Source of the DNA: Acidimicrobiia bacterium
GTDB taxonomy: Bacteria > Actinomycetota > Acidimicrobiia > Acidimicrobiales > Bin134
Assembly (NCBI GenBank): GCA_009843565.1
Contig: VYDF01000198.1
Coordinates: 1-39,757 of the forward strand
Direction of reading: 5' to 3'
DNA: 39,757 bases
Shown here: positions 1 through 39,757 of the stretch, one piece after another
Position numbering within the stretch: the stretch's first letter is position 1
How the letters are laid out: the number at the start of each line of letters is the position of its first letter
Program-made: the position numbers and the translations under genes
The notes under the pieces: generated by a model
Seen by the model: only the letters and a program-made list of their open reading frames with translations
Told to the model about the DNA's origin: nothing
Database searches by the model: none

Positions 1-261
1 GTGTTCCTCGGCCCCATGACCAACGTGTCCTACGGCGACAAGGTGATCGGCACCAATCACACGCTGCCCACCCAGTCGGCTGCTCGCTTTACCGGCGGGC
101 TCTGGGTGGGCAAGTTCATCAAGACCGTGACCTATCAACGCGTGACCGACGCGGCTTCAAGCGCTGCCATCGGCGAATACTGCTCTCGCCTGTGCGCCAT
201 CGAGAATTTTGCCGGTCATCAGGCCCAGGCAGATCTCCGCGTGCGGCGTTACGGCAACTGA
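1..261 (+). CDS. histidinol dehydrogenase-family protein, C-terminal fragment (5' end outside window)
   Basis: The ORF is open from the window edge to TGA at 259-261. The translation ...[35 protein letters not shown]... resembles the conserved C-terminal NH-x-LPT region of the histidinol dehydrogenase family. Recognised by eye only. Confidence 0.7.
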
Positions 262-275
262 ATCTGGCAACCTGC

Positions 276-1619
276 ATGACGTTTGATCTCGTTGTCCGGG
301 GTGGGACAGTGGTGACGGCCACCGGTCGCCAACGGGCCGATGTGTACGTTCAGGACGGTCAGATAGGAGCCATACTCGATCCAGATTCCCCCGAATCGGC
401 CGATCAAGTGCTAGAGGCAGATGGGCGATTCGTGCTGCCCGGGATGGTCGACACCCATGTCCATCTGATGGAGCCGGGCGATTCGACGCGCGAGGACTTC
501 CCGACCGGAACCCGGGCGGCGGCTCGCCGGGGCGTGACTACCATCGTGGAGCACACCCACGGCTGGCCGTTGACCGACGCCGGGCGATTTGTGGACAAGC
601 GATACCACCTGCGCAACCGGTCGTATGTGGACTACGCGTTGGCGGCTCACGTTTTTCCCGAGCATGTCGGCGAGATCCGCGGTCTGTGGGAGGCCGGCGT
701 GGCGTTCTTCAAGATCTTCACCTGCGCCACCCACGGGATACCCGCAGTCACGCCCGCGACCCTGCTGGACGTCTTCCAGGAACTCGCCGATCTCGACGCC
801 GTCTGTCTGGTTCACTGCGAGGACGATGTGATGACGGCTGCCAACGAGCGCCGCCTGAAGGCCGAAGGCCGCATCGATCCCGGGGTCATTCCGGAATGGC
901 GGTCGCGCGAGGCCGAACTGGTGGCAGTGGGTTCAGCCGCGATGTTGGCCAAAGTCACTGGCGTCCGGGCCACGGTGGCCCATGCCAGCAGCGCCGACGT
1001 GGTGGATCTGATCCAGCGTGAGCGCGACGCCGGTTCTCCTCTGGTGGCCGAGACATGCCCCCAGTACCTCTATCTCCATGAGTCGGAGATCCATGAGCAC
1101 GGACCGTTTCGCAAGTTCACCCCACCGGCGCGGATTCGATCGACCGAAGACCAAGACCGGATGTGGAACGCCTTCAACGATGGCTCAATCAGCCACCTCT
1201 CCACCGATCACGCTCCGTCGACCGCGGCGCAGAAGAGGGAGGGCACCATCTGGGAGTGCCATTTTGGCCTGCCTGGATTGGATACCACTGTGCCCTTGAT
1301 GGTGGACGCCGCCCTGAGGTGACGCACATCGCTCGAGCGGCTGGTGGAGGCGTATTCCCAGCGACCCGCCGAGCAGTATCGACTGGCGAACAAGGGCCGG
1401 GTGGAGGTTGGTTACGACGCCGACCTTGTCATCCTCGATCCGCACGCAACGGGGCAGATCACCGACGAGGACGTCATTTCTCGCGCCGGATGGACGCCGT
1501 ATGCCGGCATGGAGGTGCGCGGCCATGTGCAGACCGTGCTGCTGCGCGGTCGAGTCATCGAAGAAGGGGCCCCGCCACAGGGTCGTTTCATCTCCGGTCC
1601 GGGCATCGACAACACCTAG
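276..1619 (+). pseudogene. cyclic amidohydrolase (dihydroorotase/allantoinase/hydantoinase superfamily) interrupted by one in-frame TGA at 1320-1322
   Basis: ATG at 276 (MTFDLVVRGG...). Superfamily motifs DTHVH, FFKIF, VHCED, AHASS and STDHAP are all present. The frame hits TGA at 1320-1322 and continues in the same frame (RTSLERLVEAYSQRPAEQYRL...GYDADLVILDP...) to TAG at 1617-1619. The track shows this as two ORFs (192..1322 and 1344..1619), both in frame 0. Confidence 0.7.
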
Positions 1620-1642
1620 GGTTCGGGAGCAGGGGGACTGAC

Positions 1643-2650
1643 ATGGCGCAAGAACCGCCGACGATTGATGTTCACTGTCATCTGGCCACGCCGGCGGCTG
1701 CAGAGCTGCTCAAGCCCCACGGGCGGCCCCAGGACGAGCCCTACCTCTACTTCATGGGCCAGGACTCCCGGGACCAGAACCAGGTCATGATTCCGACGAT
1801 CTTTGATGCGCTCACCAACCCGGATGCCCGGATCGAGCACATGGACGCGATGGGAGTCGACATTCAGGGTCTGGCCACGTTTGTGTCGGAATACGGCTAT
1901 TGGGCCCCGCCTGGGGTTGGCGCTGAAGCTGCTCGGGTCCAGAACGACAACTTGGCCCAAGCGGTATCCGATCTGCCCTCTCGGTTCTCGGCGTTTGGTG
2001 CCACGGTGCCCCTCCAGGACGTTGACCTGGCCATCGCGGAAATGGACCGGGTGGTTGACGAGCTTGGCTTCAAGGGCTTGCAGATCGGTGGCACCATTGC
2101 GGGCCGCAACCTCGACGAAACGGGCTTTCGGCCCTTTTGGCAGGCGGTGGCGGCCAAGGGCATTCCAGTCATCTTGCATCCGAACGGGTATGAGGAGAGC
2201 CACCGATTCGGCGATTACTTCATGGTCAACTGCGTGGGCAATCCGCTTGAGACCATGGTGGCAACCAATCGGATGATCTTCTCGGGGCTGTTCGAGGAAC
2301 TGCCTGATCTCAAATTGGTGCTGGTTCACGGGGGCGGCTATTTGCCGTTCTATGCATCGCGTTCCGACCACACTTGGGAGGTTCGCCCCGAGACCCGGGT
2401 GAACATCCCCGACCACCCGCCCAGCTACTACATGAAGCGGCTCCTGTACGACACGATGGTGTTCCAGCCGCTCTACCTCCGCCATCTCATCGAAGTGGTG
2501 GGCAGCGACCGGGTGATGGCCGGTACCGACTTTCCCTTCGATATGGGTGAGCCCGATCCCATGGGGCTCATCGACCGGACCGAAGGATTGACCGATGCCG
2601 AACGGATCGCCATGAAAGGCGGCAACGCGGCCCGGGCCTTCGGTCTGTAG
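1643..2650 (+). CDS. amidohydrolase_2 family protein (ACMSD / LigW / iso-orotate-decarboxylase-type metal-dependent decarboxylase or hydrolase)
   Basis: ATG at 1643 is preceded by GGGAGCAGGGGGA. Motifs: MAQEPPTIDVHCHL (HxH), ILHPNG, LVHGGG, GTDFPFD. The 480 nt upstream in track ORF 1163..2650 overlap the previous gene in another frame and are not coding. Confidence 0.8.
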   Translation: MAQEPPTIDVHCHLATPAAAELLKPHGRPQDEPYLYFMGQDSRDQNQVMIPTIFDALTNPDARIEHMDAMGVDIQGLATFVSEYGYWAPPGVGAEAARVQNDNLAQAVSDLPSRFSAFGATVPLQDVDLAIAEMDRVVDELGFKGLQIGGTIAGRNLDETGFRPFWQAVAAKGIPVILHPNGYEESHRFGDYFMVNCVGNPLETMVATNRMIFSGLFEELPDLKLVLVHGGGYLPFYASRSDHTWEVRPETRVNIPDHPPSYYMKRLLYDTMVFQPLYLRHLIEVVGSDRVMAGTDFPFDMGEPDPMGLIDRTEGLTDAERIAMKGGNAARAFGL

Positions 2651-2692
2651 CCAGCTCGGATTCCTCCTGCCTGCGGTCGCGTCCGAGCTTGG
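2651..2692. terminator. possible bidirectional stem-loop between convergent genes
   Basis: ccagctcgga (2651-2660) pairs with tccgagct-t-gg (2682-2692), with a ~21-nt loop. This is a weak structure with no U-tract. Confidence 0.15.
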
Positions 2693-2701
2693 CCGTTGGG
2701 C

Positions 2702-3922
2702 TCAGAGCAGAAGCTTTTCCTCGTATTCGACCCTGGAGAGGACTCGGGGGTCGCCGTCGGTGACCAGCACCATGTCCTCGATTCTCACCCCGCCACCACC
2801 GGGAACGTCGGGCACCCAGACAAGGGGCTCTACGGCGAAGACCATGTTGGGCTCGATTGGGTACACGGTGGCACCGGGCATGTTCTCGCCGATGTAGGGC
2901 GGTTCGTTGGCCCCCATGCCGATGCCATGGCCGATGAACAGACTGAACAGGTGGTCGGCGAGGCCGTGGTTGCCGATTGTGTCCACGATGGCGTCGGCCA
3001 CGTCCTGGTTGGTGTGGCCCGGCCGCATCTTGTCGATGCCGGCCATGAGACCCTCGTAGACGGCGGTGTAGATCTCCTGTTGGCGCCGCGACGGCTTTCC
3101 GATGACTGTGGTTCGTCCGATGTCGGCGAAGTAGCCGTTCCACATGGCGCCGATATCGATGAAGCACAGATCCATGTTCCGGGTCAGCTTGTCGGTGGCC
3201 AGCCGGTGAGGGGGCGACATGTGCTCCCCGGAGGCCACGAACGGAGTGATGACGTGGGCCATCTCGCCCCCGAGATAGAACAGCGTCTGCATGGCATCGC
3301 CGGCGATCTCCAGCTCGCGCCGGCCGGCTCGGGTCTCATCGAGTGCTCGCTGGGTGACCGCGTCGCCGATGGCGCATGCCTCTTCGATGATGTCGATCTC
3401 GATGTCGGATTTGATGAGCCGGGCGCGCTGCATGAGCTGATCGCCATCGACTAGTTCGAGATGAGGGAGATGGCGGCCCAGGGCGTCGATGAAGGAGATG
3501 TTGGCCGCGTCGACCCCTAGCTGGCCGCTGTCCAAACCTCGATTCCGGAGGATCGGCCGGAGAATGTCCTTCACGAAGCCGTCAACCAGTTCGGCCTGCT
3601 CCATGATGGGAATGGCGTGGGCTTCGCCGATCCACGGCATTCCTAAGCGCGCCTTGTCGATCTCACCTCCTGAACACAGCAATACCGGGTCGTCATCGGG
3701 CCGGAGCAGCGCACCGTTCAGCGCGGTCGTCTTGCCGGCGATGAGCTGGGCTCGCAACGAGGTCAGATATCGAACGTTCTCGTCCTTCCAGACCAGCAGG
3801 CCATCGACACCCTGATTGCGCAACTCCCGCTGGGCGGCCTGCACGCGCTCGGTCCGAAGTCGAGGCATGTCGTATCGGGCTTCCCAGTCGACTGCGAATG
3901 GCCCTTTTGCGTAGCCCGCCAT
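2702..3922 (-). CDS. M24-family metallohydrolase with creatinase-type N-domain (Xaa-Pro peptidase / ectoine-hydrolase-like)
   Basis: All five M24 metal-ligand positions are recognisable: FIDIG, FADIGRT, IGHGIG, AVEPL, RIEDMV. The ATG at 3922 has a GGAGA Shine-Dalgarno 5 nt upstream. The track start at 3982 has none and is an alternative. Confidence 0.8.
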   Translation of the reverse strand: MAGYAKGPFAVDWEARYDMPRLRTERVQAAQRELRNQGVDGLLVWKDENVRYLTSLRAQLIAGKTTALNGALLRPDDDPVLLCSGGEIDKARLGMPWIGEAHAIPIMEQAELVDGFVKDILRPILRNRGLDSGQLGVDAANISFIDALGRHLPHLELVDGDQLMQRARLIKSDIEIDIIEEACAIGDAVTQRALDETRAGRRELEIAGDAMQTLFYLGGEMAHVITPFVASGEHMSPPHRLATDKLTRNMDLCFIDIGAMWNGYFADIGRTTVIGKPSRRQQEIYTAVYEGLMAGIDKMRPGHTNQDVADAIVDTIGNHGLADHLFSLFIGHGIGMGANEPPYIGENMPGATVYPIEPNMVFAVEPLVWVPDVPGGGGVRIEDMVLVTDGDPRVLSRVEYEEKLLL

Positions 3923-4055
3923 CAGTTCTCCGATCAGCCACAGCCTACCGAGGCCTGCGAGCGCGTCGCCTTCCCCTGCCATCCGAGTGCATCGGGATGG
4001 CGGGCCACTTATTCTTTGCCCGACCAGTCACCGAGCCTCGCTGGGGAACCGCTGC

Positions 4056-5267
4056 ATGACATCGTCGGGGATCAACCCGCTCCAAATCGCCATCGCCGGC
4101 GGGTCCATCGGCGGGCTGACTGCTGGCGTTTTGCTTCATGAGCTCGGCCACGACGTCCACGTCTACGAGCGCTCCACCAACGCCTTGGAAGGCCGGGGTG
4201 CCGGCATCGTGGTGCTGCCCATGACCGAGCGGTATTTCACCGAGAGGGGTTCAGCGCTGGGCGAAGGCCAGGCAGGAGCGGCCGATGTGGCGCTTACGCT
4301 CACCAACTGGAGCTACGTCGATCAGTCGGGCGCCATTGTCGACGCCGCGGCGACATACAACCGATTCACATCCTGGAATACGTTGTACCGGGCCCTGCTC
4401 GAAGTGCTGCCGAGCGATCGCTATCACTTGTCCCACTACGTCACCGACTGTGCCCAGTCGGCGCAGGGTGTGACTATTTCGTTTGAGCACGGAGAGTTCC
4501 GAGACTGCGACCTGCTCGTGGCCGCCGACGGCATCGCCTCAACGGTGCGCGGCATCGTCTCTCCTCATACCACTACCGACTACGCCGGGTATGTGGCGTG
4601 GCGGGGCACCGTGCTGGAGGGCGATCTCGAACCGGAAACAGCGGCGATCTTCGAGGACGCCATGGTGTATCAGGTCCTCGACCATGCCCACTTCCTGGCC
4701 TATGCCATTCCGGGGCCAGGGGACTCGATTGTCCCCGGGGAAAGGGCGCTCAACTTCGTGTGGTATCGCAATGCGCCGGCGTCGGCCTTCGACGAGCTCA
4801 TGGTGGATCGCAACGGCATACACCGGCCCGCCACCATGCCGCCGGGCTTAGCCCAGGAGCACTTTGTGGCCGAGCTTCGCGGCGACGCATCGCGAATTCT
4901 TGCACCGCAGTTGCGCGACCTCGTCCTGGCTTGTGAGGAACCGTTTATTCAGGCCATCTTCGACATGGCCGCCGACCGATTCGTCCATGGTCGGATTGCA
5001 CTGATCGGTGATGCGGCCACTGCGTTGCGGCCTCACGTGGCGGCAGGAACGGCCAAGGCGTGCGCCGACGGATGGGCGCTACGAGACCATTTGGGCCGCG
5101 GCGGCGATCTGGATGCGGCGTTGGGCGCCTGGGAGCGCCAACAGCTCGAATTGGCACAGACCGTGGCGGCCAAGTCTCGACGCATGGGCCAAAGAGCGCA
5201 GTTCGAGTCGACGATGGTCCCCGGTGATCCCGCGTGGCGGTTCGGTCTGTTCGGACCAGGGGACTGA
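4056..5267 (+). CDS. FAD-dependent aromatic/heteroaromatic monooxygenase, 2,6-dihydroxypyridine 3-hydroxylase-like
   Basis: ATG at 4056 (MTSSGINPLQIAIAGGSIGGLTAG..., a GxGxxG fold). Also AADGIASTVR, YAGYVAWRG, NFVWY and GRIALIGDAA...RPHVAAGTAKA. The overall pattern matches the DHPH/salicylate-hydroxylase-like subgroup as I remember it. Confidence 0.75.
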   Translation: MTSSGINPLQIAIAGGSIGGLTAGVLLHELGHDVHVYERSTNALEGRGAGIVVLPMTERYFTERGSALGEGQAGAADVALTLTNWSYVDQSGAIVDAAATYNRFTSWNTLYRALLEVLPSDRYHLSHYVTDCAQSAQGVTISFEHGEFRDCDLLVAADGIASTVRGIVSPHTTTDYAGYVAWRGTVLEGDLEPETAAIFEDAMVYQVLDHAHFLAYAIPGPGDSIVPGERALNFVWYRNAPASAFDELMVDRNGIHRPATMPPGLAQEHFVAELRGDASRILAPQLRDLVLACEEPFIQAIFDMAADRFVHGRIALIGDAATALRPHVAAGTAKACADGWALRDHLGRGGDLDAALGAWERQQLELAQTVAAKSRRMGQRAQFESTMVPGDPAWRFGLFGPGD

Positions 5268-5277
5268 CCCGGCAGCG

Positions 5278-6213
5278 TCAGACGCCGGTGTTTCCGGAGC
5301 GGGTTACCGCGATCCCGTCATATTGAAATGCTGACTGACGGAGTCCCAGCACAGAGTTGGCCAGCAACACGGCGATGACAACCGCTCCACCGATTATCGC
5401 TTCGTAATTGGGCTGCTCCTCCAGAATCCACCACACCCATAAGGGTCCCAATATCGTTTCCAGGAGCATCAACAACCCGGTCTCGGGAGCAGAGATACGC
5501 CGGGGGCCGAGCGCGATCAGCCCGAATGCGATCGGAAGCACGAGCACTCCACTGGGGATCAGCACCGCCACGTCTTCACCGGAGATGCTGAAGGGATCGG
5601 CAAACCAGACGTTGAAACCCGCGGCCAGCAACGCTCCGATTCCCCAGGCCGGAACCATGCTGATGTGACTGCTGCGCCGTATGACCGTGAGACCGATGGC
5701 CATTGCCAATGCGGCTCCCGCTGCCGCAAAATCGCCGCCTAGGCGACCAGTTCCGATGCTGCCGAAAAAGATGTACAGGATTGCCCCCAGGCTCGCCGTC
5801 ACCGCCAACCACACCCGTAGGGGGACTGGCTCACCGAGGAAGATCCAGCTGAGCACGGCGGCAAACAGGGGAGTGGTGGCGAAGATGACCAAGGTGTTGG
5901 CCACACTCGTGTGAGTGATCGACGTGGTGAACAAGGTGAGCTGCGCCGCGAACAGCACGGCCACCACCAGCCCGACACGCCCAATGGAACGGAAGTGAGC
6001 CAGGGCACTGCCCCGCATCCACACGACGGTTCCGACGACAATGGTCAGCCCTGTCAGGGCCCCTCGCCAAAACACGATGGTCCAGGCGTCGGCATCGATG
6101 AGCCGAATGAGCAGGCTGTCCGGTGAGAGGACCAGGACGCCGATCGTCGTCAGTAGTAGTCCGGTGGCGTGCGACGACAGTCGTGGTCGCTTGCCCGCGA
6201 TCCCTTCTGTCAC
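5278..6213 (-). CDS. EamA/DMT-superfamily transporter
   Basis: 311 aa with a GTG start. About 10 hydrophobic segments in two similar halves, typical of the EamA domain duplication. Lies 11 nt downstream of the cyclase-family gene on the same strand. Confidence 0.8.
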   Translation of the reverse strand: MTEGIAGKRPRLSSHATGLLLTTIGVLVLSPDSLLIRLIDADAWTIVFWRGALTGLTIVVGTVVWMRGSALAHFRSIGRVGLVVAVLFAAQLTLFTTSITHTSVANTLVIFATTPLFAAVLSWIFLGEPVPLRVWLAVTASLGAILYIFFGSIGTGRLGGDFAAAGAALAMAIGLTVIRRSSHISMVPAWGIGALLAAGFNVWFADPFSISGEDVAVLIPSGVLVLPIAFGLIALGPRRISAPETGLLMLLETILGPLWVWWILEEQPNYEAIIGGAVVIAVLLANSVLGLRQSAFQYDGIAVTRSGNTGV

Positions 6214-6224
6214 TGGCGTTGGGG

Positions 6225-7178
6225 CTACTTGATTGCCTGGGGGTTGAGGGGCGAGCCCACAGCCCGGGGGATGACGAGTGGAGGGGCCACGAGCTGGAAT
6301 TCATAGATGCCGTCGGTGGCGCAGTCTGCGGCAAGCTCGTCGAGGTACCAGATTTCGCCGACGAACAGGCCCATGGCGACGACCATGACCAGGTGCAATG
6401 GCTGGAAGCTGCCCTCGATCTCGTTGGGCCTCACCTCTGCGCCCCAGGTGTCAGTGGCGATGGCCGCCACTTCGCGCTCGGCCAGCCAGGGGGCCGACAG
6501 GAGCGATAATCCGGGGGAGTCGCCCGCGGAGAACCCGTCCCAGCCCGGCAGCCCGCGCCGCCGGGCCATGTCGCCGGTTCTGATCAGCACGATGTCGCCG
6601 GTGCCCACTTCGACGCCGTGGTGCTTGCAGGCCGCGTCCAAGTCTTCGCTGGTGATGGCTTCGCCCGGCAGCAGGTGCTCGACCCCGCGAACCGCCGGGA
6701 TATCCAGCAAGACGCCTCGTGACACGACGGTCTTCTGGTTCTCGATGCCGTTCTTGTCGGCGCCGGTGCTCGACACCAACCGGGCGTCGTATCCGTTGTA
6801 CATCATGCCGTCGTGGAAGATGTGAGCCAGCGCGTCCCACTGCGTTCCGCCCTGCAAGAACAGAAACAGCGTGTCGTCGGCCACCCCCCAGCCCATCGGC
6901 CAATCCTGGGTGCCCTCGACGTGATCGGTGCCGGTGGCCACCATCTGATGAATGGGGTTGACGCGGCCGAATGCACCCGTCTGGGGTCCGTTGCCGTCCA
7001 GGGGCAGTTCCAGCGAGAAGACCTTTCCCTGGCGAACGAGGCCGGCTGATTCCACAATCTTGTCGGGGGTGATGTGGTTCAGGGTCCCGACTTCGTCATC
7101 ATCACCCCAACGACCCCAGTTGCGGTATTCAGCGCAATATTGGTTCAGCAAGTCAATGGTGATTTCTGGTGCAGCCAT
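6225..7178 (-). CDS. putative cyclase-family hydrolase (kynurenine formamidase / isatin hydrolase-like)
   Basis: ATG at 7178 (MAAPEITIDLLNQY...) is preceded by a strong GGAGGGAGGAG SD. Motifs NWGRWG..DEVGTLN and GGTQWDALAHI are typical of the cyclase family. The upstream 62 codons of track ORF 6225..7364 look non-coding. Confidence 0.75.
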   Translation of the reverse strand: MAAPEITIDLLNQYCAEYRNWGRWGDDDEVGTLNHITPDKIVESAGLVRQGKVFSLELPLDGNGPQTGAFGRVNPIHQMVATGTDHVEGTQDWPMGWGVADDTLFLFLQGGTQWDALAHIFHDGMMYNGYDARLVSSTGADKNGIENQKTVVSRGVLLDIPAVRGVEHLLPGEAITSEDLDAACKHHGVEVGTGDIVLIRTGDMARRRGLPGWDGFSAGDSPGLSLLSAPWLAEREVAAIATDTWGAEVRPNEIEGSFQPLHLVMVVAMGLFVGEIWYLDELAADCATDGIYEFQLVAPPLVIPRAVGSPLNPQAIK

Positions 7179-7247
7179 GCGCTCGACTCCTCCCTCCAAC
7201 GGCCGCGCCGCAGGCGTACGCGGCGTTGATGCATACTTCACGCGATC

Positions 7248-7264
7248 CACTTGAGTTTCAAGTG
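7248..7264. promoter_or_regulatory. perfect inverted repeat CACTTGA-N3-TCAAGTG in the 104-bp gap between the OYE gene and the cyclase-family gene
   Basis: Read directly: cacttgagtttcaagtg. It is AT-richer than its surroundings. It could be an operator or a small RNA hairpin. Confidence 0.2.
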
Positions 7265-7282
7265 AGGTACTGAATCCGACGA

Positions 7283-8479
7283 CTAGTGGGGTTGGCTTCT
7301 GAGCCTGCGCCGAATGTGAGCCGCGGCGGCCTGAAGGAGTCGCAGGCGCGGCGTACGCCAGCACTGCAAATGGTACGACCCCTCATTTTCAAGGCAGAGA
7401 TTGCATGAGGTGCAGTCAAACCGGCCCCGGCGACCGGCCTTGATTTGGGCCACCACATCCGGCTCGCGAATGAGCGGTCGGGCCAGGCACACAAAATCGC
7501 AGGATCCCTCGGCCAAAACCCGTTCGACCGTTTCCGTGGTTCGGATCCCACCCACGAGGAGCAGCTTCAAGTCGGGAACAACCGCTCGAATGGCCTGGGC
7601 GTACGGCATGAAGTAGGCCTCGTTACTCGGCGGCGAGAACATGCGAAAGTAGAGGTGGTCGGCCAATGCCCGTCGTCGATCAACAGCCACGTACTTCTGG
7701 CAGGAGTCTGCGCCCGAGGCCATCAGTCCAACGCTTACCTCAACGGCATCGAGCCCCAGGCCGGCCAGCAACCGGACCCGCTCCACGCTCTCGGCGAGCT
7801 CCAAGCCGTTTTCGATCTGGTCTTCCATTCCCACTTTGGCAGTCACCGGAATATCGGGTCCCACCGCCTGGCGGACCGACTGATATATCCGGGTCAGCAG
7901 ATGCGATCGCCGCTCGGCGTCACCACCCCAGCGGTCGGTCCGGGTGTTTGAGTGCGGAGAGCCGAACGAGCTGATCAAGTATCCGTTGGCGGCGTGGATG
8001 TGCACCCCGTCGAAGCCGGCGTCAACTGCCCGAGCGGCGGCCGCGCCGAAGGCTTCGATCACCTCTTCAATCTCAGCGTCGCTGGCCGGCTCAGCCACCG
8101 ACCCCGTGAGCGCATTGGGGACCGAGGACGGGGCTACTGCCGCAATGTCGCCCATCCCGCCCTGGTTTCCCGCGTGGGCCAACTGGGCAAAGATCTTCCC
8201 GCCCGATTGATGTACGGCGTCGACGAGTTGGGCCAGGCCCGGGATCATGGCATCGTCGTGGATGCTCGTCTGATTGGGCAGCGACTGGCCGCGGGGGTGG
8301 ACGAAAGCGTGGCCGAGGAGCGACAGCCCCACGCCATTGGCTGCCAAGGCCTGGTGGAGCTTGATCAGTGCCGGGGTTACTGCTCCGCTGTCGGTGGCCA
8401 TGGTCTCCGATGTCGCCGCCCGCACAAACCGGTTCTTGATCTCAAGGCAACCGATCCGGCCGGGCGTGAAGGCGTGCAT
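7283..8479 (-). CDS. Old-Yellow-Enzyme-type FMN oxidoreductase with C-terminal [4Fe-4S] motif (N-terminal-half homologue of 2,4-dienoyl-CoA reductase)
   Basis: ATG at 8479 (MHAFTPGRIGCLEIKNRFVRAATSE...). Motifs QLAHAG, GFDGVHIHAANGYL, R.D.WGG, and C-terminal DCTSCNLC...LQCW (CxxCxxC-x11-C). No NAD/FAD reductase domain follows. Paralogue of 16574..17764. Confidence 0.8.
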   Translation of the reverse strand: MHAFTPGRIGCLEIKNRFVRAATSETMATDSGAVTPALIKLHQALAANGVGLSLLGHAFVHPRGQSLPNQTSIHDDAMIPGLAQLVDAVHQSGGKIFAQLAHAGNQGGMGDIAAVAPSSVPNALTGSVAEPASDAEIEEVIEAFGAAAARAVDAGFDGVHIHAANGYLISSFGSPHSNTRTDRWGGDAERRSHLLTRIYQSVRQAVGPDIPVTAKVGMEDQIENGLELAESVERVRLLAGLGLDAVEVSVGLMASGADSCQKYVAVDRRRALADHLYFRMFSPPSNEAYFMPYAQAIRAVVPDLKLLLVGGIRTTETVERVLAEGSCDFVCLARPLIREPDVVAQIKAGRRGRFDCTSCNLCLENEGSYHLQCWRTPRLRLLQAAAAHIRRRLRSQPH

Positions 8480-8572
8480 TAGAGCTTCCAAGTTGAAGAT
8501 TCGGGGACCAGTGTTGGAAAGACTCCTAGACTGCGCGGGCCAGCGCAAGCGACACGACCGGCGGGGAGACTC

Positions 8573-10315
8573 ATGAGCACGAATAGCGAGGTTCGAGACG
8601 GCATGCGTATCGACTGGGACGTGGTCGTCGAGATGGACGATGGCCTGCCATTGCGGGCCGACGTGTATCGCCCCGACGACGACGGCCAGTACCCGGTCAT
8701 TTTGAGCTACGGGCCCTACGCCAAGGGCTTGGCCTTCCAAGAGGGCTACCCGAGCGCTTGGGACCGCATGGTGGAAGAGCACCCCGACGTTGCCGCCGGT
8801 TCAACCAACAAGTATCAGAACTGGGAGGTCTGCGATCCTGAGAAGTGGGTTCCCGAGGGCTATGTCTGCGTTCGGGTGGACTCCCGCGGGGCAGGCCGCA
8901 GCCCCGGCTATATCGATCATTTCTCACCCCGGGAGACCCGAGACTTCTACGAGTGCATCGAGTGGTCCGGTGTCCAGCCGTGGTCCAACGGGAAGGTCGG
9001 CTTGTCGGGGATTTCGTACTACGCCATCAACTCATGGCATGTCGCATCGCTCCAGCCTCCCCACCTCACTGCGATGATTCCCTGGGAAGGCGCCGCCGAC
9101 TGGTACCGGGACATGACCTATCACGGCGGGATCCTGTCGACATTCTGGGACAACTGGTACGACATGCAGATCAAGACCGTTCAGCACGGTGTCGGCGAGA
9201 ACGGGGCGAGGAGCATCGTGAGCGGCGAGCTTGTGGCCGGCCCCGACACGTTGAGCGAAGAGGAACTGGTGGCAAACCGGTGCGACTTCGGTAACGAGAT
9301 CGCCTCCCATCCGCTCGACGACCAGTACCACAAAGACCGGTCACCCGATTGGTCGAAGGTGACCGTGCCGTTCTTGTCGGCGTCTAACTGGGGCGGGCAG
9401 GGACTTCACCCCCGGGGCAACGTGGAGGCCTACATCCGCGCCGCGTCCACCGAGAAGTTCCTCGAGTACCACGGCATCGAGCACTGGACCGAGTACTACA
9501 CCGACTACGGCGTGCAACTCCAGAAGCGGTTCTTCGCCAAGTACCTCCAAGGCAATGACGCCGCATGGGATGACCAGCCGAGGGTGCAGGTGCTGGTCCG
9601 CCACGTGGATCGCTTCGTGGAGCGGGCCGAGTCCGACTGGCCCATTCCCCGGACCGACTGGACCAAGCTGCACCTCGACCCGTCGAGCCAGACCTTGGGG
9701 CACGACCCGGTCACCACCGAGGGAACCATCACCTACGACGCCATGGGCGATGGTCTCACGTTCTTCTTGGCCCCGGTCGAAGGGGAGACCGAGGTGACCG
9801 GACCTTTGGCAGCGAAACTCCACATCTCGTCGTCCACCACTGATGCCGATTTGTTCTTGGTGTTCAGGGTTTTCGATCCGGAGGGTGAAGAAGTCACATT
9901 CATGGGCGCCATCGATCCCCACACACCCATCGCCCAGGGTTGGCTGCGGGCATCGCATCGCAAGCTGGACGAGTCGCTGTCGGAGGTGTGGCGGCCATAC
10001 CACACCCACGATGAGGAGCAGCCGCTGACGCCAGGGGAGGTCTACGAGCTAGACATTGAGATCTGGCCCACATCGATCGTGATACCGCCGGGCTATCGCA
10101 TCGGCTTTTCGATTCTCGGTCGCGACTACGAATGGGATGGCGATACCACCGGGTTGCATCTGTCGAACTTCAAGAACGAGCTGCGGGGCTGCGGCCCGTT
10201 CCTGCACGACGACGTGAGGAATCGCCCGCCGGAGATCTTCGACAATCAGGTCACTGTTCACTTTGGTCCCGACCATCCCAACTGGGTACTGGTTCCGTTC
10301 ATCCCCAACGACTAG
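8573..10315 (+). CDS. CocE/NonD-family (S15 X-Pro dipeptidyl-peptidase-like) serine hydrolase
   Basis: ATG at 8573 with a GGGGAG SD. Motifs LRADVYRPDDDGQYPVILSYGPY, VRVDSRG.G.S.G, nucleophile elbow GLSGISYY, and a long C-terminal beta-sandwich region. Confidence 0.85.
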   Translation: MSTNSEVRDGMRIDWDVVVEMDDGLPLRADVYRPDDDGQYPVILSYGPYAKGLAFQEGYPSAWDRMVEEHPDVAAGSTNKYQNWEVCDPEKWVPEGYVCVRVDSRGAGRSPGYIDHFSPRETRDFYECIEWSGVQPWSNGKVGLSGISYYAINSWHVASLQPPHLTAMIPWEGAADWYRDMTYHGGILSTFWDNWYDMQIKTVQHGVGENGARSIVSGELVAGPDTLSEEELVANRCDFGNEIASHPLDDQYHKDRSPDWSKVTVPFLSASNWGGQGLHPRGNVEAYIRAASTEKFLEYHGIEHWTEYYTDYGVQLQKRFFAKYLQGNDAAWDDQPRVQVLVRHVDRFVERAESDWPIPRTDWTKLHLDPSSQTLGHDPVTTEGTITYDAMGDGLTFFLAPVEGETEVTGPLAAKLHISSSTTDADLFLVFRVFDPEGEEVTFMGAIDPHTPIAQGWLRASHRKLDESLSEVWRPYHTHDEEQPLTPGEVYELDIEIWPTSIVIPPGYRIGFSILGRDYEWDGDTTGLHLSNFKNELRGCGPFLHDDVRNRPPEIFDNQVTVHFGPDHPNWVLVPFIPND

Positions 10316-10872
10316 GGCGGTCCGACCTCGAATGCTCCGATGAGCTGGGCCAATAGACCGTAGTAGCCGACCACCATCATCAACTCGACCAGGCGGTCTT
10401 GCCCGAGCGCCTCGATGGCCCGGCGGTACACATCGTCGGCAATGGATTTGTGGTGCAGGATCGATTGGCACACGTCGTAGGCGGCAATCAGATCGTCGGC
10501 GACCAAAGCGGGCCGGGTGCCGGCTCGCAGGGCGGCGATCTGCTCATCGGTCAGCCCGACGCGCTTGGCGATCGACTCGTGGGCCCACCGCTCAAACTCG
10601 CAGTCGTAGTAGGTGGCGACTACAAGGATGGCCATCTCTCGTACGGGTGCGCTGAGCTCGGTATGGAACCTCAGCGCGGCGCCGAGTTGCTGGATGACGT
10701 CTCCTACCTGGGGGCTGTAAAGCATCACGTTGAACGGTCCCACTAGGGCCCCGCTCGCATCGGTCAGCGGGAAGGAAGCATCTTTGGAGCGATCGCCTCC
10801 GGCGATGGAGTCATACAGAGCCCGCTGCTCTGGGTTGAGGTCGCCCGGGGGCAGGCCGGGCAGTCGGGCCAT
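10312..10872 (-). CDS. carboxymuconolactone decarboxylase (CMD/AhpD-like) family protein
   Basis: 186 aa: MARLPGLPPGDLNPEQRALYDSI...EFERWAHE.... This is an all-helical CMD-like pattern. Its start codon lies 1 nt after the stop of the upstream ring-opening amidohydrolase. Confidence 0.7.
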   Translation of the reverse strand: MARLPGLPPGDLNPEQRALYDSIAGGDRSKDASFPLTDASGALVGPFNVMLYSPQVGDVIQQLGAALRFHTELSAPVREMAILVVATYYDCEFERWAHESIAKRVGLTDEQIAALRAGTRPALVADDLIAAYDVCQSILHHKSIADDVYRRAIEALGQDRLVELMMVVGYYGLLAQLIGAFEVGPP

Positions 10873-10873
10873 C

Positions 10874-11971
10874 TCAGCCGAGGTCGACGATGGCGGCTAC
10901 CGATCCGCCCCCTGCGGGGCCGGATTGGAGTCCGGCCACCGAGACGAATACGGCGGGGTCTCCCAGGGCGGCGGCGGCAACGCCCCCGACGGCGCCTTTG
11001 GTGTGGTGGGTGTGGTGGATGTCGGAGTCGTTCTGCGAAACCTGCCGCCGGCCTCGCAGTCGGCCGCTGGGATGGATCTCGCACTTTATGAAGCAGTTGA
11101 CCACCCGACCGTCGAGATCCTCGGGAATTGGCCGATCGGGCAGGTCGAGGCCAGCCGATCGGATGGCCCGGTAGATGCCGGGGAAGTCGAGATTGTCCTC
11201 CATTACCGAGTGGCCCGACCGGTAGCGGCCGCCTACGCCGAGGCGATTGCCCACCACTACGACTTGGGCCTGGGTCTGCTCGACCCCCGACGAGCACGAT
11301 GCGACCGACGAGTAGACGGAGAGGTCTTTGGCGATCTGGTCCTCGCGGGGCCGCTCGATCTCGCCCAGCGCAGTGGCGATGCCCAAAGCCGACGTGGCGT
11401 TGGAGACCGCCATCGATTCCATGGTGTCCTCTAGGGCGACCGTTTGGCCCCGGGCATGGGCATCGGCAATGCGTTCAGCGGTCAGCAGCGGCGTCTTGGT
11501 CTGCACGTAGTGGACGTCGGTCGGGTCATCTATACCCGCATCGGCCACGGCCAGTTTGACCGCCTCCGCGACTTTGTCAAGCATGGGGAGGCGGCCGATC
11601 TCCTCGGGCAGAATCGGCACCGAGACTGCTTGCCCGACGGTGAGACGCTTCTCGTCCGCAGGCTCGGGGGGACCGTCCACCTTGGCGAACACCGTCATGT
11701 GGGGTGAGATCACCCCGTCGGTGCCGCCCGACCAGGCGATGGGCACATTGAGGGCCGACTCCTTGGTGTGCCCGCAATGCTCTACGAGGAAGTCGCGCAA
11801 CACCCGGTCGGCCAGGATGCGGGAGAAATCGTTGACTCCGCCGTTGCCTTCAACCTTGCCGACCACGCCGACGATCTGATCGCCCCGGAAGGCCCCCTCT
11901 GCGATGGCTTGTTCGAGCCCGGAGGTGTCGGTGACGTGTTCGAATGGGATCTTGCGCACTTCAAAAGGCAT
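10874..11971 (-). CDS. ring-opening amidohydrolase of the cyanuric acid amidohydrolase (AtzD/TrzD) / barbiturase family
   Basis: 365 aa. Family-typical strings: DTSGLE, GKVEGNGGVND, SGGTDGVISPHMTVFA, KRLTVG, LPEEIGR, VQTKTPLLT, SCSSGVE, NDSDI, GPAGGG. Length and order match AtzD/barbiturase as I remember them. Confidence 0.85.
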   Translation of the reverse strand: MPFEVRKIPFEHVTDTSGLEQAIAEGAFRGDQIVGVVGKVEGNGGVNDFSRILADRVLRDFLVEHCGHTKESALNVPIAWSGGTDGVISPHMTVFAKVDGPPEPADEKRLTVGQAVSVPILPEEIGRLPMLDKVAEAVKLAVADAGIDDPTDVHYVQTKTPLLTAERIADAHARGQTVALEDTMESMAVSNATSALGIATALGEIERPREDQIAKDLSVYSSVASCSSGVEQTQAQVVVVGNRLGVGGRYRSGHSVMEDNLDFPGIYRAIRSAGLDLPDRPIPEDLDGRVVNCFIKCEIHPSGRLRGRRQVSQNDSDIHHTHHTKGAVGGVAAAALGDPAVFVSVAGLQSGPAGGGSVAAIVDLG

Positions 11972-12026
11972 TGGGTTGACGCTCCCTCGTTTCGCTTGCG
12001 CCTAAATCTTGGCAGACTGCGGGAAG

Positions 12027-13253
12027 ATGGGGGACAGGGATCATCTCACGGACGTCGGAGCCTTCGTGCCCGACAGCGTCGCCATAAGCGGTTCGGGTCA
12101 CGGCATTTTGCAGGGTCGCAGGTTCGTGGCCAAAGACTTGTTCAGCCTCGAAGGCCATCGAAGCTCGTTTGGCCACGAGCGCTGGCGGTCGACCCATGCC
12201 GAGGCGTCAACGACCTCACCGATCTTGACCAGCATGCTTGACGCCGGTGCCGATCTGGTCGGGCTGACCAAACTGGATCAGCTGGCGTATTCGCTGATCG
12301 GCAATGTGGGAGAGGGTGCGCCTCCCCGCAACACGCTCGACGACCGGCTCTTTTGCGGCGGCTCGTCGTCGGGGTCGGCCGCGGCGGTGGCGGCGGGACT
12401 GGCCGACATCGGGTTGGGCACCGATACCGCGGGCTCGATTCGGGTGCCCGCGGCGGCGTGCGGCCTTCAAAGCATCCGGCCATCGCACGGATTGATCGAT
12501 CCCCATGGAGTAATCCCGCTGGCCCACTCATTCGACGTCGTCGGCGTATTCGGTCTTCGGGCCTCGGATATCTCCAAGGTGCTCAAAGTGCTAGCACCGC
12601 ATATCCCTGGAGCGGCCCGAACGGCCAAGGTCAAGTTTGCCGCCGACGTCTTCGATCAGGCCGAAGTGGAGACGGCGCGCGTTGGGAGAGCCGTGGCCGA
12701 GGCTGCGGCCTCGAGCCTCGGAGTGCCGTTCGAAGAGGCTGAGTTCGGGAAGTTCATCGGTGCCGACGTCGGCGACTTGTTCGCTCGGTTGCAAGGGCGG
12801 GAGATCTGGTCCAACCACGGCCGCTGGGTTGAAGAGCACGGCTCATCTCTGGCTGACGACGTACGGATGAGGCTTGAGCGTTGCGAGCGCCTCTCCCGGG
12901 ATACGGAGAGCGCCATACAGCACGACCGCACCGAGAGGTTCACATATGGCCGATCCCTCAGCGCCACCGTGGAGCCGGGAACGGTAGTGGCCCTCCCGGT
13001 GATGCTCCGGCATGGCCCGATGCGGAATTGGGATGACCGGCAGTTGACCGAGTTCAGAAGCGGGTGCTTCCGGCTGGCTGCTCCGAGCAGTCTGTCGGGT
13101 GGCCCGCAAGCGGTGTTCCCTGTCCGCCGCCAAAGCGACCTAGGGTCGGTCGGCGTTGGACTTCTCGCTGCTCCCGGCGGCGACCTGGGCCTACTCGAGC
13201 TCATGGCCTCGCTCGGGGACGACGCCCAAGCGATTCCCAGCAACTTTGGATAG
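12027..13253 (+). CDS. amidase-signature (AS) family amidohydrolase
   Basis: GGSSSGSAAAVAAGLADIGLGTDTAGSIRVPAAACG is the AS signature (Ser-cisSer), with an upstream VAKDLF lysine. Start is ATG 12027 or TTG 12009. Divergent from the AtzD/barbiturase-family gene with only ~40-55 bp between the starts. Confidence 0.8.
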   Translation: MGDRDHLTDVGAFVPDSVAISGSGHGILQGRRFVAKDLFSLEGHRSSFGHERWRSTHAEASTTSPILTSMLDAGADLVGLTKLDQLAYSLIGNVGEGAPPRNTLDDRLFCGGSSSGSAAAVAAGLADIGLGTDTAGSIRVPAAACGLQSIRPSHGLIDPHGVIPLAHSFDVVGVFGLRASDISKVLKVLAPHIPGAARTAKVKFAADVFDQAEVETARVGRAVAEAAASSLGVPFEEAEFGKFIGADVGDLFARLQGREIWSNHGRWVEEHGSSLADDVRMRLERCERLSRDTESAIQHDRTERFTYGRSLSATVEPGTVVALPVMLRHGPMRNWDDRQLTEFRSGCFRLAAPSSLSGGPQAVFPVRRQSDLGSVGVGLLAAPGGDLGLLELMASLGDDAQAIPSNFG

Positions 13254-13305
13254 GGTTTGCCCGCCAGGCGATTTCTGGCGTTCTCCGCGTGGAGGTTCGA
13301 GTTCG

Positions 13306-13734
13306 ATGGTCGACAGACGCGTGTTGCGCCCGGCTGGGGTGTGGGATCCGGCCAATGCGGGCTTCGATCATCCCCAGCCATTCTCCCAGGGCATCGTCTG
13401 TGAAGCCGGCCGGATGGTGTTCGCTGCGGGGCAGGTGGCGCTGGATGAGAGCGGGGCGGTTATTGGGTCCGGTGACCCTGCGGTCCAGACCGAGGCGGCG
13501 CTGGAAAACCTCCAGCGGGTGCTCAGCGAGGGCGGGGCGACCATGGGGGATGTGGTGCGGCTGACCGTCTTCCTCACTGACATGGCGGATCTGCCCGCGG
13601 TGCAGGAAGTACGGGCCCGGTACTTCCCCGTCGATCCTCCGGCTAGCTCGACGATTGAGATCAGCGCACTAGTTGTTCCTGAACTCTTGGTTGAGATCGA
13701 CGCCATCGCGGTGGTGGCCCCTCCAACCCCTTGA
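13306..13734 (+). CDS. RidA/YjgF/L-PSP-family protein (non-canonical: Arg105-equivalent is Ser)
   Basis: ATG at 13306 with GGAGG 10 nt upstream. Motifs FSQGIV...FAAGQVALD...GATMGDVVRLTVFL...YFPVDPPASSTIEI...VEIDAIAV. The canonical PARS is PASS here. Confidence 0.8.
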   Translation: MVDRRVLRPAGVWDPANAGFDHPQPFSQGIVCEAGRMVFAAGQVALDESGAVIGSGDPAVQTEAALENLQRVLSEGGATMGDVVRLTVFLTDMADLPAVQEVRARYFPVDPPASSTIEISALVVPELLVEIDAIAVVAPPTP

Positions 13735-13755
13735 ATCGGGGATTGCTGGTAAATT
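13731..13755 (+). promoter_or_regulatory. candidate promoter (extended -10 TGgTAAATT, upstream TTGAAT) ahead of the small ORF/DUF1989 operon
   Basis: TTGAAT at 13731-13736 and TG-n-TAAATT at 13747-13755, in the only clearly AT-rich stretch of this region. The -35/-10 spacing is short (13 nt), so only the extended -10 is credible. Confidence 0.25.
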
Positions 13756-13793
13756 TTTCCAACGAATACTGACGACTGAGCAGAGGGGGATTC

Positions 13794-13952
13794 ATGGCCA
13801 GCGATGAAGAGTATTTTCGAGAGGTAGTCGTCCGTCTGAATCAACAGCAGCTGGAGTTGGTCGACGATTGCGTTGATGAATCTGACTCCGGTAATCGAGA
13901 AGAGCTTTTGCTGCGGGCATTACGGGAATTCCACAAGGAACACTCCTCATGA
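13794..13952 (+). CDS. small 52-aa ORF, possible ribbon-helix-helix (CopG/NikR-like) protein; not in the supplied track
   Basis: ATG at 13794 preceded by AGAGGGGGA. Translation: MASDEEYFREVVVRLNQQQLELVDDCVDESDSGNREELLLRALREFHKEHSS. The pattern is strand (VVVRL), helix, loop, helix. Its TGA (13950-13952) overlaps the ATG (13949-13951) of the next gene as ATGA. Confidence 0.4.
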   Translation: MASDEEYFREVVVRLNQQQLELVDDCVDESDSGNREELLLRALREFHKEHSS

Positions 13953-14896
13953 CCGAGCGAACACTGCTGTATGAGCACATCATGGAGCCGGCCACAGGCA
14001 AGGCCGTCGAACTTCTGGCTGGGCAGGTCCTGCGAATTGAGCAGATTGGCGTGGCCGGTCAATGCGCCGACTTCAATGCCTTCAACCTCCACGATTACAA
14101 GGAGTGCTTCCACACCGGGCGCACCCGCCATATGCACGGGATGCACCCGACTACGGGCGATTTCTTGTGGTCGGCGCCGCCCCGAGACCGGCCGATAGCG
14201 GCCATCGTCGCCGACACGGTTGGAACCAACGATGTGCTGTATCCGCGGTGCAGCGGCTTGCTGTACGAATACCAGTTCGGAGTTGAGCCGCATACCAACT
14301 GCCACGACATCCAAGCCGAGGCGCAGCGGGAATACGGGCTCACCAGTGACGATGTGCACGACTCGTTCAACTTCTTCATGCACACCGGCGTCGATCAGGC
14401 AGGGCACCCCTTCATCGCCGAGAACGTGGCCAAGCATGGCGACTATGTGGAGATCATCGCCTTGATCGACCTGCTGGCCGTGCCCAACGTGTGCGGTGCG
14501 GACACCTTCGCCACCAGCAGCTTTGAGCTGAAACCGCTGCGGATTGCCATATACGACGGCTTGCCCGAAGACCTGGCTCAATTCGAGGGTCGGCCGGAGC
14601 TAGCCAAGTTCAGAAGCCAGCTCACCACGGAGGACTTCGCGGCGCAGCCCATCAAAGCTGATCGCGAGCTCTATAAGGACGAGTCCTACGTCCCGAATTA
14701 CGTCAACTATCCCATCAGCCTCACCGATGTTCCCATCAGCTTGAGCCCAGAGCACCAAACCATGCTCGATGAGCTCGTGGCAACCGGAGAATTCGGTGAG
14801 ACCGATGCCGACGTACTTCGGTACGTGTTCTTCAGCTGGTGGATCGTGAACTACATGAAGGGACCAAAGCACTTGGATCAGGCGGCGGAGGATTAG
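13949..14896 (+). CDS. DUF1989-family protein (urea/guanidine-carboxylase-associated family) with ~100-aa C-terminal extension
   Basis: GQCADFNAFNLHDYKECFHTGRTR, GDFLWSAPPRDRPIAAIVADTVGTNDVLYPRCS, HTNCHDI, SFNFFMHTG and GDYVEIIALIDLLAVPNVCGAD fit the DUF1989 pattern. Residues ~215-315 lie beyond the usual domain. Confidence 0.7.
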   Translation: MTERTLLYEHIMEPATGKAVELLAGQVLRIEQIGVAGQCADFNAFNLHDYKECFHTGRTRHMHGMHPTTGDFLWSAPPRDRPIAAIVADTVGTNDVLYPRCSGLLYEYQFGVEPHTNCHDIQAEAQREYGLTSDDVHDSFNFFMHTGVDQAGHPFIAENVAKHGDYVEIIALIDLLAVPNVCGADTFATSSFELKPLRIAIYDGLPEDLAQFEGRPELAKFRSQLTTEDFAAQPIKADRELYKDESYVPNYVNYPISLTDVPISLSPEHQTMLDELVATGEFGETDADVLRYVFFSWWIVNYMKGPKHLDQAAED

Positions 14897-14921
14897 CGGT
14901 TTCTCCTCAGAGAGAACTCCA

Positions 14922-15404
14922 ATGACGACCCATCCCATCACGGTCGAAGTCAATGGCGTGGCGTACGAGCGCTCGGTATCGCCGCGCCTGCTGCTTTCGG
15001 ACTTCCTCCGCCACGAGCTGCACCTGACCGGGACCCACGTTGGCTGTGAGCACGGCGTCTGCGGGGCCTGCACCGTTCAATTCAACGGCGAAGGAGTCCG
15101 ATCGTGCCTGCTGTTCGCGGTGCAGGCCGACGGCTCCACAATCAAAACCGTGGAGGGACTGGCCAACGGCGACAGCCTGCACCCGCTCCAGGAAGCCTTC
15201 AGCGCTGCTCACGCGCTGCAATGCGGGTTCTGCACCCCTGGCTTCCTCATGGCCATCGACTCGATGCTCGACCAGTTGTCCACCATGTCAGAGGCTGAGA
15301 TTCGGGAAGCACTCAGCGGCAACATCTGCCGCTGCACCGGTTATCAGGGCATCGTTGAAGCTGTGCAGGCCACTGTGGCCAGCCTTCAACAGGAAGGCCG
15401 CTAG
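14922..15404 (+). CDS. (2Fe-2S)-binding small subunit of a xanthine-dehydrogenase-family molybdoenzyme (CoxS/CutS-like), not adjacent to M or L subunits
   Basis: CEHGVCGACTV, CGFCTPGF and CRCTGY are both 2Fe-2S cluster motifs. 160 aa. Confidence 0.9.
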   Translation: MTTHPITVEVNGVAYERSVSPRLLLSDFLRHELHLTGTHVGCEHGVCGACTVQFNGEGVRSCLLFAVQADGSTIKTVEGLANGDSLHPLQEAFSAAHALQCGFCTPGFLMAIDSMLDQLSTMSEAEIREALSGNICRCTGYQGIVEAVQATVASLQQEGR

Positions 15405-15496
15405 CGGATTCACGCGGCAGCGTTTAGTGTCCAAGAGGGGGTGAATGTGCTCGATGTCGATGACAAGCGATCTGCCATCGAGATCGCGGGTCGCTC

Positions 15497-16570
15497 ATGA
15501 GCGCTGACGACTTGGTGCCCCAAAAGGTCGAGGCAATTCTGAACCCTGGCCGGATGCTCTCCGACGGCATTCCCTACCCAGACTTCGCGGCCGCCCGGGC
15601 GTTGGATGATTTGGCCGAATGGCTGCCGTTCTGGGCCGAGACCGCCGAGCGCTACGAAGCCCTGGGCATGGCCGCGCTCGAGGCCGGCAACCGGGTCAGC
15701 GGCGGTGAATGGCTGTGGCACTCCTCGCTGTCGTGGCACTACGGACAGCTCATGTGGTTCCACGAACCCGAGCGCCGCGAACACGGCCAGCACAAGAAAG
15801 TCGAACTGTACAAGCGGGCTGCCCCCCATCTGGTGGCCCCGGCCGAACGGGTGGAAATCCAATTCGAATCGACGATGATCCCCGGCTATCTCCGGCTGCC
15901 GGATGGGCCTGGACCGCACCCGTGCGCGGTGCTCATCGGCGGCTTGGAGTCCACCAAAGAGGAGAGCTACCACTTCGAGGCGCTCTGCCACCGCCGGGGG
16001 TTGGCGACCTTCGCGTTCGACGGTCCGGGTCAGGGCGAGATGTACTTTGACGTGAAGCTGTGCGCCGACTTCCACCGCTATACGTCGGCGGTTCTCGACG
16101 CCATCTCGCCCCGACCGGAGGTGGACAGCGACCGCATCGGCATCCTCGGCCGCAGCCTGGGCGGCTACTACGCCATGCAGTCGGCGGCGCTCGACAAGCG
16201 GCTGAAGAGCTGCGTGGCGTGGGGCGGTTTCTCCGACATGTCTGACTTCGACGGCATGCCGCCCCACACCCGCGGCGGGTTCGTCTACGTGTCGGGGTAT
16301 GAAGACTTGGACGAGGGCCGCTCCTATCTACAAGAAACGTTCGACCTCTCCCAGAGCATCGGTGACCTGACCTGTCCCACCATGCTGATCCAGGGGGTCC
16401 ACGATCCGATCTTCCCCCCACACCAGACCGAGCTGCTCCAGGTTGGACTGGCTCACAATGACATGGCCGAGATCGTGGTTGAACCCGATGGCGACCACTG
16501 CTGTCACAACATGGGCCCGGTGGTCCGGCCCCGAATGGCCGACTATTTGGCCCGGACCCTCAGGGAGTAG
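15497..16570 (+). CDS. alpha/beta hydrolase (FrsA / 2,6-dihydropseudooxynicotine-hydrolase-like)
   Basis: 357 aa with a helical N-terminal lid region, then GGLESTKEE, the GRSLGG nucleophile elbow, QGVHDP (Asp) and DGDHCCHN (His). Confidence 0.75.
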   Translation: MSADDLVPQKVEAILNPGRMLSDGIPYPDFAAARALDDLAEWLPFWAETAERYEALGMAALEAGNRVSGGEWLWHSSLSWHYGQLMWFHEPERREHGQHKKVELYKRAAPHLVAPAERVEIQFESTMIPGYLRLPDGPGPHPCAVLIGGLESTKEESYHFEALCHRRGLATFAFDGPGQGEMYFDVKLCADFHRYTSAVLDAISPRPEVDSDRIGILGRSLGGYYAMQSAALDKRLKSCVAWGGFSDMSDFDGMPPHTRGGFVYVSGYEDLDEGRSYLQETFDLSQSIGDLTCPTMLIQGVHDPIFPPHQTELLQVGLAHNDMAEIVVEPDGDHCCHNMGPVVRPRMADYLARTLRE

Positions 16571-16573
16571 CCG

Positions 16574-17764
16574 ATGTCGACGCCGGCGGTGCTGAGGCCA
16601 GGAAAGATTGCTGGGGTGGAGACCCGCAATCGGATCATCCGGTCTTCCACGTCGGAGACCATGGCCGACGACCGCGGCATAATCACCCAGCAGTATCACG
16701 ACTTCCATACGCGACTGGCTCGAAACGGCGTCGGTCTCATCTTCACCGGCCACTGCTCGGTCCACCCCCGGGGCAACTACATACGGGGAATGACCGCGCT
16801 CGACCGCGATGAGGTCATCGCGCCCATGAAGAAGCTGACCGATGCAATTCACGCCGAGGGGGGCAGGATCTTCGCCCAGCTCAATCACGCGGGCAGCCAG
16901 AGCCGGGACGAGTCGATCGCGCCGCTCGCCCCCTCGGTGGTGGAGAATCCGCAGTTTCACCGACTGCCCTTGGCCGCGGCGAGCTCCGATGAGATCTGGG
17001 AGGCCATTGAGGGGTTTGGCAACGCGGCGAGGAGAGTGAGGGAGGCCGGCTTCGACGGAGTCCATGTCCACGCCGGCCACGGCTACCTGCTGTCCGAATT
17101 CTTGTCACCCGCCACCAATCGCCGTGACGACGAGTGGGGAGGATCTCTGGAGAACCGCCAGCGACTGCTGCTAGAGACGTACAAGGCCATGCGGGCCGCG
17201 GTTGGCGACGACTTTCCGATCGCCAACAAGATCGGGCTCTGGGACTATGTGCCCGATGGTCTCACGGTAGAGGAGGGACGGGCCACAGCCATCATGATGG
17301 ACAACGCCGGCCTAGACGCCATCGAACTCTCGGCCGGCCTCATGTCGCCCAAGGCGGAGAGCGCGGCACGGTACGTCGGGGTGACCCGAAGGCGAGCGCT
17401 GCAAGACAAGCTGCTGCACCGCGTGCTGGCGGCTCCGGTGAAGGAGGCGTACTACCGGGAGGAGGCCCGTCGTCACCGGGCCACGGCCCGAGGCAAGACG
17501 ATCCTCGTCGGTGGTGTCCGCACCATTGAGCTCATGAGCGAGGTGATCGAAGACGGGTCGGCCGACTTTGTCTCCCTGGCCCGGCCATTCATCCGCGAAC
17601 CCGACCTGGTCCGCCAGATCGAAGGAGGTCGAACCGGAATGGTCGACTGCGTCTCCTGCAATATCTGCCTAATGCATGAAGGATCGGTGGCGCTCAAGTG
17701 CTGGCGCGAGTCCAACGTCGATCTCATGAAGCATGCCTGGGCCCGGATTCGAGGACAGATCTGA
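16574..17764 (+). CDS. OYE-type FMN oxidoreductase with C-terminal [4Fe-4S] motif (paralogue of 7283..8479)
   Basis: Motifs RSSTSETMA, QLNHAG, GFDGVHVHAGHGYL, RRDDEWGG, DCVSCNICLMHEGSVALKCW. Its stop TGA at 17762-17764 shares one base with the ATG at 17764 of the FAD subunit gene. Confidence 0.8.
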   Translation: MSTPAVLRPGKIAGVETRNRIIRSSTSETMADDRGIITQQYHDFHTRLARNGVGLIFTGHCSVHPRGNYIRGMTALDRDEVIAPMKKLTDAIHAEGGRIFAQLNHAGSQSRDESIAPLAPSVVENPQFHRLPLAAASSDEIWEAIEGFGNAARRVREAGFDGVHVHAGHGYLLSEFLSPATNRRDDEWGGSLENRQRLLLETYKAMRAAVGDDFPIANKIGLWDYVPDGLTVEEGRATAIMMDNAGLDAIELSAGLMSPKAESAARYVGVTRRRALQDKLLHRVLAAPVKEAYYREEARRHRATARGKTILVGGVRTIELMSEVIEDGSADFVSLARPFIREPDLVRQIEGGRTGMVDCVSCNICLMHEGSVALKCWRESNVDLMKHAWARIRGQI

Positions 17765-18615
17765 TGAAGCCGCCTGATTTTGACTACGTAGCGCCGACTT
17801 CGGTCGATGGAGCGATCAAAGCACTGGGAAGTGATTCTGAGGCCAAGGTACTGGCCGGGGGCCAAAGCCTGATTCCGCTTCTGGCCTTCCGATTGGCCGG
17901 CCCATCGCTCCTGGTGGACCTGGCTCGAGTAGACGGGCTCGATCACATCACCGACCAAGGCGATCGATTGGTCATCGGCGCCATGACACGGCAGCGCCGA
18001 GTCGAGCGGGATCCCCTGGTAGCCAATCGATGCCCACTTCTGGCTGAGTCCCTGCGCCATGTGGGACATCCGCAAATACGGTCTCAGGGAACGATTGGCG
18101 GAAGCGTGGCCCACGCCGATCCGGCGGCGGAATTGCCAGGTGTGGTCCTGGCACTGGGGGGCCGCGTACACGTGACCGGCCCGGCCGGGGATCGGACCAT
18201 CGAATCGGAGGAACTGTTCCAGGGATTCTTGAGCACCTCCATTGCCGACGGTGAGATCCTGACCGCCGTCGAAGTTCCGGCGTCTGGCCCGCGGACTGGG
18301 TGGTCGGTGGTGGAGGTTGCCCGCCGACCCGGCGACTATGCGTTGTGCGGTGCGCTTTGCCAACTCCAACTCGATGACGCTGGTGCCGTCATGGGTGTCC
18401 ACCTGGGGTTGATCGGCGTCGGGGACCGTCCGATGCGGGCCCACGCCGTCGAGGCCGCGGTCCTGGCTGGAGCCAATCCGGCCGACGCCGCCGAATTGGC
18501 CCCCGACGGCCTCAGCCCCAGCAGCGATGTGCACGCCTCGAGTGACTACCGGCTGCACCTGGCCACGGTTACCAGCCGGCGGGCACTCACCCAAGCCTTG
18601 GAGCGCGCCGCATGA
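17764..18615 (+). CDS. FAD-binding medium subunit of xanthine-dehydrogenase-family molybdoenzyme (CoxM/CutM-like)
   Basis: ATG at 17764 (MKPPDFDYVAPTSVDGAIKAL...VLAGGQSLIPLL...). C-terminal ...SDYRLHL... as in the CO_deh_flav_C domain. Overlaps the next gene as ATGA. Confidence 0.85.
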   Translation: MKPPDFDYVAPTSVDGAIKALGSDSEAKVLAGGQSLIPLLAFRLAGPSLLVDLARVDGLDHITDQGDRLVIGAMTRQRRVERDPLVANRCPLLAESLRHVGHPQIRSQGTIGGSVAHADPAAELPGVVLALGGRVHVTGPAGDRTIESEELFQGFLSTSIADGEILTAVEVPASGPRTGWSVVEVARRPGDYALCGALCQLQLDDAGAVMGVHLGLIGVGDRPMRAHAVEAAVLAGANPADAAELAPDGLSPSSDVHASSDYRLHLATVTSRRALTQALERAA

Positions 18616-19091
18616 GCGATCACGCTGTCACCATCAACGTCAATGGCGTGGAGAGGTCGAACTTGGTACCGGCCCGGCTCACGCTGGCCGACTTCCTCCG
18701 GGAACGGCTGGATCTCACCGCGACCCACCTGGCCTGCGAGCATGGCGTGTGCGGTGCCTGCACCGTGCTCATCGACGGTGAGACCGCCCGGGCCTGCCTG
18801 CTGCTCACCGTGCAGGCCGACGGAAGGGAGGTCACCACCCTCGAGGGCCTGACCGAAGGCGACGAGCTCGGCCCCATCGAACAGGCGTTCTGGGCCAAGC
18901 ACGGCATGCAATGCGGCTTCTGCACTCCAGGATTCGTGTTGACCATCGCCGAGCTGCTCGACGACAACCCCAACCCGTCTCGGGAGGAGATCATCGAAGG
19001 CCTCGGCGGCAATCTGTGCCGGTGCACGGGTTACGTCAAGATCGTGGAAGCAGTGGAAGAGGCTGTCACCTTGCGGGGAGGTGGAGCGTGA
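18612..19091 (+). CDS. (2Fe-2S)-binding small subunit of xanthine-dehydrogenase-family molybdoenzyme
   Basis: CEHGVCGACTV, CGFCTPGF, CRCTGY. 159 aa. GTGA overlap with the L subunit gene. Confidence 0.9.
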   Translation: MSDHAVTINVNGVERSNLVPARLTLADFLRERLDLTATHLACEHGVCGACTVLIDGETARACLLLTVQADGREVTTLEGLTEGDELGPIEQAFWAKHGMQCGFCTPGFVLTIAELLDDNPNPSREEIIEGLGGNLCRCTGYVKIVEAVEEAVTLRGGGA

Positions 19092-21397
19092 GCTTGTTCG
19101 GGGCGAGCATTCGCCGAAAAGAAGATCCCCGCCTGCTCCGCGGGGACGGCCGGTATCTGTCCGACATCAAGCTCCACGGCATGGTGCACGCCGTGTTCGT
19201 CCGCAGCCCCCACGCCCACGCTCACGTTCGGGGGATCGATTCGAGCGCGGCGGTTGCCGACCCCCGGGTGGTTTGCGTCCTTACCGCCGACGATTTCCCG
19301 CCCGGGCTGCCCCCTCTGCCTTGCATAGACGCCGAGGAAACGACCAAGCCGTTCAACCAGCCCATCTTGGCCTCCGACAAAGTGAGGTTCGTGGGCGAGC
19401 CGGTAGCGCTGGTGATAGTCGAGGGCGACCGCTACATCGCCGAGGACATCGCCGGGCTGGTGGACGTCGACTATGAGCCGCTGCCTGCGGTGTCGACTGC
19501 CGAGGCCGCGCTGGCCCCCGATGCACCGCTGGTCCACTTCGAGTCCAACGTGGTCGACGTGTTGGAGTACTCGGTGGGCGATGCCTCTTCAGCACTAGCG
19601 GCTGCGCCCCACACACTCAGCGAGCGGTTCATCACCCAGAGGTACGCGGGCACGCCGCTGGAGACCAGGGGAGTGATAGTGGAATGGGACGAGGCCCGCC
19701 ATGGCATCACCATGTGGTCGTCGACCCAGGTTCCCCACAGCCTCAAGGCCACCCTTGTCGGCTACTTGGGTCTGCCCGAAAACGCGGTCCGGGTGATCGC
19801 CCCCGATGTCGGCGGGGCCTTCGGCGTGAAGCTCCAGCCCTATCCCGAAGAGGTCATCCTCGGCTTGGCCGCTGAGCGGGTCGGCCGCCCGATCAAGTGG
19901 GTCGAGGATCGCTACGAGCACTTCCTGGCGTCCACCCACGGCCGCGAGCAATACCACGACGTGGAGGTCGGCTACGACGACGACGGCCGGATCCTGGCCA
20001 TCCACGATCACGCCGTCACCAACACGGGCGCCTACCTACAGCGGTTGACCCTGGTGGAGCCGTTTATCGGGGTCTCCATGTTGTCGGGCCCCTATGTCAT
20101 TGAGCATCAGCAGTTGGTGTCGACTGTGGTGATGACCAACACCACGCCTCTCAATCCCTTCCGAGGCGTGGGCCATGTCCAGGCCGCGTTCACCATGGAG
20201 CGCATCATCGACCTGATTGCCGCCGCTGTTGGCATTGACCCGGGCGAAGTTCGGAAGCGCAACATGTTCTCCGCCGATGTTTTCCCCCTCCATCGTGGCA
20301 TCGGAAACGTGTTGGCGGGTGAGATCATCTACGACTCCGGCGACTATCAAGAGTGCTTGAGCCGGGCTTTGGCCACCGCTGAGTGGGACGAATTCCGGCG
20401 TGAGCAAGAAAGCGCTCGAGCCGATGGCCGTTATCTCGGCATCGGCATCGGCTTCTTCGTCGAGGAGACCGGGCTGGGCCCCTACGAGAGTGGCCGGGTC
20501 CGAGTTGAGCCGTCGGGGCAGGTGATCGTGTTCACGGGAGCATGCAGCAGCGGACAAGGCCACGACACAGTGCTGGCACAGATCACTGCCGATGAGCTCG
20601 GGGTTGGCTTTGACGATGTCGTGGTGGTGCACGGAGACACTGATCTGGTGGCCAGTGGCGTGGGAACCTATGCCAGCCGAAGCGCGCCCATTGGCGGAAC
20701 TGCGGTGCGCAATGCTGCCGGTTCGATCAAGGAACAGGCGATCCAAATCGCCGCCGAGATGCTCGAAGCCTCGCCCCAAGATCTCGAGCTGGCAGATGGA
20801 GAAGTCCGGGTCAAGGGTTCGCCGGCCAGCAGTGTCTCGTTAGCCCAGGTAGCGGGAAGGGTGGCTCCTGGCCAGCCGTTGCCCCTGGGGGTCGACAGCT
20901 ACACCCTGGATGCCACCGACATATACCACCCTCCGACGAACACGTTTTCCTACGGCTGCCACGTAGCCACCGTCGAGGTGGATATCGACACCGGTGTGGT
21001 CACCCTGCTTCGCCATGTGGTGGTCAACGACTCTGGGACCTTGATCAACCCGTTGCTGGTGGACGGACAGGTGCAGGGCGGGGTGGCCCTCGGTATCGGG
21101 GGCGCGCTATTGGAGGAAATTGCCTACGGCGACGACGGCCAGCCGCTCAACGCCAACTTCATGGACTACCTGGTTCCCGCCATCGGCAACATGCCGGAGA
21201 TGGTGGTCGAGCACATGACCGTCCCGACTCCCCTGAATGCCGATGGAATGAAGGGAGCGGGCGAAGGAGGCGCGGTTGGCGCGCCAGCGGCAATCGCTAA
21301 TGCCGTAGCCGACGCCATACTCCCCCTTGGCGCCAAGATCACCGAGACGCCGCTGGGGCCGGAGACGGTCTACCGGGCGCTTCAAGACGCCAGCTAG
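19088..21397 (+). CDS. molybdopterin-binding large (catalytic) subunit, xanthine dehydrogenase family
   Basis: GTG at 19088 preceded by GGGGAGG (VSLFGASIRRKEDPRLLRGDGRYLSD...). Motifs FVGEPVA, VGGAFGVK, VVNDSGTLINP, MKGAGEGG. Track ORF 18911..21397 includes a non-coding 5' extension overlapping the S gene. Confidence 0.9.
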   Translation: MSLFGASIRRKEDPRLLRGDGRYLSDIKLHGMVHAVFVRSPHAHAHVRGIDSSAAVADPRVVCVLTADDFPPGLPPLPCIDAEETTKPFNQPILASDKVRFVGEPVALVIVEGDRYIAEDIAGLVDVDYEPLPAVSTAEAALAPDAPLVHFESNVVDVLEYSVGDASSALAAAPHTLSERFITQRYAGTPLETRGVIVEWDEARHGITMWSSTQVPHSLKATLVGYLGLPENAVRVIAPDVGGAFGVKLQPYPEEVILGLAAERVGRPIKWVEDRYEHFLASTHGREQYHDVEVGYDDDGRILAIHDHAVTNTGAYLQRLTLVEPFIGVSMLSGPYVIEHQQLVSTVVMTNTTPLNPFRGVGHVQAAFTMERIIDLIAAAVGIDPGEVRKRNMFSADVFPLHRGIGNVLAGEIIYDSGDYQECLSRALATAEWDEFRREQESARADGRYLGIGIGFFVEETGLGPYESGRVRVEPSGQVIVFTGACSSGQGHDTVLAQITADELGVGFDDVVVVHGDTDLVASGVGTYASRSAPIGGTAVRNAAGSIKEQAIQIAAEMLEASPQDLELADGEVRVKGSPASSVSLAQVAGRVAPGQPLPLGVDSYTLDATDIYHPPTNTFSYGCHVATVEVDIDTGVVTLLRHVVVNDSGTLINPLLVDGQVQGGVALGIGGALLEEIAYGDDGQPLNANFMDYLVPAIGNMPEMVVEHMTVPTPLNADGMKGAGEGGAVGAPAAIANAVADAILPLGAKITETPLGPETVYRALQDAS

Positions 21398-21428
21398 CTG
21401 GCAATAGCAGGAATTAGAGGAGAGGAAG

Positions 21429-22187
21429 ATGGCTGGGAAGGCACTGGCAGGCAAGAGGGCGGTTGTCACCGGCGGCGGCCGGGGGATTGGCCGAGCCATC
21501 GCGGTGGCGTTTGCCGAGGCGGGGGCCGATGTTGCGGTGAGCGGCCGCACGCCCGAGTTGCTTGAAGATACCGCCGCAGAGGTCCGCGCCCTCGGCCAAT
21601 CCGCCGGAGCGAAGGCCGCAGACCTCACCGAGGTCGGGAGCATTCCCAGCGTTTTCGCGGAGCTAGCCGATGGGCTTGGGGGATTCGACATCCTGGTGAA
21701 CTCCGCGGGAGTGCAGTTGACCGCGCCGGCGTTGGATGTCTCGGAGCAGGATTGGGATGCCACTCTCGATGCCAACCTGAAAGCGCTGTTCTTCTGCTGC
21801 CAAGCCGCGGGGAAGCACTTTGTAGAACAGGGCTCGGGCAAGATCATCAATCTCGCCTCCACGTTCAGCATTGTCGGCTTTCCTGAGTTCGCCGCCTACT
21901 GCGCTTCCAAAGGCGGCGTCATGCAGCTCACCCGGACGCTGTCTCTAGAGTGGGCCCCCCACGGCGTGAACGTCAATGCCATCGCTCCGACCGCGGTTCG
22001 AACCGAGATGAACGCCTATCTCCTCGACGACCCCGGTTTCTTGGAGGCGTTCATTCCCCATGTGCCGGCTGGGCGCGTCGGACAGCCGAGCGATGTTGCC
22101 GGTTCGGCGGTCTTCCTGGCCTCTCCGGCCTCAGACTTCGTCCACGGTCATCTGTTGTTTGTCGACGGGGGCTACACCGCGGTCTGA
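21429..22187 (+). CDS. short-chain dehydrogenase/reductase (SDR)
   Basis: TGGGRGIGRAIA (TGxxxGxG), NSAG and YCASK (YxxxK). 252 aa. SD GAGGAGAGG upstream. Confidence 0.85.
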   Translation: MAGKALAGKRAVVTGGGRGIGRAIAVAFAEAGADVAVSGRTPELLEDTAAEVRALGQSAGAKAADLTEVGSIPSVFAELADGLGGFDILVNSAGVQLTAPALDVSEQDWDATLDANLKALFFCCQAAGKHFVEQGSGKIINLASTFSIVGFPEFAAYCASKGGVMQLTRTLSLEWAPHGVNVNAIAPTAVRTEMNAYLLDDPGFLEAFIPHVPAGRVGQPSDVAGSAVFLASPASDFVHGHLLFVDGGYTAV

Positions 22188-22200
22188 TGTTGGCGTCGGG

Positions 22201-23028
22201 CTAGGCGAAGACCTCGGCGTCCTCAAGGTAGCCAGATGCCTCGGTGATCTTCACCACACCGTCAAGCTCCAGCGGGGCAGTCATCCCTTTGCGGGCGTAC
22301 CACTCGCGAATCAAGGCAGGGCCATCGGTGACCAGCCCGAGGTGGAGGGAGATAACCATCAATGCGGCATCCTCAGCCTCTTGGCTTCCACCGGCCACAA
22401 TGTCGCCGGGCACGATGACCCGAAAATCTCGATTGGCGGCGTCAAAGGCAGTGGAGATTACGCAGGCATCGGTCATGGTGCCGGTGAGAACCAGGTTCTT
22501 GATGTCGAGTTGACGGAGTAAGAACTCGAAATCGGTGGGGACGAAGGCGGAGAGGCGCTTCTTGGTGCGGACGTAGTAGTCGCCTTCTTCCTCCTCGACC
22601 ATGATGTCGAGCCATTTGGTGCCTTCCCAGCTGTGCTGGTCCATCATCGGGTTTGGCGGCAAATACAGCTCGTATAGAACCCGCCAATTGGCCATGCGGT
22701 TGTACTGCTTGGAGTTCAGGTCGTCGATCCCGCCGTAGCGCTGCCAGTGCTGGACGTGGATAATCGGGATACCGACCGCCCGCGCCATACGGTGAAACAT
22801 GTTGTGAGCGGGGATCTTGGCCCGGGCCCGGGGACAAGGACAGGACAGCACTTCTTCGGGTCCAATGTGGCCGCGGTGCATGTCAATGCAGGCGATGGCT
22901 GTCTTGTCGGGGTCGAGCCAGCGATCGAATGCATCCTCGAAGTTGCTGGTGCCCGAAGGCAAAACGACGCGATCTCTACCGTCCAGATAGGCATACATCT
23001 CGGTCTTCATTGGTGGCTCGGCTTTCAT
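22201..23028 (-). CDS. isochorismatase-family cysteine hydrolase with internal insertion
   Basis: AIACIDMH (Asp), KKRLSAF (Lys) and LTGTMTDACVISTAFDA (Cys) form the D-K-C triad pattern. The start is uncertain (ATG 23028, 23010 or 22998). The track start at 23190 would overlap the upstream L gene and is rejected. Confidence 0.7.
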   Translation of the reverse strand: MKAEPPMKTEMYAYLDGRDRVVLPSGTSNFEDAFDRWLDPDKTAIACIDMHRGHIGPEEVLSCPCPRARAKIPAHNMFHRMARAVGIPIIHVQHWQRYGGIDDLNSKQYNRMANWRVLYELYLPPNPMMDQHSWEGTKWLDIMVEEEEGDYYVRTKKRLSAFVPTDFEFLLRQLDIKNLVLTGTMTDACVISTAFDAANRDFRVIVPGDIVAGGSQEAEDAALMVISLHLGLVTDGPALIREWYARKGMTAPLELDGVVKITEASGYLEDAEVFA

Positions 23029-23101
23029 TTGACTGGCTGGGTGGGCCAGAGATTCTACCGTCGTGAATTTAATCGCAATGGCAGATGAGCGCCACCAACA
23101 C

Positions 23102-25396
23102 CTAAGAGTGGTTCTGCGCTTCGAGCTGGTTGAGCACCCAATCGGGAGTGATCGGCAGGGTGCCGACCGCGCCGGGAGCGCCGAGCGCATGGCCTACTGC
23201 GGCAGCGATCGCACCGCCCGCACCGGCAATTCCGGCCTCGCCCGCCCCTTTAGCGCCCAATGGGTTCGTCGGCGTGGGGGCGTTTTCGAGAATCGCTGTC
23301 TCGATCGGCGGCAATTCGGCCGCGGTAGGGAGCAGGTAGTCCATGAAGTTGGCCGACTGGGGCTGGCCCCGCTCATCGAATGCGAACTCTTCGAGCAAGG
23401 CGCCCCCCAAGCCCTGGGCGAAACCTCCGAGCACCTGGCCTTCGACAAGCTGGGGGTTGACGGCCCTGCCCACTTCGCACCCCAGCCACACCCTATGCAG
23501 CCGCACTTGCCCCGTCTCTGCGTCGAGCGAGGCATCCACCACCACCGCTCCGTAGGGGTAGTTCATCCGCTCATCGATTCCGATCTCGCGAGCCCCGAGG
23601 CCGGGTTCCTCACCGCGGTCGGCTGATTCAAGCGTCCCGCACGCTTCGGCTATCTGGCCGAGGGTCAGCGTCCTTGCCGGGGCTCCGGCTACGTGTACCA
23701 GGCCATCGGCCAGGACCAGATCGTCGGTGGCGGCTTCGAGCAGGTCAGCGGCGATCCTCTTGGCCTTGTCGGCGGTGTGGCGGGCCGCGGCTTGCACGGC
23801 GACGCCGCCGATCACCGTCGAGCGGCTGGACCACGAACCCACCCCGTCGGGGATCAGGTCCGAGTCGCCGTAGATGACTTGTATTTGGGCCGGGTCAACT
23901 CCCAGCTCGTCGGCGGCGATCTGAGCCATCACGGTTTCGATGCCCTGGCCTGATGATGCTCCCCCGATGAACACCCGGACCGCCCCGGTGGTATCGATGT
24001 CCACTGCTCCCGTCTCGTAGAGGCCGAGCCCGCTCTTGTCCATGAAGACCGACAGGCCTACGCCCCGGTGATCCCCGTTCTCTGGCGCAAGTTCGCTATT
24101 CCACTGGGCGAGCTTCGCTCCCGCTTGGTCGATCAGCCCGATGAAGTCGCCGGAATCGAGTATGAACGACTCACCGGCCAGCTGGAACCCGGGCTCGTAG
24201 GGCAATTCGTCGGACGTGAGCAGGTTCCTCCGGCGGACTTCGGCCGGGTCGAGGCCGAATTCGACCGCGGCGACGTCCAACAGCTGCTCTCGGGCCACGG
24301 TCAGCTCGTAGCGGCCCGGCGCCCTATACGGACCCACCGGGGTCTTGTTGGTGGTGATGACATGGATCTTCGATGCGTAGGCGGGCAGTCGATAGGGCCC
24401 GGGGATCATTCCCAAGGTGAGTTCGGAGACAATCACACCGGTGGGGCGGATGTAGGCGCCCTTGTTGTGCCACACTTCCGCCTCAAGGCCAAGCAGGCGC
24501 CCATCGGTATCGAAGGCGGCCCGCAGAAGGTGGGTTTGCTCGCGGGCGTGGTTTGTGGTGGTGAGGTTCTCGGCCCGGTCCTCGATCCATTTGACCGGAC
24601 CGCCGGTGAGGATTGCGGCGTAGGCAACCAGAAAGTCCTCGGGAAAGAAGTCGCCGCGGACTCCGAAGCTCCCACCGGCATCGGTGGAGCGCATGTGAAT
24701 GCTGGCTGGCCGACGCGAAAGCAGGCGGGCCAGGACCTGTCGGTGATAGTGCGTGACGAGTGTCGCGCCCCAAACCGTGAGTTGGTCGCGGCCGGGGTCG
24801 AAGTCGCAGACCAGCCCTCTCGTCTCGAGCGGTACGCCGGAGTGGCGGCCGATCGAGACTTCCGTGGTCAACACCCGTGCCGCTTGGTCAAATGCGGACG
24901 CAATGTCGCCGTATCCCTTCTCCAGGACACAGATCTCGTTCGACGAGTCAGCCCAGAGAGACAGTTCGTCAGGGGCGCGGCGCATATCGACTACGGCATC
25001 GAGCGGGTCGATGTCGACGACCACCGTCTCGGCAGCATCCTCAGCCAGATACGGATCTTCGGCGAGAACAATTGCCACCGGTTCACCCACGTAGCGAACC
25101 CGGTCTTGAGCCAATACCGGTTGCAGTGCTCGTTCCAACCCGAGGCCGTCGAAGGGCAGCCGGAGCGGAATGGGCTCGACATGGGCGACATCAGCGCCGG
25201 TGAGCACCAAACGGACGCCGGCCATGGCCTCAGCTGCTGAAGTGTCGATCCCCACCACTTGACCGTGGGCATAGGTTGAGCGCACCGCCCTCATCCACAG
25301 TTGGCCGGGCAGATCGACGTCGTCGACAAATCGACCCGCACCACGCAAGAGACGAGGGTCTTCAAGTCGAGGTATGGAAGCCCCTACATTTCCCAT
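23102..25396 (-). CDS. molybdopterin-binding large subunit, xanthine dehydrogenase family (no adjacent M/S genes)
   Basis: MGNVGASIPRLEDPRLLRGAGRFVDD, YVGEPVA, AGGSFGVR, EVGRAVNP, AKGAGEAG. 764 aa. GGGAG SD. Confidence 0.9.
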   Translation of the reverse strand: MGNVGASIPRLEDPRLLRGAGRFVDDVDLPGQLWMRAVRSTYAHGQVVGIDTSAAEAMAGVRLVLTGADVAHVEPIPLRLPFDGLGLERALQPVLAQDRVRYVGEPVAIVLAEDPYLAEDAAETVVVDIDPLDAVVDMRRAPDELSLWADSSNEICVLEKGYGDIASAFDQAARVLTTEVSIGRHSGVPLETRGLVCDFDPGRDQLTVWGATLVTHYHRQVLARLLSRRPASIHMRSTDAGGSFGVRGDFFPEDFLVAYAAILTGGPVKWIEDRAENLTTTNHAREQTHLLRAAFDTDGRLLGLEAEVWHNKGAYIRPTGVIVSELTLGMIPGPYRLPAYASKIHVITTNKTPVGPYRAPGRYELTVAREQLLDVAAVEFGLDPAEVRRRNLLTSDELPYEPGFQLAGESFILDSGDFIGLIDQAGAKLAQWNSELAPENGDHRGVGLSVFMDKSGLGLYETGAVDIDTTGAVRVFIGGASSGQGIETVMAQIAADELGVDPAQIQVIYGDSDLIPDGVGSWSSRSTVIGGVAVQAAARHTADKAKRIAADLLEAATDDLVLADGLVHVAGAPARTLTLGQIAEACGTLESADRGEEPGLGAREIGIDERMNYPYGAVVVDASLDAETGQVRLHRVWLGCEVGRAVNPQLVEGQVLGGFAQGLGGALLEEFAFDERGQPQSANFMDYLLPTAAELPPIETAILENAPTPTNPLGAKGAGEAGIAGAGGAIAAAVGHALGAPGAVGTLPITPDWVLNQLEAQNHS

Positions 25397-25426
25397 GGTG
25401 CTGCTCCCGTCGACTTGGGCAAGCCG

Positions 25427-26950
25427 TTACGAGACCCCCACCGGACTTCCGGCCATGGCCAAGGCCAGGTCATCCATATCCAGCTCGTCCACATCCCGCT
25501 CCAGCACAACCCGCCCCCGATACATCACCGCCACGCGGTCGCTGAGCTTTAGCAGCTCATCGAGGTCCAAAGACAGAAGGAGCACGGCCGCGCCCGCCTC
25601 TTTGACTTGGAGGAGTCGGCGGTGAACGTAGTCCACCGCGCCAACGTCGAGTCCCCATGTGGGATTGTCGGCAATGAGGACCTTTGGGTTCCGCGAGAAT
25701 TCGCGGGCTAACACAACCTTCTGCTGATTGCCGCCGGAGAGGGAGCCGGCCATAAGGCCTGAATCAGCGGGCCGAACGTTGTATTCCTCCAACAAGGCGT
25801 CGGATTGTCGCCGGATTCGCTTCCAGTCGAGGAGTCCCCGACGGCTGAACTTGCCCGCGGGGATCTCGTTGATGGCCAGGTTCTCGGCCAGGGTCATGTC
25901 CAGAATCAGCCCCCAGCCGTGGCGGTCTTCAGGAATGACGGCCAAGCCGCTGTCGCGTAGACGAGCCGGCTCGGAGCCAGTCATGTCCATGCCGTCAATC
26001 CGCACAGTGCCGGACTCGAGGTGGCTAAGCCCGGTGATGGCGTTGACGACATCGCGCTGTCCGTTTCCCTCCACTCCGGCGATCCCAAGAATCTCACCGG
26101 CCCGGACCGACAGGCTCAACCCGTCAAGGGAATTGCCCCCCACCCCAGTTGTGGCCAGATCGCTTACTTGGAGTATGGCGTCGACGTCGTCTTCCAACGA
26201 CGTGTGGTCCACCTTGATGGTGCTGATCTCCCTGCCGGTCATCGCCCTGGTGAGGGTGCGTTCATCGAACTCTCCCCGTTCTACCTCTGCCACCTTCTTG
26301 CCGGCGCGAATCACGGTGACTCGGTCCGCCACCTGCGTGACTTCGGCCAGCTTGTGGGTGACCAGCACAATCGAATGCCCGCGAGAGCGCAGATCTTCCA
26401 AGATGCTCAGCAAATTCTCGATTTGCTGGGGCCCGAGCAGCGATGTCGGCTCGTCGAGAATCAGGATGCTGGCCCCGCGATAGAGAACCTTCAGGATCTC
26501 AACCCGTTGCTGAAGGTCGACCGGGAGATCGCGGACCGGAGTCGATGCCGGCATTGGCATTCCGAATTTGTCGGCCAGCGCGGTGATCTCACGACGAACG
26601 GCCAGGGGCTTGAGGCGCAGGTCTAGGACCGGGCGCGATCCGAGCACGATGTTCTGCGCCACCGTGAACGTGGGGACCAGTGAGAAGTGCTGGTGCACCA
26701 TCCCGATGCCCAGCGCGAGGGCGTCATGGGGGGATGTGATTTCGGCAGGCTTCTCTCTGACCAAGATGGAGCCGGAATCGGGCAGGACATGGCCGAACAT
26801 GACGTTCATCAGCGTGGTCTTGCCGGCGCCGTTCTCACCGAGCAGGACATGGATCTCGCCGGCCCGCAGGTCGAAGTCGATGCCATCGTTGGCTTGAACA
26901 TCGCCGAAGCGCTTGGAGATGCCCCGGAGTTCTACAACCGTCTCAACCAC
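25427..26950 (-). CDS. ABC transporter ATP-binding protein, duplicated ATPase (BMP/sugar-type importer)
   Basis: Two ABC halves. Walker A is GENGAGKTT, signature LSGGNQQK, Walker B ILILDEPT / LIADNPT. GTG start overlaps the stop of the upstream M24-like gene by 8 nt. Confidence 0.9.
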   Translation of the reverse strand: MVETVVELRGISKRFGDVQANDGIDFDLRAGEIHVLLGENGAGKTTLMNVMFGHVLPDSGSILVREKPAEITSPHDALALGIGMVHQHFSLVPTFTVAQNIVLGSRPVLDLRLKPLAVRREITALADKFGMPMPASTPVRDLPVDLQQRVEILKVLYRGASILILDEPTSLLGPQQIENLLSILEDLRSRGHSIVLVTHKLAEVTQVADRVTVIRAGKKVAEVERGEFDERTLTRAMTGREISTIKVDHTSLEDDVDAILQVSDLATTGVGGNSLDGLSLSVRAGEILGIAGVEGNGQRDVVNAITGLSHLESGTVRIDGMDMTGSEPARLRDSGLAVIPEDRHGWGLILDMTLAENLAINEIPAGKFSRRGLLDWKRIRRQSDALLEEYNVRPADSGLMAGSLSGGNQQKVVLAREFSRNPKVLIADNPTWGLDVGAVDYVHRRLLQVKEAGAAVLLLSLDLDELLKLSDRVAVMYRGRVVLERDVDELDMDDLALAMAGSPVGVS

Positions 26951-28103
26951 AGCGAATCAGCTCCCTCGGGTGCTTTTGGGTCACCTCAACTCCGTCGGGA
27001 CGAAGCCACATTGAGTCTCCCACTTGGACGCCTGCTCGTGCCGAAAGGTCGATGACATTGGGCTGAACAACCAGGACCGTGCCGTCGGGATAAGACCAAT
27101 CGTCGGGATGGGTGGCACCGCGATTTGAACGGGTGCGAACAATGGGGGCCAGATAGCCGCCGCCGCCGTAACAATGCACGAGATCGTCCCAGATGTCGAA
27201 ACCCGCTTGGTGTATGGACTCGGCTCGGTCCAATACCTCACCGATTGTCGTCCCAGTGCGCATAGTGCTCACAATGCTGGAGTATGTGTTCTCTGCTACT
27301 TCGTACATCTCCTGGTAGAGCGGCGTGGGTTCCCCCTCGATACAGAGTGTTCTCAGGATCTGTCCGGTATAGCCCCAAAAGGTGGTGCTGATCTCGGTCA
27401 CCAAAATGTCTCCGGATTGGATAAGCCGGTCGGGCTGGTATTGGTGGGGCACGAAAAACTCCGGATTAGCCATGGAAGTGGTGAGGGTGAAGTGGATGAG
27501 GTTGGTCCCGCGGCGATCGAGATAGACGCTCTCGATCACCTTGGCCAGCTCGTACTCGTTCATCCCCGGTGTGGCATGTGACGCCAGCGCCGCCACGGCG
27601 TCGTCATTCATGCTGGAGGCGATGCGGACGTACTTCATCTCCTCTTCGGTCTTAGTCTGGCGAATGGCGTAGTAGTCGGCGTTGAGATTGACCAGGCGCT
27701 CTGACCCGAAAGCGGCCGCGTCGGTGTAGGGGACCACACCTATTGTGCCGATGCGGCGGTACCCGTTGAGGCGCTCGGCCACGCGGGCTACCAGATCTGA
27801 ATGATCGTCGCCGCCGAAGCTGATGTTCTCAATGGTTGAGATTCGCTCGGCGTCAGGAATGTGATTCCAGAGCCGAACCACCATTTCCGGGTCGGCGTCG
27901 CGGGGCACGATCAAATACACCGGGAACAGCGGCGGCCAGTTGCAGTAGTACTGGACCGACGTGTCGTGAGGCCCCGTGGCCCCGCCGATCAAAACAGCAT
28001 CGAGGTCATCGCGTTCCATGAGCTCTCGAAGCTGGCGATAGCGACTAGCCATCTCCTCGGGTGAGTATCTCGGGTAACCGTTGACTTGCGGGATCTCATC
28101 CAT
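26943..28103 (-). CDS. M24-fold (creatinase/prolidase-like) protein lacking most canonical metal ligands
   Basis: The Creatinase_N-like N-terminus and pita-bread C-domain are alignable by eye to the M24 enzyme at 2702..3922. Ligand positions instead read VTEIS, GYTGQILRT, VHCYGGGG, VVQPN and VQVGD, against FIDIG, FADIGRT, IGHGIG, AVEPL and RIEDMV. Confidence 0.7.
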   Translation of the reverse strand: MDEIPQVNGYPRYSPEEMASRYRQLRELMERDDLDAVLIGGATGPHDTSVQYYCNWPPLFPVYLIVPRDADPEMVVRLWNHIPDAERISTIENISFGGDDHSDLVARVAERLNGYRRIGTIGVVPYTDAAAFGSERLVNLNADYYAIRQTKTEEEMKYVRIASSMNDDAVAALASHATPGMNEYELAKVIESVYLDRRGTNLIHFTLTTSMANPEFFVPHQYQPDRLIQSGDILVTEISTTFWGYTGQILRTLCIEGEPTPLYQEMYEVAENTYSSIVSTMRTGTTIGEVLDRAESIHQAGFDIWDDLVHCYGGGGYLAPIVRTRSNRGATHPDDWSYPDGTVLVVQPNVIDLSARAGVQVGDSMWLRPDGVEVTQKHPRELIRCG

Positions 28104-30264
28104 TGATGGCCCTCCAGATCTTCTCGGGGGAGAGGGGCATATCGAGATGTTCTACACCCCATGGTGCCAAAGCGTCGAGAACCGCGTTGTGGACCGCCGG
28201 TGTCGTCCCGATGGTGGTGGCCTCGCCGATGCCCTTGACGCCCAGCCTGTTCAAAGGCGTTGGCGTCACCATGCTGTTGATTTCATAGGAGGGCAGCTCT
28301 CGGGCCGAGGGGGCGAGATATTCGAGCAGTGTCGACGTCATGGGTTGTCCATCGGCGGCGTAGGCCAACTCCTCCCATAGGGCTTGGGCCGCTCCCTGGG
28401 CGATCCCACCGTGCTGTTGGCCTTGGGCGAGCATGGGGTTGATGACGTTGCCGCAATCGTCAACGGTGATATGGCGGATCATCCGCACCGCTCCGGTTTC
28501 GCGATCGACCTCGACAACCGATATGTGCGAACCCGACGGATATGTCCGGGCCCCTTGATCGAAATCGAATTCCACCGCCAACGGTGCCAGGTCTGCCCAA
28601 CCGATCGCGGTGGCGGGGCTGCCAATGATGCCGACCCCGACACCTTCGTAAATGACCATGTCGGCGGTATTGGCCTCCAAACGCTCAGCTGCCAGCACGC
28701 AGGCCTGTTCCACAACTGCTCTTGCCGCCTCGTCGACGGCGCTGCCGGCCAACTGGAGTGAACGCGAGCCATAGGTTCCATTTCCACGGGGAACGACGCC
28801 GGTATCCGACTGGACAACGCGGACCTTGTCTATCGGCAGGCCCAATTGGGCGGCGGCGATCTGGGCGTACGTGGTCTGGTGGCCTTGACCCTGAGACGAA
28901 ACACCGCAGAGAACGGTGGCGCTTCCATCCAGTTCGATGGCGACGGAGGCAAACTCCTCCGTGGGTCCGTTACCGGTCACCTCGATGTAGCTGGAAACAC
29001 CGATTCCCAGGAGCCACTGGTCGCCTCGGGCCCGACGCAGGGACTGCTCCTGACGCAGTGACTCATAACCGGCCAACTCGGCGACTCGGTCAAGAGTCCC
29101 GCGATAGTTGCCGGAGTCGTACACCGCGCCGCTGGGGGTGACGTGGTCGGTGCTGTGACTCTCGAGAAGGTTGCGCCGTCGGAGCTCAACCGGGTCCATT
29201 TGGAGCTCACGAGCCAACAGATCCATCGACCGCTCGAGGAAAGCAGTGGCCTCCGGCCGCCCCGCTCCTCGGTATGCGCCAACCGGTGCCGTGTTCGTCA
29301 CCATGCTCCGTGCTCTGAAGTCAACCCGGGGGATGCGATACGTCCCTGTGCACATAAGCCGGGTGTAGTTGGGGAGCCAAGCGCCGACATGAGGGTAGGC
29401 GCCGGCATCGGCAATCACTTCGACTCGGATGCCGGTGATCGTTCCGTCTCGTTTGGCGCCTAACGCAACCCGTTGAATTTGGCCCCGTCCGGGAGTCATA
29501 TTGAGCAGATTCTCGGAGCGGGTCTCCTGCCAGGCCACCGGCTGGCCGGTTCGATGGGCGATTGCCGCCACCACGATGTGCTCGGGATAGGTATGGCCCT
29601 TGGCCCCGAATCCTCCCCCCACTGCTGGGGCGATCACCCGAACGCGGTTCGGATCGAGATTCAGAGCAGCAGCAACAGACGCCTGGTTGTCCCACGGAAA
29701 CTGCGTGGAGACCCAAATGCACAAGCCGGCGCCATCGTCGTCGGGCACAACCAGGATGCTGTTGGTCTCCAAGGGCACCGGAGCCAGCTTCTGATTGACA
29801 AACGCGGCCTCGACGACCACCTCGGCGTCCTCGAGCGCAGAGGGATCCACCAGCGGCTCGACTTCGAACGCCACTTCACTGCTCTCCTCGGCCGAGACCA
29901 CGGCGGGGAGTGATTCGATCTCCACCTCCACGTCACCGGCGAGATCCTGGGCTTCAGCAAAGCTCCTGCCGGTGACGACGGCGATCGGGTCTCCGACATA
30001 TCGAATCTTGTCCACCACCAGTAGATCTCGCGCGTACCGGTCGGGAGTTGGTGGCCACGGCACGAGCTTGGGCAACTCCAGCGACGCAGCGGTGTATAGG
30101 CCGGGGCTGCCGATCACGCTCACGAGCTTGCCGTGGGCAACGGGGGAGCGGATGAAGCAGGAGTGAAGCGTGTCGCTGGTGATGAGGTCGGCGGTGAACG
30201 GCTGGTTGCCGGTCAGCAGGCCATCATCCTCGACGCGTAAAACGGAATTGCCAAGGATGCTCAA
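28096..30264 (-). CDS. molybdopterin-binding large subunit, xanthine dehydrogenase family (no adjacent M/S genes)
   Basis: MSILGNSVLRVEDDGLLTG, YVGDPIA, VGGGFGAK, GAYRGAGRPE, DCGNVINP, VKGIGEA. 722 aa. TTG start. Its 3' end overlaps the M24-like start by 8 nt. Confidence 0.9.
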   Translation of the reverse strand: MSILGNSVLRVEDDGLLTGNQPFTADLITSDTLHSCFIRSPVAHGKLVSVIGSPGLYTAASLELPKLVPWPPTPDRYARDLLVVDKIRYVGDPIAVVTGRSFAEAQDLAGDVEVEIESLPAVVSAEESSEVAFEVEPLVDPSALEDAEVVVEAAFVNQKLAPVPLETNSILVVPDDDGAGLCIWVSTQFPWDNQASVAAALNLDPNRVRVIAPAVGGGFGAKGHTYPEHIVVAAIAHRTGQPVAWQETRSENLLNMTPGRGQIQRVALGAKRDGTITGIRVEVIADAGAYPHVGAWLPNYTRLMCTGTYRIPRVDFRARSMVTNTAPVGAYRGAGRPEATAFLERSMDLLARELQMDPVELRRRNLLESHSTDHVTPSGAVYDSGNYRGTLDRVAELAGYESLRQEQSLRRARGDQWLLGIGVSSYIEVTGNGPTEEFASVAIELDGSATVLCGVSSQGQGHQTTYAQIAAAQLGLPIDKVRVVQSDTGVVPRGNGTYGSRSLQLAGSAVDEAARAVVEQACVLAAERLEANTADMVIYEGVGVGIIGSPATAIGWADLAPLAVEFDFDQGARTYPSGSHISVVEVDRETGAVRMIRHITVDDCGNVINPMLAQGQQHGGIAQGAAQALWEELAYAADGQPMTSTLLEYLAPSARELPSYEINSMVTPTPLNRLGVKGIGEATTIGTTPAVHNAVLDALAPWGVEHLDMPLSPEKIWRAING

Positions 30265-30275
30265 CTAGAGAGTGC

Positions 30276-31643
30276 TCAGCTCGGCGGCACATAGGCGATC
30301 AGGTCCATGAGGAACTGGGCGCCGGGTACTTGAAGTGGCCCGCCGATCTCCAGAGTTGTCGACGCGGGCCGATCACCGGGGAAGTAGCTGGCCCACTGTT
30401 CGATGGACTGCTGGAAATGGGTGAAGTCGTCGTGGAAGCACTGGCGTCTCACGATGTTCTCCACGCTGGTGCCAGCCGCCTCGCAGATAGCCGAGACGTT
30501 GTCCATGATGTAGGCCATCTGGAGTTTGGGAGGTTGCCCGTACCACGGGAACTCCGGATGGCGCTGGACCGACGCAGGCAGGTTGCCGAGTTCGTCATAG
30601 GCAATGGCGGTGCTGAAGAACAGGAAATCGCCCGCTTTGACGGCCTGAGGCTCGTGCCACGGCGGCTGAACGGCATCAGAGGTCTCTATCGTCTCTATTT
30701 CGATCGAAGCATCGTCGGCCAAGACCTTGAGGGCGATCTCGATACGGCTTCCCTTGCCGCCCAGCCCCATGTAGGGAATCACCACGCGGGCCGGAGGGTT
30801 CTCGGGGAACCACTGCTTCCAAACTCTTTCCATTCCGGCAAAGTCGCCCGGGCTGGCCAGATACACGGTGGCCTTCACGGTGTTCCGGATCGAACCACCG
30901 GCGGCCTGGACGATCTTCTCCAGTTTCTGGAGGACGTATTCGGTTTGGCTCTCTATCTCCGATCCGTACCAGTAATACGGATTGACCCGAGCTTCGGGGG
31001 CGATGCCGCTGGGGGTGCCCATGTCCTTGTCCTGGAGGTAGTCGCCCATCCAGTCGACGGGAATCTCTCCGGCGCAGAAGATCCAGTCGCCCCGCCGAAT
31101 GGCCGGCGAATAGCCGGCCAACGGCGACGGGACGCCCTCGGGGACTTCGAAGCCCTCGCTGCCGCCGCCAGGGATGGCGATCATGTCGACTTCGAGGATG
31201 GTCTTGTTCACAAGCAGCCCGGTTTCGCGGATGCCCATTCCGGTTGAGGCCGGCCGCGGCGGGTGCACATACTCGTCGCGAGTCCGCAGATACGGGGTGA
31301 TGCTGATCTTGGGCCAGGAGTTGCCCTCCCAGAATTCGTCGATGGTCGGATGGGGAGAGGAGAACCACTGGTAGATCCGCACGATGTCGGTGGCAATGTC
31401 GCAGCCCGCTGCCTCCAGGGTCATTTGGAGGTTTTGCAGCACAAAGTGAGATTGAAGCTCGAGGGCGTCGTATCCGTTGGGGTTGCGACCGTCACCGCCG
31501 GCCTCGGGCGCGAGACCCGTCACGAAATCCGACGCCAACTGTCCGGCTACAAAGACCCATCCACCGGCCTTGATTGCGGGACTGTAGGGCATGAGGGGTT
31601 TGGGCTCACCGCCCCATACGGCAACGCGATCGTTCTCAGCCAT
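30276..31643 (-). CDS. protein composed of three tandem RidA/YjgF/L-PSP-like domains
   Basis: 455 aa. Three repeats each start with a Y/A-x-x-A-[IV]-[KR]-x-G-[GD]-[WF]-[VIL]-F and end with a [VI]E[VI]-type strand. D1 is ~aa 15-157 (YSPAIKAGGWVFVAGQ...RPASTGMGI...LEVDMIAI). D2 is ~aa 175-309 (YSPAIRRGDWIFCAGE...PPARVVI...IEIALKVL). D3 is ~aa 330-453 (PQAVKAGDFLFFST...RPASTTLEI...LMDLIAYV). ATG 31643 has an AGGAGAGG SD. Confidence 0.75.
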   Translation of the reverse strand: MAENDRVAVWGGEPKPLMPYSPAIKAGGWVFVAGQLASDFVTGLAPEAGGDGRNPNGYDALELQSHFVLQNLQMTLEAAGCDIATDIVRIYQWFSSPHPTIDEFWEGNSWPKISITPYLRTRDEYVHPPRPASTGMGIRETGLLVNKTILEVDMIAIPGGGSEGFEVPEGVPSPLAGYSPAIRRGDWIFCAGEIPVDWMGDYLQDKDMGTPSGIAPEARVNPYYWYGSEIESQTEYVLQKLEKIVQAAGGSIRNTVKATVYLASPGDFAGMERVWKQWFPENPPARVVIPYMGLGGKGSRIEIALKVLADDASIEIETIETSDAVQPPWHEPQAVKAGDFLFFSTAIAYDELGNLPASVQRHPEFPWYGQPPKLQMAYIMDNVSAICEAAGTSVENIVRRQCFHDDFTHFQQSIEQWASYFPGDRPASTTLEIGGPLQVPGAQFLMDLIAYVPPS

Positions 31644-31739
31644 GATGTCCTCTCCTGTTCAACTTTCGTTGTTGTTCGATGTTCCTATGGTCGTGGGGGG
31701 TCGCGACGGCAAGCACTTGGCGCATTTTCGTAGAACTTA

Positions 31740-31773
31740 CCCGGGGGCGGGAACCGAAGTTCCACGCCCCGGG
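31740..31773 (-). terminator. GC-rich stem-loop with UUCG tetraloop between the binding-protein gene and the triple-RidA gene (attenuator or mRNA-stabilising hairpin)
   Basis: The plus strand is cccgggggcgggaac-cgaa-gttccacgccccggg. That gives ~14 bp with two single-base bulges. On the transcribed minus strand the loop reads UUCG. There is no clear U-tract, so it is not a classical intrinsic terminator. Confidence 0.35.
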
Positions 31774-31802
31774 CAAGCCCATTGCTCAAGACCGTCGGCT
31801 GG

Positions 31803-33005
31803 TTAGCGTGGCGTGCAGCCGAGAGCAGTTACGTCGATGGATGCAGCAGAACCAGCGGCACCGATGGTGGGGTCTCCGGCAGTCTCATCGGGGATGGTGA
31901 TCTCCCCGGTGCGGACCTTGGCATCGATGTCTTCGAAGATCGCCCAGTCTTCATCGGTGAGCACACCGGCATTGTCATACAGCGGTGCGGCGATGATGCC
32001 GGCAGTGTTCGTGACGTCGAACTGATGGTACGACCCCGGACCGATCTCGCCGGCGTAGGCCCGCTCGATCATGGCTTGGCCGGCATCGGCCAGTCCGTGA
32101 ACCGCCGAAGTGAGCACGACGTCGGGAGCGATGTCGAAGCTGTCGTAGTACGACGGAACCACCCAAACCTGGGTGTCTGCTTCCTGGGCGGCATCGATGA
32201 TGCCCAGCACCGCTTGGTCAGTAGCCGAAAGGATCACATCGGCGCCGCTGGCGATGAGGGACTGCGCGGCCGCTTTGGCCACCGCGGTGTCGACCCAGGT
32301 GTTGATGTACTCCTGTTCGAAGCCGATGTCGGGATTCACGCACCGGGCACCCAGGTGGAATGCCTCGGGCTGGCGGGTCAGCGCCGGGAACTCGAAGCCA
32401 TTGAGTGAGCCGATTGTTCCGGTCTCTGTGGCCAGTGCGGCGATGACACCGGTCAAGAAGTTGGCGTTGTGCTGATCGACCTCCACCCAGCACATGTTGT
32501 CGGGAATCGGCGGCGCATCCGGAGCAGGATGGTGAGGTGCCATGCAAATTTGAGTATCAGGGAAGTTGGTTGCTACCTGGATCGCGGGGTCGACCATGGC
32601 GCCATGGGCAAAGAGAAGGAAGTCGTAGCCCTGGTCGGCGAACGCCGAACCTTGCTGAACATAGGCATCCGGCTCATTGAGCAGCTCGACGAACTCAAGT
32701 TCGAGGTTCGGAACATTGGCAGCCGCCGCCTGAGCGCCATCCCACCATGCGTTCGACCAGCTGATGTCGTCGTTGGTCCCCGGGTAGAAGAAGGCGACGC
32801 GGAACGGCTCCATCGGCTCCGGTTCTGGTTCTGGTGCGGGGGCCTCCGTCGCGGCCGGTTCTGGTTCTGGTGCGGGGGCCTCCGTCGCTGCCGGCTCTGG
32901 CGCCGGAGCCGCGGGCTCGTCATCGTCGTCGTTCCCGCAGGCGGCGACGACCAGCGCGAGCGCGAAAAAGATGGCTAGAAATTTCAATAGTCGATGGATT
33001 GACAT
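31803..33005 (-). CDS. BMP-family (PnrA/Med-like) ABC transporter substrate-binding lipoprotein
   Basis: Signal peptide plus lipobox (LALVVAAC-G), then a Pro/Glu/Ala-rich linker, then a BMP-type periplasmic-binding-protein body (FFYPGTNDDISW..., GFEFPA..., ADVILSATD...). Confidence 0.85.
   Translation of the reverse strand: MSIHRLLKFLAIFFALALVVAACGNDDDDEPAAPAPEPAATEAPAPEPEPAATEAPAPEPEPEPMEPFRVAFFYPGTNDDISWSNAWWDGAQAAAANVPNLELEFVELLNEPDAYVQQGSAFADQGYDFLLFAHGAMVDPAIQVATNFPDTQICMAPHHPAPDAPPIPDNMCWVEVDQHNANFLTGVIAALATETGTIGSLNGFEFPALTRQPEAFHLGARCVNPDIGFEQEYINTWVDTAVAKAAAQSLIASGADVILSATDQAVLGIIDAAQEADTQVWVVPSYYDSFDIAPDVVLTSAVHGLADAGQAMIERAYAGEIGPGSYHQFDVTNTAGIIAAPLYDNAGVLTDEDWAIFEDIDAKVRTGEITIPDETAGDPTIGAAGSAASIDVTALGCTPR
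32821..32892. repeat. two tandem copies of a 36-bp unit (35/36 identical) inside the lipoprotein linker-coding region
   Basis: Unit 32821-32856 is ggttctggttctggtgcgggggcctccgtcgcggcc. Unit 32857-32892 is identical except g->t at unit position 33. Degenerate related sequence flanks it. On the minus strand it encodes the repeated ...EPEPAATEAPAP... linker. Confidence 0.85.
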
Positions 33006-33080
33006 ATCCCCCCCTAGGATTTAGGCCCTTTCGGCCTCACCACTAAATGTAGAGCGCAATCGTCGTAAGCGCCAGCGAGG

Positions 33081-34013
33081 TCACGCCCGACCTGCCGCCT
33101 CCCGCCGCCACGGGATGCCCACCGCTGCCGGATACCGGCTGCCTCGCGACAACAACACGGCGAGCACGGTCGCGACATAGGGCAAAGCCAGCCAGACCTG
33201 GCTGGGAACGCCTTCGGTCAGGTCCACCCGGCCGGCAACGAACTGGAGGGCCTGGCTGAGACCGAACAATGCCGATACGGCGAGCGCCCAGAACGGGTTC
33301 CATCGGGCAACCACCACCACGCCAAGGGCGATGAAGCCGCGGCCTTCGGTCATGCCCGGCACAAATCCGCCAGCCGAAGACATAACCAGGGCGCCCCCGC
33401 CTAGCGCCGCCAATCCGTTGGCCAGGATCACAGCCGGATAGCGCAAACGCTGCACGTCGAGCCCGCCGGACTCGGTGGCATGAGGTCGCTCGCCCGCGGC
33501 CCGGGCGTACAAGCCCCACCATGTGCGATATATCAGATAGAAGACGAGGACAACGATGGCCAGAGTGATCCAGAACATGGCGTCCTGTCCGTTGAGCACG
33601 TCACCGACCTTGGGAATATCGCCGAGAAGGGGGACGTCCAACGGCGAAAGCGTTGGTCCGATCTGGCCGCCGACGAATCGGTCGTCCAGCAACCCGGTGA
33701 GACCGAGCGCGAACACATTGAACAGAAGGCCGGTCACGATCTGATCTGTGCCCCGGTAGACGTAGAGGAACGCCAAGATCACCCCGGCGCCCATCCCGGT
33801 GATCCAGCCTAGGACCAGTGCCAGCGTGACGCTCTCGGTATTGATTCCCACCAGCGCGGTGATGAGCGCCCCGATCAGCATCGATCCCTCGATGCCCACA
33901 TTGAGGACGCCGCTACGCTCGGAAATGGTCTCGCCCAGTGCCGCCAGCAATATCGGCACCATCAACTGCAAGCCAGTGGCGAAGAAGGCGATGACGACGG
34001 CTTCGGTTGGCAT
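33081..34013 (-). CDS. ABC transporter permease (BMP/ribose-type, branched-chain-AA-transporter-like fold)
   Basis: 310 aa, highly hydrophobic multi-TM. Its start shares one base with the stop of the upstream permease gene (TGATG). Confidence 0.85.
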   Translation of the reverse strand: MPTEAVVIAFFATGLQLMVPILLAALGETISERSGVLNVGIEGSMLIGALITALVGINTESVTLALVLGWITGMGAGVILAFLYVYRGTDQIVTGLLFNVFALGLTGLLDDRFVGGQIGPTLSPLDVPLLGDIPKVGDVLNGQDAMFWITLAIVVLVFYLIYRTWWGLYARAAGERPHATESGGLDVQRLRYPAVILANGLAALGGGALVMSSAGGFVPGMTEGRGFIALGVVVVARWNPFWALAVSALFGLSQALQFVAGRVDLTEGVPSQVWLALPYVATVLAVLLSRGSRYPAAVGIPWRREAAGRA

Positions 34014-35098
34014 CAGTCGCTCACGTTCTGGGCGTAGCGGAATCGGATGACTCCGGTGACCATCAGCAAGATCACGAAAACGGCAACGATGATGTCACCC
34101 AACGAGGGAGATATATCCGCGGAGGCTTGCAGGCTGTTGCTCCCCACCCGCAGCATTGCGAACAAGAAGGCAGCCGGAATGATCATCGGGGGTTTCAATC
34201 TGGCCAGTAGCGCCACGGCAATGCCAATGAATCCGTAGTTGCTGGAAAAGTTGATGTCGAGATCGTCGAAGATTCCGGCGACGGCAACCCCGCCGGCCAG
34301 TCCGGCAAACCCGCCAGCCACCATGAAGGTAAGCAAGGTCACCTGCTTGGTCCGGACCCCGGCCAGTCGGGCGGTGTTGACGTTGGCCCCGATCGCTCGA
34401 ATGGAAAAGCCAAGCGATGTCTTGGCCATCAAGAGCCAGGCCAGGGCAGCCGCCAACACGGCGATGACCACGCTGATGTCGACGGTAGCGTCCTTCCAGA
34501 TCACCGGGAATTTCGCGTTCTCGGCTATCGAGATGGTCTTCTGGCTAAAGGGGTCGGGCCAGACCTCGGAAATTATGTAGTTGGCGATGAACACGGCGAC
34601 AAAGCTCAACATCAGCGTCGTAACGATCTCGCTCGCGCCGTAGAAGGCTTTGAGGGCGCCGGGGATAAGGCCCCAAATCGCTCCACCGATAAACGAGCCC
34701 AGGATGACGATGACGACGAACAGTGGTCTTGGGGTGCCAGACGGCAATTCGATTCCCAGGAATACCGCAGCGATTGCGCCGGCGAACATCTGGCCTTCGC
34801 CCCCGATGTTCCAGAGTCTCGACGTAAACGGCAAGGCAGCAGCCAGTCCGGTGAGCGCCAGAATGGCGCCGATCATGAGGGTCTGCCCAAGGAAGAACGG
34901 CTCGATAAGCGACCCTTCGATGATTGCCTTGGCCGCCTCCCATGGATTGGCTCCGATGGCCAGGATCAGCACGGCAATGAGGACGAGGGTGAGAATCAGC
35001 GAATAGATGGTGTTGACATAGGCAGGCAGCTCTGAGCCGGTGGACAGCCTCCACCAAGGTCGCGCCGGTTGCCCGATTTCGTCGGCTTGGCTCACCAA
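34013..35098 (-). CDS. ABC transporter permease (BMP/ribose-type)
   Basis: 361 aa multi-TM. TTG 35098 or GTG 35095 start directly after GGGGGGAG. First gene of the minus-strand string. Confidence 0.85.
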   Translation of the reverse strand: MVSQADEIGQPARPWWRLSTGSELPAYVNTIYSLILTLVLIAVLILAIGANPWEAAKAIIEGSLIEPFFLGQTLMIGAILALTGLAAALPFTSRLWNIGGEGQMFAGAIAAVFLGIELPSGTPRPLFVVIVILGSFIGGAIWGLIPGALKAFYGASEIVTTLMLSFVAVFIANYIISEVWPDPFSQKTISIAENAKFPVIWKDATVDISVVIAVLAAALAWLLMAKTSLGFSIRAIGANVNTARLAGVRTKQVTLLTFMVAGGFAGLAGGVAVAGIFDDLDINFSSNYGFIGIAVALLARLKPPMIIPAAFLFAMLRVGSNSLQASADISPSLGDIIVAVFVILLMVTGVIRFRYAQNVSD

Positions 35099-35184
35099 CT
35101 CCCCCCGCTGTCAGTAGGCGGGAGACTAGCCGCGACTCTTGAACTTCGCTCAAAATGGTCGGCCACCGGGGACGGCAATTCCGG

Positions 35185-35197
35185 GGTACGTGGTACC
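35185..35197. promoter_or_regulatory. palindrome GGTAC-N3-GTACC in the divergent control region between the transporter operon and the cupin operon
   Basis: ggtacgtggtacc, read directly. It lies in the ~130-bp region from which both the 13-kb minus-strand string and the plus-strand cupin/nitrilase/Mo-hydroxylase string must be transcribed. Confidence 0.2.
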
Positions 35198-35230
35198 GTT
35201 CGGCTCATAGAGGACATCCGGCGTGAACAG

Positions 35231-35596
35231 GTGCAAGTAGTCCGAGCCTCGGAGCCCGGGCCGGTTTTGCCTGTCGTTGAGACTGGTGGATCGTCACGTG
35301 CCGTGGTGTGGCCTGGATCGGGGGCGCAGCAGCGATCCTTGCACCTCATAAACCTCGATCCCGGTGGGCGCACCGTTGATCTGAGCCATGGCTCGGAATG
35401 CGTGTACCACGTCTCAGCCGGTTCCGGAACCATGGTCGATCTCGATACCGACGAGAACCACGAGGCCATAACCGGATCTATGTTCCTCATCGAGCCGGGA
35501 ACGAACTACCAGTTCACCGCGGGGCAGCAAGGGGCTGTCCTCGTGGGAGGGCCCTGTCCTCCCGATCCTGCGCTCTACAAGCATCTAGGAGATTGA
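35231..35596 (+). CDS. cupin-domain protein, paralogue of the next gene with partly degenerate metal site
   Basis: Aligns by eye along its full length with 35600..35974 (VVWPG...LDPGG...VGGPCPPD). The proposed GTG at 35231 gives the same N-terminal length as the paralogue. The track start at 35069 overlaps the divergent permease. Cupin motif positions read DLSHGSE and EPGTNY, against PHAHSESE and PMGVKH. Confidence 0.55.
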   Translation: MQVVRASEPGPVLPVVETGGSSRAVVWPGSGAQQRSLHLINLDPGGRTVDLSHGSECVYHVSAGSGTMVDLDTDENHEAITGSMFLIEPGTNYQFTAGQQGAVLVGGPCPPDPALYKHLGD

Positions 35597-35599
35597 ACA

Positions 35600-35974
35600 A
35601 TGGCGATCAAGCAATTCCACCGAGACAAGCCCGACCACTACATGCCATTGATCTCCAAAGACGCCCGCCTCGTGGTTTGGCCCGGGGTGGGCTCTGAGAT
35701 GGCGAACATGAACTACGTCGTGCTCGAGCCCGGTGAGGAGAACGTTCCCCATGCTCATTCCGAGTCGGAAGACACAATCTTCATTCTCGAGGGTCGCGGG
35801 TCGGTCGCTGATCTCGACAACGACTGTGTGCTCGAGTTCCAAGCTGGCGACACAGTTCATGTGCCCATGGGGGTCAAGCACGCGGTTCGGGCTGACCGCG
35901 GCAGCCGGATCGTGAGCGTCGGCGGGCCATGCCCCCCTGACAGATACTTGCTCGAACTGTGCGGCGCCCTGTGA
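35600..35974 (+). CDS. cupin_2-type metal-binding protein
   Basis: Canonical cupin motifs G-x5-HAH-x3-E (GEENVPHAHSESE) and G-x5-P-x-G-x2-H (GDTVHVPMGVKH). AGGAG SD 9 nt upstream of ATG 35600. Confidence 0.75.
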   Translation: MAIKQFHRDKPDHYMPLISKDARLVVWPGVGSEMANMNYVVLEPGEENVPHAHSESEDTIFILEGRGSVADLDNDCVLEFQAGDTVHVPMGVKHAVRADRGSRIVSVGGPCPPDRYLLELCGAL

Positions 35975-36825
35975 CGCGGCCTGTCACCATCGGGCTGGCC
36001 CAGATGGGCAGCCCACCCGGAGACGCCGGAGCAAACCGAGCAGCGACAGCCGAAGCGGCAAAGCTGCTGTTCGACCAGGGGGCCCAATTGATCGTACTGC
36101 CCGAGTTGGCTGTGCCCTGGTACACGGTGGACCCAGATGAGGTCGCCCTTACAGCCGAGTCCCTAACCGGGCCAACCGTTGATGCTTGGACTGCGGTCGC
36201 GGCCGATCACTCGGGGATCATCGTTGGGGGTCTCTGCGAACGCGATGGCGAAGCGTTCTACAACACCGCAGTTGTCGTCGACCAAACCGGGGTCATCGGC
36301 CATTATCGCAAGCTGCACCTGTTTGCCGAAGAGAAGTTGTCATTCACGCCGGGTGACCGTGGCCTTCCGGTGGTCGATACCCCAATGGGGCGATTGGGCT
36401 TGTGCATCTGTTACGACCTGCGATTTGTCGAAGTAGTCAGGGTGCTGGCGCTGTCGGGCGCCGAACTCATCTGTGTACCCACTGCTTGGATCACTGGCTT
36501 TGACACGGCGCGTTGGAACGCGGAGGGCCTCTCTACCCAGGCGCAGGGTGCCGTGTTGCAAGCGAAGCTGAGCCAGGTCTTCATCGCCTGTGCGAGCCAG
36601 GTGGGAGTGTTCCCAGGCTTTGACTTTCTGGGATCGTCCGTGGTGGTGGACAGCTTTGGCGAAGTGGTCGCCGGTCCACTTCCCGGAACCGAGGACGAAT
36701 TGCGAATTGTGACCATCGACCTCGCCGACGTGCAGCGGGCAGAGGCCCGAGGAACGCTGATCAGGCCCCGAGCCGACCGTCGCACCGATGTCTACGGTCT
36801 GTCGTACGACGGCACAGTGTTGTGA
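35959..36825 (+). CDS. carbon-nitrogen hydrolase (nitrilase superfamily) protein
   Basis: E-K-C triad context: LIVLPEL, HYRKLHLF, LGLCICYDLRF. Start is GTG 35959 or in-frame GTG 35971; the latter overlaps the cupin stop as GTGA. Its 3' end overlaps the next gene as GTGA. Confidence 0.8.
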   Translation: MRRPVTRPVTIGLAQMGSPPGDAGANRAATAEAAKLLFDQGAQLIVLPELAVPWYTVDPDEVALTAESLTGPTVDAWTAVAADHSGIIVGGLCERDGEAFYNTAVVVDQTGVIGHYRKLHLFAEEKLSFTPGDRGLPVVDTPMGRLGLCICYDLRFVEVVRVLALSGAELICVPTAWITGFDTARWNAEGLSTQAQGAVLQAKLSQVFIACASQVGVFPGFDFLGSSVVVDSFGEVVAGPLPGTEDELRIVTIDLADVQRAEARGTLIRPRADRRTDVYGLSYDGTVL

Positions 36826-37664
36826 AGCCGGCAGCTTTCCACTACGAGCGGCCCCATGATGTAGCCGAAGTCCTGGATCTTCTGGCCGAGCACGGCGATG
36901 AGGCCAAGATCCTGGCTGGCGGGCAGAGCTTGGTCCCGATGATGAATTTCCGCCTGGCCCGGCCTGAAGTCATCATCGACATCGGGGTGGTTCCCGGCCT
37001 CGATCACCTGGTCACCCACGAGGAGTACGTTGCCATTGGAACCCGGGTGCGTCACATCGAACTGGAGCAACCCGCTACCGACGGGCCGCTGGGTTCGATA
37101 TTGGCCGACGCGGCAAGACACGTCGGCCATCTCCCTATCCGCTTGCGGGGCACGTTCGGCGGCTCCATCGCCCATGCTGATCCCGCCGCGGAGTGGTGTC
37201 TTTTGGCCCAAACGCTGAATGCCGATGTTGTTGTCGCATCCACTCGCGGAGAACGGATGATCGCGGCCGCTGACCTATTCCAATCGGCGTTCGTTACTTC
37301 CATTGCCGACGATGAACTGCTTACTCAAGTGCGTTTGCCCTGTTTGGATTCCGACTGGAAGACCGGGTTCTCCGAATTCAGCCGCCGGGCCGGTGACTTT
37401 GCCGTGGTTGCTGTGGCCAGTGCAGTCAGGCTCGTAGATGGCCGGATCGCCGAGGCCCGGATCGGCGCGGCAGGGGTGGGGGCGATACCCGTTCGCTTGT
37501 CCCAAACTGAGATGATGTTGGTCGGTCACCCGCTGGGCCCTGAAACCATCGACGCCGCCTCTGAGGTTGCCGGCGGCGAAGTCGACCCCCGCGGTGACAT
37601 CCACGGATCGGCTGACTATCGCCGCGATCTCGTACGTGCTCTGACTCGTCGAGCGCTTTCGTGA
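36822..37664 (+). CDS. FAD-binding medium subunit of xanthine-dehydrogenase-family molybdoenzyme
   Basis: MKPAAFHYERPHDVAEVLDLL...ILAGGQSLVPMM...SADYRRDL. 280 aa. GTG start. Confidence 0.85.
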   Translation: MKPAAFHYERPHDVAEVLDLLAEHGDEAKILAGGQSLVPMMNFRLARPEVIIDIGVVPGLDHLVTHEEYVAIGTRVRHIELEQPATDGPLGSILADAARHVGHLPIRLRGTFGGSIAHADPAAEWCLLAQTLNADVVVASTRGERMIAAADLFQSAFVTSIADDELLTQVRLPCLDSDWKTGFSEFSRRAGDFAVVAVASAVRLVDGRIAEARIGAAGVGAIPVRLSQTEMMLVGHPLGPETIDAASEVAGGEVDPRGDIHGSADYRRDLVRALTRRALS

Positions 37665-39757
37665 CTCTGACCGATCCCTGGGTTGGGCGTTCAATTCGTC
37701 GTGTCGAGGATCCCGCCCTCGTTCGCGGTGACGGTCGGTATGTCGGCGATGTGGCGATCGGGATGGAGACGGCGCGGTTCATCCGCAGCACTTCAGCCAC
37801 GGGAGTGATCCGATCCATCGACGGGCCCTGTTACACGGCGGCCGATCTCGACGCGGCCGGTGTCGGCGAGATCGAGGCTGTTATTCACCGACCGGACTTT
37901 GTAAATGTTCGACAACCTTTGCTGGCCCGCGACCGAGTGCGTTACGTAGGCGAGCCCATCGCCGTTGTGGTGGGTCGATCGCCGGAAGAGGCCGAAGACC
38001 TAGCTGAGCAGGTCATTGTTGAGTTGGATCTTGACGACGAAGCACTGGTCCACCCTGGCAATGGCGATACCAATGCGGTCATTGAGGCGGAGTTTGCCAC
38101 CGAGGACATCGAAGAAGCCCTCGACCATGCCGATCATCTCGTGGAAGTTGTGCTCACATCTCATCGACAAGCCGCGTTGCCCCTCGAGACGCGGGGAGCC
38201 ACCAGCGAGTTCGACCGGCGAACCGGACGTCTAACAATCCACGCGTCCACGCAGGCTCCCCACATTGTCCGCACCGCCATAGCCGATCTTCTTTGCATCC
38301 CCGAGGCTGACATCCAGGTCGTCGCCCCCGATGTGGGCGGCGGATTCGGCCAGAAGCTGCCGCTGGCCCGTGAAGATGTGGTGGTGGCATGGCTGGCCTT
38401 GCAGCGGCGGGGGAGCGTGGCCTGGATCGAGGATCGTTCGGAGAACCTCACCTCGTCATGGCACAGCCGGGATCAGGTGTATCGGGTAAAGGGTGGCTTC
38501 AGCACCGACGGCGACCTCGTGGCGATCGACGCAGACATCTCCTGCGACGTGGGGGCGTGGTCGTGCTATCCGTTTACCTGGGGGGTGGAACCCCTGATGG
38601 CCATGGGCGAGATGTGCGGGCCCTACAAGGTGGCCCACTACCGGGTTCGAACCCGAGGGGAAAGTAGTTTTACCTGCCCAGTCGCGCCTTACCGTGGAGT
38701 CTCCCGTCCGGCGATCACCGCCTCGCTGGAACGGCTGATGGACACCGCAGCACGTCGCTTGCGGATCGATCCTGGGGAGATCCGCCGCCGAAACTTGGTG
38801 ACCGACTTTCCCCACACCACGGTGACCGGTGCTGTTTTGGATGCGGGCACCTATGTGGAGTCGCTCGACGCGGCGCTCGAGCACTTCGACTTGGATGAGT
38901 TTCGGGATCGCCAGACAGCGGCCCGTGACCGCGGCAGTCCCCTGCTCGGAGTCGGGATTTCCACGTTTGCGGAGCGGACGGGATACGGCACGCCCGTGTT
39001 CGCCACTCGGGCAATGGGGGTGACACCCGGATATGAGATGGTCACCATGAAAATGGATCCATCCGGATATGTCGAAGCGGCCATCGGCGCATCACCGCAC
39101 GGTCAAGGATTAGAGACAACGCTGGCGCAGGTCATTGCTGATCAACTGGCCATCGATGTTTCCCGAATTCGCATTGTCCACGGCGACACCGACCGCGCCC
39201 CCTATGGCTGGGGCACTTTTGCCAGCCGCTCCTTGGTGATAGCCGGTGGCGCCGTCCAAATCGCGGCGGGACATTTGAGAGACCGGTTGGCGGAAGTGGC
39301 GGCGGCGGTGCTCGAAGCCAACGCTGACGACATCGTCTTTGCCTCTGGTCGGGTGACCGTGGCCGGGACGGACGTCGGGGTTCCTATCGCGGAGTTGGCG
39401 CGGATCGCGCACCACCACACCGAGCGCCTCGAACCGGGCACTCCGGCCGGGCTGGCGGTAGAGGCCTCCTACGATCCTGTGGGCACGTTCTCGAACGCGT
39501 GTCACATTGCCGAGGTGGAGATCGACCCCGAAACCGGCGCGACTACCGTGAAGCGGTTCGTCGTCGCCGAGGATGCGGGCCGGTTGATAAATCCGATGAT
39601 CGTCGATGGACAAATCCGCGGCGGTGTGGCGCAGGGAATAGCGAACGCGCTGTTCGAAGAGGTCGTATACGACGACGACGGGAACATATTGACTTCGACG
39701 CTCATGGACTACCTGCCGCCCACCGCGGCCGAGATTCCCGATATCGAGATTCGGCAC
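37661..39757 (+). CDS. molybdopterin-binding large subunit, xanthine dehydrogenase family, 3'-truncated by window end (missing from supplied ORF track)
   Basis: I translated it by hand. GTG at 37661 overlaps the M-subunit stop as GTGA, followed by 699 stop-free codons to the window end. Sequence: VTLTDPWVGRSIRRVEDPALVRGDGRYVGD..., YVGEPIA, VGGGFGQK, APYRGVSRP, SPHGQGLETT, AEDAGRLINP. Confidence 0.85.
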   Translation, partial: MTLTDPWVGRSIRRVEDPALVRGDGRYVGDVAIGMETARFIRSTSATGVIRSIDGPCYTAADLDAAGVGEIEAVIHRPDFVNVRQPLLARDRVRYVGEPIAVVVGRSPEEAEDLAEQVIVELDLDDEALVHPGNGDTNAVIEAEFATEDIEEALDHADHLVEVVLTSHRQAALPLETRGATSEFDRRTGRLTIHASTQAPHIVRTAIADLLCIPEADIQVVAPDVGGGFGQKLPLAREDVVVAWLALQRRGSVAWIEDRSENLTSSWHSRDQVYRVKGGFSTDGDLVAIDADISCDVGAWSCYPFTWGVEPLMAMGEMCGPYKVAHYRVRTRGESSFTCPVAPYRGVSRPAITASLERLMDTAARRLRIDPGEIRRRNLVTDFPHTTVTGAVLDAGTYVESLDAALEHFDLDEFRDRQTAARDRGSPLLGVGISTFAERTGYGTPVFATRAMGVTPGYEMVTMKMDPSGYVEAAIGASPHGQGLETTLAQVIADQLAIDVSRIRIVHGDTDRAPYGWGTFASRSLVIAGGAVQIAAGHLRDRLAEVAAAVLEANADDIVFASGRVTVAGTDVGVPIAELARIAHHHTERLEPGTPAGLAVEASYDPVGTFSNACHIAEVEIDPETGATTVKRFVVAEDAGRLINPMIVDGQIRGGVAQGIANALFEEVVYDDDGNILTSTLMDYLPPTAAEIPDIEIRH

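Follow-up and report, generated by a model that had tools for sequence, protein, structure and literature searches.

The window, by which we mean the whole 39,757-nucleotide stretch of DNA analysed here, comes from a sponge-symbiont bacterium of the genus Ca. Poriferisocius. It carries a gene for a predicted ring-opening hydrolase, a coupled gene for a protein of the CMD family, and, on the opposite strand, an amidase-signature (AS) amidase gene and a Rid-family gene (Table 1). A sequence-only reading of this DNA had placed these four genes and had pointed to Mo-hydroxylases and a BMP-type importer around them, and all were confirmed: the four coordinates were correct, and the window holds three large, two FAD and two 2Fe-2S subunits of Mo-hydroxylases along with one BMP-type ABC importer. 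The hydrolase was already deposited as 'ring-opening amidohydrolase'.

Table 1. Coordinates of genes and features in the window
Feature	Position	Strand	Remarks
CocE/NonD-family hydrolase	8573..10315	+	convergent with the CMD gene
CMD/AhpD-fold protein	10312..10872	-	186 aa; MYH72292.1; translationally coupled to the hydrolase, 1-nt spacer
Predicted type-A barbiturase-class cyclic amide hydrolase, Toblerone fold	10874..11971	-	365 aa; MYH72293.1
Intergenic region, hydrolase/amidase	11972..12026		55 nt, divergent
AS amidase	12027..13253	+	408 aa; public model 'hypothetical protein F4153_06935', 100% identical
Rid-family protein	13306..13734	+	142 aa; MYH72295.1
2Fe-2S small subunit FeS1	14922..15404	+	best match (59%) to CoxS of the type-A-linked hydroxylase set
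Mo-hydroxylase large subunit CoxL2	23102..25396	-	best window match (47%) to type-A-linked CoxLa
CN-hydrolase	35959-36825		precedes CoxM2; 62%-identical homologue in the type-A cluster of locus L017
FAD medium subunit CoxM2	36822..37664	+	best match (56%) to CoxM of the type-A-linked set

Active site and clade of the hydrolase

[quoted passage not shown] That family had been described as small and rare, which no longer holds, as the hydrolase has matches at E<=1e-20 in at least 7,999 clusters built at 90% identity. The top solved structure was Rhodococcus barbiturase (5HWE, E 1.7e-128), with cyanuric acid hydrolases (CAHs) at 2e-86 or weaker. The Rhodococcus erythropolis enzyme, Bar (EC 3.5.2.1, a class VI cyclic amide hydrolase), is a full-length homologue, while AtzD, TrzD and Moorella CAH (EC 3.5.2.15) are 44-46% identical to the hydrolase and belong to the same Toblerone-fold family, with the same catalytic dyads. 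The Frankia class V cyclic amide hydrolase 5HY0, reportedly another Toblerone-fold protein that lacks an assigned physiological substrate, matched far more weakly (E 5.9e-58).

Alignment with AtzD, TrzD and barbiturase homologues showed all three Ser-Lys dyads intact (Ser81/Lys39, Ser227/Lys159 and Ser344/Lys296), with Arg51 and Glu231 as further active-site residues shared with Bar. The strings VSNATS and HHTHHTKG are present as reported, and the cyanurate-binding Arg is replaced at two of three positions, by Asn191 and Lys325. Read against the published barbiturase signature (Peat et al. 2013), the hydrolase fits at four of its five specificity positions (Asn191, Lys325, Val345 and Ala346, within the Asn/Lys/Val/Ser-or-Ala pattern of Bar), a signature it keeps in comparison with the class V enzyme. 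The fifth, Thr321, is also the state found in CAHs. In contrast to CAHs, the hydrolase has no equivalents of Arg195 and Arg325 or of the Gly345-Gly346 pair of the three-fold symmetric cyanurate site. We therefore predict an active barbiturase-class cyclic amide hydrolase with Ser-Lys catalysis and not a CAH, since Asn191, Lys325, Val345 and Ala346 are the residues expected of a barbiturase; the earlier hint of a non-cyanurate substrate is upheld by the same four residues.

Placement on a family phylogeny was only partly as expected: the barbiturase class stood, but in a neighbour-joining tree the hydrolase falls in a sister clade of the characterised barbiturases. Type A (with type C nested within it) and type B, the Bar type, are sister clades. 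The motif residues N-T-H-K-V-A are common to 102 of the 120 clusters closest to the hydrolase, whereas the Bar-type N-H-R-K-V-A occurs in 13, which are 67-77% identical to 5HWE compared to 58% for the hydrolase. Eight alignment columns split type A (n=108) from type B (n=78), and five of these (50, 192, 321, 322 and 349) lie at or beside active-site elements. Type A, with the motif DSDxHHTHHTK, departs from the Bar clade at Thr321/His322 (His324/Arg325 in Bar) and next to Arg51, Asn191 and the metal loop; Ser50, Ala192 and Gln349 take the place of the Thr, Gly and His of Bar types. By sequence, then, the hydrolase is assigned to a large, uncharacterised type A clade outside the characterised barbiturase clade. 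These residue differences may have no functional effect, and type A enzymes may simply be ordinary barbiturases.

Conserved and local gene partners

The ATG of the CMD gene begins 1 nt past the hydrolase TGA (ggcTGAgATGgcc), as first reported, and the tight junction recurs. Spacers of 0-1 nt or a 4-nt overlap were found in several lineages, down to 65% hydrolase and 42% CMD identity, and every lineage holding the pair couples it as TGA(N)ATG or through a GTGA/ATGA overlap. Beyond the genus Ca. Poriferisocius this pair is the only conserved association, and a functional link between the CMD gene and the hydrolase is supported. An Actinomadura CMD homologue, 42% identical, has no Bar neighbour. 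The CMD protein matched PF02627 (35.9 bits, cutoff 23), the family of AhpD alkylhydroperoxidase and PcaC 4-carboxymuconolactone decarboxylase, and its AlphaFold2 model (pLDDT 95.6) has the AhpD/CMD fold, with TM 0.7-0.8 to AhpD-like structures. Searches of PDB sequences gave no match at E<1 (12-16% identity to any solved member) and NCBIfam held no equivalog. Glu79, His98, Arg3 and Tyr171 are invariant among homologues, preserving the Glu/His pair of the family, but unlike in AhpD the CxxC cysteines are absent or not conserved.

Type A and type B genes keep different company. CoxL lies within 8 kb at 20 of 31 type A loci, a CMD gene is found at 20 and a Rieske oxygenase at 8, while none of the 31 has AllFGH or AA_kinase; AllFGH and AA_kinase each occur at 15 of 49 type B loci, none of which has a CMD gene. 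Many type A loci have no CMD gene, and the recurring type A company is CODH-like Mo-hydroxylase sets (often with two large subunits per set, as also in this island), Rieske oxygenases, ABC importers or the coupled CMD protein. True Bar-type genes recur instead with AllF/G/H, a carbamate-kinase-like AA_kinase and an XdhA-like CoxMSL, none of which was found in the window, where the three CoxL proteins are just 28-29% identical to the XdhA-like subunit of Bar-type loci and fall in the CODH/glyceraldehyde-DH-like group. In other Acidimicrobiales the CoxLa subunit adjoins type-A hydrolase genes; CoxL2, its best match in the window, is a candidate for the enzyme that would form the trioxo ring. The window subunits matching the type-A-linked set are spread over 23 kb, and proximity together with 47-59% identity to that set makes the tie between the hydrolase and a particular Mo-hydroxylase a candidate one.

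Other genes of the island and of type A neighbourhoods encode a PRK07236-subfamily FAD monooxygenase (424 bits, cutoff 333), Amidohydro_2 proteins, an isochorismatase-family amidase, OYE reductases, an AndAc-like Rieske dioxygenase and VanA-like monooxygenases. The island is a mosaic. Among Poriferisocius genomes the hydrolase is its most conserved protein (94-97%), within the block the amidase varies most (66-83%), and in six relatives an AAA_14/DUF4143 gene sits between the Rid and amidase genes. Poriferisocius relatives keep a GGAGG-type ribosome-binding site ~10 nt ahead of the hydrolase ATG; no sigma-70 consensus was found in the 55-nt intergenic region.

The AS amidase had been proposed as the next-step enzyme. 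Its divergent position held, with the 55-nt gap set by the public gene model (the longest ORF starts at 12009), and its triad is intact (Lys36 / Ser113-114 / Ser137). The wider link did not hold, as adjacency to the hydrolase was seen only in Ca. Poriferisocius, homologues elsewhere (~50% identical) are not near any Bar gene, and the protein scored well below the cutoffs of both the AtzE and AtzF models. It stands first in a 10-kb run of same-strand genes that extends to 22187, a predicted operon distinct from that of the hydrolase. The RidA-like protein does belong to the Rid family, but has PASS in place of PAR and so is without the RidA catalytic Arg.

Proposed function and alternative readings

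We propose, with moderate confidence, that the type A hydrolase opens barbiturate or a substituted barbiturate supplied by CODH-like Mo-hydroxylation, and that the CMD partner processes the product. The sister branch, the altered active-site surround and the separate set of gene partners suggest that barbiturate-like ring opening here is probably part of a pathway so far undescribed.

The complete uracil -> barbiturate -> ureidomalonate -> urea + malonate pathway suggested earlier would use one of the LMS hydroxylases as uracil/thymine dehydrogenase, an ordinary barbiturase and the AS amidase as ureidomalonase. The barbiturase signature, the Mo-hydroxylases and importer in the same window and the neighbouring intact-triad amidase are consistent with it, as is a distant AS amidase 3-4 kb downstream at some true Bar-type loci (L061, L073, L108 and L114). 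However, the hydrolase lies outside the Bar clade, the Bar-type partners are missing from the window, the amidase adjacency is limited to one genus and the conserved CMD partner is left unexplained. This weakened pathway is not the best reading, and we regard it as unlikely.

It is distinctly unlikely that the substrate is a non-pyrimidine cyclic imide or amide (e.g. 2,4,6-trihydroxypyridine or a citrazinate-like compound) within a pyridine/picolinate/nicotinate-type catabolic island. That idea draws on the N-heteroaromatic catabolic enzymes around the hydrolase, from the CODH-like Mo-hydroxylases, PRK07236 monooxygenase and Amidohydro_2 proteins to the isochorismatase-family amidase, OYE reductases and oxygenases named above, and on an active-site surround unlike that of Bar. 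It is built on context alone, though, while the Bar-versus-cyanurate residues that contact the ureide/methylene ring are all retained (Asn191, Lys325, Val345, Ala346 and Arg51), and we know of no Toblerone-fold enzyme that acts on a pyridine ring. Cyanuric acid hydrolysis is highly improbable, even though NF052395 'cyanuric acid amidohydrolase' scored 417 bits (cutoff 360) and UniRef gives orthologues the same name: the cyanurate site is replaced as described, barbiturase is far closer than any CAH and does not hydrolyse cyanurate, and no biuret/allophanate pathway equivalogs were found nearby (the isochorismatase reached 56 bits, with the BiuH cutoff at 370).

For the barbiturate-type reading, homology to AtzD, CAHs and Bar suggests a mechanism in which three pseudo-symmetric pockets would hold the three ring carbonyls of the substrate. 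Ser227, activated by Lys159 and Glu231, would attack the Arg51-held carbonyl to give an acyl-enzyme that is hydrolysed by water. The remaining pockets, two in number, resemble those of barbiturase (Asn191, Lys325, Val345 and Ala346), which would make the ring a barbiturate-type 2,4,6-trioxo-pyrimidine and not cyanurate. Because Thr321/His322, Ser50, Ala192 and Gln349 differ consistently from Bar and the gene company differs too, the substrate is probably either barbiturate formed by another route or a barbiturate substituted at C5 or N. The island's CODH-like Mo-hydroxylases would make it from an imported N-heterocycle.

The CMD protein may then act on the ring-opened malonyl-ureide, most simply as a putative decarboxylase, which could turn an otherwise reversible ring opening irreversible; the barbiturase reaction is reportedly reversible. 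No need for a decarboxylase is known for ureidomalonate. AtzD with TrtB (carboxybiuret decarboxylase), or with AtzEG/AtzH, follows a like logic, in which a Toblerone ring opener comes directly before the enzyme that removes the carboxylated ureide. TrtB and AtzH form one family with HpxZ (126-position alignment), and since TrtB is AtzH/HpxZ-like and not CMD-fold, the pairing here is an analogy to AtzD/TrtB and matches no known system; unlike in AtzD systems, it involves barbiturase-class and not cyanurate-class enzymes. An amide hydrolase would finally free urea or ammonia, with the AS amidase, the CN-hydrolase and, as an alternative, the CocE/NonD hydrolase as candidates for this step. Among the neighbours of the pair, the CocE/NonD gene, whose stop codon overlaps that of the CMD gene by 4 nt (CTAG), comes next in conservation, at 81% in locus L011 and at 73% in L012 and L014, where it lies within 9 kb.

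Family assignment and specificity signature of the hydrolase

Profile searches and public gene models recovered all four genes that the sequence-only reading had described, namely a ring-opening hydrolase, a coupled CMD-family gene, a divergent amidase-signature (AS) amidase and a Rid-family gene. The host is a sponge-associated Acidimicrobiia MAG, and the same island with the same gene order is found in genomes labelled Candidatus Poriferisocius. The hydrolase already has a public record (MYH72293.1), named 'ring-opening amidohydrolase'. Its stop codon lies 1 nt from the start of the CMD gene (TGAgATG), 55 nt separate its start codon from that of the divergent amidase, and a scan for promoter and terminator consensus sequences in window positions 9800-14200 gave no match. 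The convergent CocE/NonD hydrolase and CMD genes share the palindrome CTAG in their stop codons at 10312-10315, leaving no space for a terminator between them.

Positions of features in the window and at compared loci (L numbers) of other genomes
Feature	Position	Strand	Length	Remarks
Allantoinase/hydantoinase-like ORF	192-1322	+		
ORF with Amidohydro_2 domain	1163-2650	+	495 aa	domain starts at residue 168
FAD monooxygenase	3987-5267	+		
CocE/NonD hydrolase	8573-10315	+		
CMD-family gene	10312-10872	-	186 aa	PF02627, 35.9 bits (cutoff 23); MYH72292.1
Hydrolase	10874-11971	-	365 aa	PF09663, TIGR02714
AS amidase	12027-13253	+	408 aa	start of public gene model; divergent from hydrolase
Rid-family gene	13306-13734	+	142 aa	downstream of amidase
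2Fe-2S subunit FeS1	14922-15404	+		
Importer and catabolic gene string	22201-35098	-		
Mo-hydroxylase large subunit CoxL2	23102-25396	-		
Triple-Rid gene	30276-31643	-	455 aa	
CN-hydrolase	35959-36825			
FAD subunit CoxM2	36822-37664	+		
AAA_14/DUF4143 insertion	L001:7316-8596	-	426 aa	also L002, L003, L007, L009, L029
Triple-Rid gene	L012:8543-9856	-		
Type B operon	L036:9001-18407			also L051, L055, L064, L069-L071 and others

The hydrolase matched PF09663 from end to end (429 bits against a cutoff of 25, E 1.6e-128, 358 of 358 profile positions) and scored 440 bits against TIGR02714 (cutoff 153), far above the curated cutoffs, which bears out its assignment to the AtzD/TrzD/barbiturase family. 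The description of this family as small and rare did not hold: against the hydrolase, at least 7,999 clusters (90% identity) reach E<=1e-20. Annotated plasmid records contained only cyanurate-type genes and two unannotated Bar-type (barbiturase-type) actinomycete copies. The nearest solved structure is Rhodococcus barbiturase (5HWE; E 1.7e-128), and from the full-length identity of 58% we infer a Toblerone fold; structures of cyanuric acid hydrolases (CAHs) are much more distant (E 2e-86 or weaker, 44-46% identity).

Alignment to 5HWE, 5T13 and 6BUM showed all three Ser-Lys dyads retained (Ser81/Lys39, Ser227/Lys159 and Ser344/Lys296), as well as Arg51 of domain A and Glu231 flanking the central dyad, catalytic elements defined in published work on AtzD, Azorhizobium CAH and Moorella CAH. 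Five positions distinguish cyanurate enzymes from barbiturase (Peat et al. 2013), the former carrying an Arg triad (AtzD Arg54/Arg195/Arg325) together with Gly345-Gly346. At these places the hydrolase has Arg51, Asn191, Lys325 and Val345-Ala346, and it carries the barbiturase state at four of the five positions, the exception being 321. The two replaced arginines noticed earlier, and read as a hint of a non-cyanurate substrate, are thus real, and because Asn191 and Lys325 match the barbiturase column of Peat et al. 2013, these 'missing arginines' belong to the barbiturase signature.

Specificity-distinguishing positions (AtzD numbering)
Position	Cyanurate enzymes	Barbiturase	Hydrolase
195	Arg	Asn	Asn191
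321	Thr	His	Thr321
325	Arg	Lys	Lys325
345	Gly	Val	Val345
346	Gly	Ser/Ala	Ala346

Automated annotation points instead to cyanurate hydrolysis, since the NCBIfam equivalog NF052395 (cyanuric acid amidohydrolase) passes on the hydrolase (417 against a cutoff of 360) and its orthologues bear this name in UniRef. Against this stand the barbiturase-type residues at two Arg positions and at 345-346, on which we rejected a CAH identity and consider cyanurate hydrolysis extremely improbable. Because NF052395 passes on a protein that lacks the Arg triad, misannotation is likely; the naming of class VI enzymes as 'cyanuric acid amidohydrolase' is probably a systematic error, making such automated names wrong for barbiturase-class proteins.

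Two sister clades and their gene neighborhoods

Among the 120 closest clusters, 102 share with the hydrolase the pattern N-T-H-K-V-A and the motif DSDxHHTHHTK (type A), and 13, which are 67-77% identical to 5HWE, have the pattern N-H-R-K-V-A of Bar itself (type B). In a neighbor-joining tree rooted on two cyanurate enzymes and carrying no bootstrap values, types A and B formed sister clades, with 5HWE in B and the window hydrolase in A, and one sequence with the A motif (P0103) branched at the base of the B clade. Phylogenetic placement put the hydrolase in a sister clade and not inside the clade of the characterized Rhodococcus Bar. On this alignment and tree, the hydrolase is placed as a member of a barbiturase-class subclade distinct from characterized Bar. 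A small alphaproteobacterial group, type C (motif DSDxHHTLQTK), nested within the A clade of the same tree; at its loci L022-L024, from alphaproteobacterial MAGs, a family III CoA-transferase gene always comes before the hydrolase gene.

Eight alignment columns told type A (108 sequences) and type B (78 sequences) apart (A/B: 50 S/T, 57, 61, 192 A/G, 318, 321 T/H, 322 H/R and 349 Q/H). Of the eight, five coincide with or adjoin Arg51, Asn191, Lys325 or the metal-binding loop, which follows the substrate-binding strand, residue roles being taken from published structural work.

Gene context was compared across 31 type A loci and 49 type B loci flanked by 3 kb or more. CoxL, the Mo-hydroxylase large subunit, was encoded within 8 kb at 20 of the 31 type A loci, a CMD gene was present at 20, and AllFGH or AA_kinase genes at none, although 14 of these loci come from closely related Poriferisocius-like genomes, so that the counts overstate independence. 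Type B loci had AllFGH genes in 15/49 cases, AA_kinase genes in 15/49 and a CMD gene in 0/49. Type A genes occur in two arrangements, combined at some loci. In one, the hydrolase gene closes a Peripla_BP_6-type ABC importer operon, and behind it come a VanA-like Rieske monooxygenase and CoxL-CoxS-CoxL-CoxM (CoxS and CoxM being the 2Fe-2S and FAD subunits), with an AndAc-like Rieske dioxygenase nearby; in the other it is translationally coupled to the CMD protein.

The recurrent type B operon reads Bar-AllH-AllF-AllG-CoxM-CoxS-CoxL, with an XdhA-like CoxL, and often has CoA-transferase, carboxyltransferase and carbamate-kinase-like AA_kinase genes upstream. No such operon lies in the window. 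The type B operon also holds an unknown 252-aa protein after the XdhA-like CoxL. As a whole it appears to be a complete oxidative pyrimidine operon with a candidate uracil/thymine dehydrogenase, in which an AllFGH-type transcarbamoylase would split ureidomalonate in place of the hydrolytic 'ureidomalonase'. The literature searched assigns no genes to uracil/thymine dehydrogenase or to ureidomalonate cleavage, and the bar-allHFG-coxMSL operon offers gene candidates for both.

The CMD partner and adjacent genes

Coupled Bar-CMD pairs were found in about five lineages (the 94-97% group, L010, L011, L012-14 and L021/L035), with identities as low as 65% for Bar and 42% for CMD. In Poriferisocius the two genes meet as TGA(N)ATG, and in four further lineages they overlap in GTGA or ATGA; retention of this junction indicates a conserved, probably functional pairing. 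The unit conserved in evolution consists of two genes in one operon, for the hydrolase and the CMD protein. CMD homologues are not always linked to Bar, as one in Actinomadura has no Bar neighbor.

No PDB sequence matched the CMD protein at E<1. Its AlphaFold (AF2) model (pLDDT 95.6) shows the all-helical AhpD/CMD fold; Foldseek matches were at TM 0.7-0.8 and 12-16% identity, all of them AhpD-like or uncharacterized CMD structures that gave no functional clue. The CxxC redox pair of AhpD is missing, the lone Cys91 being Ser or Ala in homologues, and Arg3, Glu79, His98 and Tyr171 are invariant in the alignment; the protein is hence not a peroxidase, and an AhpD-type identity was rejected. So was identity with TrtB, the carboxybiuret decarboxylase partnering AtzD, which groups with AtzH and HpxZ (PMC12625717 Fig. 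S11), whereas profile searches detected the partner here as CMD family only. The Bar-CMD arrangement is thus analogous to AtzD plus TrtB but not the same, TrtB belonging to another fold and family. The proposal of a dedicated enzyme for the carboxylated product gains from the conserved coupling. Decarboxylation would be its putative role, for which the reported reversibility of the barbiturase reaction gives a rationale: an irreversible step coupled to it would draw ring opening forward.

The amidase matched PF01425 (144.8 bits), and its triad Lys36 / Ser113-114 / Ser137 is invariant in 119 homologues. Equivalog identities were rejected, since scores fell far under all curated cutoffs for AtzE (124-127 bits, cutoffs 426-461), allophanate hydrolase AtzF (114-120, cutoffs 487-511) and PRK08310 (278, cutoff 391). 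It heads a same-strand string reaching 22187 (amidase, Rid, DUF1989, 2Fe-2S, alpha/beta hydrolase, OYE, CoxM, CoxS, CoxL, SDR). Adjacency to the hydrolase occurs only in Poriferisocius, the upstream neighbor of the Bar-CMD pair elsewhere being an EamA transporter gene (L011) or a triple-Rid gene (L012-14). Among Poriferisocius relatives the amidase is the least conserved protein of the block (66-83%, compared with 94-97% for the hydrolase), and its ~50%-identical homologues elsewhere do not lie near Bar genes. Its suggested place as the next pathway step therefore keeps an intact triad but loses the argument from neighborhood beyond this genus, and by proximity alone it may be a downstream hydrolase. 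Equally good candidates are the CocE/NonD hydrolase, which is more widely conserved beside the Bar-CMD pair, and the CN-hydrolase, whose homologue in the L017 type A cluster is 62% identical.

The Rid protein has PASS where PH0854 and YabJ have PAR, lacks the catalytic Arg of RidA (E. coli Arg105) and scored 81 bits against TIGR00004 (cutoff 106), and a RidA imine deaminase identity was rejected. In six Poriferisocius relatives a gene for an AAA_14 and DUF4143 ATPase, absent from the window, lies between the Rid and amidase genes, indicating that the island is mosaic.

Candidate substrates and the wider island

Elsewhere in the window are genes for three large, two FAD and two 2Fe-2S Mo-hydroxylase subunits and a BMP-type ABC importer. 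The best window matches to the hydroxylase set linked to type A were CoxL2 (47%), FeS1 (59%) and CoxM2 (56%); the XdhA-like CoxL linked to type B is only 28-29% identical to all three window CoxL proteins. On balance we favor a barbiturase-class ring opener: an N-heterocycle would be imported and oxidized by CODH-like Mo-hydroxylases to barbiturate or a substituted barbiturate, the type A hydrolase would open this ring, and the CMD protein would process the product. That the hydrolase serves the canonical uracil pathway appears unlikely, and a cyclic imide other than a pyrimidine would be a rather doubtful substrate. Methylated purines, thymine, picolinate/homarine and lumichrome were considered from context as the upstream substrate, and none was supported well enough.

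In sponge holobionts, this points to symbiont recycling of nitrogen-rich heterocycles. To our knowledge, the Toblerone-fold family has just two known substrates, cyanurate and barbiturate. Interest lies mainly in this pair of substrates set beside an abundant, consistently different type A, whose remodeled active-site surround and own partners make the sister clade a place to seek a third specificity. Tentatively, and with low confidence, type A enzymes may hydrolyze substituted barbiturates that true barbiturase refuses, in a two-enzyme unit with a new CMD-fold decarboxylase that makes opening irreversible. Such a substrate could be 5-methylbarbiturate, derived from thymine, or an N-methyl- or 5-hydroxy-barbiturate derived from modified bases. 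If so, oxidative N-heterocycle catabolism would have a second branch, not described before, in several genomes of sponge-associated Acidimicrobiales. Type A loci could also reveal the first function for the partner's CMD subfamily.

In the minus-strand string at 22201-35098, BMP-type importer genes (two permeases, binding protein and ATPase) are interleaved with catabolic genes for a triple-Rid protein, two Mo-hydroxylase large subunits, an M24 hydrolase and an isochorismatase-family amidase, the last scoring a mere 56 bits against BiuH. Genes for taking up and for oxidizing a single class of substrate appear to be co-transcribed here. At the start of the window, the allantoinase/hydantoinase-like ORF covers only positions 1-342 of 441 in its best model and is overlapped by the Amidohydro_2 ORF, which could reflect a frameshift, gene truncation or a wrongly set ORF start. 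The FAD monooxygenase is distantly HpxO-like and scores above the PRK07236 subfamily cutoff (424 against 333), a subfamily that includes hydroxypyridine and hydroxynicotinate monooxygenases, which hints that the island may also handle pyridine- or purine-type rings.

The triple-Rid protein consists of three tandem Rid/L-PSP repeats, with the PAR arginine in repeat 2 only, and belongs to a family of 147 representative clusters at E<=1e-30, mostly of 410-470 aa. Profile-profile comparison with the Toblerone hydrolase family gave no signal. Its AF2 model is a single-chain pseudo-trimer (pLDDT 95.0, pTM 0.94), and its best full-length structural matches are the chorismatases 5AG3, 5A3K and 4BPS (TM 0.63 on target). 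In L012-L014, a triple-Rid homologue adjoins the Bar-CMD pair and is divergent from it.

Follow-up and report, generated by a model that had tools for sequence, protein, structure and literature searches.

Four co-directional genes that encode a single FAD subunit, a single 2Fe-2S subunit and two different Moco subunits form a conserved cassette, M-L-S-L', which turns up in no fewer than 26 independent loci and is the new result of this analysis. L, M and S here denote the Moco catalytic, the FAD and the 2Fe-2S subunits of xanthine-dehydrogenase-family enzymes, and we propose to define the cassette as four co-directional, mostly overlapping genes for M, a QorL/NdhL-like L, S and a KdhL-like L'. 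We found no description of M-L-S-L', of orphan L genes or of shared M/S modules in the open-access literature, which is not in itself proof of novelty. That electron-transfer subunits may serve more than one catalytic subunit had already been proposed in an earlier note on this DNA; comparative evidence from the cassette now favours this idea, whereas the gene arrangements listed in that note do not contribute to it.

An island with an excess of catalytic subunits

The window, i.e. the whole stretch of DNA analysed (39,757 nucleotides), corresponds to nearly an entire contig of 39,775 bp, and its early proteins were not on record in other contigs. The host is a sponge-associated Acidimicrobiales bacterium near Candidatus Poriferisocius, a name carried by close homologues at NCBI, and the nearest genomes are Acidimicrobiales. 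The proteins encoded in the window are acidic, which had hinted at a haloarchaeal source, but this was rejected in view of these Acidimicrobiales relatives. They include homologues of the DHPON hydrolase (43%), DHPH (38%) and cyclase (35%) of pAO1 (tblastn). As part of the joint explanation given below, and with the same modest confidence, we regard the window as most of an island for the catabolism of N-heterocycles, with substrates that are presumably of the pyridine type.

Pfam architectures identify exactly four L, two M and two S genes in the window, as the earlier note had counted, and tblastn found no further copies or fragments of L, M or S there. The loops VGGAFGVK, AGGSFGVR, VGGGFGAK and VGGGFGQK of the four catalytic subunits also read as given in that note. 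With the 3' continuation taken from contigs that are 99.2-99.3% identical, the tally becomes 6 L, 3 M and 4 S, and the subunit imbalance persists. Three trios are complete in this extended island, two in M-S-L order (M1-S2-L1 and M3-S4-L6) and one in M-L-S order (M2-L4-S3), and beyond these L2, L3, L5 and the 2Fe-2S subunit S1 are surplus. The count of 6:3:4 is a local one, covering approximately 48 kb of a genome of 3.5-3.8 Mb, and since the M3-S4-L6 trio is missing at the corresponding position in a 90% identical relative, the exact tally differs among strains. Five genomes keep the gene order and content, with amino-acid identities of 85-92%. A search for maturation genes of the xdhC/coxF type, as suggested before, detected no XdhC, CoxD/E/G or MobA in the window or its 7.9-kb extension (pAO1 queries), which means that indispensable components must in any case be encoded outside this region.

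On the plus strand, S1 (14922..15404) encodes a supernumerary 2Fe-2S small subunit with Fer2_2 and Fer2 domains and all eight cluster cysteines. It had been described as isolated, but it belongs to the same tightly packed, co-directional string as the first trio (DUF1989-S1-hydrolase-OYE-M1-S2-L1-SDR, with gaps of -4 to 92 bp), being located 25 bp 3' of the DUF1989 gene and 92 bp before the gene for an alpha/beta hydrolase (15497..16570, plus strand; Pfam). The latter shows 43% identity to the 2,6-dihydropseudooxynicotine (DHPON) hydrolase of pAO1 (tblastn, E = 2e-90), which catalyses the step after Kdh in the pAO1 pathway. The M-S-L operon reported at 17764..21397 is indeed a complete trio by Pfam. 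It consists of M1 (17764..18615; PF00941 and PF03450), which overlaps S2 by 4 bp, S2 (18612..19091; PF00111 and PF01799, with the eight-cysteine pattern) and L1 (19088..21397; PF01315, PF02738 and PF20256), all on the plus strand. The true start of L1 is a GTG at 19088, where the mechanical ORF list has 18911, and its best PDB matches are 8UEM, 1T3Q and 7DQX (approximately 520-530 bits).

The M-L-S-L' cassette

Two cupin genes and a CN-hydrolase gene (35069..36825, plus strand; Pfam) lead the M2 operon, which is divergent from the transporter operon described below. They are followed by M2 (36822..37664, plus strand; PF00941 and PF03450), the FAD subunit gene that is first in the cassette and has 4-bp overlaps on both sides, and by L4 (37661..>39757, plus strand; Pfam), a QorL/NdhL-like catalytic subunit which the end of the window cuts at 699 of 762 amino acids. 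M2 and L4 had been taken as an M-L pair without an S, but this is an artefact of the window's end. A look past the 3' end, as the earlier note had advised, reveals S3 and L5 directly after L4, and then M3, S4 and L6, in the 99.2-99.3% identical contigs; S3 thus completes the trio M2-L4-S3, whose order is M-L-S. Of the four arrangements distinguished before, the M-L pair thus was wrong and the lone S loosely described, whereas the other two stand.

The L4-S3 and S3-L5 junctions are 4-bp overlaps, and L4 and L5 are both full-length proteins (762 and 740 amino acids), each complete on its own. The M2-L4-S3-L5 cassette thus combines single FAD and 2Fe-2S subunits with two Moco subunits that are intact and differ from each other. 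The same M-L-S-L' order is conserved in 22 loci centred on L5, with L5 identities of 46-75% and GC contents of 43-74%, and, using an independent gene caller, in all four look-ups centred on L4 (57-90% identity). Throughout these loci the junctions are mostly 4-bp overlaps (all three of them in the cassette of locus L001) and both L are always intact. Cupins and a CN-hydrolase also stand ahead of M-L-S-L' in loci L088, L090, L092, L094, L168 and L171. Furthermore, extra L genes often occur near the cassettes without additional M or S, giving 3 L : 1 M : 1 S in OY760933.1 (approximately 35 kb, loci L016 and L168 combined) and likewise in locus L169 within +/-10 kb.

Two catalytic subunits within a transporter operon

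The claim that two L genes lie in a transporter operon without M or S was borne out: both are part of a tightly packed minus-strand operon for a Bmp-type ABC transporter, which leaves no space for an M or S gene. The upstream part of this operon (30276..35098, minus strand; Pfam, with conserved synteny) encodes a triple-RidA fusion, a Bmp/PnrA-like binding protein and two permeases. L3 (28096..30264, minus strand; PF01315, PF02738 and PF20256), a supernumerary catalytic subunit which carries the AYRGAGR ('form II CoxL') loop, is flanked by the triple-RidA gene and by that of an M24/creatinase-like hydrolase (26943-28103, minus strand; Pfam), the latter overlapping L3 by 8 bp. An ABC ATPase gene (25427-26950, minus strand; Pfam) also lies between L3 and L2 (23102..25396, minus strand; PF01315, PF02738 and PF20256), a supernumerary KdhL-like subunit whose best PDB match is KdhL (7DQX_A, 718 bits, 45% identity).

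L3 orthologues, down to 57% identity, are found in 12 Acidimicrobiales loci within the transporter operon and without adjoining M or S, and the L3-L2 transporter operon stays linked to the cupin-CN-hydrolase-M2 cassette in two different layouts. By contrast, in 64 of the 68 loci with wider homologues retrieved with L3 (L018-L085) the gene lies in M-S-L or S-L-M operons; adjoining M and S are the norm in this set. These loci were rejected as L3 orthologues, as most are nearer to L1 and only L018-L022 and L031 are L3-like.

Intactness and selection

All six L proteins are full-length and comprise Ald_Xan_dh_C, MoCoBD_1 and MoCoBD_2 (Pfam, E from 1e-9 to 1e-87; precomputed for L5 and L6), M1 to M3 all carry FAD_binding_5 and CO_deh_flav_C, and S1 to S4 each have Fer2 and Fer2_2 domains with eight cysteines in two 2Fe-2S motifs. 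A loss of Moco-binding residues from L2 and L3, named in the earlier note as a finding that would speak against its proposal, is not seen: upon alignment with KdhL and NdhL, the GGxFGxK/R motif, the xYRxxG arginine loop, GQG, SRx and the catalytic glutamate (E748 in KdhL, E1261 in the bovine enzyme) are kept in six of six L. The arginine loops of L1 to L6 read PFRGVG, PYRAPG, AYRGAG, PYRGVS, TYRAPG and AFRGFG. The same motifs are invariant in 22 orthologues each of L4 and L5, save for GGxFG in the poorly aligned L4 of locus L093. Purifying selection on L2 and L3 is strong, with dN/dS values of 0.07-0.09 and 0.09-0.12, respectively, which are similar to those of L1 (0.05-0.06) and L4.

Shared electron-transfer modules

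The conserved M-L-S-L' order, the intact L subunits, the local imbalance and the KdhL precedent together make shared M/S modules the best reading of these data. Our best explanation, which we hold with modest confidence, is that the surplus subunits L2, L3 and L5 assemble as ordinary (LMS)2-type enzymes with M and S of the island being provided in trans. L5 would take M2 and S3 from its own operon, and if so, M2 and S3 serve at least two catalytic subunits, L4 and L5; this translationally coupled M2-L4-S3-L5 operon is the best support for sharing. For L2 and L3, it is their cassette-linked neighbourhood and the analogy to pAO1 KdhL that point to sharing: they probably draw on M2, because the transporter operon stays linked to the cassette across lineages, with either S3 or S1 as the 2Fe-2S subunit. 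Electrons would flow as in all members of the family, i.e. from the substrate via Mo and two 2Fe-2S clusters to FAD, and each of the different L probably hydroxylates its own ring position or one of a series of intermediates, in the way that nicotine is broken down by NdhL followed by KdhL. It counts against sharing that a coupled 1:1:1:1 operon would provide too little M and S if both L require them in stoichiometric amounts. The family holoenzyme is 1:1:1 as (LMS)2, and the local gene-level stoichiometry is 6:3:4.

Best-match comparisons of S and M with their counterparts next to L homologues elsewhere did not discriminate between partners, with S1 and M1 turning up as generic best matches. 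Although S1 is the best match of pAO1 KdhS among the four S proteins (60% identity), a pairing of S1 with L2 by likeness to KdhS and KdhL was rejected: it relied on 60% versus 59% identity and on the adjacent DHPON hydrolase homologue, and it is a weak clue since S1 is the generic best match for most S proteins. A more daring and rather unlikely idea is that M-L-S-L' specifies a new kind of enzyme with a heteromeric L-L' core (NdhL/QorL-like plus KdhL-like) and a single type of M and S, which would perform two successive ring hydroxylations in one complex, with the detached L3 and L2 docking on the M/S module as exchangeable 'heads'.

There is also a minor chance that nothing is shared and that the imbalance just reflects gene scattering, with each surplus L having dedicated partners elsewhere in the chromosome. 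The detached L gene of pAO1, the one extra S (S1) present locally, a view restricted to a small part of the genome and the expansion of the L family in sponge Actinobacteria, with an average of approximately 12 COG1529 genes per genome (PMC8941161), are all in line with dedicated partners. Such scattering is difficult to reconcile, however, with the translational coupling of L5 to S3 in a cassette conserved over such a range of GC contents, with several genomes in which two to three L surround a single M/S pair and no other is found within +/-10 kb, and with a linkage between the L3 operon and the M2 cassette that survives rearrangements.

Alternatively, the orphan L might operate without a FAD subunit, either as two-component S-L enzymes (e.g. 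S1 with L2) or with another electron acceptor. FAD-less family members do exist, such as the aldehyde oxidoreductase of D. gigas, IorAB and NicAB; in the island one S but no M is surplus, and metagenome loci occur with only an L-S pair (L161, L165), a lone L or L-L tandems. Yet the lone-L loci are in many cases short contigs, and L2, L3 and L5 fall within the CoxL/Qor/Kdh-type clade, the solved members of which are all LMS flavoproteins, whereas the FAD-less examples known to us all belong to other sub-families, and we consider this alternative quite unlikely. Finally, the imbalance could be trivial, i.e. due to truncation of the window or to decaying or non-catalytic paralogues. Truncation truly accounts for one of the four arrangements, and at least one gene elsewhere in the window's assembly is frameshifted, but the excess of L grows upon extension, and order and content are kept in five genomes; the intact catalytic and cofactor motifs, the dN/dS values of 0.07-0.12 and the conservation of the cassette have largely refuted this highly improbable explanation.

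If one M/S pair serves two or more Moco subunits, then the high numbers of coxL-like genes in sponge and marine Actinobacteria could not be converted to enzyme inventories via adjoining coxM and coxS. Shared M/S modules would also imply a modular family architecture, with a common electron-transfer stem on which catalytic heads are exchanged, a principle relevant to engineering regioselective hydroxylases for N-heterocycles, and M-L-S-L' would be a compact candidate, amenable to testing, for how uncultured marine symbionts hydroxylate in two steps. Should dedicated partners exist elsewhere, all that is left of the finding is a well-known enzyme family with scattered genes.

Comparison with known systems

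Among solved enzymes, L2 and L5 are closest to KdhLMS, the 6-hydroxypseudooxynicotine (ketone) dehydrogenase of Paenarthrobacter nicotinovorans pAO1 (PDB 7DQX), with KdhL being the best PDB match also of L5 (42% identity, 575 bits). KdhL, L2 and L5 have the YRAPG active-site loop in common, and none has the Mo=O glutamine. In pAO1, the L gene kdhC stands alone, 4.3 kb from kdhA and kdhB (M and S) and on the opposite strand, and the enzyme is a dimer of LMS heterotrimers (PMC8305194). The DHPON hydrolase, DHPH, cyclase, cupin and CN-hydrolase families are neighbours in pAO1 and are also present in the window. Yet pAO1 is balanced at 2 L, 2 M and 2 S, unlike the island, where L occurs inside a transporter operon (L2) or after S in M-L-S-L' (L5). 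Since Gly stands in place of KdhL E345 in both L2 and L5, and only L2 retains W551-S552 (L5 has F at W551), neither is a Kdh equivalog; L2 and L5 are sub-family relatives of KdhL but a different enzyme.

The CoxL structures 8UEM and 1FFU are top-scoring for L1 and L3, and L3 has the AYRGAGR loop that defines form II ('putative') CoxL. The AYxCSFR Cys loop of form I Mo-Cu CO dehydrogenase is found in none of the six L, and the best scores against the NCBIfam CODH models TIGR02416 and NF040766 stay far below the cut-offs (744 of 950 and 532 of 991 bits). No L, M or S reaches the NCBIfam cut-offs for XdhA/PucD, 4-hydroxybenzoyl-CoA reductase, glyceraldehyde DH or PaoC.

L4 has QorL of quinoline 2-oxidoreductase (1T3Q) as its best PDB match (467 bits), is the best match of pAO1 nicotine dehydrogenase NdhL among the six L (38%) and has a YRGV-type loop. 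M2-L4-S3 is a three-subunit set like QorLMS and NdhLMS, but its order is M-L-S instead of M-S-L, with S being invariably followed by another full-length L. The genes for the B. subtilis xanthine dehydrogenase PucCDE are in M-L-S order, so that of M2-L4-S3 is not aberrant; PucCDE has no second L, and L4, M2 and S3 are well under the pucD, pucC and pucE cut-offs. Four-gene family enzymes that act on pyridine rings are also known with HpdA1-4 of Ensifer adhaerens and the nicotinate dehydrogenase of E. barkeri. HpdA was rejected as a precedent because its fourth component is an SRPBCC protein (bioRxiv 10.1101/2020.01.08.898148), and in the E. barkeri enzyme a single L is split into halves (3HRD, chains of 425 and 330 amino acids), whereas M-L-S-L' encodes two complete L.

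Catalytic subunits outnumber their electron-transfer partners

Pfam scans of the window, in which catabolic genes are densely packed at 63% GC, recover all the xanthine-dehydrogenase-family genes named in an earlier note. These are four Moco catalytic subunits, L1 (19088-21397, + strand), L2 (23102-25396, - strand), L3 (28096-30264, -) and L4 (37661->39757, +, cut at residue 699), two FAD subunits, M1 (17764-18615, +) and M2 (36822-37664, +), and two 2Fe-2S subunits, S1 (14922-15404, +) and S2 (18612-19091, +). The four active-site loops quoted in that note had been read correctly, and six-frame tblastn detects no further L, M or S copies or remnants in the window. In the mechanical ORF list L1 and M1 are over-extended; they really begin at 19088 and 17764, each start overlapping the stop codon of the preceding gene. 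S1, previously described as isolated, belongs to the co-directional string DUF1989-S1-hydrolase-OYE-M1-S2-L1-SDR, in which neighbouring genes are -4 to 92 bp apart.

The window is nearly the whole of a 39,775-bp metagenome contig. An identical M2 protein occurs on further contigs, two of which match the window at 99.2-99.3% over 4-13 kb. On these, L4 has its full length of 762 aa and is directly followed by S3 (158 aa) and then L5 (740 aa), with a 4-bp overlap at each junction, and by M3, S4 and L6 across a 104-bp gap. The supposed 'M-L pair with no S' is thus a truncation artefact, and M2, L4 and S3 make up a complete trio, ordered M-L-S, with a second L gene behind it. The reported subunit imbalance is thereby partly confirmed: the tally changes to six L, three M and four S, i.e. 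three complete trios plus supernumerary L2, L3, L5 and S1, but the excess of L persists. A relative with 90% identity lacks M3-S4-L6 here and has DUF3179 and acyl-CoA genes behind L5 instead, so that the tally is strain-variable, with the L excess constant, and this trio looks like an accessory insertion. Just past L6, outside the window, lies a UPF0261 (PF06792) gene (19633-20843 in the near-identical contig L001).

The supernumerary L genes are intact

Pairwise identities of 26-46% mark the six L proteins as old paralogues. In an alignment with KdhL and NdhL, the catalytic subunits of the pAO1 nicotine pathway, all six keep the GGxFGxK/R Moco loop, the xYRxxG arginine, GQG, SRx and the catalytic glutamate. 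The Mo=O glutamine is missing in L2 and L5, as it is in the experimentally active KdhL. All eight cluster cysteines are present in each of S1-S4. Comparison with three genomes (85-92% identity at the amino-acid level) gives dN/dS values of 0.07-0.09 (L2) and 0.09-0.12 (L3), next to 0.05-0.06 for L1 and about 0.08 for L4. The extra L genes show no decay. L3 carries an AYRGAGR loop ('form II'), the form I CODH cysteine loop is in none of the L proteins, and no L, M or S protein reaches the NCBIfam equivalog cutoffs for CO dehydrogenase, xanthine dehydrogenase, 4-hydroxybenzoyl-CoA reductase, glyceraldehyde dehydrogenase or PaoC.

Conservation of the transporter operon and of an M-L-S-L' cassette

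The gene order M1-S2-L1, L2...L3 transporter operon, cupins-CN-hydrolase-M2-L4-S3 is identical in five genomes (85-92% identity). In seven farther Acidimicrobiales loci, an L3 orthologue (57-59% identity) still resides inside the transporter operon, which reads permeases-Bmp-isochorismatase-tripleRidA-L3-ABC. Within 10 kb on either side, the sole M or S gene there is an M2 orthologue about 7-10 kb off, at the locus edge, in a divergent cassette. Among 68 loci of more remote homologues, 64 have L flanked by M and S. Most of these resemble L1 more than L3; they illustrate what is usual in the family, not orthology to L3.

Conservation within the operon is highest for the triple RidA/L-PSP protein (455 aa; 30276-31643, -), which is encoded directly upstream of L3 (93-99% identity, dN/dS 0.02-0.04); multi-RidA genes also come after M-L-S-L' in locus L170. 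The N-terminal region of the Bmp binding-protein gene (32819-32900, -) contains 2.3 copies of a 36-bp tandem repeat. In L001, at 99% identity, the repeat is one copy shorter, a strain-level length polymorphism of 12 residues (388 versus 400 aa).

Among the 80 loci retrieved by a metagenome scan with L5 as query, 22 (with the L001 contig counted alongside them) have the order M2-like, L4-like, S3-like and then an L5- or L2-like gene. These span 46-75% L5 identity and 43-74% GC, with 4-bp overlaps at most junctions and invariant cofactor and catalytic motifs in both L genes, apart from the GGxFG motif of one poorly aligned L4 sequence (L093). With independent gene calling, M-L-S-L' was also present around all four L4 homologues sampled on long contigs (57-90% identity). 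The ratio reaches three L to one M to one S over about 35 kb of OY760933.1 (loci L016 and L168 combined) and again in locus L169, where the extra L is divergent and no other L, M or S gene lies within 10 kb on either side. KdhL-like L genes without M or S in the locus, as well as L-L tandems, are frequent in metagenomes. Two cupins and a CN-hydrolase usually precede the cassette, which is linked to Bmp transporter, isochorismatase and triple-RidA genes in two layouts, either divergent or, in a 43%-GC organism, co-directional downstream. In L169 (ENA ERZ21861969 ctg21620c; 4.14 Mb genome), where a divergent L precedes M-L-S-L', the island is flanked by PemK toxin, MmeI-type restriction-modification and transposase/integrase genes, which suggests that the cassette moves horizontally.

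Host and pathway setting

The closest genomes are Acidimicrobiales MAGs, several of them sponge-derived, and near L4 homologues are named Candidatus Poriferisocius, family Ca. Hopanoidivoransaceae (NCBI). The island also encodes an AtzD/TrzD ring-opening amidohydrolase, an amidase, RidA proteins, two OYE flavoenzymes, two M24/creatinase-like proteins, an isochorismatase-family hydrolase, cupins, a CN-hydrolase, a cyclase and a DHPH-like flavin monooxygenase. Three products match pAO1 'pyridine pathway' enzymes, i.e. 2,6-dihydroxypyridine 3-monooxygenase (4056-5267, 38% identity), the cyclase (6225-7178, 35%) and 2,6-dihydropseudooxynicotine (DHPON) hydrolase (15497-16570, 43%, E = 2e-90). These matches point to an N-heterocycle catabolic island, with pyridine probably the ring type of its putative substrates. 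A marine sponge symbiont has much of the lower nicotine 'pyridine pathway' toolkit. L2 and L5 are not Kdh itself, since the amino-tail-binding residue E345 of KdhL is replaced by Gly in both.

At 10874-13253, the AtzD/TrzD-family gene (barbiturase or cyanuric acid hydrolase type, 429 bits) and the amidase gene are divergent. In metagenome locus L088 a 91%-identical AtzD copy comes immediately behind L5, which hints that opening of pyrimidine or s-triazine-like rings may be linked to the cassette. The Old Yellow Enzyme-family oxidoreductases (7283-8479 and 16574-17764, the latter joined to M1 by a start/stop overlap) possibly catalyse ring-reducing steps coupled to the hydroxylases. A dihydroorotase/hydantoinase-like amidohydrolase appears as two calls on the + strand (276-1322, 348 aa; 1344-1619, 91 aa), the smaller recorded in this contig only; a frameshift or assembly error is the probable cause. 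XdhC, CoxD/E/G and MobA maturation genes are absent from the 48 kb of window plus 3' extension.

Shared electron-transfer subunits and comparison with known enzymes

The earlier proposal of electron-transfer modules shared by several catalytic subunits is partly supported by the M2-L4-S3-L5 operon, which runs past the window's 3' end and from which we infer partner binding. In the most economical reading, M2 and S3 would serve at least L4 and L5, and L2 and L3 would use M and S subunits encoded within the island. Assigning partners to L proteins by sequence similarity failed. It is possible that dedicated partners are encoded elsewhere in the genome, as the mean number of COG1529 genes in a sponge actinobacterial genome is about 12 (PMC8941161). 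Possibly, too, the extra L proteins act in FAD-independent S-L enzymes; the island has an extra S and no extra M.

Successive ring hydroxylation in the style of Ndh and then Kdh is a reasonable guess, since NdhL, among the six L proteins, matches L4 best and KdhL matches L2 and L5 best. It is already known that L paralogues have expanded in this lineage and that L genes can be detached; neither a conserved operon in which one M/S pair accompanies two different, complete catalytic subunits nor an L gene fixed within a transporter operon was found in the full-text literature searched. Among enzymes of solved structure, KdhL (PDB 7DQX) is closest to both L2 (718 bits) and L5 (575 bits). Its gene, kdhC, stands alone on pAO1, on the opposite strand to kdhA/kdhB (M, S) and 4.3 kb away from them, and the crystallised enzyme is a dimer of LMS heterotrimers (PMC8305194). 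An L gene without adjoining M and S is thus documented and functional. Unlike the island, however, pAO1 is balanced at 2:2:2. The closest four-gene enzymes differ from M-L-S-L', HpdA in having an SRPBCC component and E. barkeri Ndh in having its L subunit split.

Follow-up and report, generated by a model that had tools for sequence, protein, structure and literature searches.

Organization of the locus

The window, the whole 39,757-nt stretch of DNA that was analysed, comes from an uncultured sponge-associated member of the Acidimicrobiales resembling 'Ca. Poriferisocius'. Its minus strand carries, at 22201-35095, nine genes whose order was confirmed by Pfam with E-values of 1e-20 to 1e-77 (Table 1). 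The gene content and order given in an earlier note on this DNA were borne out for every gene, and the five junctions it quoted were all reproduced from ORF coordinates and start-codon inspection. The genes for permeases A and B share base 34013 within the sequence TGATG, 11 nt lie between the 3x-RidA gene (30276) and the AYRGAGR CoxL gene (30264), and the latter, which starts at a TTG without SD, overlaps the M24 gene by 8 nt (28096-28103). A second 8-nt overlap joins the M24 and ATPase genes (26943-26950), and 30 nt separate the ATPase gene (25427) from that of the KdhL-like CoxL (25396). Two starts were corrected. Permease A begins at a conserved GTG at 35095, the TTG at 35098 being TAG in relatives, and the cysteine hydrolase begins at a conserved ATG at 23010 (MKTEMY) instead of the listed 23190, leaving a 91-nt gap behind the KdhL-like CoxL stop. 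Two further gaps, not mentioned earlier, lie 75 nt long ahead of the binding-protein gene and 159 nt long behind it, the second containing a strong hairpin.

Table 1. Genes and sequence features of the window in order of position.
Feature	Position	Strand	Evidence and remarks
2,6-Dihydroxypyridine-hydroxylase-like	3987-5267	+	2VOU match 9e-71
EamA	5278-6213	-	Pfam
Cyclase	6225-7364	-	Pfam
OYE	7283-8479	-	Pfam
CocE/NonD S15 hydrolase	8573-10315	+	3IB3 match
Single-domain RidA	13306-13734	+	Pfam; convergent operon 13306..22187
DUF1989	13949-14896	+	Pfam; convergent operon
CoxS	14922-15404	+	Pfam; convergent operon
DHPON-hydrolase-like	15497-16570	+	2JBW match 3.5e-91; convergent operon
OYE	16574-17764	+	Pfam; convergent operon
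CoxM	17764-18615	+	Pfam; convergent operon
CoxS	18612-19091	+	Pfam; convergent operon
CoxL	19088-21397	+	Pfam; convergent operon
SDR	21429-22187	+	Pfam; convergent operon
Isochorismatase-family cysteine hydrolase	22201-23010	-	PF00857 4.5e-26; start ATG 23010
KdhL-like Mo-hydroxylase large subunit	23102-25396	-	CoxL-type; 7DQX match
ABC ATPase, two nucleotide-binding domains	25427-26950	-	ABC_tran x2 (Pfam)
M24-fold (pita-bread) protein without the five metal ligands	26943-28103	-	Peptidase_M24, PF00557 2.6e-20
CoxL-type Mo-hydroxylase large subunit, AYRGAGR loop	28096-30264	-	Pfam Ald_Xan_dh_C + MoCoBD_1 + MoCoBD_2; start TTG 30264
3x-RidA, 455 aa, three fused RidA domains	30276-31643	-	PF01042 x3 (Ribonuc_L-PSP)
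GC-rich hairpin, ~17 bp, without U-tract	31736-31777	-	in 159-nt gap 3' of binding-protein gene
BMP/PnrA-family substrate-binding lipoprotein	31803-33005	-	PF02608 2.9e-44; lipobox VAAC
ABC permease B, BPD_transp_2	33081-34013	-	Pfam 2.2e-28; ATG shares base 34013 with upstream stop
ABC permease A, BPD_transp_2	34013-35095	-	Pfam 9.4e-38; start GTG 35095
Promoter-like motif	35123-35153	-	TTGAGC 35153-35148, 19 nt, TAGTCT 35128-35123; upstream of permease A
Degenerate cupin	35231-35596	+	Pfam; divergent operon 35231..37664
Metal-binding cupin	35600-35974	+	Pfam; divergent operon
CN-hydrolase	35959-36825	+	Pfam; divergent operon
CoxM FAD subunit	36822-37664	+	Pfam; divergent operon
Fourth CoxL-type large subunit	37661-39757	+	Pfam; runs off window end

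The string is flanked by a convergent operon, for which refined starts are given, and by a divergent operon that adjoins the transporter in most actinobacterial loci; in relatives, a CoxS gene and a further CoxL gene lie behind the fourth CoxL. The genes at 3987..10315 are candidates for further pathway genes, and the S15 hydrolase among them adjoins 3x-RidA in other lineages. A second amidase and RidA pair is present on the same island.

Conservation and expression of the operon

Fourteen related "Ca. Poriferisocius"/Acidimicrobiales genomes share exactly this gene order and keep the junction geometry -1/+11/-8/-8 to the nucleotide, the TTG start of the AYRGAGR CoxL gene included. Purifying selection acts on each of the nine genes (dN/dS 0.01-0.12), with the lowest value among the enzymes for 3x-RidA. 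The earlier note had staked its proposal on conservation of this neighbourhood in relatives, and the recurrence of both order and spacing in 14 genomes provides it massively. The nine-gene string is a real, conserved unit and probably forms one operon.

The TTGAGC and TAGTCT blocks upstream of permease A, which a consensus promoter scan did not call because their spacer is 19 nt, are the sole conserved promoter-like motif found in an alignment of 14 related loci and would constitute the promoter. A single motif of this kind fits co-transcription together with translational coupling at most junctions, which the tight or overlapping gene borders would promote. The proposal of obligate co-translation holds in so far as these borders are conserved in the 14 genomes, but 'obligate' is too strong in view of the three larger gaps and the conserved hairpin. 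This hairpin is unique within the window, the 159-nt gap holding it has a fold energy of -56.8 kcal/mol, and compensatory changes accompany it in 10 of 13 related loci, while it is absent in L009 and L012. Positioned behind the binding-protein gene, it could attenuate or stabilise the transcript, probably causing excess expression of that gene, and together with the larger gaps it leaves room for sub-operonic expression.

The importer

The predicted binding lipoprotein does carry a signal peptide and a VAAC lipobox, followed by a Pro/Glu/Ala linker. Its solved relatives are remote (best E ~1e-21) and comprise 7X0R, the atrazine-binding AtzT (6PI5, second best), 3S99 and PnrA. For all four transporter components the best NCBIfam match is the 'putative B6 ABC transporter', in every case below cut-off (85 bits against 400 for the binding protein). 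The two-domain ATPase is probably cognate to the permeases of the string, as its best NCBIfam family is common to the permeases and the binding protein, and by family membership the four proteins would together import the substrate. Enzyme genes precede that of the ATPase in 41 of 85 related loci; in Thermoleophilia loci the ATPase orthologue adjoins the permeases. The step taken earlier from BMP family membership to a nucleoside or nucleobase ligand is weak, with the closest curated family being a putative vitamin-B6 (pyridine) importer and the enzyme context resembling a pyridine pathway.

The 3x-RidA protein

The invariant partner of the importer is 3x-RidA, a protein of uncharacterised function that is present in all compared loci by construction. 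The fusion of three RidA domains is an architecture that has been recognised though not characterised, and the '3x-RidA' class was named by Niehaus et al. 2015 (PMC4433059). The alignment invariants are PA-S133, PPA-R286 and PA-S428; the catalytic-type arginine (R286) occurs in domain 2 only, which keeps the RidA-type Arg and Glu. An AF2 model (pLDDT 83, pTM 0.88) has as its best Foldseek matches the chorismatases 5AG3, 5A3K and 4BPS (E 3e-12, TM 0.50/0.66, ~408 columns), at an identity of 12%, and a search of NCBIfam profiles found no chorismatase family match. Thus modelled, 3x-RidA is predicted to be a pseudo-trimer resembling chorismatase, in which one arginine site is intact.

The commonest partner gene in 3x-RidA loci encodes an isochorismatase-family protein, DUF1989 recurs in 10 loci and only 23 carry an M24 gene. 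In other lineages the surroundings of 3x-RidA repeatedly contain cyclase, CN-hydrolase, DHPH-like and Amidohydro_2 genes. The core of importer and 3x-RidA, with or without the hydrolase, also exists without any Mo-hydroxylase, and in the regulator/importer, 3x-RidA and MFS units of Rhodoglobus, Pantoea and Beijerinckia 3x-RidA is the sole enzyme. In Proteobacteria the core is found with binding proteins of the sugar type (Peripla_BP_4), and its neighbours there include SDRs, a CocE/NonD hydrolase, GFO_IDH_MocA, HIBDH and other carbohydrate-like genes. Because the core occurs without Mo-hydroxylases and with sugar-type binding proteins, the imported molecule need not be a pyridine.

These minimal units, the proteobacterial neighbours, the structural match and the frequent isochorismatase-family partner (a vinyl-ether hydrolase family) would suit a sugar-like or conjugated molecule bearing a 1-carboxyvinyl group, as enol ether or enamine, which 3x-RidA would split in the way that chorismate is cleaved by chorismatase, the organism's Mo-hydroxylases and hydrolases being lineage-specific additions that consume the leaving group. 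We consider such a substrate very unlikely: the low identity to chorismatases comes without a family match, domain 2 resembles a canonical RidA deaminase, no candidate natural substrate was identified, and the strongly pyridine-like context of the window would be a coincidence.

The cysteine hydrolase and the M24 protein

The hydrolase possesses the triad Asp103-Lys211-Cys243 (ORF numbering) expected of the cysteine hydrolase that it had been taken for, and its remote matches are BiuH, RutB (38.9 bits against an equivalog cut-off of 378) and N-carbamoylsarcosine amidase (CSHase), all far below cut-offs. By motif the description of the M24 protein as metal-less is also right, the ligand positions being E/Q/H?/Q/G. 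Motif comparison indicates that the other M24 gene of the window (2702-3982) keeps the ligands D,D,H,E,E. Creatinase, which we take to be likewise devoid of metal ligands, serves as the comparison for the M24 protein of the string.

The ureido-acting relatives of the hydrolase, together with cyanuric-acid-hydrolase-type, allantoinase-like and DUF1989 genes of the island, would fit a ureide or triazine substrate. The operon would then catabolise an N-rich compound such as a ureide (acyclic or cyclic), a guanidine or a triazine, for instance biuret, cyanurate, guanylurea or a creatinine-like molecule. In this case the hydrolase would serve as a carbamoyl amidohydrolase, and the metal-less M24 protein would be an amidinohydrolase. 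The recurrence of DUF1989 in 10 loci, the creatinase-like lack of metal ligands in the M24 protein, the kinship of the binding protein to AtzT and the presence in the window of an AtzE-like amidase and of a cyanuric acid amidohydrolase (AtzD/barbiturase family) that passes its equivalog cut-off point the same way. This remains quite unlikely, as all matches are remote, the M24 gene is present in only 23 loci, neither a carboxylase nor an allophanate hydrolase lies beside DUF1989, and the homologues of pyridine-pathway enzymes (KdhL-like CoxL, DHPON hydrolase, 2,6-DHP hydroxylase and cyclase) are left unexplained.

The Mo-hydroxylases

The AYRGAGR CoxL contains the motifs GGGFG, AYRGAGR (a form II-like loop) and GIGE, and its PDB relatives are CoxL, CutL and QorL. 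The second protein matches 7DQX, the large subunit of 6-hydroxypseudooxynicotine dehydrogenase, with an E-value of 1e-214 and 46% identity over 757 columns, and is 45% identical to pAO1 kdhC. Neither coxM nor coxS is adjacent to the two genes. Both proteins need FAD and Fe-S subunits, which are encoded in other operons, the convergent operon being a likely source.

It is scarcely credible that the nine genes are merely adjacent and share no pathway, the CoxL proteins serving CO or another lithoheterotrophic oxidation. Sponge symbionts carry CoxL-like genes in great abundance, often annotated as CO dehydrogenase (PMC8941161), and the top NCBIfam names include aerobic CODH, but the scores are far below the CODH cut-offs. 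In addition, the form I CODH cysteine loop occurs in neither protein (the loops are AYRGAGR and PYRAPGR), the companion subunit genes are not adjacent, and gene order and overlaps are kept across many genomes.

Proposed pathway

On balance, the combined sequence evidence suggests that the operon couples a BMP-type, CUT2-like importer to the upper steps by which a small nitrogenous compound, most likely an N-heterocycle of the pyridine or pyridone type, would be broken down aerobically. After import, 3x-RidA would act first or very early, because it is the sole enzyme of the minimal operons and in keeping with known RidA/chorismatase chemistry; it may hydrate a C=N or C=C-N/O bond that neighbours a carboxylate, the products being an oxo-acid and either ammonia or an amine or alcohol. 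The Asp-Lys-Cys hydrolase would, on the model of RutB/RutC, remove nitrogen from an amide or carbamoyl group. The two CoxL proteins, judged by family and motifs, would hydroxylate ring carbons next to nitrogen, using FAD and Fe-S subunits from the two neighbouring operons, and the metal-less M24 protein may be an accessory creatinase-like (non-metallo) hydrolase. The flanking homologues of DHPON hydrolase, 2,6-dihydroxypyridine 3-hydroxylase, cyclase and CN-hydrolase would finish the products to 2-oxoglutarate and ammonia, by analogy with pAO1.

Uptake and oxidative catabolism of purine or pyrimidine nucleosides or nucleobases, as first proposed, appears unlikely. Here the BMP protein would bind a nucleobase or nucleoside and the CoxL proteins would be xanthine- or uracil-dehydrogenase-like, with the hydrolase and RidA acting like RutB/RutC on a ureido-enamine. 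BMP family membership agrees with this, as does the solved relative PnrA (TmpC, 2FQW), a purine-nucleoside receptor; the best named matches for the hydrolase and the RidA protein include RutB and RutC (89.6 bits against an equivalog cut-off of 169), and the window holds an allantoinase/dihydropyrimidinase-like gene besides the AtzD/barbiturase-family gene. However, RutB, RutC and XdhA scores are all far below equivalog cut-offs, and the ORFs scanned yielded no nucleoside hydrolase, nucleoside phosphorylase, uricase, HIU hydrolase or RutA. Moreover, the luciferase-like genes found close to 3x-RidA in Proteobacteria do not encode RutA, AtzD lies outside the conserved neighbourhood, and the best-defined enzymes are pyridine-pathway homologues.

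Comparison with known systems

The pyridine pathway of nicotine has been described for pAO1 (PMC6214936) of Paenarthrobacter nicotinovorans. Each of the five lower-pathway enzymes has a homologue in the window: KdhL (45-46% identity), DHPONH (43%), DHPH (38%), cyclase (33%) and CN-hydrolase (omega-amidase, 25%). As in pAO1, the KdhL gene stands apart from the M and S genes, and a small cupin and a CN-hydrolase are nearby. In contrast, only KdhL of the five homologues sits in the string, and the 41 kb of pAO1 inspected have no BMP importer, 3x-RidA, isochorismatase-family gene or M24 gene. A search of the window found no NdhL orthologue, 6-hydroxynicotine oxidase or FAD amine oxidase; thus, with NdhL and the amine oxidase missing, this is not the nicotine pathway as such, and nicotine itself would be an unlikely substrate for a marine sponge symbiont.

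The pair RutB/RutC of the Rut pyrimidine pathway combines the same two families, an isochorismatase-family amidohydrolase that frees an enamine and a RidA-family enamine/imine deaminase. Here, however, there is no RutA, RutD or RutF set, the RidA is a fused triple domain, and Mo-hydroxylases take the place of the oxygenase. Chorismatases (FkbO/Hyg5/XanB2 type) are likewise single-chain pseudo-trimers of RidA-like domains, although their context is secondary-metabolite biosynthesis whereas that of 3x-RidA is catabolic and importer-linked. BMP/PnrA importers of the CUT2 type similarly combine a PF02608 lipoprotein, two BPD_transp_2 permeases and one fused two-domain ATPase, but here enzyme genes separate the ATPase gene from the other three.

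The AYRGAGR loop is common to the form II ('putative') CoxL proteins of sponge symbionts, which are considered non-CO enzymes with no substrate assigned, as applies to more than half of the sponge-symbiont COG1529 proteins (PMC8941161). In contrast to these, the gene described here is fixed inside an importer and catabolic operon, a setting that gives such proteins a concrete context and testable candidate substrates. The earlier view that the enzyme combination belongs to no described pathway is fair for the core of 3x-RidA, cysteine hydrolase and BMP importer, while one CoxL is of the described KdhL type. The operon can be placed among the Mo-hydroxylase N-heterocycle catabolic clusters as a variant whose centre is an uncharacterised module.

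Gene order, junctions and conservation

The gene order proposed in the earlier note is borne out by the ORF table and by Pfam and NCBIfam scans, which place nine consecutive genes on the minus strand between 22201 and 35098. The five tight junctions that it quoted are likewise correct by the ORF table and start-codon inspection, and three wider gaps can be added to them, of 75 nt before the binding-protein gene (Bmp), 159 nt after it and 91 nt before the hydrolase gene. Translation of the first permease begins at a conserved GTG at 35095, the TTG at 35098 reading TAG in relatives, and comparison with relatives places the hydrolase start at a conserved ATG at 23010 (MKTEMY...).

Positions of the gene string (in its order on the minus strand), of neighbouring features and of the minimal operons of related loci
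Feature	Position	Strand	Detail
Permease		minus	string
Permease		minus	string
BMP binding protein (Bmp)	31803-33005	minus	string
3x-RidA	30276-31643	minus	string
First CoxL	28096-30264	minus	string
M24 protein	26943-28103	minus	string
Two-domain ABC ATPase	25427-26950	minus	string
Second CoxL	23102-25396	minus	string
Isochorismatase-family (cysteine) hydrolase	22201-23010	minus	string
Hairpin	31736-31777		after Bmp gene
CoxL/CoxM/CoxS region	14922-21397
CoxL region	23102-30264
CoxL/CoxM/CoxS region	36822-39757
Allantoinase/dihydropyrimidinase-like amidohydrolase	192-1322		left end of island
Amidohydro_2 decarboxylase-like gene	1163-2650		left end of island
Second M24 gene	2702-3982
CocE/NonD (S15) hydrolase	8573-10315
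AtzD/TrzD ring-opening amidohydrolase	10874-11971	minus
Amidase-signature (AtzE-like) gene	12009-13253
Single-domain RidA	13306-13734	plus
Possible cyanurate/barbiturate-type pathway	10874-13734
Two small cupins	35231-35974	plus	adjoining genes
Minimal operon	6001-14092		locus L083
Minimal operon	5461-12564		locus L075
Minimal operon	5253-12651		locus L080

An alignment of the triple-RidA protein (3x-RidA) scanned against one genome per species returned 80 loci, and all window proteins were mapped by tblastn onto 85 loci spanning +/-10 kb; for the most part, window proteins served as the queries for synteny. These 85 loci include much phylogenetic redundancy, many of them coming from close Acidimicrobiales, and L003 and L042 lie on one contig; almost all derive from MAGs, and mis-binning may explain a few taxon labels. 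The closest loci, 92-99% identical, come from MAGs, complete or nearly so, of Acidimicrobiales and of 'Candidatus Poriferisocius', a lineage whose genus name and MAG sources suggest that it is sponge-associated. In this group the nine-gene order is identical, the first CoxL gene being missing in two genomes, and the geometry of the permease/permease (-1), CoxL/M24 (-8) and M24/ATPase (-8) junctions is identical to the nucleotide in 14 genomes. The RidA/CoxL junction is +11 in the 14 genomes and leads into a TTG start without a Shine-Dalgarno sequence, and the ATPase/CoxL spacing is 19-31 nt. Measured against two relatives, all nine genes display dN/dS values of 0.01-0.12, the lowest among the enzymes being those of 3x-RidA and the hydrolase.

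Other Acidimicrobiales display the order permease-permease-Bmp-hydrolase-3xRidA-CoxL-ATPase, the CoxL slot is occupied by the M24 gene in soil actinobacterial MAGs, and in Thermoleophilia a contiguous ATPase-permease-permease-Bmp block is followed by 3xRidA-hydrolase. The ATPase gene lies downstream of the enzyme genes in 41 of the 85 loci, is contiguous with the other transporter genes in five and divergent in six, and 23 loci, mostly from Proteobacteria, have no BMP transporter nearby. This recurrence of order, junctions and ATPase position clearly rules out a neighbourhood that is unconserved among relatives, which the earlier note had named as a refutation. The plasmid collection yielded only short ABC-ATPase matches by megablast, no tblastn match to 3x-RidA at E<=1e-30 and no annotated example on a cultured plasmid.

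The homologous operon of other Acidimicrobiales (21 loci; L021-L037, L003/L042) is followed by genes for a Liv-type ABC transporter and for an oxygenase of Rieske/VanA_C type. The window has neither of them, and they may serve to N- or O-demethylate a methylated version of the substrate.

Expression signals

A single conserved promoter-like element was found, located upstream of the first permease (TTGAGC-19 nt-TAGTCT), with a short leader and then a GGGG(T/G)GAG ribosome-binding site after it. In a consensus scan the string shows no enrichment of promoters or terminators: one promoter-like site was counted where 3.8 were expected, and the six terminator-like sites, for which the expectation is 10.2, all fall inside genes. 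The divergent intergenic region holds no inverted-repeat operator. The 159-nt gap contains a GC-rich hairpin of ~17 bp without a U-tract, which 10 of 13 relatives preserve through compensatory substitutions and which is missing from two relatives whose gap measures only 35-47 nt. Rfam gives no match over the whole window, and thus neither the leader nor the hairpin is explained by a riboswitch. Such elements allow surplus binding protein in other ABC operons, and by analogy the hairpin may stabilise or attenuate the transcript so that the binding protein is made in excess; it could also be a terminator. The single promoter-like element, the lack of internal signals and the conserved junctions together support a string that is co-transcribed and largely translationally coupled, with coupling at most junctions, while the obligate co-translation put forward previously goes beyond this evidence in the word 'obligate'.

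The importer

The importer is formed by two BPD_transp_2 permeases, a PF02608 binding protein (2.9e-44) and a single ATPase in which two nucleotide-binding domains are fused (Pfam/NCBIfam) and whose orthologue adjoins the permeases in Thermoleophilia. The binding protein was described from the outset as a lipoprotein and indeed carries a signal peptide with the lipobox VAAC; its solved relatives are remote (E ~1e-21), the best being PDB 7X0R ('Lbp'). Each of the four transporter components has the NCBIfam 'putative B6 ABC transporter', an importer of pyridine compounds, as its closest family, with scores that all fall below the cut-offs. Vitamin B6 catabolism, considered for this best family of the transporter, was rejected with all scores below cut-off, and none of the proteins scanned against NCBIfam matches a B6-pathway enzyme above that enzyme's own cut-off.

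Architecture and context of 3x-RidA

The 3x-RidA protein comprises 455 aa with three PF01042 stretches. Its best matches are about 117 cluster representatives at 62-71% identity and four closer ones (81-93%), of near-full coverage and ~455 aa, and 147 clusters (50% identity) were recovered at E<=1e-30 among 1.84 billion representatives; proteins of Actinomycetota and Pseudomonadota are 58-64% identical to each other. None of the best 150 matches is fused to a partner enzyme, the full-length ones measuring ~400-500 aa. The carboxylate-binding Arg (Arg105 in E. coli TdcF, a RidA paralogue), the importance of which is documented in PMC4433059, is found in domain 2 only, as an invariant R286 accompanied by E302, and the alignment places Ser at this position in domains 1 and 3 (S133 and S428). 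The protein probably has one active site. Proteins termed '3x-RidA' are named without a function in PMC4433059, and open-access literature text yielded no functional assignment.

The AlphaFold (AF2) model of 3x-RidA displays a pseudo-trimer (pLDDT 83, pTM 0.88) whose best matches are the chorismatases 5AG3/5A3K/4BPS (E 3e-12, ~408 columns, 12% identity), followed by single-domain RidA and RutC, the single-domain RidA proteins superposing at TMt 0.8-0.88. The model thus predicts a single-chain pseudo-trimer, and the protein lies outside the chorismatase sequence family. Membership of that family (FkbO/Hyg5) was rejected on a match confined to the fold, the lack of any NCBIfam or Pfam model match and the catabolic context. 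A chorismatase-like cleavage of a conjugate agrees with the fold and with the minimal operons of Rhodoglobus, Pantoea and Beijerinckia, but is an unlikely alternative role for want of a known substrate. Each of these minimal operons comprises a GntR or TetR regulator, a CUT2-type importer with a BMP-type or Peripla_BP_4-type binding protein, 3x-RidA and an MFS transporter, with no further enzyme. As their sole enzyme, 3x-RidA is the one bound to the importer; its substrate is probably the imported compound or the first product thereof.

The commonest enzyme neighbour of 3x-RidA in Proteobacteria is a CocE/NonD hydrolase, and the CocE/NonD (S15) hydrolase of the window is 62-70% identical to the proteobacterial homologues that adjoin 3x-RidA (L059-L084). 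Conservation this high between phyla suggests, at the level of sequence, that CocE/NonD and 3x-RidA form a conserved functional pair or were transferred horizontally in recent times. An interpretation of the proteobacterial loci as Rut variants was rejected; their luciferase-like genes are not RutA and their alpha/beta hydrolase is PcaD-like.

Cysteine hydrolase and M24 protein

The hydrolase belongs to PF00857 (4.5e-26) and presents the triad Asp103-Lys211-Cys243. It matches PDB entries at E values of 1e-8 to 1e-6 and its nearest named relatives, all remote, are RutB, BiuH and N-carbamoylsarcosine amidase. Assignment as a BiuH or RutB equivalog was rejected at 56 vs 370 bits and 38.9 vs 378 bits, respectively, and a Rut pathway operon (RutA with RutB-F) was discarded with no luciferase-like gene among the window ORFs scanned. 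Catabolism of a nucleobase or nucleoside would suit the BMP family of the importer and the resemblance to RutB/RutC. It is opposed by the lack of any nucleoside-cleaving or urate-pathway enzyme among the ORFs scanned and by the failure of every equivalog score.

The M24 protein of the string (PF00557) is metal-less, as had been proposed, with the D,D,H,E,E ligand positions reading E,Q,H?,Q,G. It has no Creatinase_N match in Pfam and no creatinase among its PDB matches at E<=1e-3, and the loss of the metal ligands is the only feature it has in common with creatinase. The other M24 gene of the window keeps the five ligands (DIG..D..H..E..E) and includes a Creatinase_N domain.

Mo-hydroxylases

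Both CoxL proteins of the string contain a hammerhead and two Mo-cofactor-binding domains (Pfam), the motifs GGSFG/GGGFG and a C-terminal catalytic Glu in GAGE/GIGE. The second CoxL is 46% identical over 757 columns, at full length, to KdhL (PDB 7DQX), the large subunit of 6-hydroxypseudooxynicotine dehydrogenase, and the first CoxL, which bears the 'form II' AYRGAGR loop, is nearly equidistant from CoxL, CutL and quinoline oxidoreductase. An assignment as aerobic CO dehydrogenase (form I CoxL) was rejected, the Cu-binding Cys loop AY(X)CSFR of that enzyme being absent and replaced by AYRGAGR and PYRAPGR, and the NCBIfam equivalog scores amounting to 426-578 bits vs cut-offs of 950-991. CO oxidation, or a fortuitous adjacency of these genes, is contradicted by the loop motifs and by the synteny.

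The string contains no genes for FAD (CoxM) or Fe-S (CoxS) subunits. The window as a whole carries four CoxL genes vs two CoxM and two CoxS genes, the latter located in the convergent plus-strand operon and in the divergent operon, and relatives present one extra CoxS and one extra CoxL just past the window end. The imbalance suggests that several Mo-hydroxylases may share FAD and Fe-S subunits.

Flanking genes

The flanks encode homologues of DHPON hydrolase (DHPONH; 2JBW, E 3.5e-91; 43% to the protein of pAO1, the nicotine-degrading plasmid of Paenarthrobacter nicotinovorans) and of 2,6-dihydroxypyridine 3-hydroxylase (DHPH; 2VOU, 9e-71), which share the window with the KdhL-like CoxL, together with a PF04199 cyclase and a CN-hydrolase. 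Genes for a cyclase, a CN-hydrolase, paired small cupins, DHPH-like and Amidohydro_2 proteins lie beside 3x-RidA in other actinobacterial lineages. A ureide, guanidine or triazine substrate is consistent with the relatives of the cysteine hydrolase, the metal-less M24 protein, DUF1989 and the nearby gene of cyanuric-acid-hydrolase type, but leaves the homologues of KdhL, DHPONH and DHPH unexplained, and AtzD lies outside the conserved neighbourhood.

The two adjoining small cupins have a common C-terminal GGPCPPD motif and the HxH...E...H metal ligands occur in the second only, which suggests from the residues present a heteromer with a single metal site; in most actinobacterial loci the pair and the CN-hydrolase stay next to the transporter. 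The AtzD/TrzD protein passes the NCBIfam cyanuric acid amidohydrolase cut-off (417 bits vs 360), and its gene is divergent from the amidase-signature gene, which is followed by the single-domain RidA. Amidase and RidA thereby form a second 'amidase + RidA' pair of the island, of the same logic as hydrolase and 3x-RidA, and this stretch is possibly a separate pathway of cyanurate/barbiturate type. An allantoinase/dihydropyrimidinase-like amidohydrolase and an Amidohydro_2 gene occupy the left end of the island.

Proposed pathway and comparison with known systems

The string is likely an importer-coupled catabolic operon for a small nitrogen compound, with Mo-hydroxylases that act on an N-heterocycle. 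That the substrate is of the pyridine or pyridone type is a fair contender at a little under even chance. The protein families are observed, and we infer the substrates and the order of the steps. The BMP system would import the compound, 3x-RidA would hydrate a C=N or C=C-N/O bond adjoining a carboxylate, the cysteine hydrolase would take off an amide or carbamoyl nitrogen, the two CoxL enzymes would hydroxylate the ring with borrowed FAD and Fe-S subunits, and the flanking DHPONH, DHPH, cyclase and CN-hydrolase homologues would finish the pathway. As a whole this is the best explanation, which we hold slightly more probable than its being wrong.

A wider and rather unlikely proposal is that a CUT2-type ABC importer and 3x-RidA constitute an undescribed, widespread 'import-and-hydrolyse' module, to which an Asp-Lys-Cys or a CocE/NonD hydrolase is often added and which in sponge Acidimicrobiia would have recruited form II and KdhL-like Mo-hydroxylases into a new mineralisation route for N-heterocycles of pyridone type. 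The chorismatase-fold enzyme, with its single RidA-type site, would catalyse the committed step at the start of the route, in which a C=N or C=C-N/O bond of the imported molecule, beside a carboxylate, is hydrated and cleaved without an oxygenase. Sponge symbionts, Actinobacteria especially, carry many CoxL-like genes, more than half without an assigned substrate (PMC8941161), and the operon offers a testable context for part of this unexplained expansion; the module, if real, would give that part a substrate class and, if it frees the ring nitrogen as ammonia, would bear on nitrogen recycling within sponge holobionts. The two CoxL genes are set in a fixed genetic frame with an importer and recognisable pyridine-pathway enzymes, and thus the annotation problem becomes a short list of testable substrates. 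Strongly conserved and genetically tied to importers, 3x-RidA is a good target for enzyme discovery.

The lower half of the pyridine pathway of nicotine degradation on pAO1 has been described (PMC6214936), and inspection of that cluster reveals that it is matched completely by homologues in the window. In contrast, an NdhL orthologue and 6-hydroxynicotine oxidase are absent from the window, which thus does not hold the nicotine pathway; judged by its homologues, it would encode a hydroxypyridine route that is related to the nicotine pathway and distinct from it. The gene combination of the string has no description that we found in open-access text. Mo-hydroxylase clusters for N-heterocycles with dedicated transporters are already known, and what is new is the conserved core of importer, 3x-RidA and cysteine hydrolase, the location of orphan CoxL genes, form II and KdhL-like, within the transporter operon, and the sponge-symbiont host.

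Follow-up and report, generated by a model that had tools for sequence, protein, structure and literature searches.

The window, that is, the whole stretch of 39,757 nucleotides analysed here (contig VYDF01000198.1 of an Acidimicrobiia bacterium), contains a minus-strand open reading frame (30276..31643) that starts with ATG and encodes a protein of 455 aa. A Shine-Dalgarno sequence, read as AGGAGAGG, lies 5 nt 5' of the start codon (31649..31656, minus strand). The protein has the architecture that Niehaus et al. 2015 (BMC Genomics 16:382) named "3x-RidA". Its operon, entirely on the minus strand, includes on the 5' side two BPD_transp_2 permease genes (34013-35098 and 33081-34013) and the gene of a Bmp/PnrA-type substrate-binding lipoprotein (31803-33005), all three identified with Pfam. 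On the 3' side lie a gene encoding a Mo-hydroxylase large subunit of the xanthine-dehydrogenase family (28096..30264, 722 aa; Pfam, NCBIfam), an M24 metallohydrolase-like gene that overlaps its neighbours by 8 nt (26943..28103; Pfam), the gene of the two-domain ABC ATPase of the importer (25427..26950; Pfam), a second Mo-hydroxylase large-subunit gene (23102..25396, 764 aa; Pfam, NCBIfam) and, at the operon end, an isochorismatase-family cysteine amidohydrolase gene (22201..23190; PF00857). Three enzyme genes are located between the ATPase and permease genes. The first Mo-hydroxylase gene has a TTG start at 30264, leaving the 11-nt gap to the 3x-RidA gene reported in the initial annotation.

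The coordinates of the amidohydrolase gene are those of the longest open reading frame, its true start being probably near 22950-23000. A TDACV motif in this protein is aligned with the Cys motif of 3hb7; among characterised proteins, RutB, BiuH and N-carbamoylsarcosine amidase are its nearest relatives (36-38 bits). The solved proteins nearest to the binding lipoprotein are 7x0r (Lbp) and AtzT (6pi5), with weak scores of about 80 bits; the match to the B6-type BMP model is also weak (85 bits for a cut-off of 400).

A divergent plus-strand operon (35069..39757) carries two cupin ORFs and encodes a CN-hydrolase and a CoxM-like FAD subunit (36822-37664). It also includes another Mo large-subunit gene (from 37661), which is cut by the end of the window. 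The region 37600-39200, apparently free of ORFs, is in fact occupied by this last gene, and an Rfam scan of it gave no match. The Mo-hydroxylase adjacent to 3x-RidA had been called "orphan"; this is true locally, but FAD, 2Fe-2S and two further large subunits are encoded elsewhere in the window. The AtzD-family gene recognized earlier at 10874..11971 is significant with both PF09663 (429 bits) and NF052395 (417 bits for a cut-off of 360).

A chain of three diverged Rid modules

The 3x-RidA protein belongs to the Rid/YjgF/L-PSP superfamily: PF01042 (Ribonuc_L-PSP) scores 144.8 bits on the whole protein, spread over three stretches, and TIGR00004 scores 132.8 bits for a cut-off of 106.25. Taken separately, each third is significant against PF01042 (gathering cut-off of 27.3 bits), with 36.9 bits for module 1 (about aa 13-157, 31173..31607), 77.2 bits for module 2 (about aa 172-309, 30717..31130) and 42.6 bits for module 3 (about aa 333-451, 30291..30647), all on the minus strand. 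The initial annotation had proposed three YjgF modules in a single 455-aa chain, at ~15-157, 175-309 and 330-453; the profile scan bears this out, and the limits are close to those obtained from Pfam and DSSP. Homology between the modules shows in profile-profile comparisons (M1-M2, E=4.5e-18; M1-M3, E=2.6e-16; M2-M3, E=3.1e-17), and in all three an enlarged loop joins strand 2 to helix 1 (APEA..NP..WYG). Taken together, the shared loop and the mutual homology (E 1e-16 to 1e-18) indicate that a single ancestral module was triplicated. Module 1 carries an additional conserved insertion (aa ~97-125), and module 2 is the closest of the three to solved RidA chains. The history of the gene can be viewed as follows: a single Rid domain would have undergone an internal triplication, giving a pseudo-threefold chain that would then have become asymmetric.

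At least 120 full-length homologues with 62-93% identity, among the matches listed, show a real gene that is under selection. The alignment of homologues shows a mean column identity of 69% and many invariant polar residues across phyla. The architecture, earlier taken as possibly new, is that of a class already named in 2015 and common in bacteria (147 cluster representatives at E<=1e-30, the majority with 400-470 aa). It was exemplified by EF_0115 from Enterococcus faecalis, with no function given and no analysis of context or residues (Niehaus et al. 2015). A literature search on 3x-RidA and on the composition of the cluster retrieved only this paper and nothing on function, and a sequence-profile search of the PDB retrieved no solved 3x-RidA. 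Relative to the class as defined in 2015, the 455-aa protein represents an asymmetric Ser/Arg/Ser branch.

In the AlphaFold2 model, the chain forms one compact body (pLDDT 91.5, pTM 0.93) in which the strand-helix pattern occurs three times. The predicted fold is chorismate-mutase-like alpha/beta, with three units that would pack around a threefold axis. Single RidA chains superpose on the model at TM 0.82-0.89 (Foldseek), and the best whole-chain matches are the chorismatases FkbO/Hyg5/XanB2 (4bps, 5a3k, 5ag3; E 2e-11 over 404-412 aligned columns, with a target-normalised TM of 0.63-0.65). Chorismatases are reportedly single chains in which three YjgF-like units are arranged with pseudo-threefold symmetry (Juneja et al. 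2014; Hubrich et al. 2015), and the model displays the same three-lobed single-chain fold; they differ from 3x-RidA by their length (about 120 residues shorter), their genomic context and their substrate. These structural comparisons support the earlier view of 3x-RidA as a pseudo-trimer in which three diverged Rid modules are covalently joined, and whose clefts would be non-equivalent.

Active-site residues and predicted clefts

RidA, TdcF and YjgF belong to the same family as 3x-RidA and share its fold. However, they consist of three identical subunits, whereas 3x-RidA is one chain that has enlarged loops and the module 1 insertion and in which two of the three clefts lack Arg. This Arg is essential for imine hydrolysis by RidA (PMC4433059). 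At its position, the alignment gives P131-A132-S133, P284-A285-R286 and P426-A427-S428 in modules 1 to 3, exactly the PAS, PAR and PAS read initially. Ser133 of module 1 (31245-31247) is part of a RPASTGMG motif that is invariant in 33 homologues, and a Ser occupies this position in 73 of 99 three-domain representatives. Only module 2 is canonical, with Tyr178, Gly192, Arg286 (30786-30788) and Glu302 as equivalents of Tyr17, Gly31, Arg105 and Glu120; the Arg is found in 69/99 representatives and the Glu in 88/99. Since the 30 others lack this Arg, not every member of the wider family would have a deaminase chemistry. In module 3, whose residues were assigned by alignment, Ser428 (30360-30362) is at the Arg position, and His330/Glu331 replace Tyr17, Thr345 replaces Gly31 and Asp447 replaces Glu120. 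The pattern across the family is asymmetric (Ser/Arg/variable), and only three of the 99 representatives have Arg in all three modules; a relative of this Arg/Arg/Arg type (P0158) aligns collinearly with 3x-RidA at 32-35% identity.

In TdcF, Glu120 extends over the boundary between subunits to residue 107 (PMC1884159); in the same way, the clefts of 3x-RidA would lie between neighbouring modules. Among the 99 representatives and with no correction for phylogeny, co-variation was found between R286 and E331 (odds ratio 23, p=1e-7), between S133 and E302 (odds ratio 10) and between S428 and E151 (odds ratio 3). These co-variations suggest that each residue at the Arg position pairs with the next module and that the R286 cleft is completed by His330/Glu331, Thr345 and Asp447 of module 3. 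As R286 is kept in module 2 alone, one Rid-type catalytic cleft is probable; its chemistry may be modified, since the residues predicted to complete it differ from the canonical Tyr/Gly/Glu. A conserved second cleft would join module 1 (Ser133/Thr134) to module 2 (Glu302), without any Arg, and the third, paired in the same way, appears degenerate across the wider family. His330, Glu331 and Asp447, the predicted lining of the R286 cleft, are both invariant and non-canonical.

Conserved and lineage-specific neighbours

The neighbourhoods of 81 loci were compared. A CUT2-type ABC importer adjoins 3x-RidA in almost all loci, and the ABC ATPase is the most widely shared neighbour family (56/81 loci); the permease and binding-protein genes (31803..35098 in the window) are conserved next to 3x-RidA in Actinomycetota. 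An orthologue of the isochorismatase-family protein (56-93% identity) is encoded no more than 10 kb away in about 57 of the 63 actinobacterial loci, and in 37 loci it immediately adjoins 3x-RidA on the same strand. The conserved partners are the CUT2-type importer and, in Actinomycetota, also the isochorismatase-family cysteine amidohydrolase.

The Mo-hydroxylase, proposed at first as the functional partner, was rejected as a general one: across the 81 loci, it accompanies 3x-RidA only in some lineages. Its orthologue is located 3' of the gene in 12/14 same-genus loci, in 18/18 loci from Acidimicrobiales (~70% identity) and in a few soil loci; in other lineages, this position is occupied by a gene encoding an M24 hydrolase, an MFS transporter or an S15 hydrolase. 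In Acidimicrobiia and soil actinobacteria, the divergent operon is conserved along with the cluster. Reductases, SDR or HIBADH-like, are frequent next to 3x-RidA, as would be expected if it yields a carbonyl compound. The operon of Pantoea, Beijerinckia and Microbacterium encodes only a TetR regulator, the ABC importer, 3x-RidA and an MFS transporter. As no other enzyme is encoded there, 3x-RidA must act on the imported compound or on a species formed spontaneously. Cultured carriers suited to genetics are Beijerinckia sp. L45, Microbacterium sp. CPCC 204701 and a Pantoea. A tblastn search of plasmids (E<=1e-20) gave no match, and hence no connection with any catabolic plasmid already known.

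Possible function of 3x-RidA

The initial annotation had envisaged an enzyme acting on an enamine or imine intermediate, and this is still the best hypothesis. From the above data, it can be inferred, with a probability of about 0.5, that 3x-RidA is an asymmetric triplicated Rid enzyme with a single Arg cleft, which deaminates an enamine/imine derived from an imported nitrogen compound and forms with the amidohydrolase a pair resembling RutB/RutC. The likeness to RutB/RutC lies in an isochorismatase-family cysteine amidohydrolase encoded beside a Rid protein, in a catabolic or transport operon for nitrogen compounds with reductases nearby. The importer operon and its pairing with the amidohydrolase in Actinomycetota point to import, hydrolysis and then deamination as the likely pathway, which can be drawn as follows. 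The 3x-RidA gene would be co-transcribed within the importer operon. The importer would take up a nitrogen compound, possibly a heterocycle, as the binding protein resembles purine/triazine binders. The cysteine amidohydrolase would then hydrolyse an amide or ureido group and the resulting enamine/imine would be deaminated by 3x-RidA, following the logic of RutB then RutC. R286 would anchor the carboxylate in its predicted Rid-type cleft, where hydration of the enamine/imine would yield ammonia and a carbonyl product. The Mo-hydroxylase, M24 hydrolase, SDR and cupin/nitrilase genes would be lineage-specific additions.

Orthology of the neighbours to the Rut system was ruled out, all NCBIfam Rut models scoring far below their cut-offs. 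The RutC model TIGR03610 reaches 89.6 bits on 3x-RidA for a cut-off of 169.1, the RutB model reaches 38.9 bits for a cut-off of 378, and no RutA orthologue was found in the window or in related loci. The partner enzymes share superfamilies with Rut proteins but are not their orthologues, which argues against a Rut-like reading. If the pairing deduced from co-variation holds, the R286 cleft is non-canonical, with Glu/Thr/Asp for Tyr17/Gly31/Glu120, and this argues against a deaminase. The operons of Pantoea, Beijerinckia and Microbacterium, which encode no partner enzyme, weigh against the pathway too.

The invariant residues predicted to line this cleft would also suit a somewhat doubtful alternative, namely that 3x-RidA is not an imine deaminase but a hydrolase or lyase whose remodelled clefts act on the imported compound itself, either protonating and hydrating an enol ether in the manner of chorismatases or opening a cyclic imine or amidine, with the Arg only anchoring a carboxylate. 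Chorismatases are the top whole-chain structural matches, the module 1 insertion could serve as a lid, and 3x-RidA is the sole enzyme of the importer operon in several Proteobacteria and one Microbacterium. However, sequence identity to chorismatases is only 9-13%, NCBIfam searches at E<=1 return Rid models only, no chorismatase chain of the PDB is matched at E<=10, shikimate and secondary-metabolite genes are absent nearby, and module 2 is near-canonical RidA by sequence. The steady presence of transporter genes beside 3x-RidA, with varying enzyme neighbours, would agree with an accessory, housekeeping-type Rid that mops up reactive imines, or with a transporter-linked subunit that would bind the ligand or regulate instead of catalysing, neither having a dedicated pathway step; many Rid proteins indeed pre-empt metabolite damage rather than catalyse pathway reactions (PMC4433059). 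Such a role is unlikely given the strong conservation of the chain and of its polar residues across phyla, the tight adjacency of one amidohydrolase family in 37 loci, and the conserved, co-varying residue sets of two clefts, which suggest a specific catalytic role.

An origin of AtzD by concatenation of YjgF-like units was proposed by Peat et al. 2013 (PMC3758960), and the AtzD/barbiturase family shares with 3x-RidA this general topology of three concatenated units. Accordingly, 3x-RidA might be an AtzD/barbiturase-like ring-opening amidohydrolase or, as raised in the initial annotation, an intermediate between YjgF trimers and the Toblerone fold. Besides the topology, the AtzD gene of the same window may be cited in its favour, as well as the isochorismatase-family hydrolase and AtzT-like binding protein, which loosely echo AtzT/AtzD/BiuH. 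Yet this reading is very improbable, and the link was rejected on the comparisons made: hhalign of the 3x-RidA family profile against the AtzD of the window gives a probability of 0.1% (E 0.5), and AtzD/barbiturase chains appear neither among the PDB sequence matches nor among the top 50 Foldseek matches. The protein does not belong to the AtzD/barbiturase family (PF09663, TIGR02714), with no PF09663 signal, its modules are still recognisable as RidA, and the two genes are 18 kb apart. Furthermore, the active site of AtzD is in a central barrel (PMC3758960) and relies on three pseudo-symmetric Ser-Lys dyads, whereas the conserved residues of 3x-RidA map to inter-module clefts, and its pseudo-equivalent conserved positions (R89/K257/R400 and S133/R286/S428) show no threefold Ser-Lys pattern.

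Judging from its residue pattern, 3x-RidA might also be bifunctional, although this is improbable: the fusion would have broken the symmetry of the Rid trimer, and an Arg cleft and a Ser/Thr-Glu cleft would carry out two steps, with release of ammonia.

Taken as a whole, this is an incremental advance rather than a surprising one. The function of most Rid family members is still to be assigned, and the 3x-RidA class gains a testable frame, made of an asymmetric residue pattern, a predicted pairing of modules and clefts, an association with an importer and an amidohydrolase, and cultured carriers. If a substrate is found, 3x-RidA would add a step to the bacterial catabolism of nitrogen compounds and would provide a natural example of a gene fusion that lets the active sites of a homo-oligomer become specialised. 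If the bifunctional reading is true, TetR, the ABC importer, 3x-RidA and the MFS transporter would constitute a new, widespread "import, deaminate, export" module for nitrogen scavenging, in which ammonia would be released from an imported compound by 3x-RidA alone or together with the cysteine amidohydrolase, and which would span soil, marine and sponge-associated bacteria.

The triplicated Rid protein and its class

The 3x-RidA gene (30276..31643, minus strand, 455 aa) is real; a strong ribosome-binding site (AGGAGAGG) is read 5 nt ahead of its ATG. PF01042 (Endoribonuclease L-PSP / Rid family) is the sole Pfam match of the protein (144.8 bits over three stretches), and its thirds scanned separately score 36.9, 77.2 and 42.6 bits, each above the gathering threshold of 27.3 bits, which bears out the three YjgF modules seen in this ORF by the initial annotation. 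Compared with each other using profiles made from 33 homologues, the modules match at E = 4.5e-18, 2.6e-16 and 3.1e-17, and all three have a loop of unusual length between strand 2 and helix 1, with the signature APEA..NP..(W)YG. Their mutual homology and this shared enlarged loop indicate that one already derived Rid domain was triplicated, rather than unrelated paralogues fused.

The position of the essential arginine of RidA is occupied by Ser133 in module 1, Arg286 in module 2 and Ser428 in module 3, as previously read. An AlphaFold2 model based on a 33-sequence alignment shows one body, predicted with confidence (mean pLDDT 91.5, pTM 0.93), in which the strand-strand-helix-strand-helix-strand-strand pattern occurs three times; this compact model and the Ser/Arg/Ser modules agree with the asymmetric covalent pseudo-trimer that had been proposed. 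The top Foldseek matches in the PDB are the chorismatases 5ag3, 5a3k and 4bps (E 2e-11 to 5e-10, 404-412 aligned columns, target-normalised TM 0.63-0.65, 9-13% identity), followed by many single RidA chains that each match one module (TM 0.82-0.89). Chorismatases are reportedly single chains of YjgF-like units with pseudo-threefold symmetry, so that a covalent pseudo-trimer of the Rid fold has solved precedents. A sequence-profile search of the PDB up to E = 10 yielded only Rid chains of ~125 aa: no structure with three Rid domains, no chorismatase and no AtzD.

The architecture, initially taken as new, had already been named: the protein is a member of the uncharacterised 3x-RidA class, exemplified by EF_0115 from Enterococcus faecalis V583 and described as "presumably covalently linked trimer units" (Niehaus et al. 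2015). The literature search found the term in no other paper and a function assigned by none. The family is large. A word-indexed search gave 980 matches at E<=1e-5, the best 120 of which are all full-length (441-489 aa, 62-93% identity) and bear only the name "RidA family"; an exhaustive search of 50%-identity representatives gave 147 homologues at E<=1e-30, mostly of 400-470 aa and 30-58% identical to the query. Carriers include Acidimicrobiia, Thermoleophilia/Solirubrobacterales, Halieaceae, Pantoea, Microbacterium and, among Alphaproteobacteria, Afifellaceae, Acetobacteraceae, Beijerinckia and Planktomarina. The window itself comes from the sponge-associated Acidimicrobiales lineage 'Candidatus Poriferisocius', and its closest relative is 99% identical.

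Operon and conserved neighbours

In the window, the gene is part of a long minus-strand operon with 8-nt overlaps at several junctions, in the order permease, permease, Bmp-type binding protein, 3x-RidA, Mo-hydroxylase large subunit (722 aa), M24 hydrolase, two-domain ABC ATPase, second Mo large subunit (764 aa) and isochorismatase-family hydrolase. Between the ATPase gene (25427-26950) and those of the permeases and binding protein (31803-35098) stand three enzyme genes, for 3x-RidA, a Mo large subunit and an M24 hydrolase; these enzymes are therefore embedded within a transporter operon. The binding protein (31803-33005, minus strand), to which Lbp (7x0r) and AtzT, a binder of atrazine and purines, come closest among solved structures, carries at aa ~28-65, after a lipoprotein-like signal and Cys, a repetitive Pro/Ala/Glu linker (...PAAPAPEPAATEAPAPEPEPAATEAPAPEPEPEP...). 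The longest ORF of the isochorismatase-family hydrolase (22201-23190, minus strand, 329 aa) shares 89 nt with the Mo subunit gene upstream of it; as its Pfam domain begins at residue 97 and its homologues have 252-267 aa, its true start is probably ~60-80 codons further downstream.

Neighbours were compared at 81 related loci by tblastn and de novo clustering. The most widely shared are a two-domain ABC ATPase, its permease(s) and a binding protein of the Bmp type in Actinomycetota and of the Peripla_BP_4 type in Proteobacteria. Orthologues of the isochorismatase-family hydrolase (56-93% identity) lie within 10 kb of 3x-RidA at ~57/63 actinobacterial and 5/16 proteobacterial loci, and at 37 loci directly beside it on the same strand. 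In Acidimicrobiia and soil actinobacteria the hydrolase gene stands between those of Bmp and 3x-RidA, and in Thermoleophilia it comes after 3x-RidA; the window's own genus is the only one in which it has been displaced, by 7 kb to the operon end. The hydrolase's cysteine motif, TDACV, is that of the family's amidase branch, and its nearest characterised relatives are distant (RutB, biuret hydrolase and N-carbamoylsarcosine amidase, 36-56 bits); it is likely a cysteine amidohydrolase. Proteobacterial loci share the unit TetR, permease, binding protein, ATPase, 3x-RidA, after which comes an MFS transporter alone (Pantoea and Beijerinckia, as well as Microbacterium), a CocE/NonD S15 hydrolase, or the pair of an SDR and a luciferase-like monooxygenase.

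The initial annotation correctly gave an 11-nt gap between 3x-RidA and the next gene. The Mo-hydroxylase partnership drawn from it does not hold across the 81 loci, where a Mo large subunit and an M24 hydrolase alternate downstream of 3x-RidA. This subunit, called an orphan, indeed has no adjacent partner genes, but FAD (17698-18615; 36822-37664) and 2Fe-2S (14922-15404; 18612-19091) subunits are encoded elsewhere in the window, with a complete set (FAD, 2Fe-2S, large subunits) at 17698-21397. A second operon, transcribed divergently, carries genes for two cupins, a CN-hydrolase and a CoxM-like FAD subunit and, after the last of these, for a fourth Mo large subunit (37661-39757, plus strand, 699 stop-free codons) that continues past the window end; its equivalent in the close relative L004 has 763 aa, and the gene of a 2Fe-2S small subunit comes next there. 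The two adjacent short cupin ORFs (35069-35974, plus strand; 175 and 124 aa, the first without Pfam match) stand where the soil relative L001 has a single 290-aa Cupin_2 protein (3910-4782), implying a split in one lineage or a fusion in the other.

The window as a whole forms an island densely packed with genes for the catabolism of nitrogen compounds. Positions 1-22200 also hold two amidohydrolases, a creatinase-like M24 protein with a Creatinase_N domain, an FAD monooxygenase, a cyclase/formamidase-like gene, two OYE flavoenzymes, DUF1989, an alpha/beta hydrolase, an SDR and a CocE/NonD S15 hydrolase, whose family is also often found beside 3x-RidA in Proteobacteria. The AtzD-family gene (10874-11971, minus strand) scores 417 bits against the NCBI equivalog cut-off of 360 for cyanuric acid amidohydrolase. 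On either side of it (10312-13253) are a gene of the carboxymuconolactone-decarboxylase family and an amidase-signature gene that looks truncated (Pfam match to profile positions 43-238 of 445 only); this region may represent a branch of the island that deals with cyanuric acid or barbiturate.

Module asymmetry and predicted clefts

Among 99 three-domain sequences (the query and 98 cluster representatives), the position of canonical Arg105 is Ser in 73 in module 1, Arg in 69 in module 2 and variable in module 3 (Ser in 27), whereas that of Glu120 is Glu in 41, Glu in 88 and Asp in 82, respectively. At the sequence level, asymmetry is thus a trait of the family, and only 3/99 representatives have Arg in all three modules. 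One of these Arg/Arg/Arg proteins, P0158, can be aligned collinearly with aa 6-419 of the window protein (32-35% identity), which places the triplication before the loss of symmetry. The gene of P0158 lies about 10 kb from the Ser/Arg/Ser type at two soil Acidimicrobiia loci. Two three-domain Rid paralogues share one locus in some genomes: L070 (21188-21361) and L056 (776-2035) have an Arg/Arg/Arg-type copy, either P0158 or a protein with 75% identity to it, at 8-10 kb from the Ser/Arg/Ser type, and L071 (9965-13930) has two copies on either side of an MFS gene.

In TdcF, each pocket is made up of Arg105, Cys107 and Asn88 of one subunit and of Glu120, which crosses the interface from the neighbouring subunit and adjoins Gly31 (PMC1884159). 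Across the 99 sequences, with shared ancestry ignored, the Arg-position residue of each module co-varies with the module after it, the pairs being R286-E331 (odds ratio 23, p=1e-7), S133-E302 (odds ratio 10, p=8e-4) and S428-E151 (odds ratio 3, p=0.013). Three clefts that are not equivalent are thereby suggested. The one with R286 would be lined by His330/Glu331 (Tyr17 position), Thr345 (Gly31) and Asp447 (Glu120) of module 3, and would thus not be a textbook RidA site.

Possible functions

The most economical reading, to which we give a probability of about one half, is that 3x-RidA works as a hydratase/deaminase of the Rid type, with arginine in one of its sites, and serves the catabolism of an imported nitrogen compound. 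The compound would be brought in by the ABC importer, and 3x-RidA would usually act right after the cysteine amidohydrolase, as RutC follows RutB in the Rut pathway; its product would be a carbonyl compound, which the frequent neighbouring reductases fit. The partner enzymes belong to the same superfamilies as the Rut enzymes, with no Rut orthologues among them. Since the binding protein is closest to Lbp and AtzT, there are hints of a heterocyclic base-like substrate.

It is appreciably less probable, though the main rival, that the remodelled clefts carry out another reaction, hydrolytic or lyase-type, on the imported compound itself, a reading favoured by the chorismatase-like fold match, the non-canonical cleft residues and the operons containing 3x-RidA without any other enzyme. 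The proposed link to AtzD is very improbable: hhalign gives a probability of 0.1% between 3x-RidA and the window's own AtzD, whose gene lies 18 kb away, and AtzD uses a central-barrel active site, not inter-subunit clefts (PMC3758960). To the named class, the present analysis adds the family-wide Ser/Arg/x pattern and the predicted cleft pairing and, further, the fixed association of 3x-RidA with ABC importers and a likely cysteine amidohydrolase.
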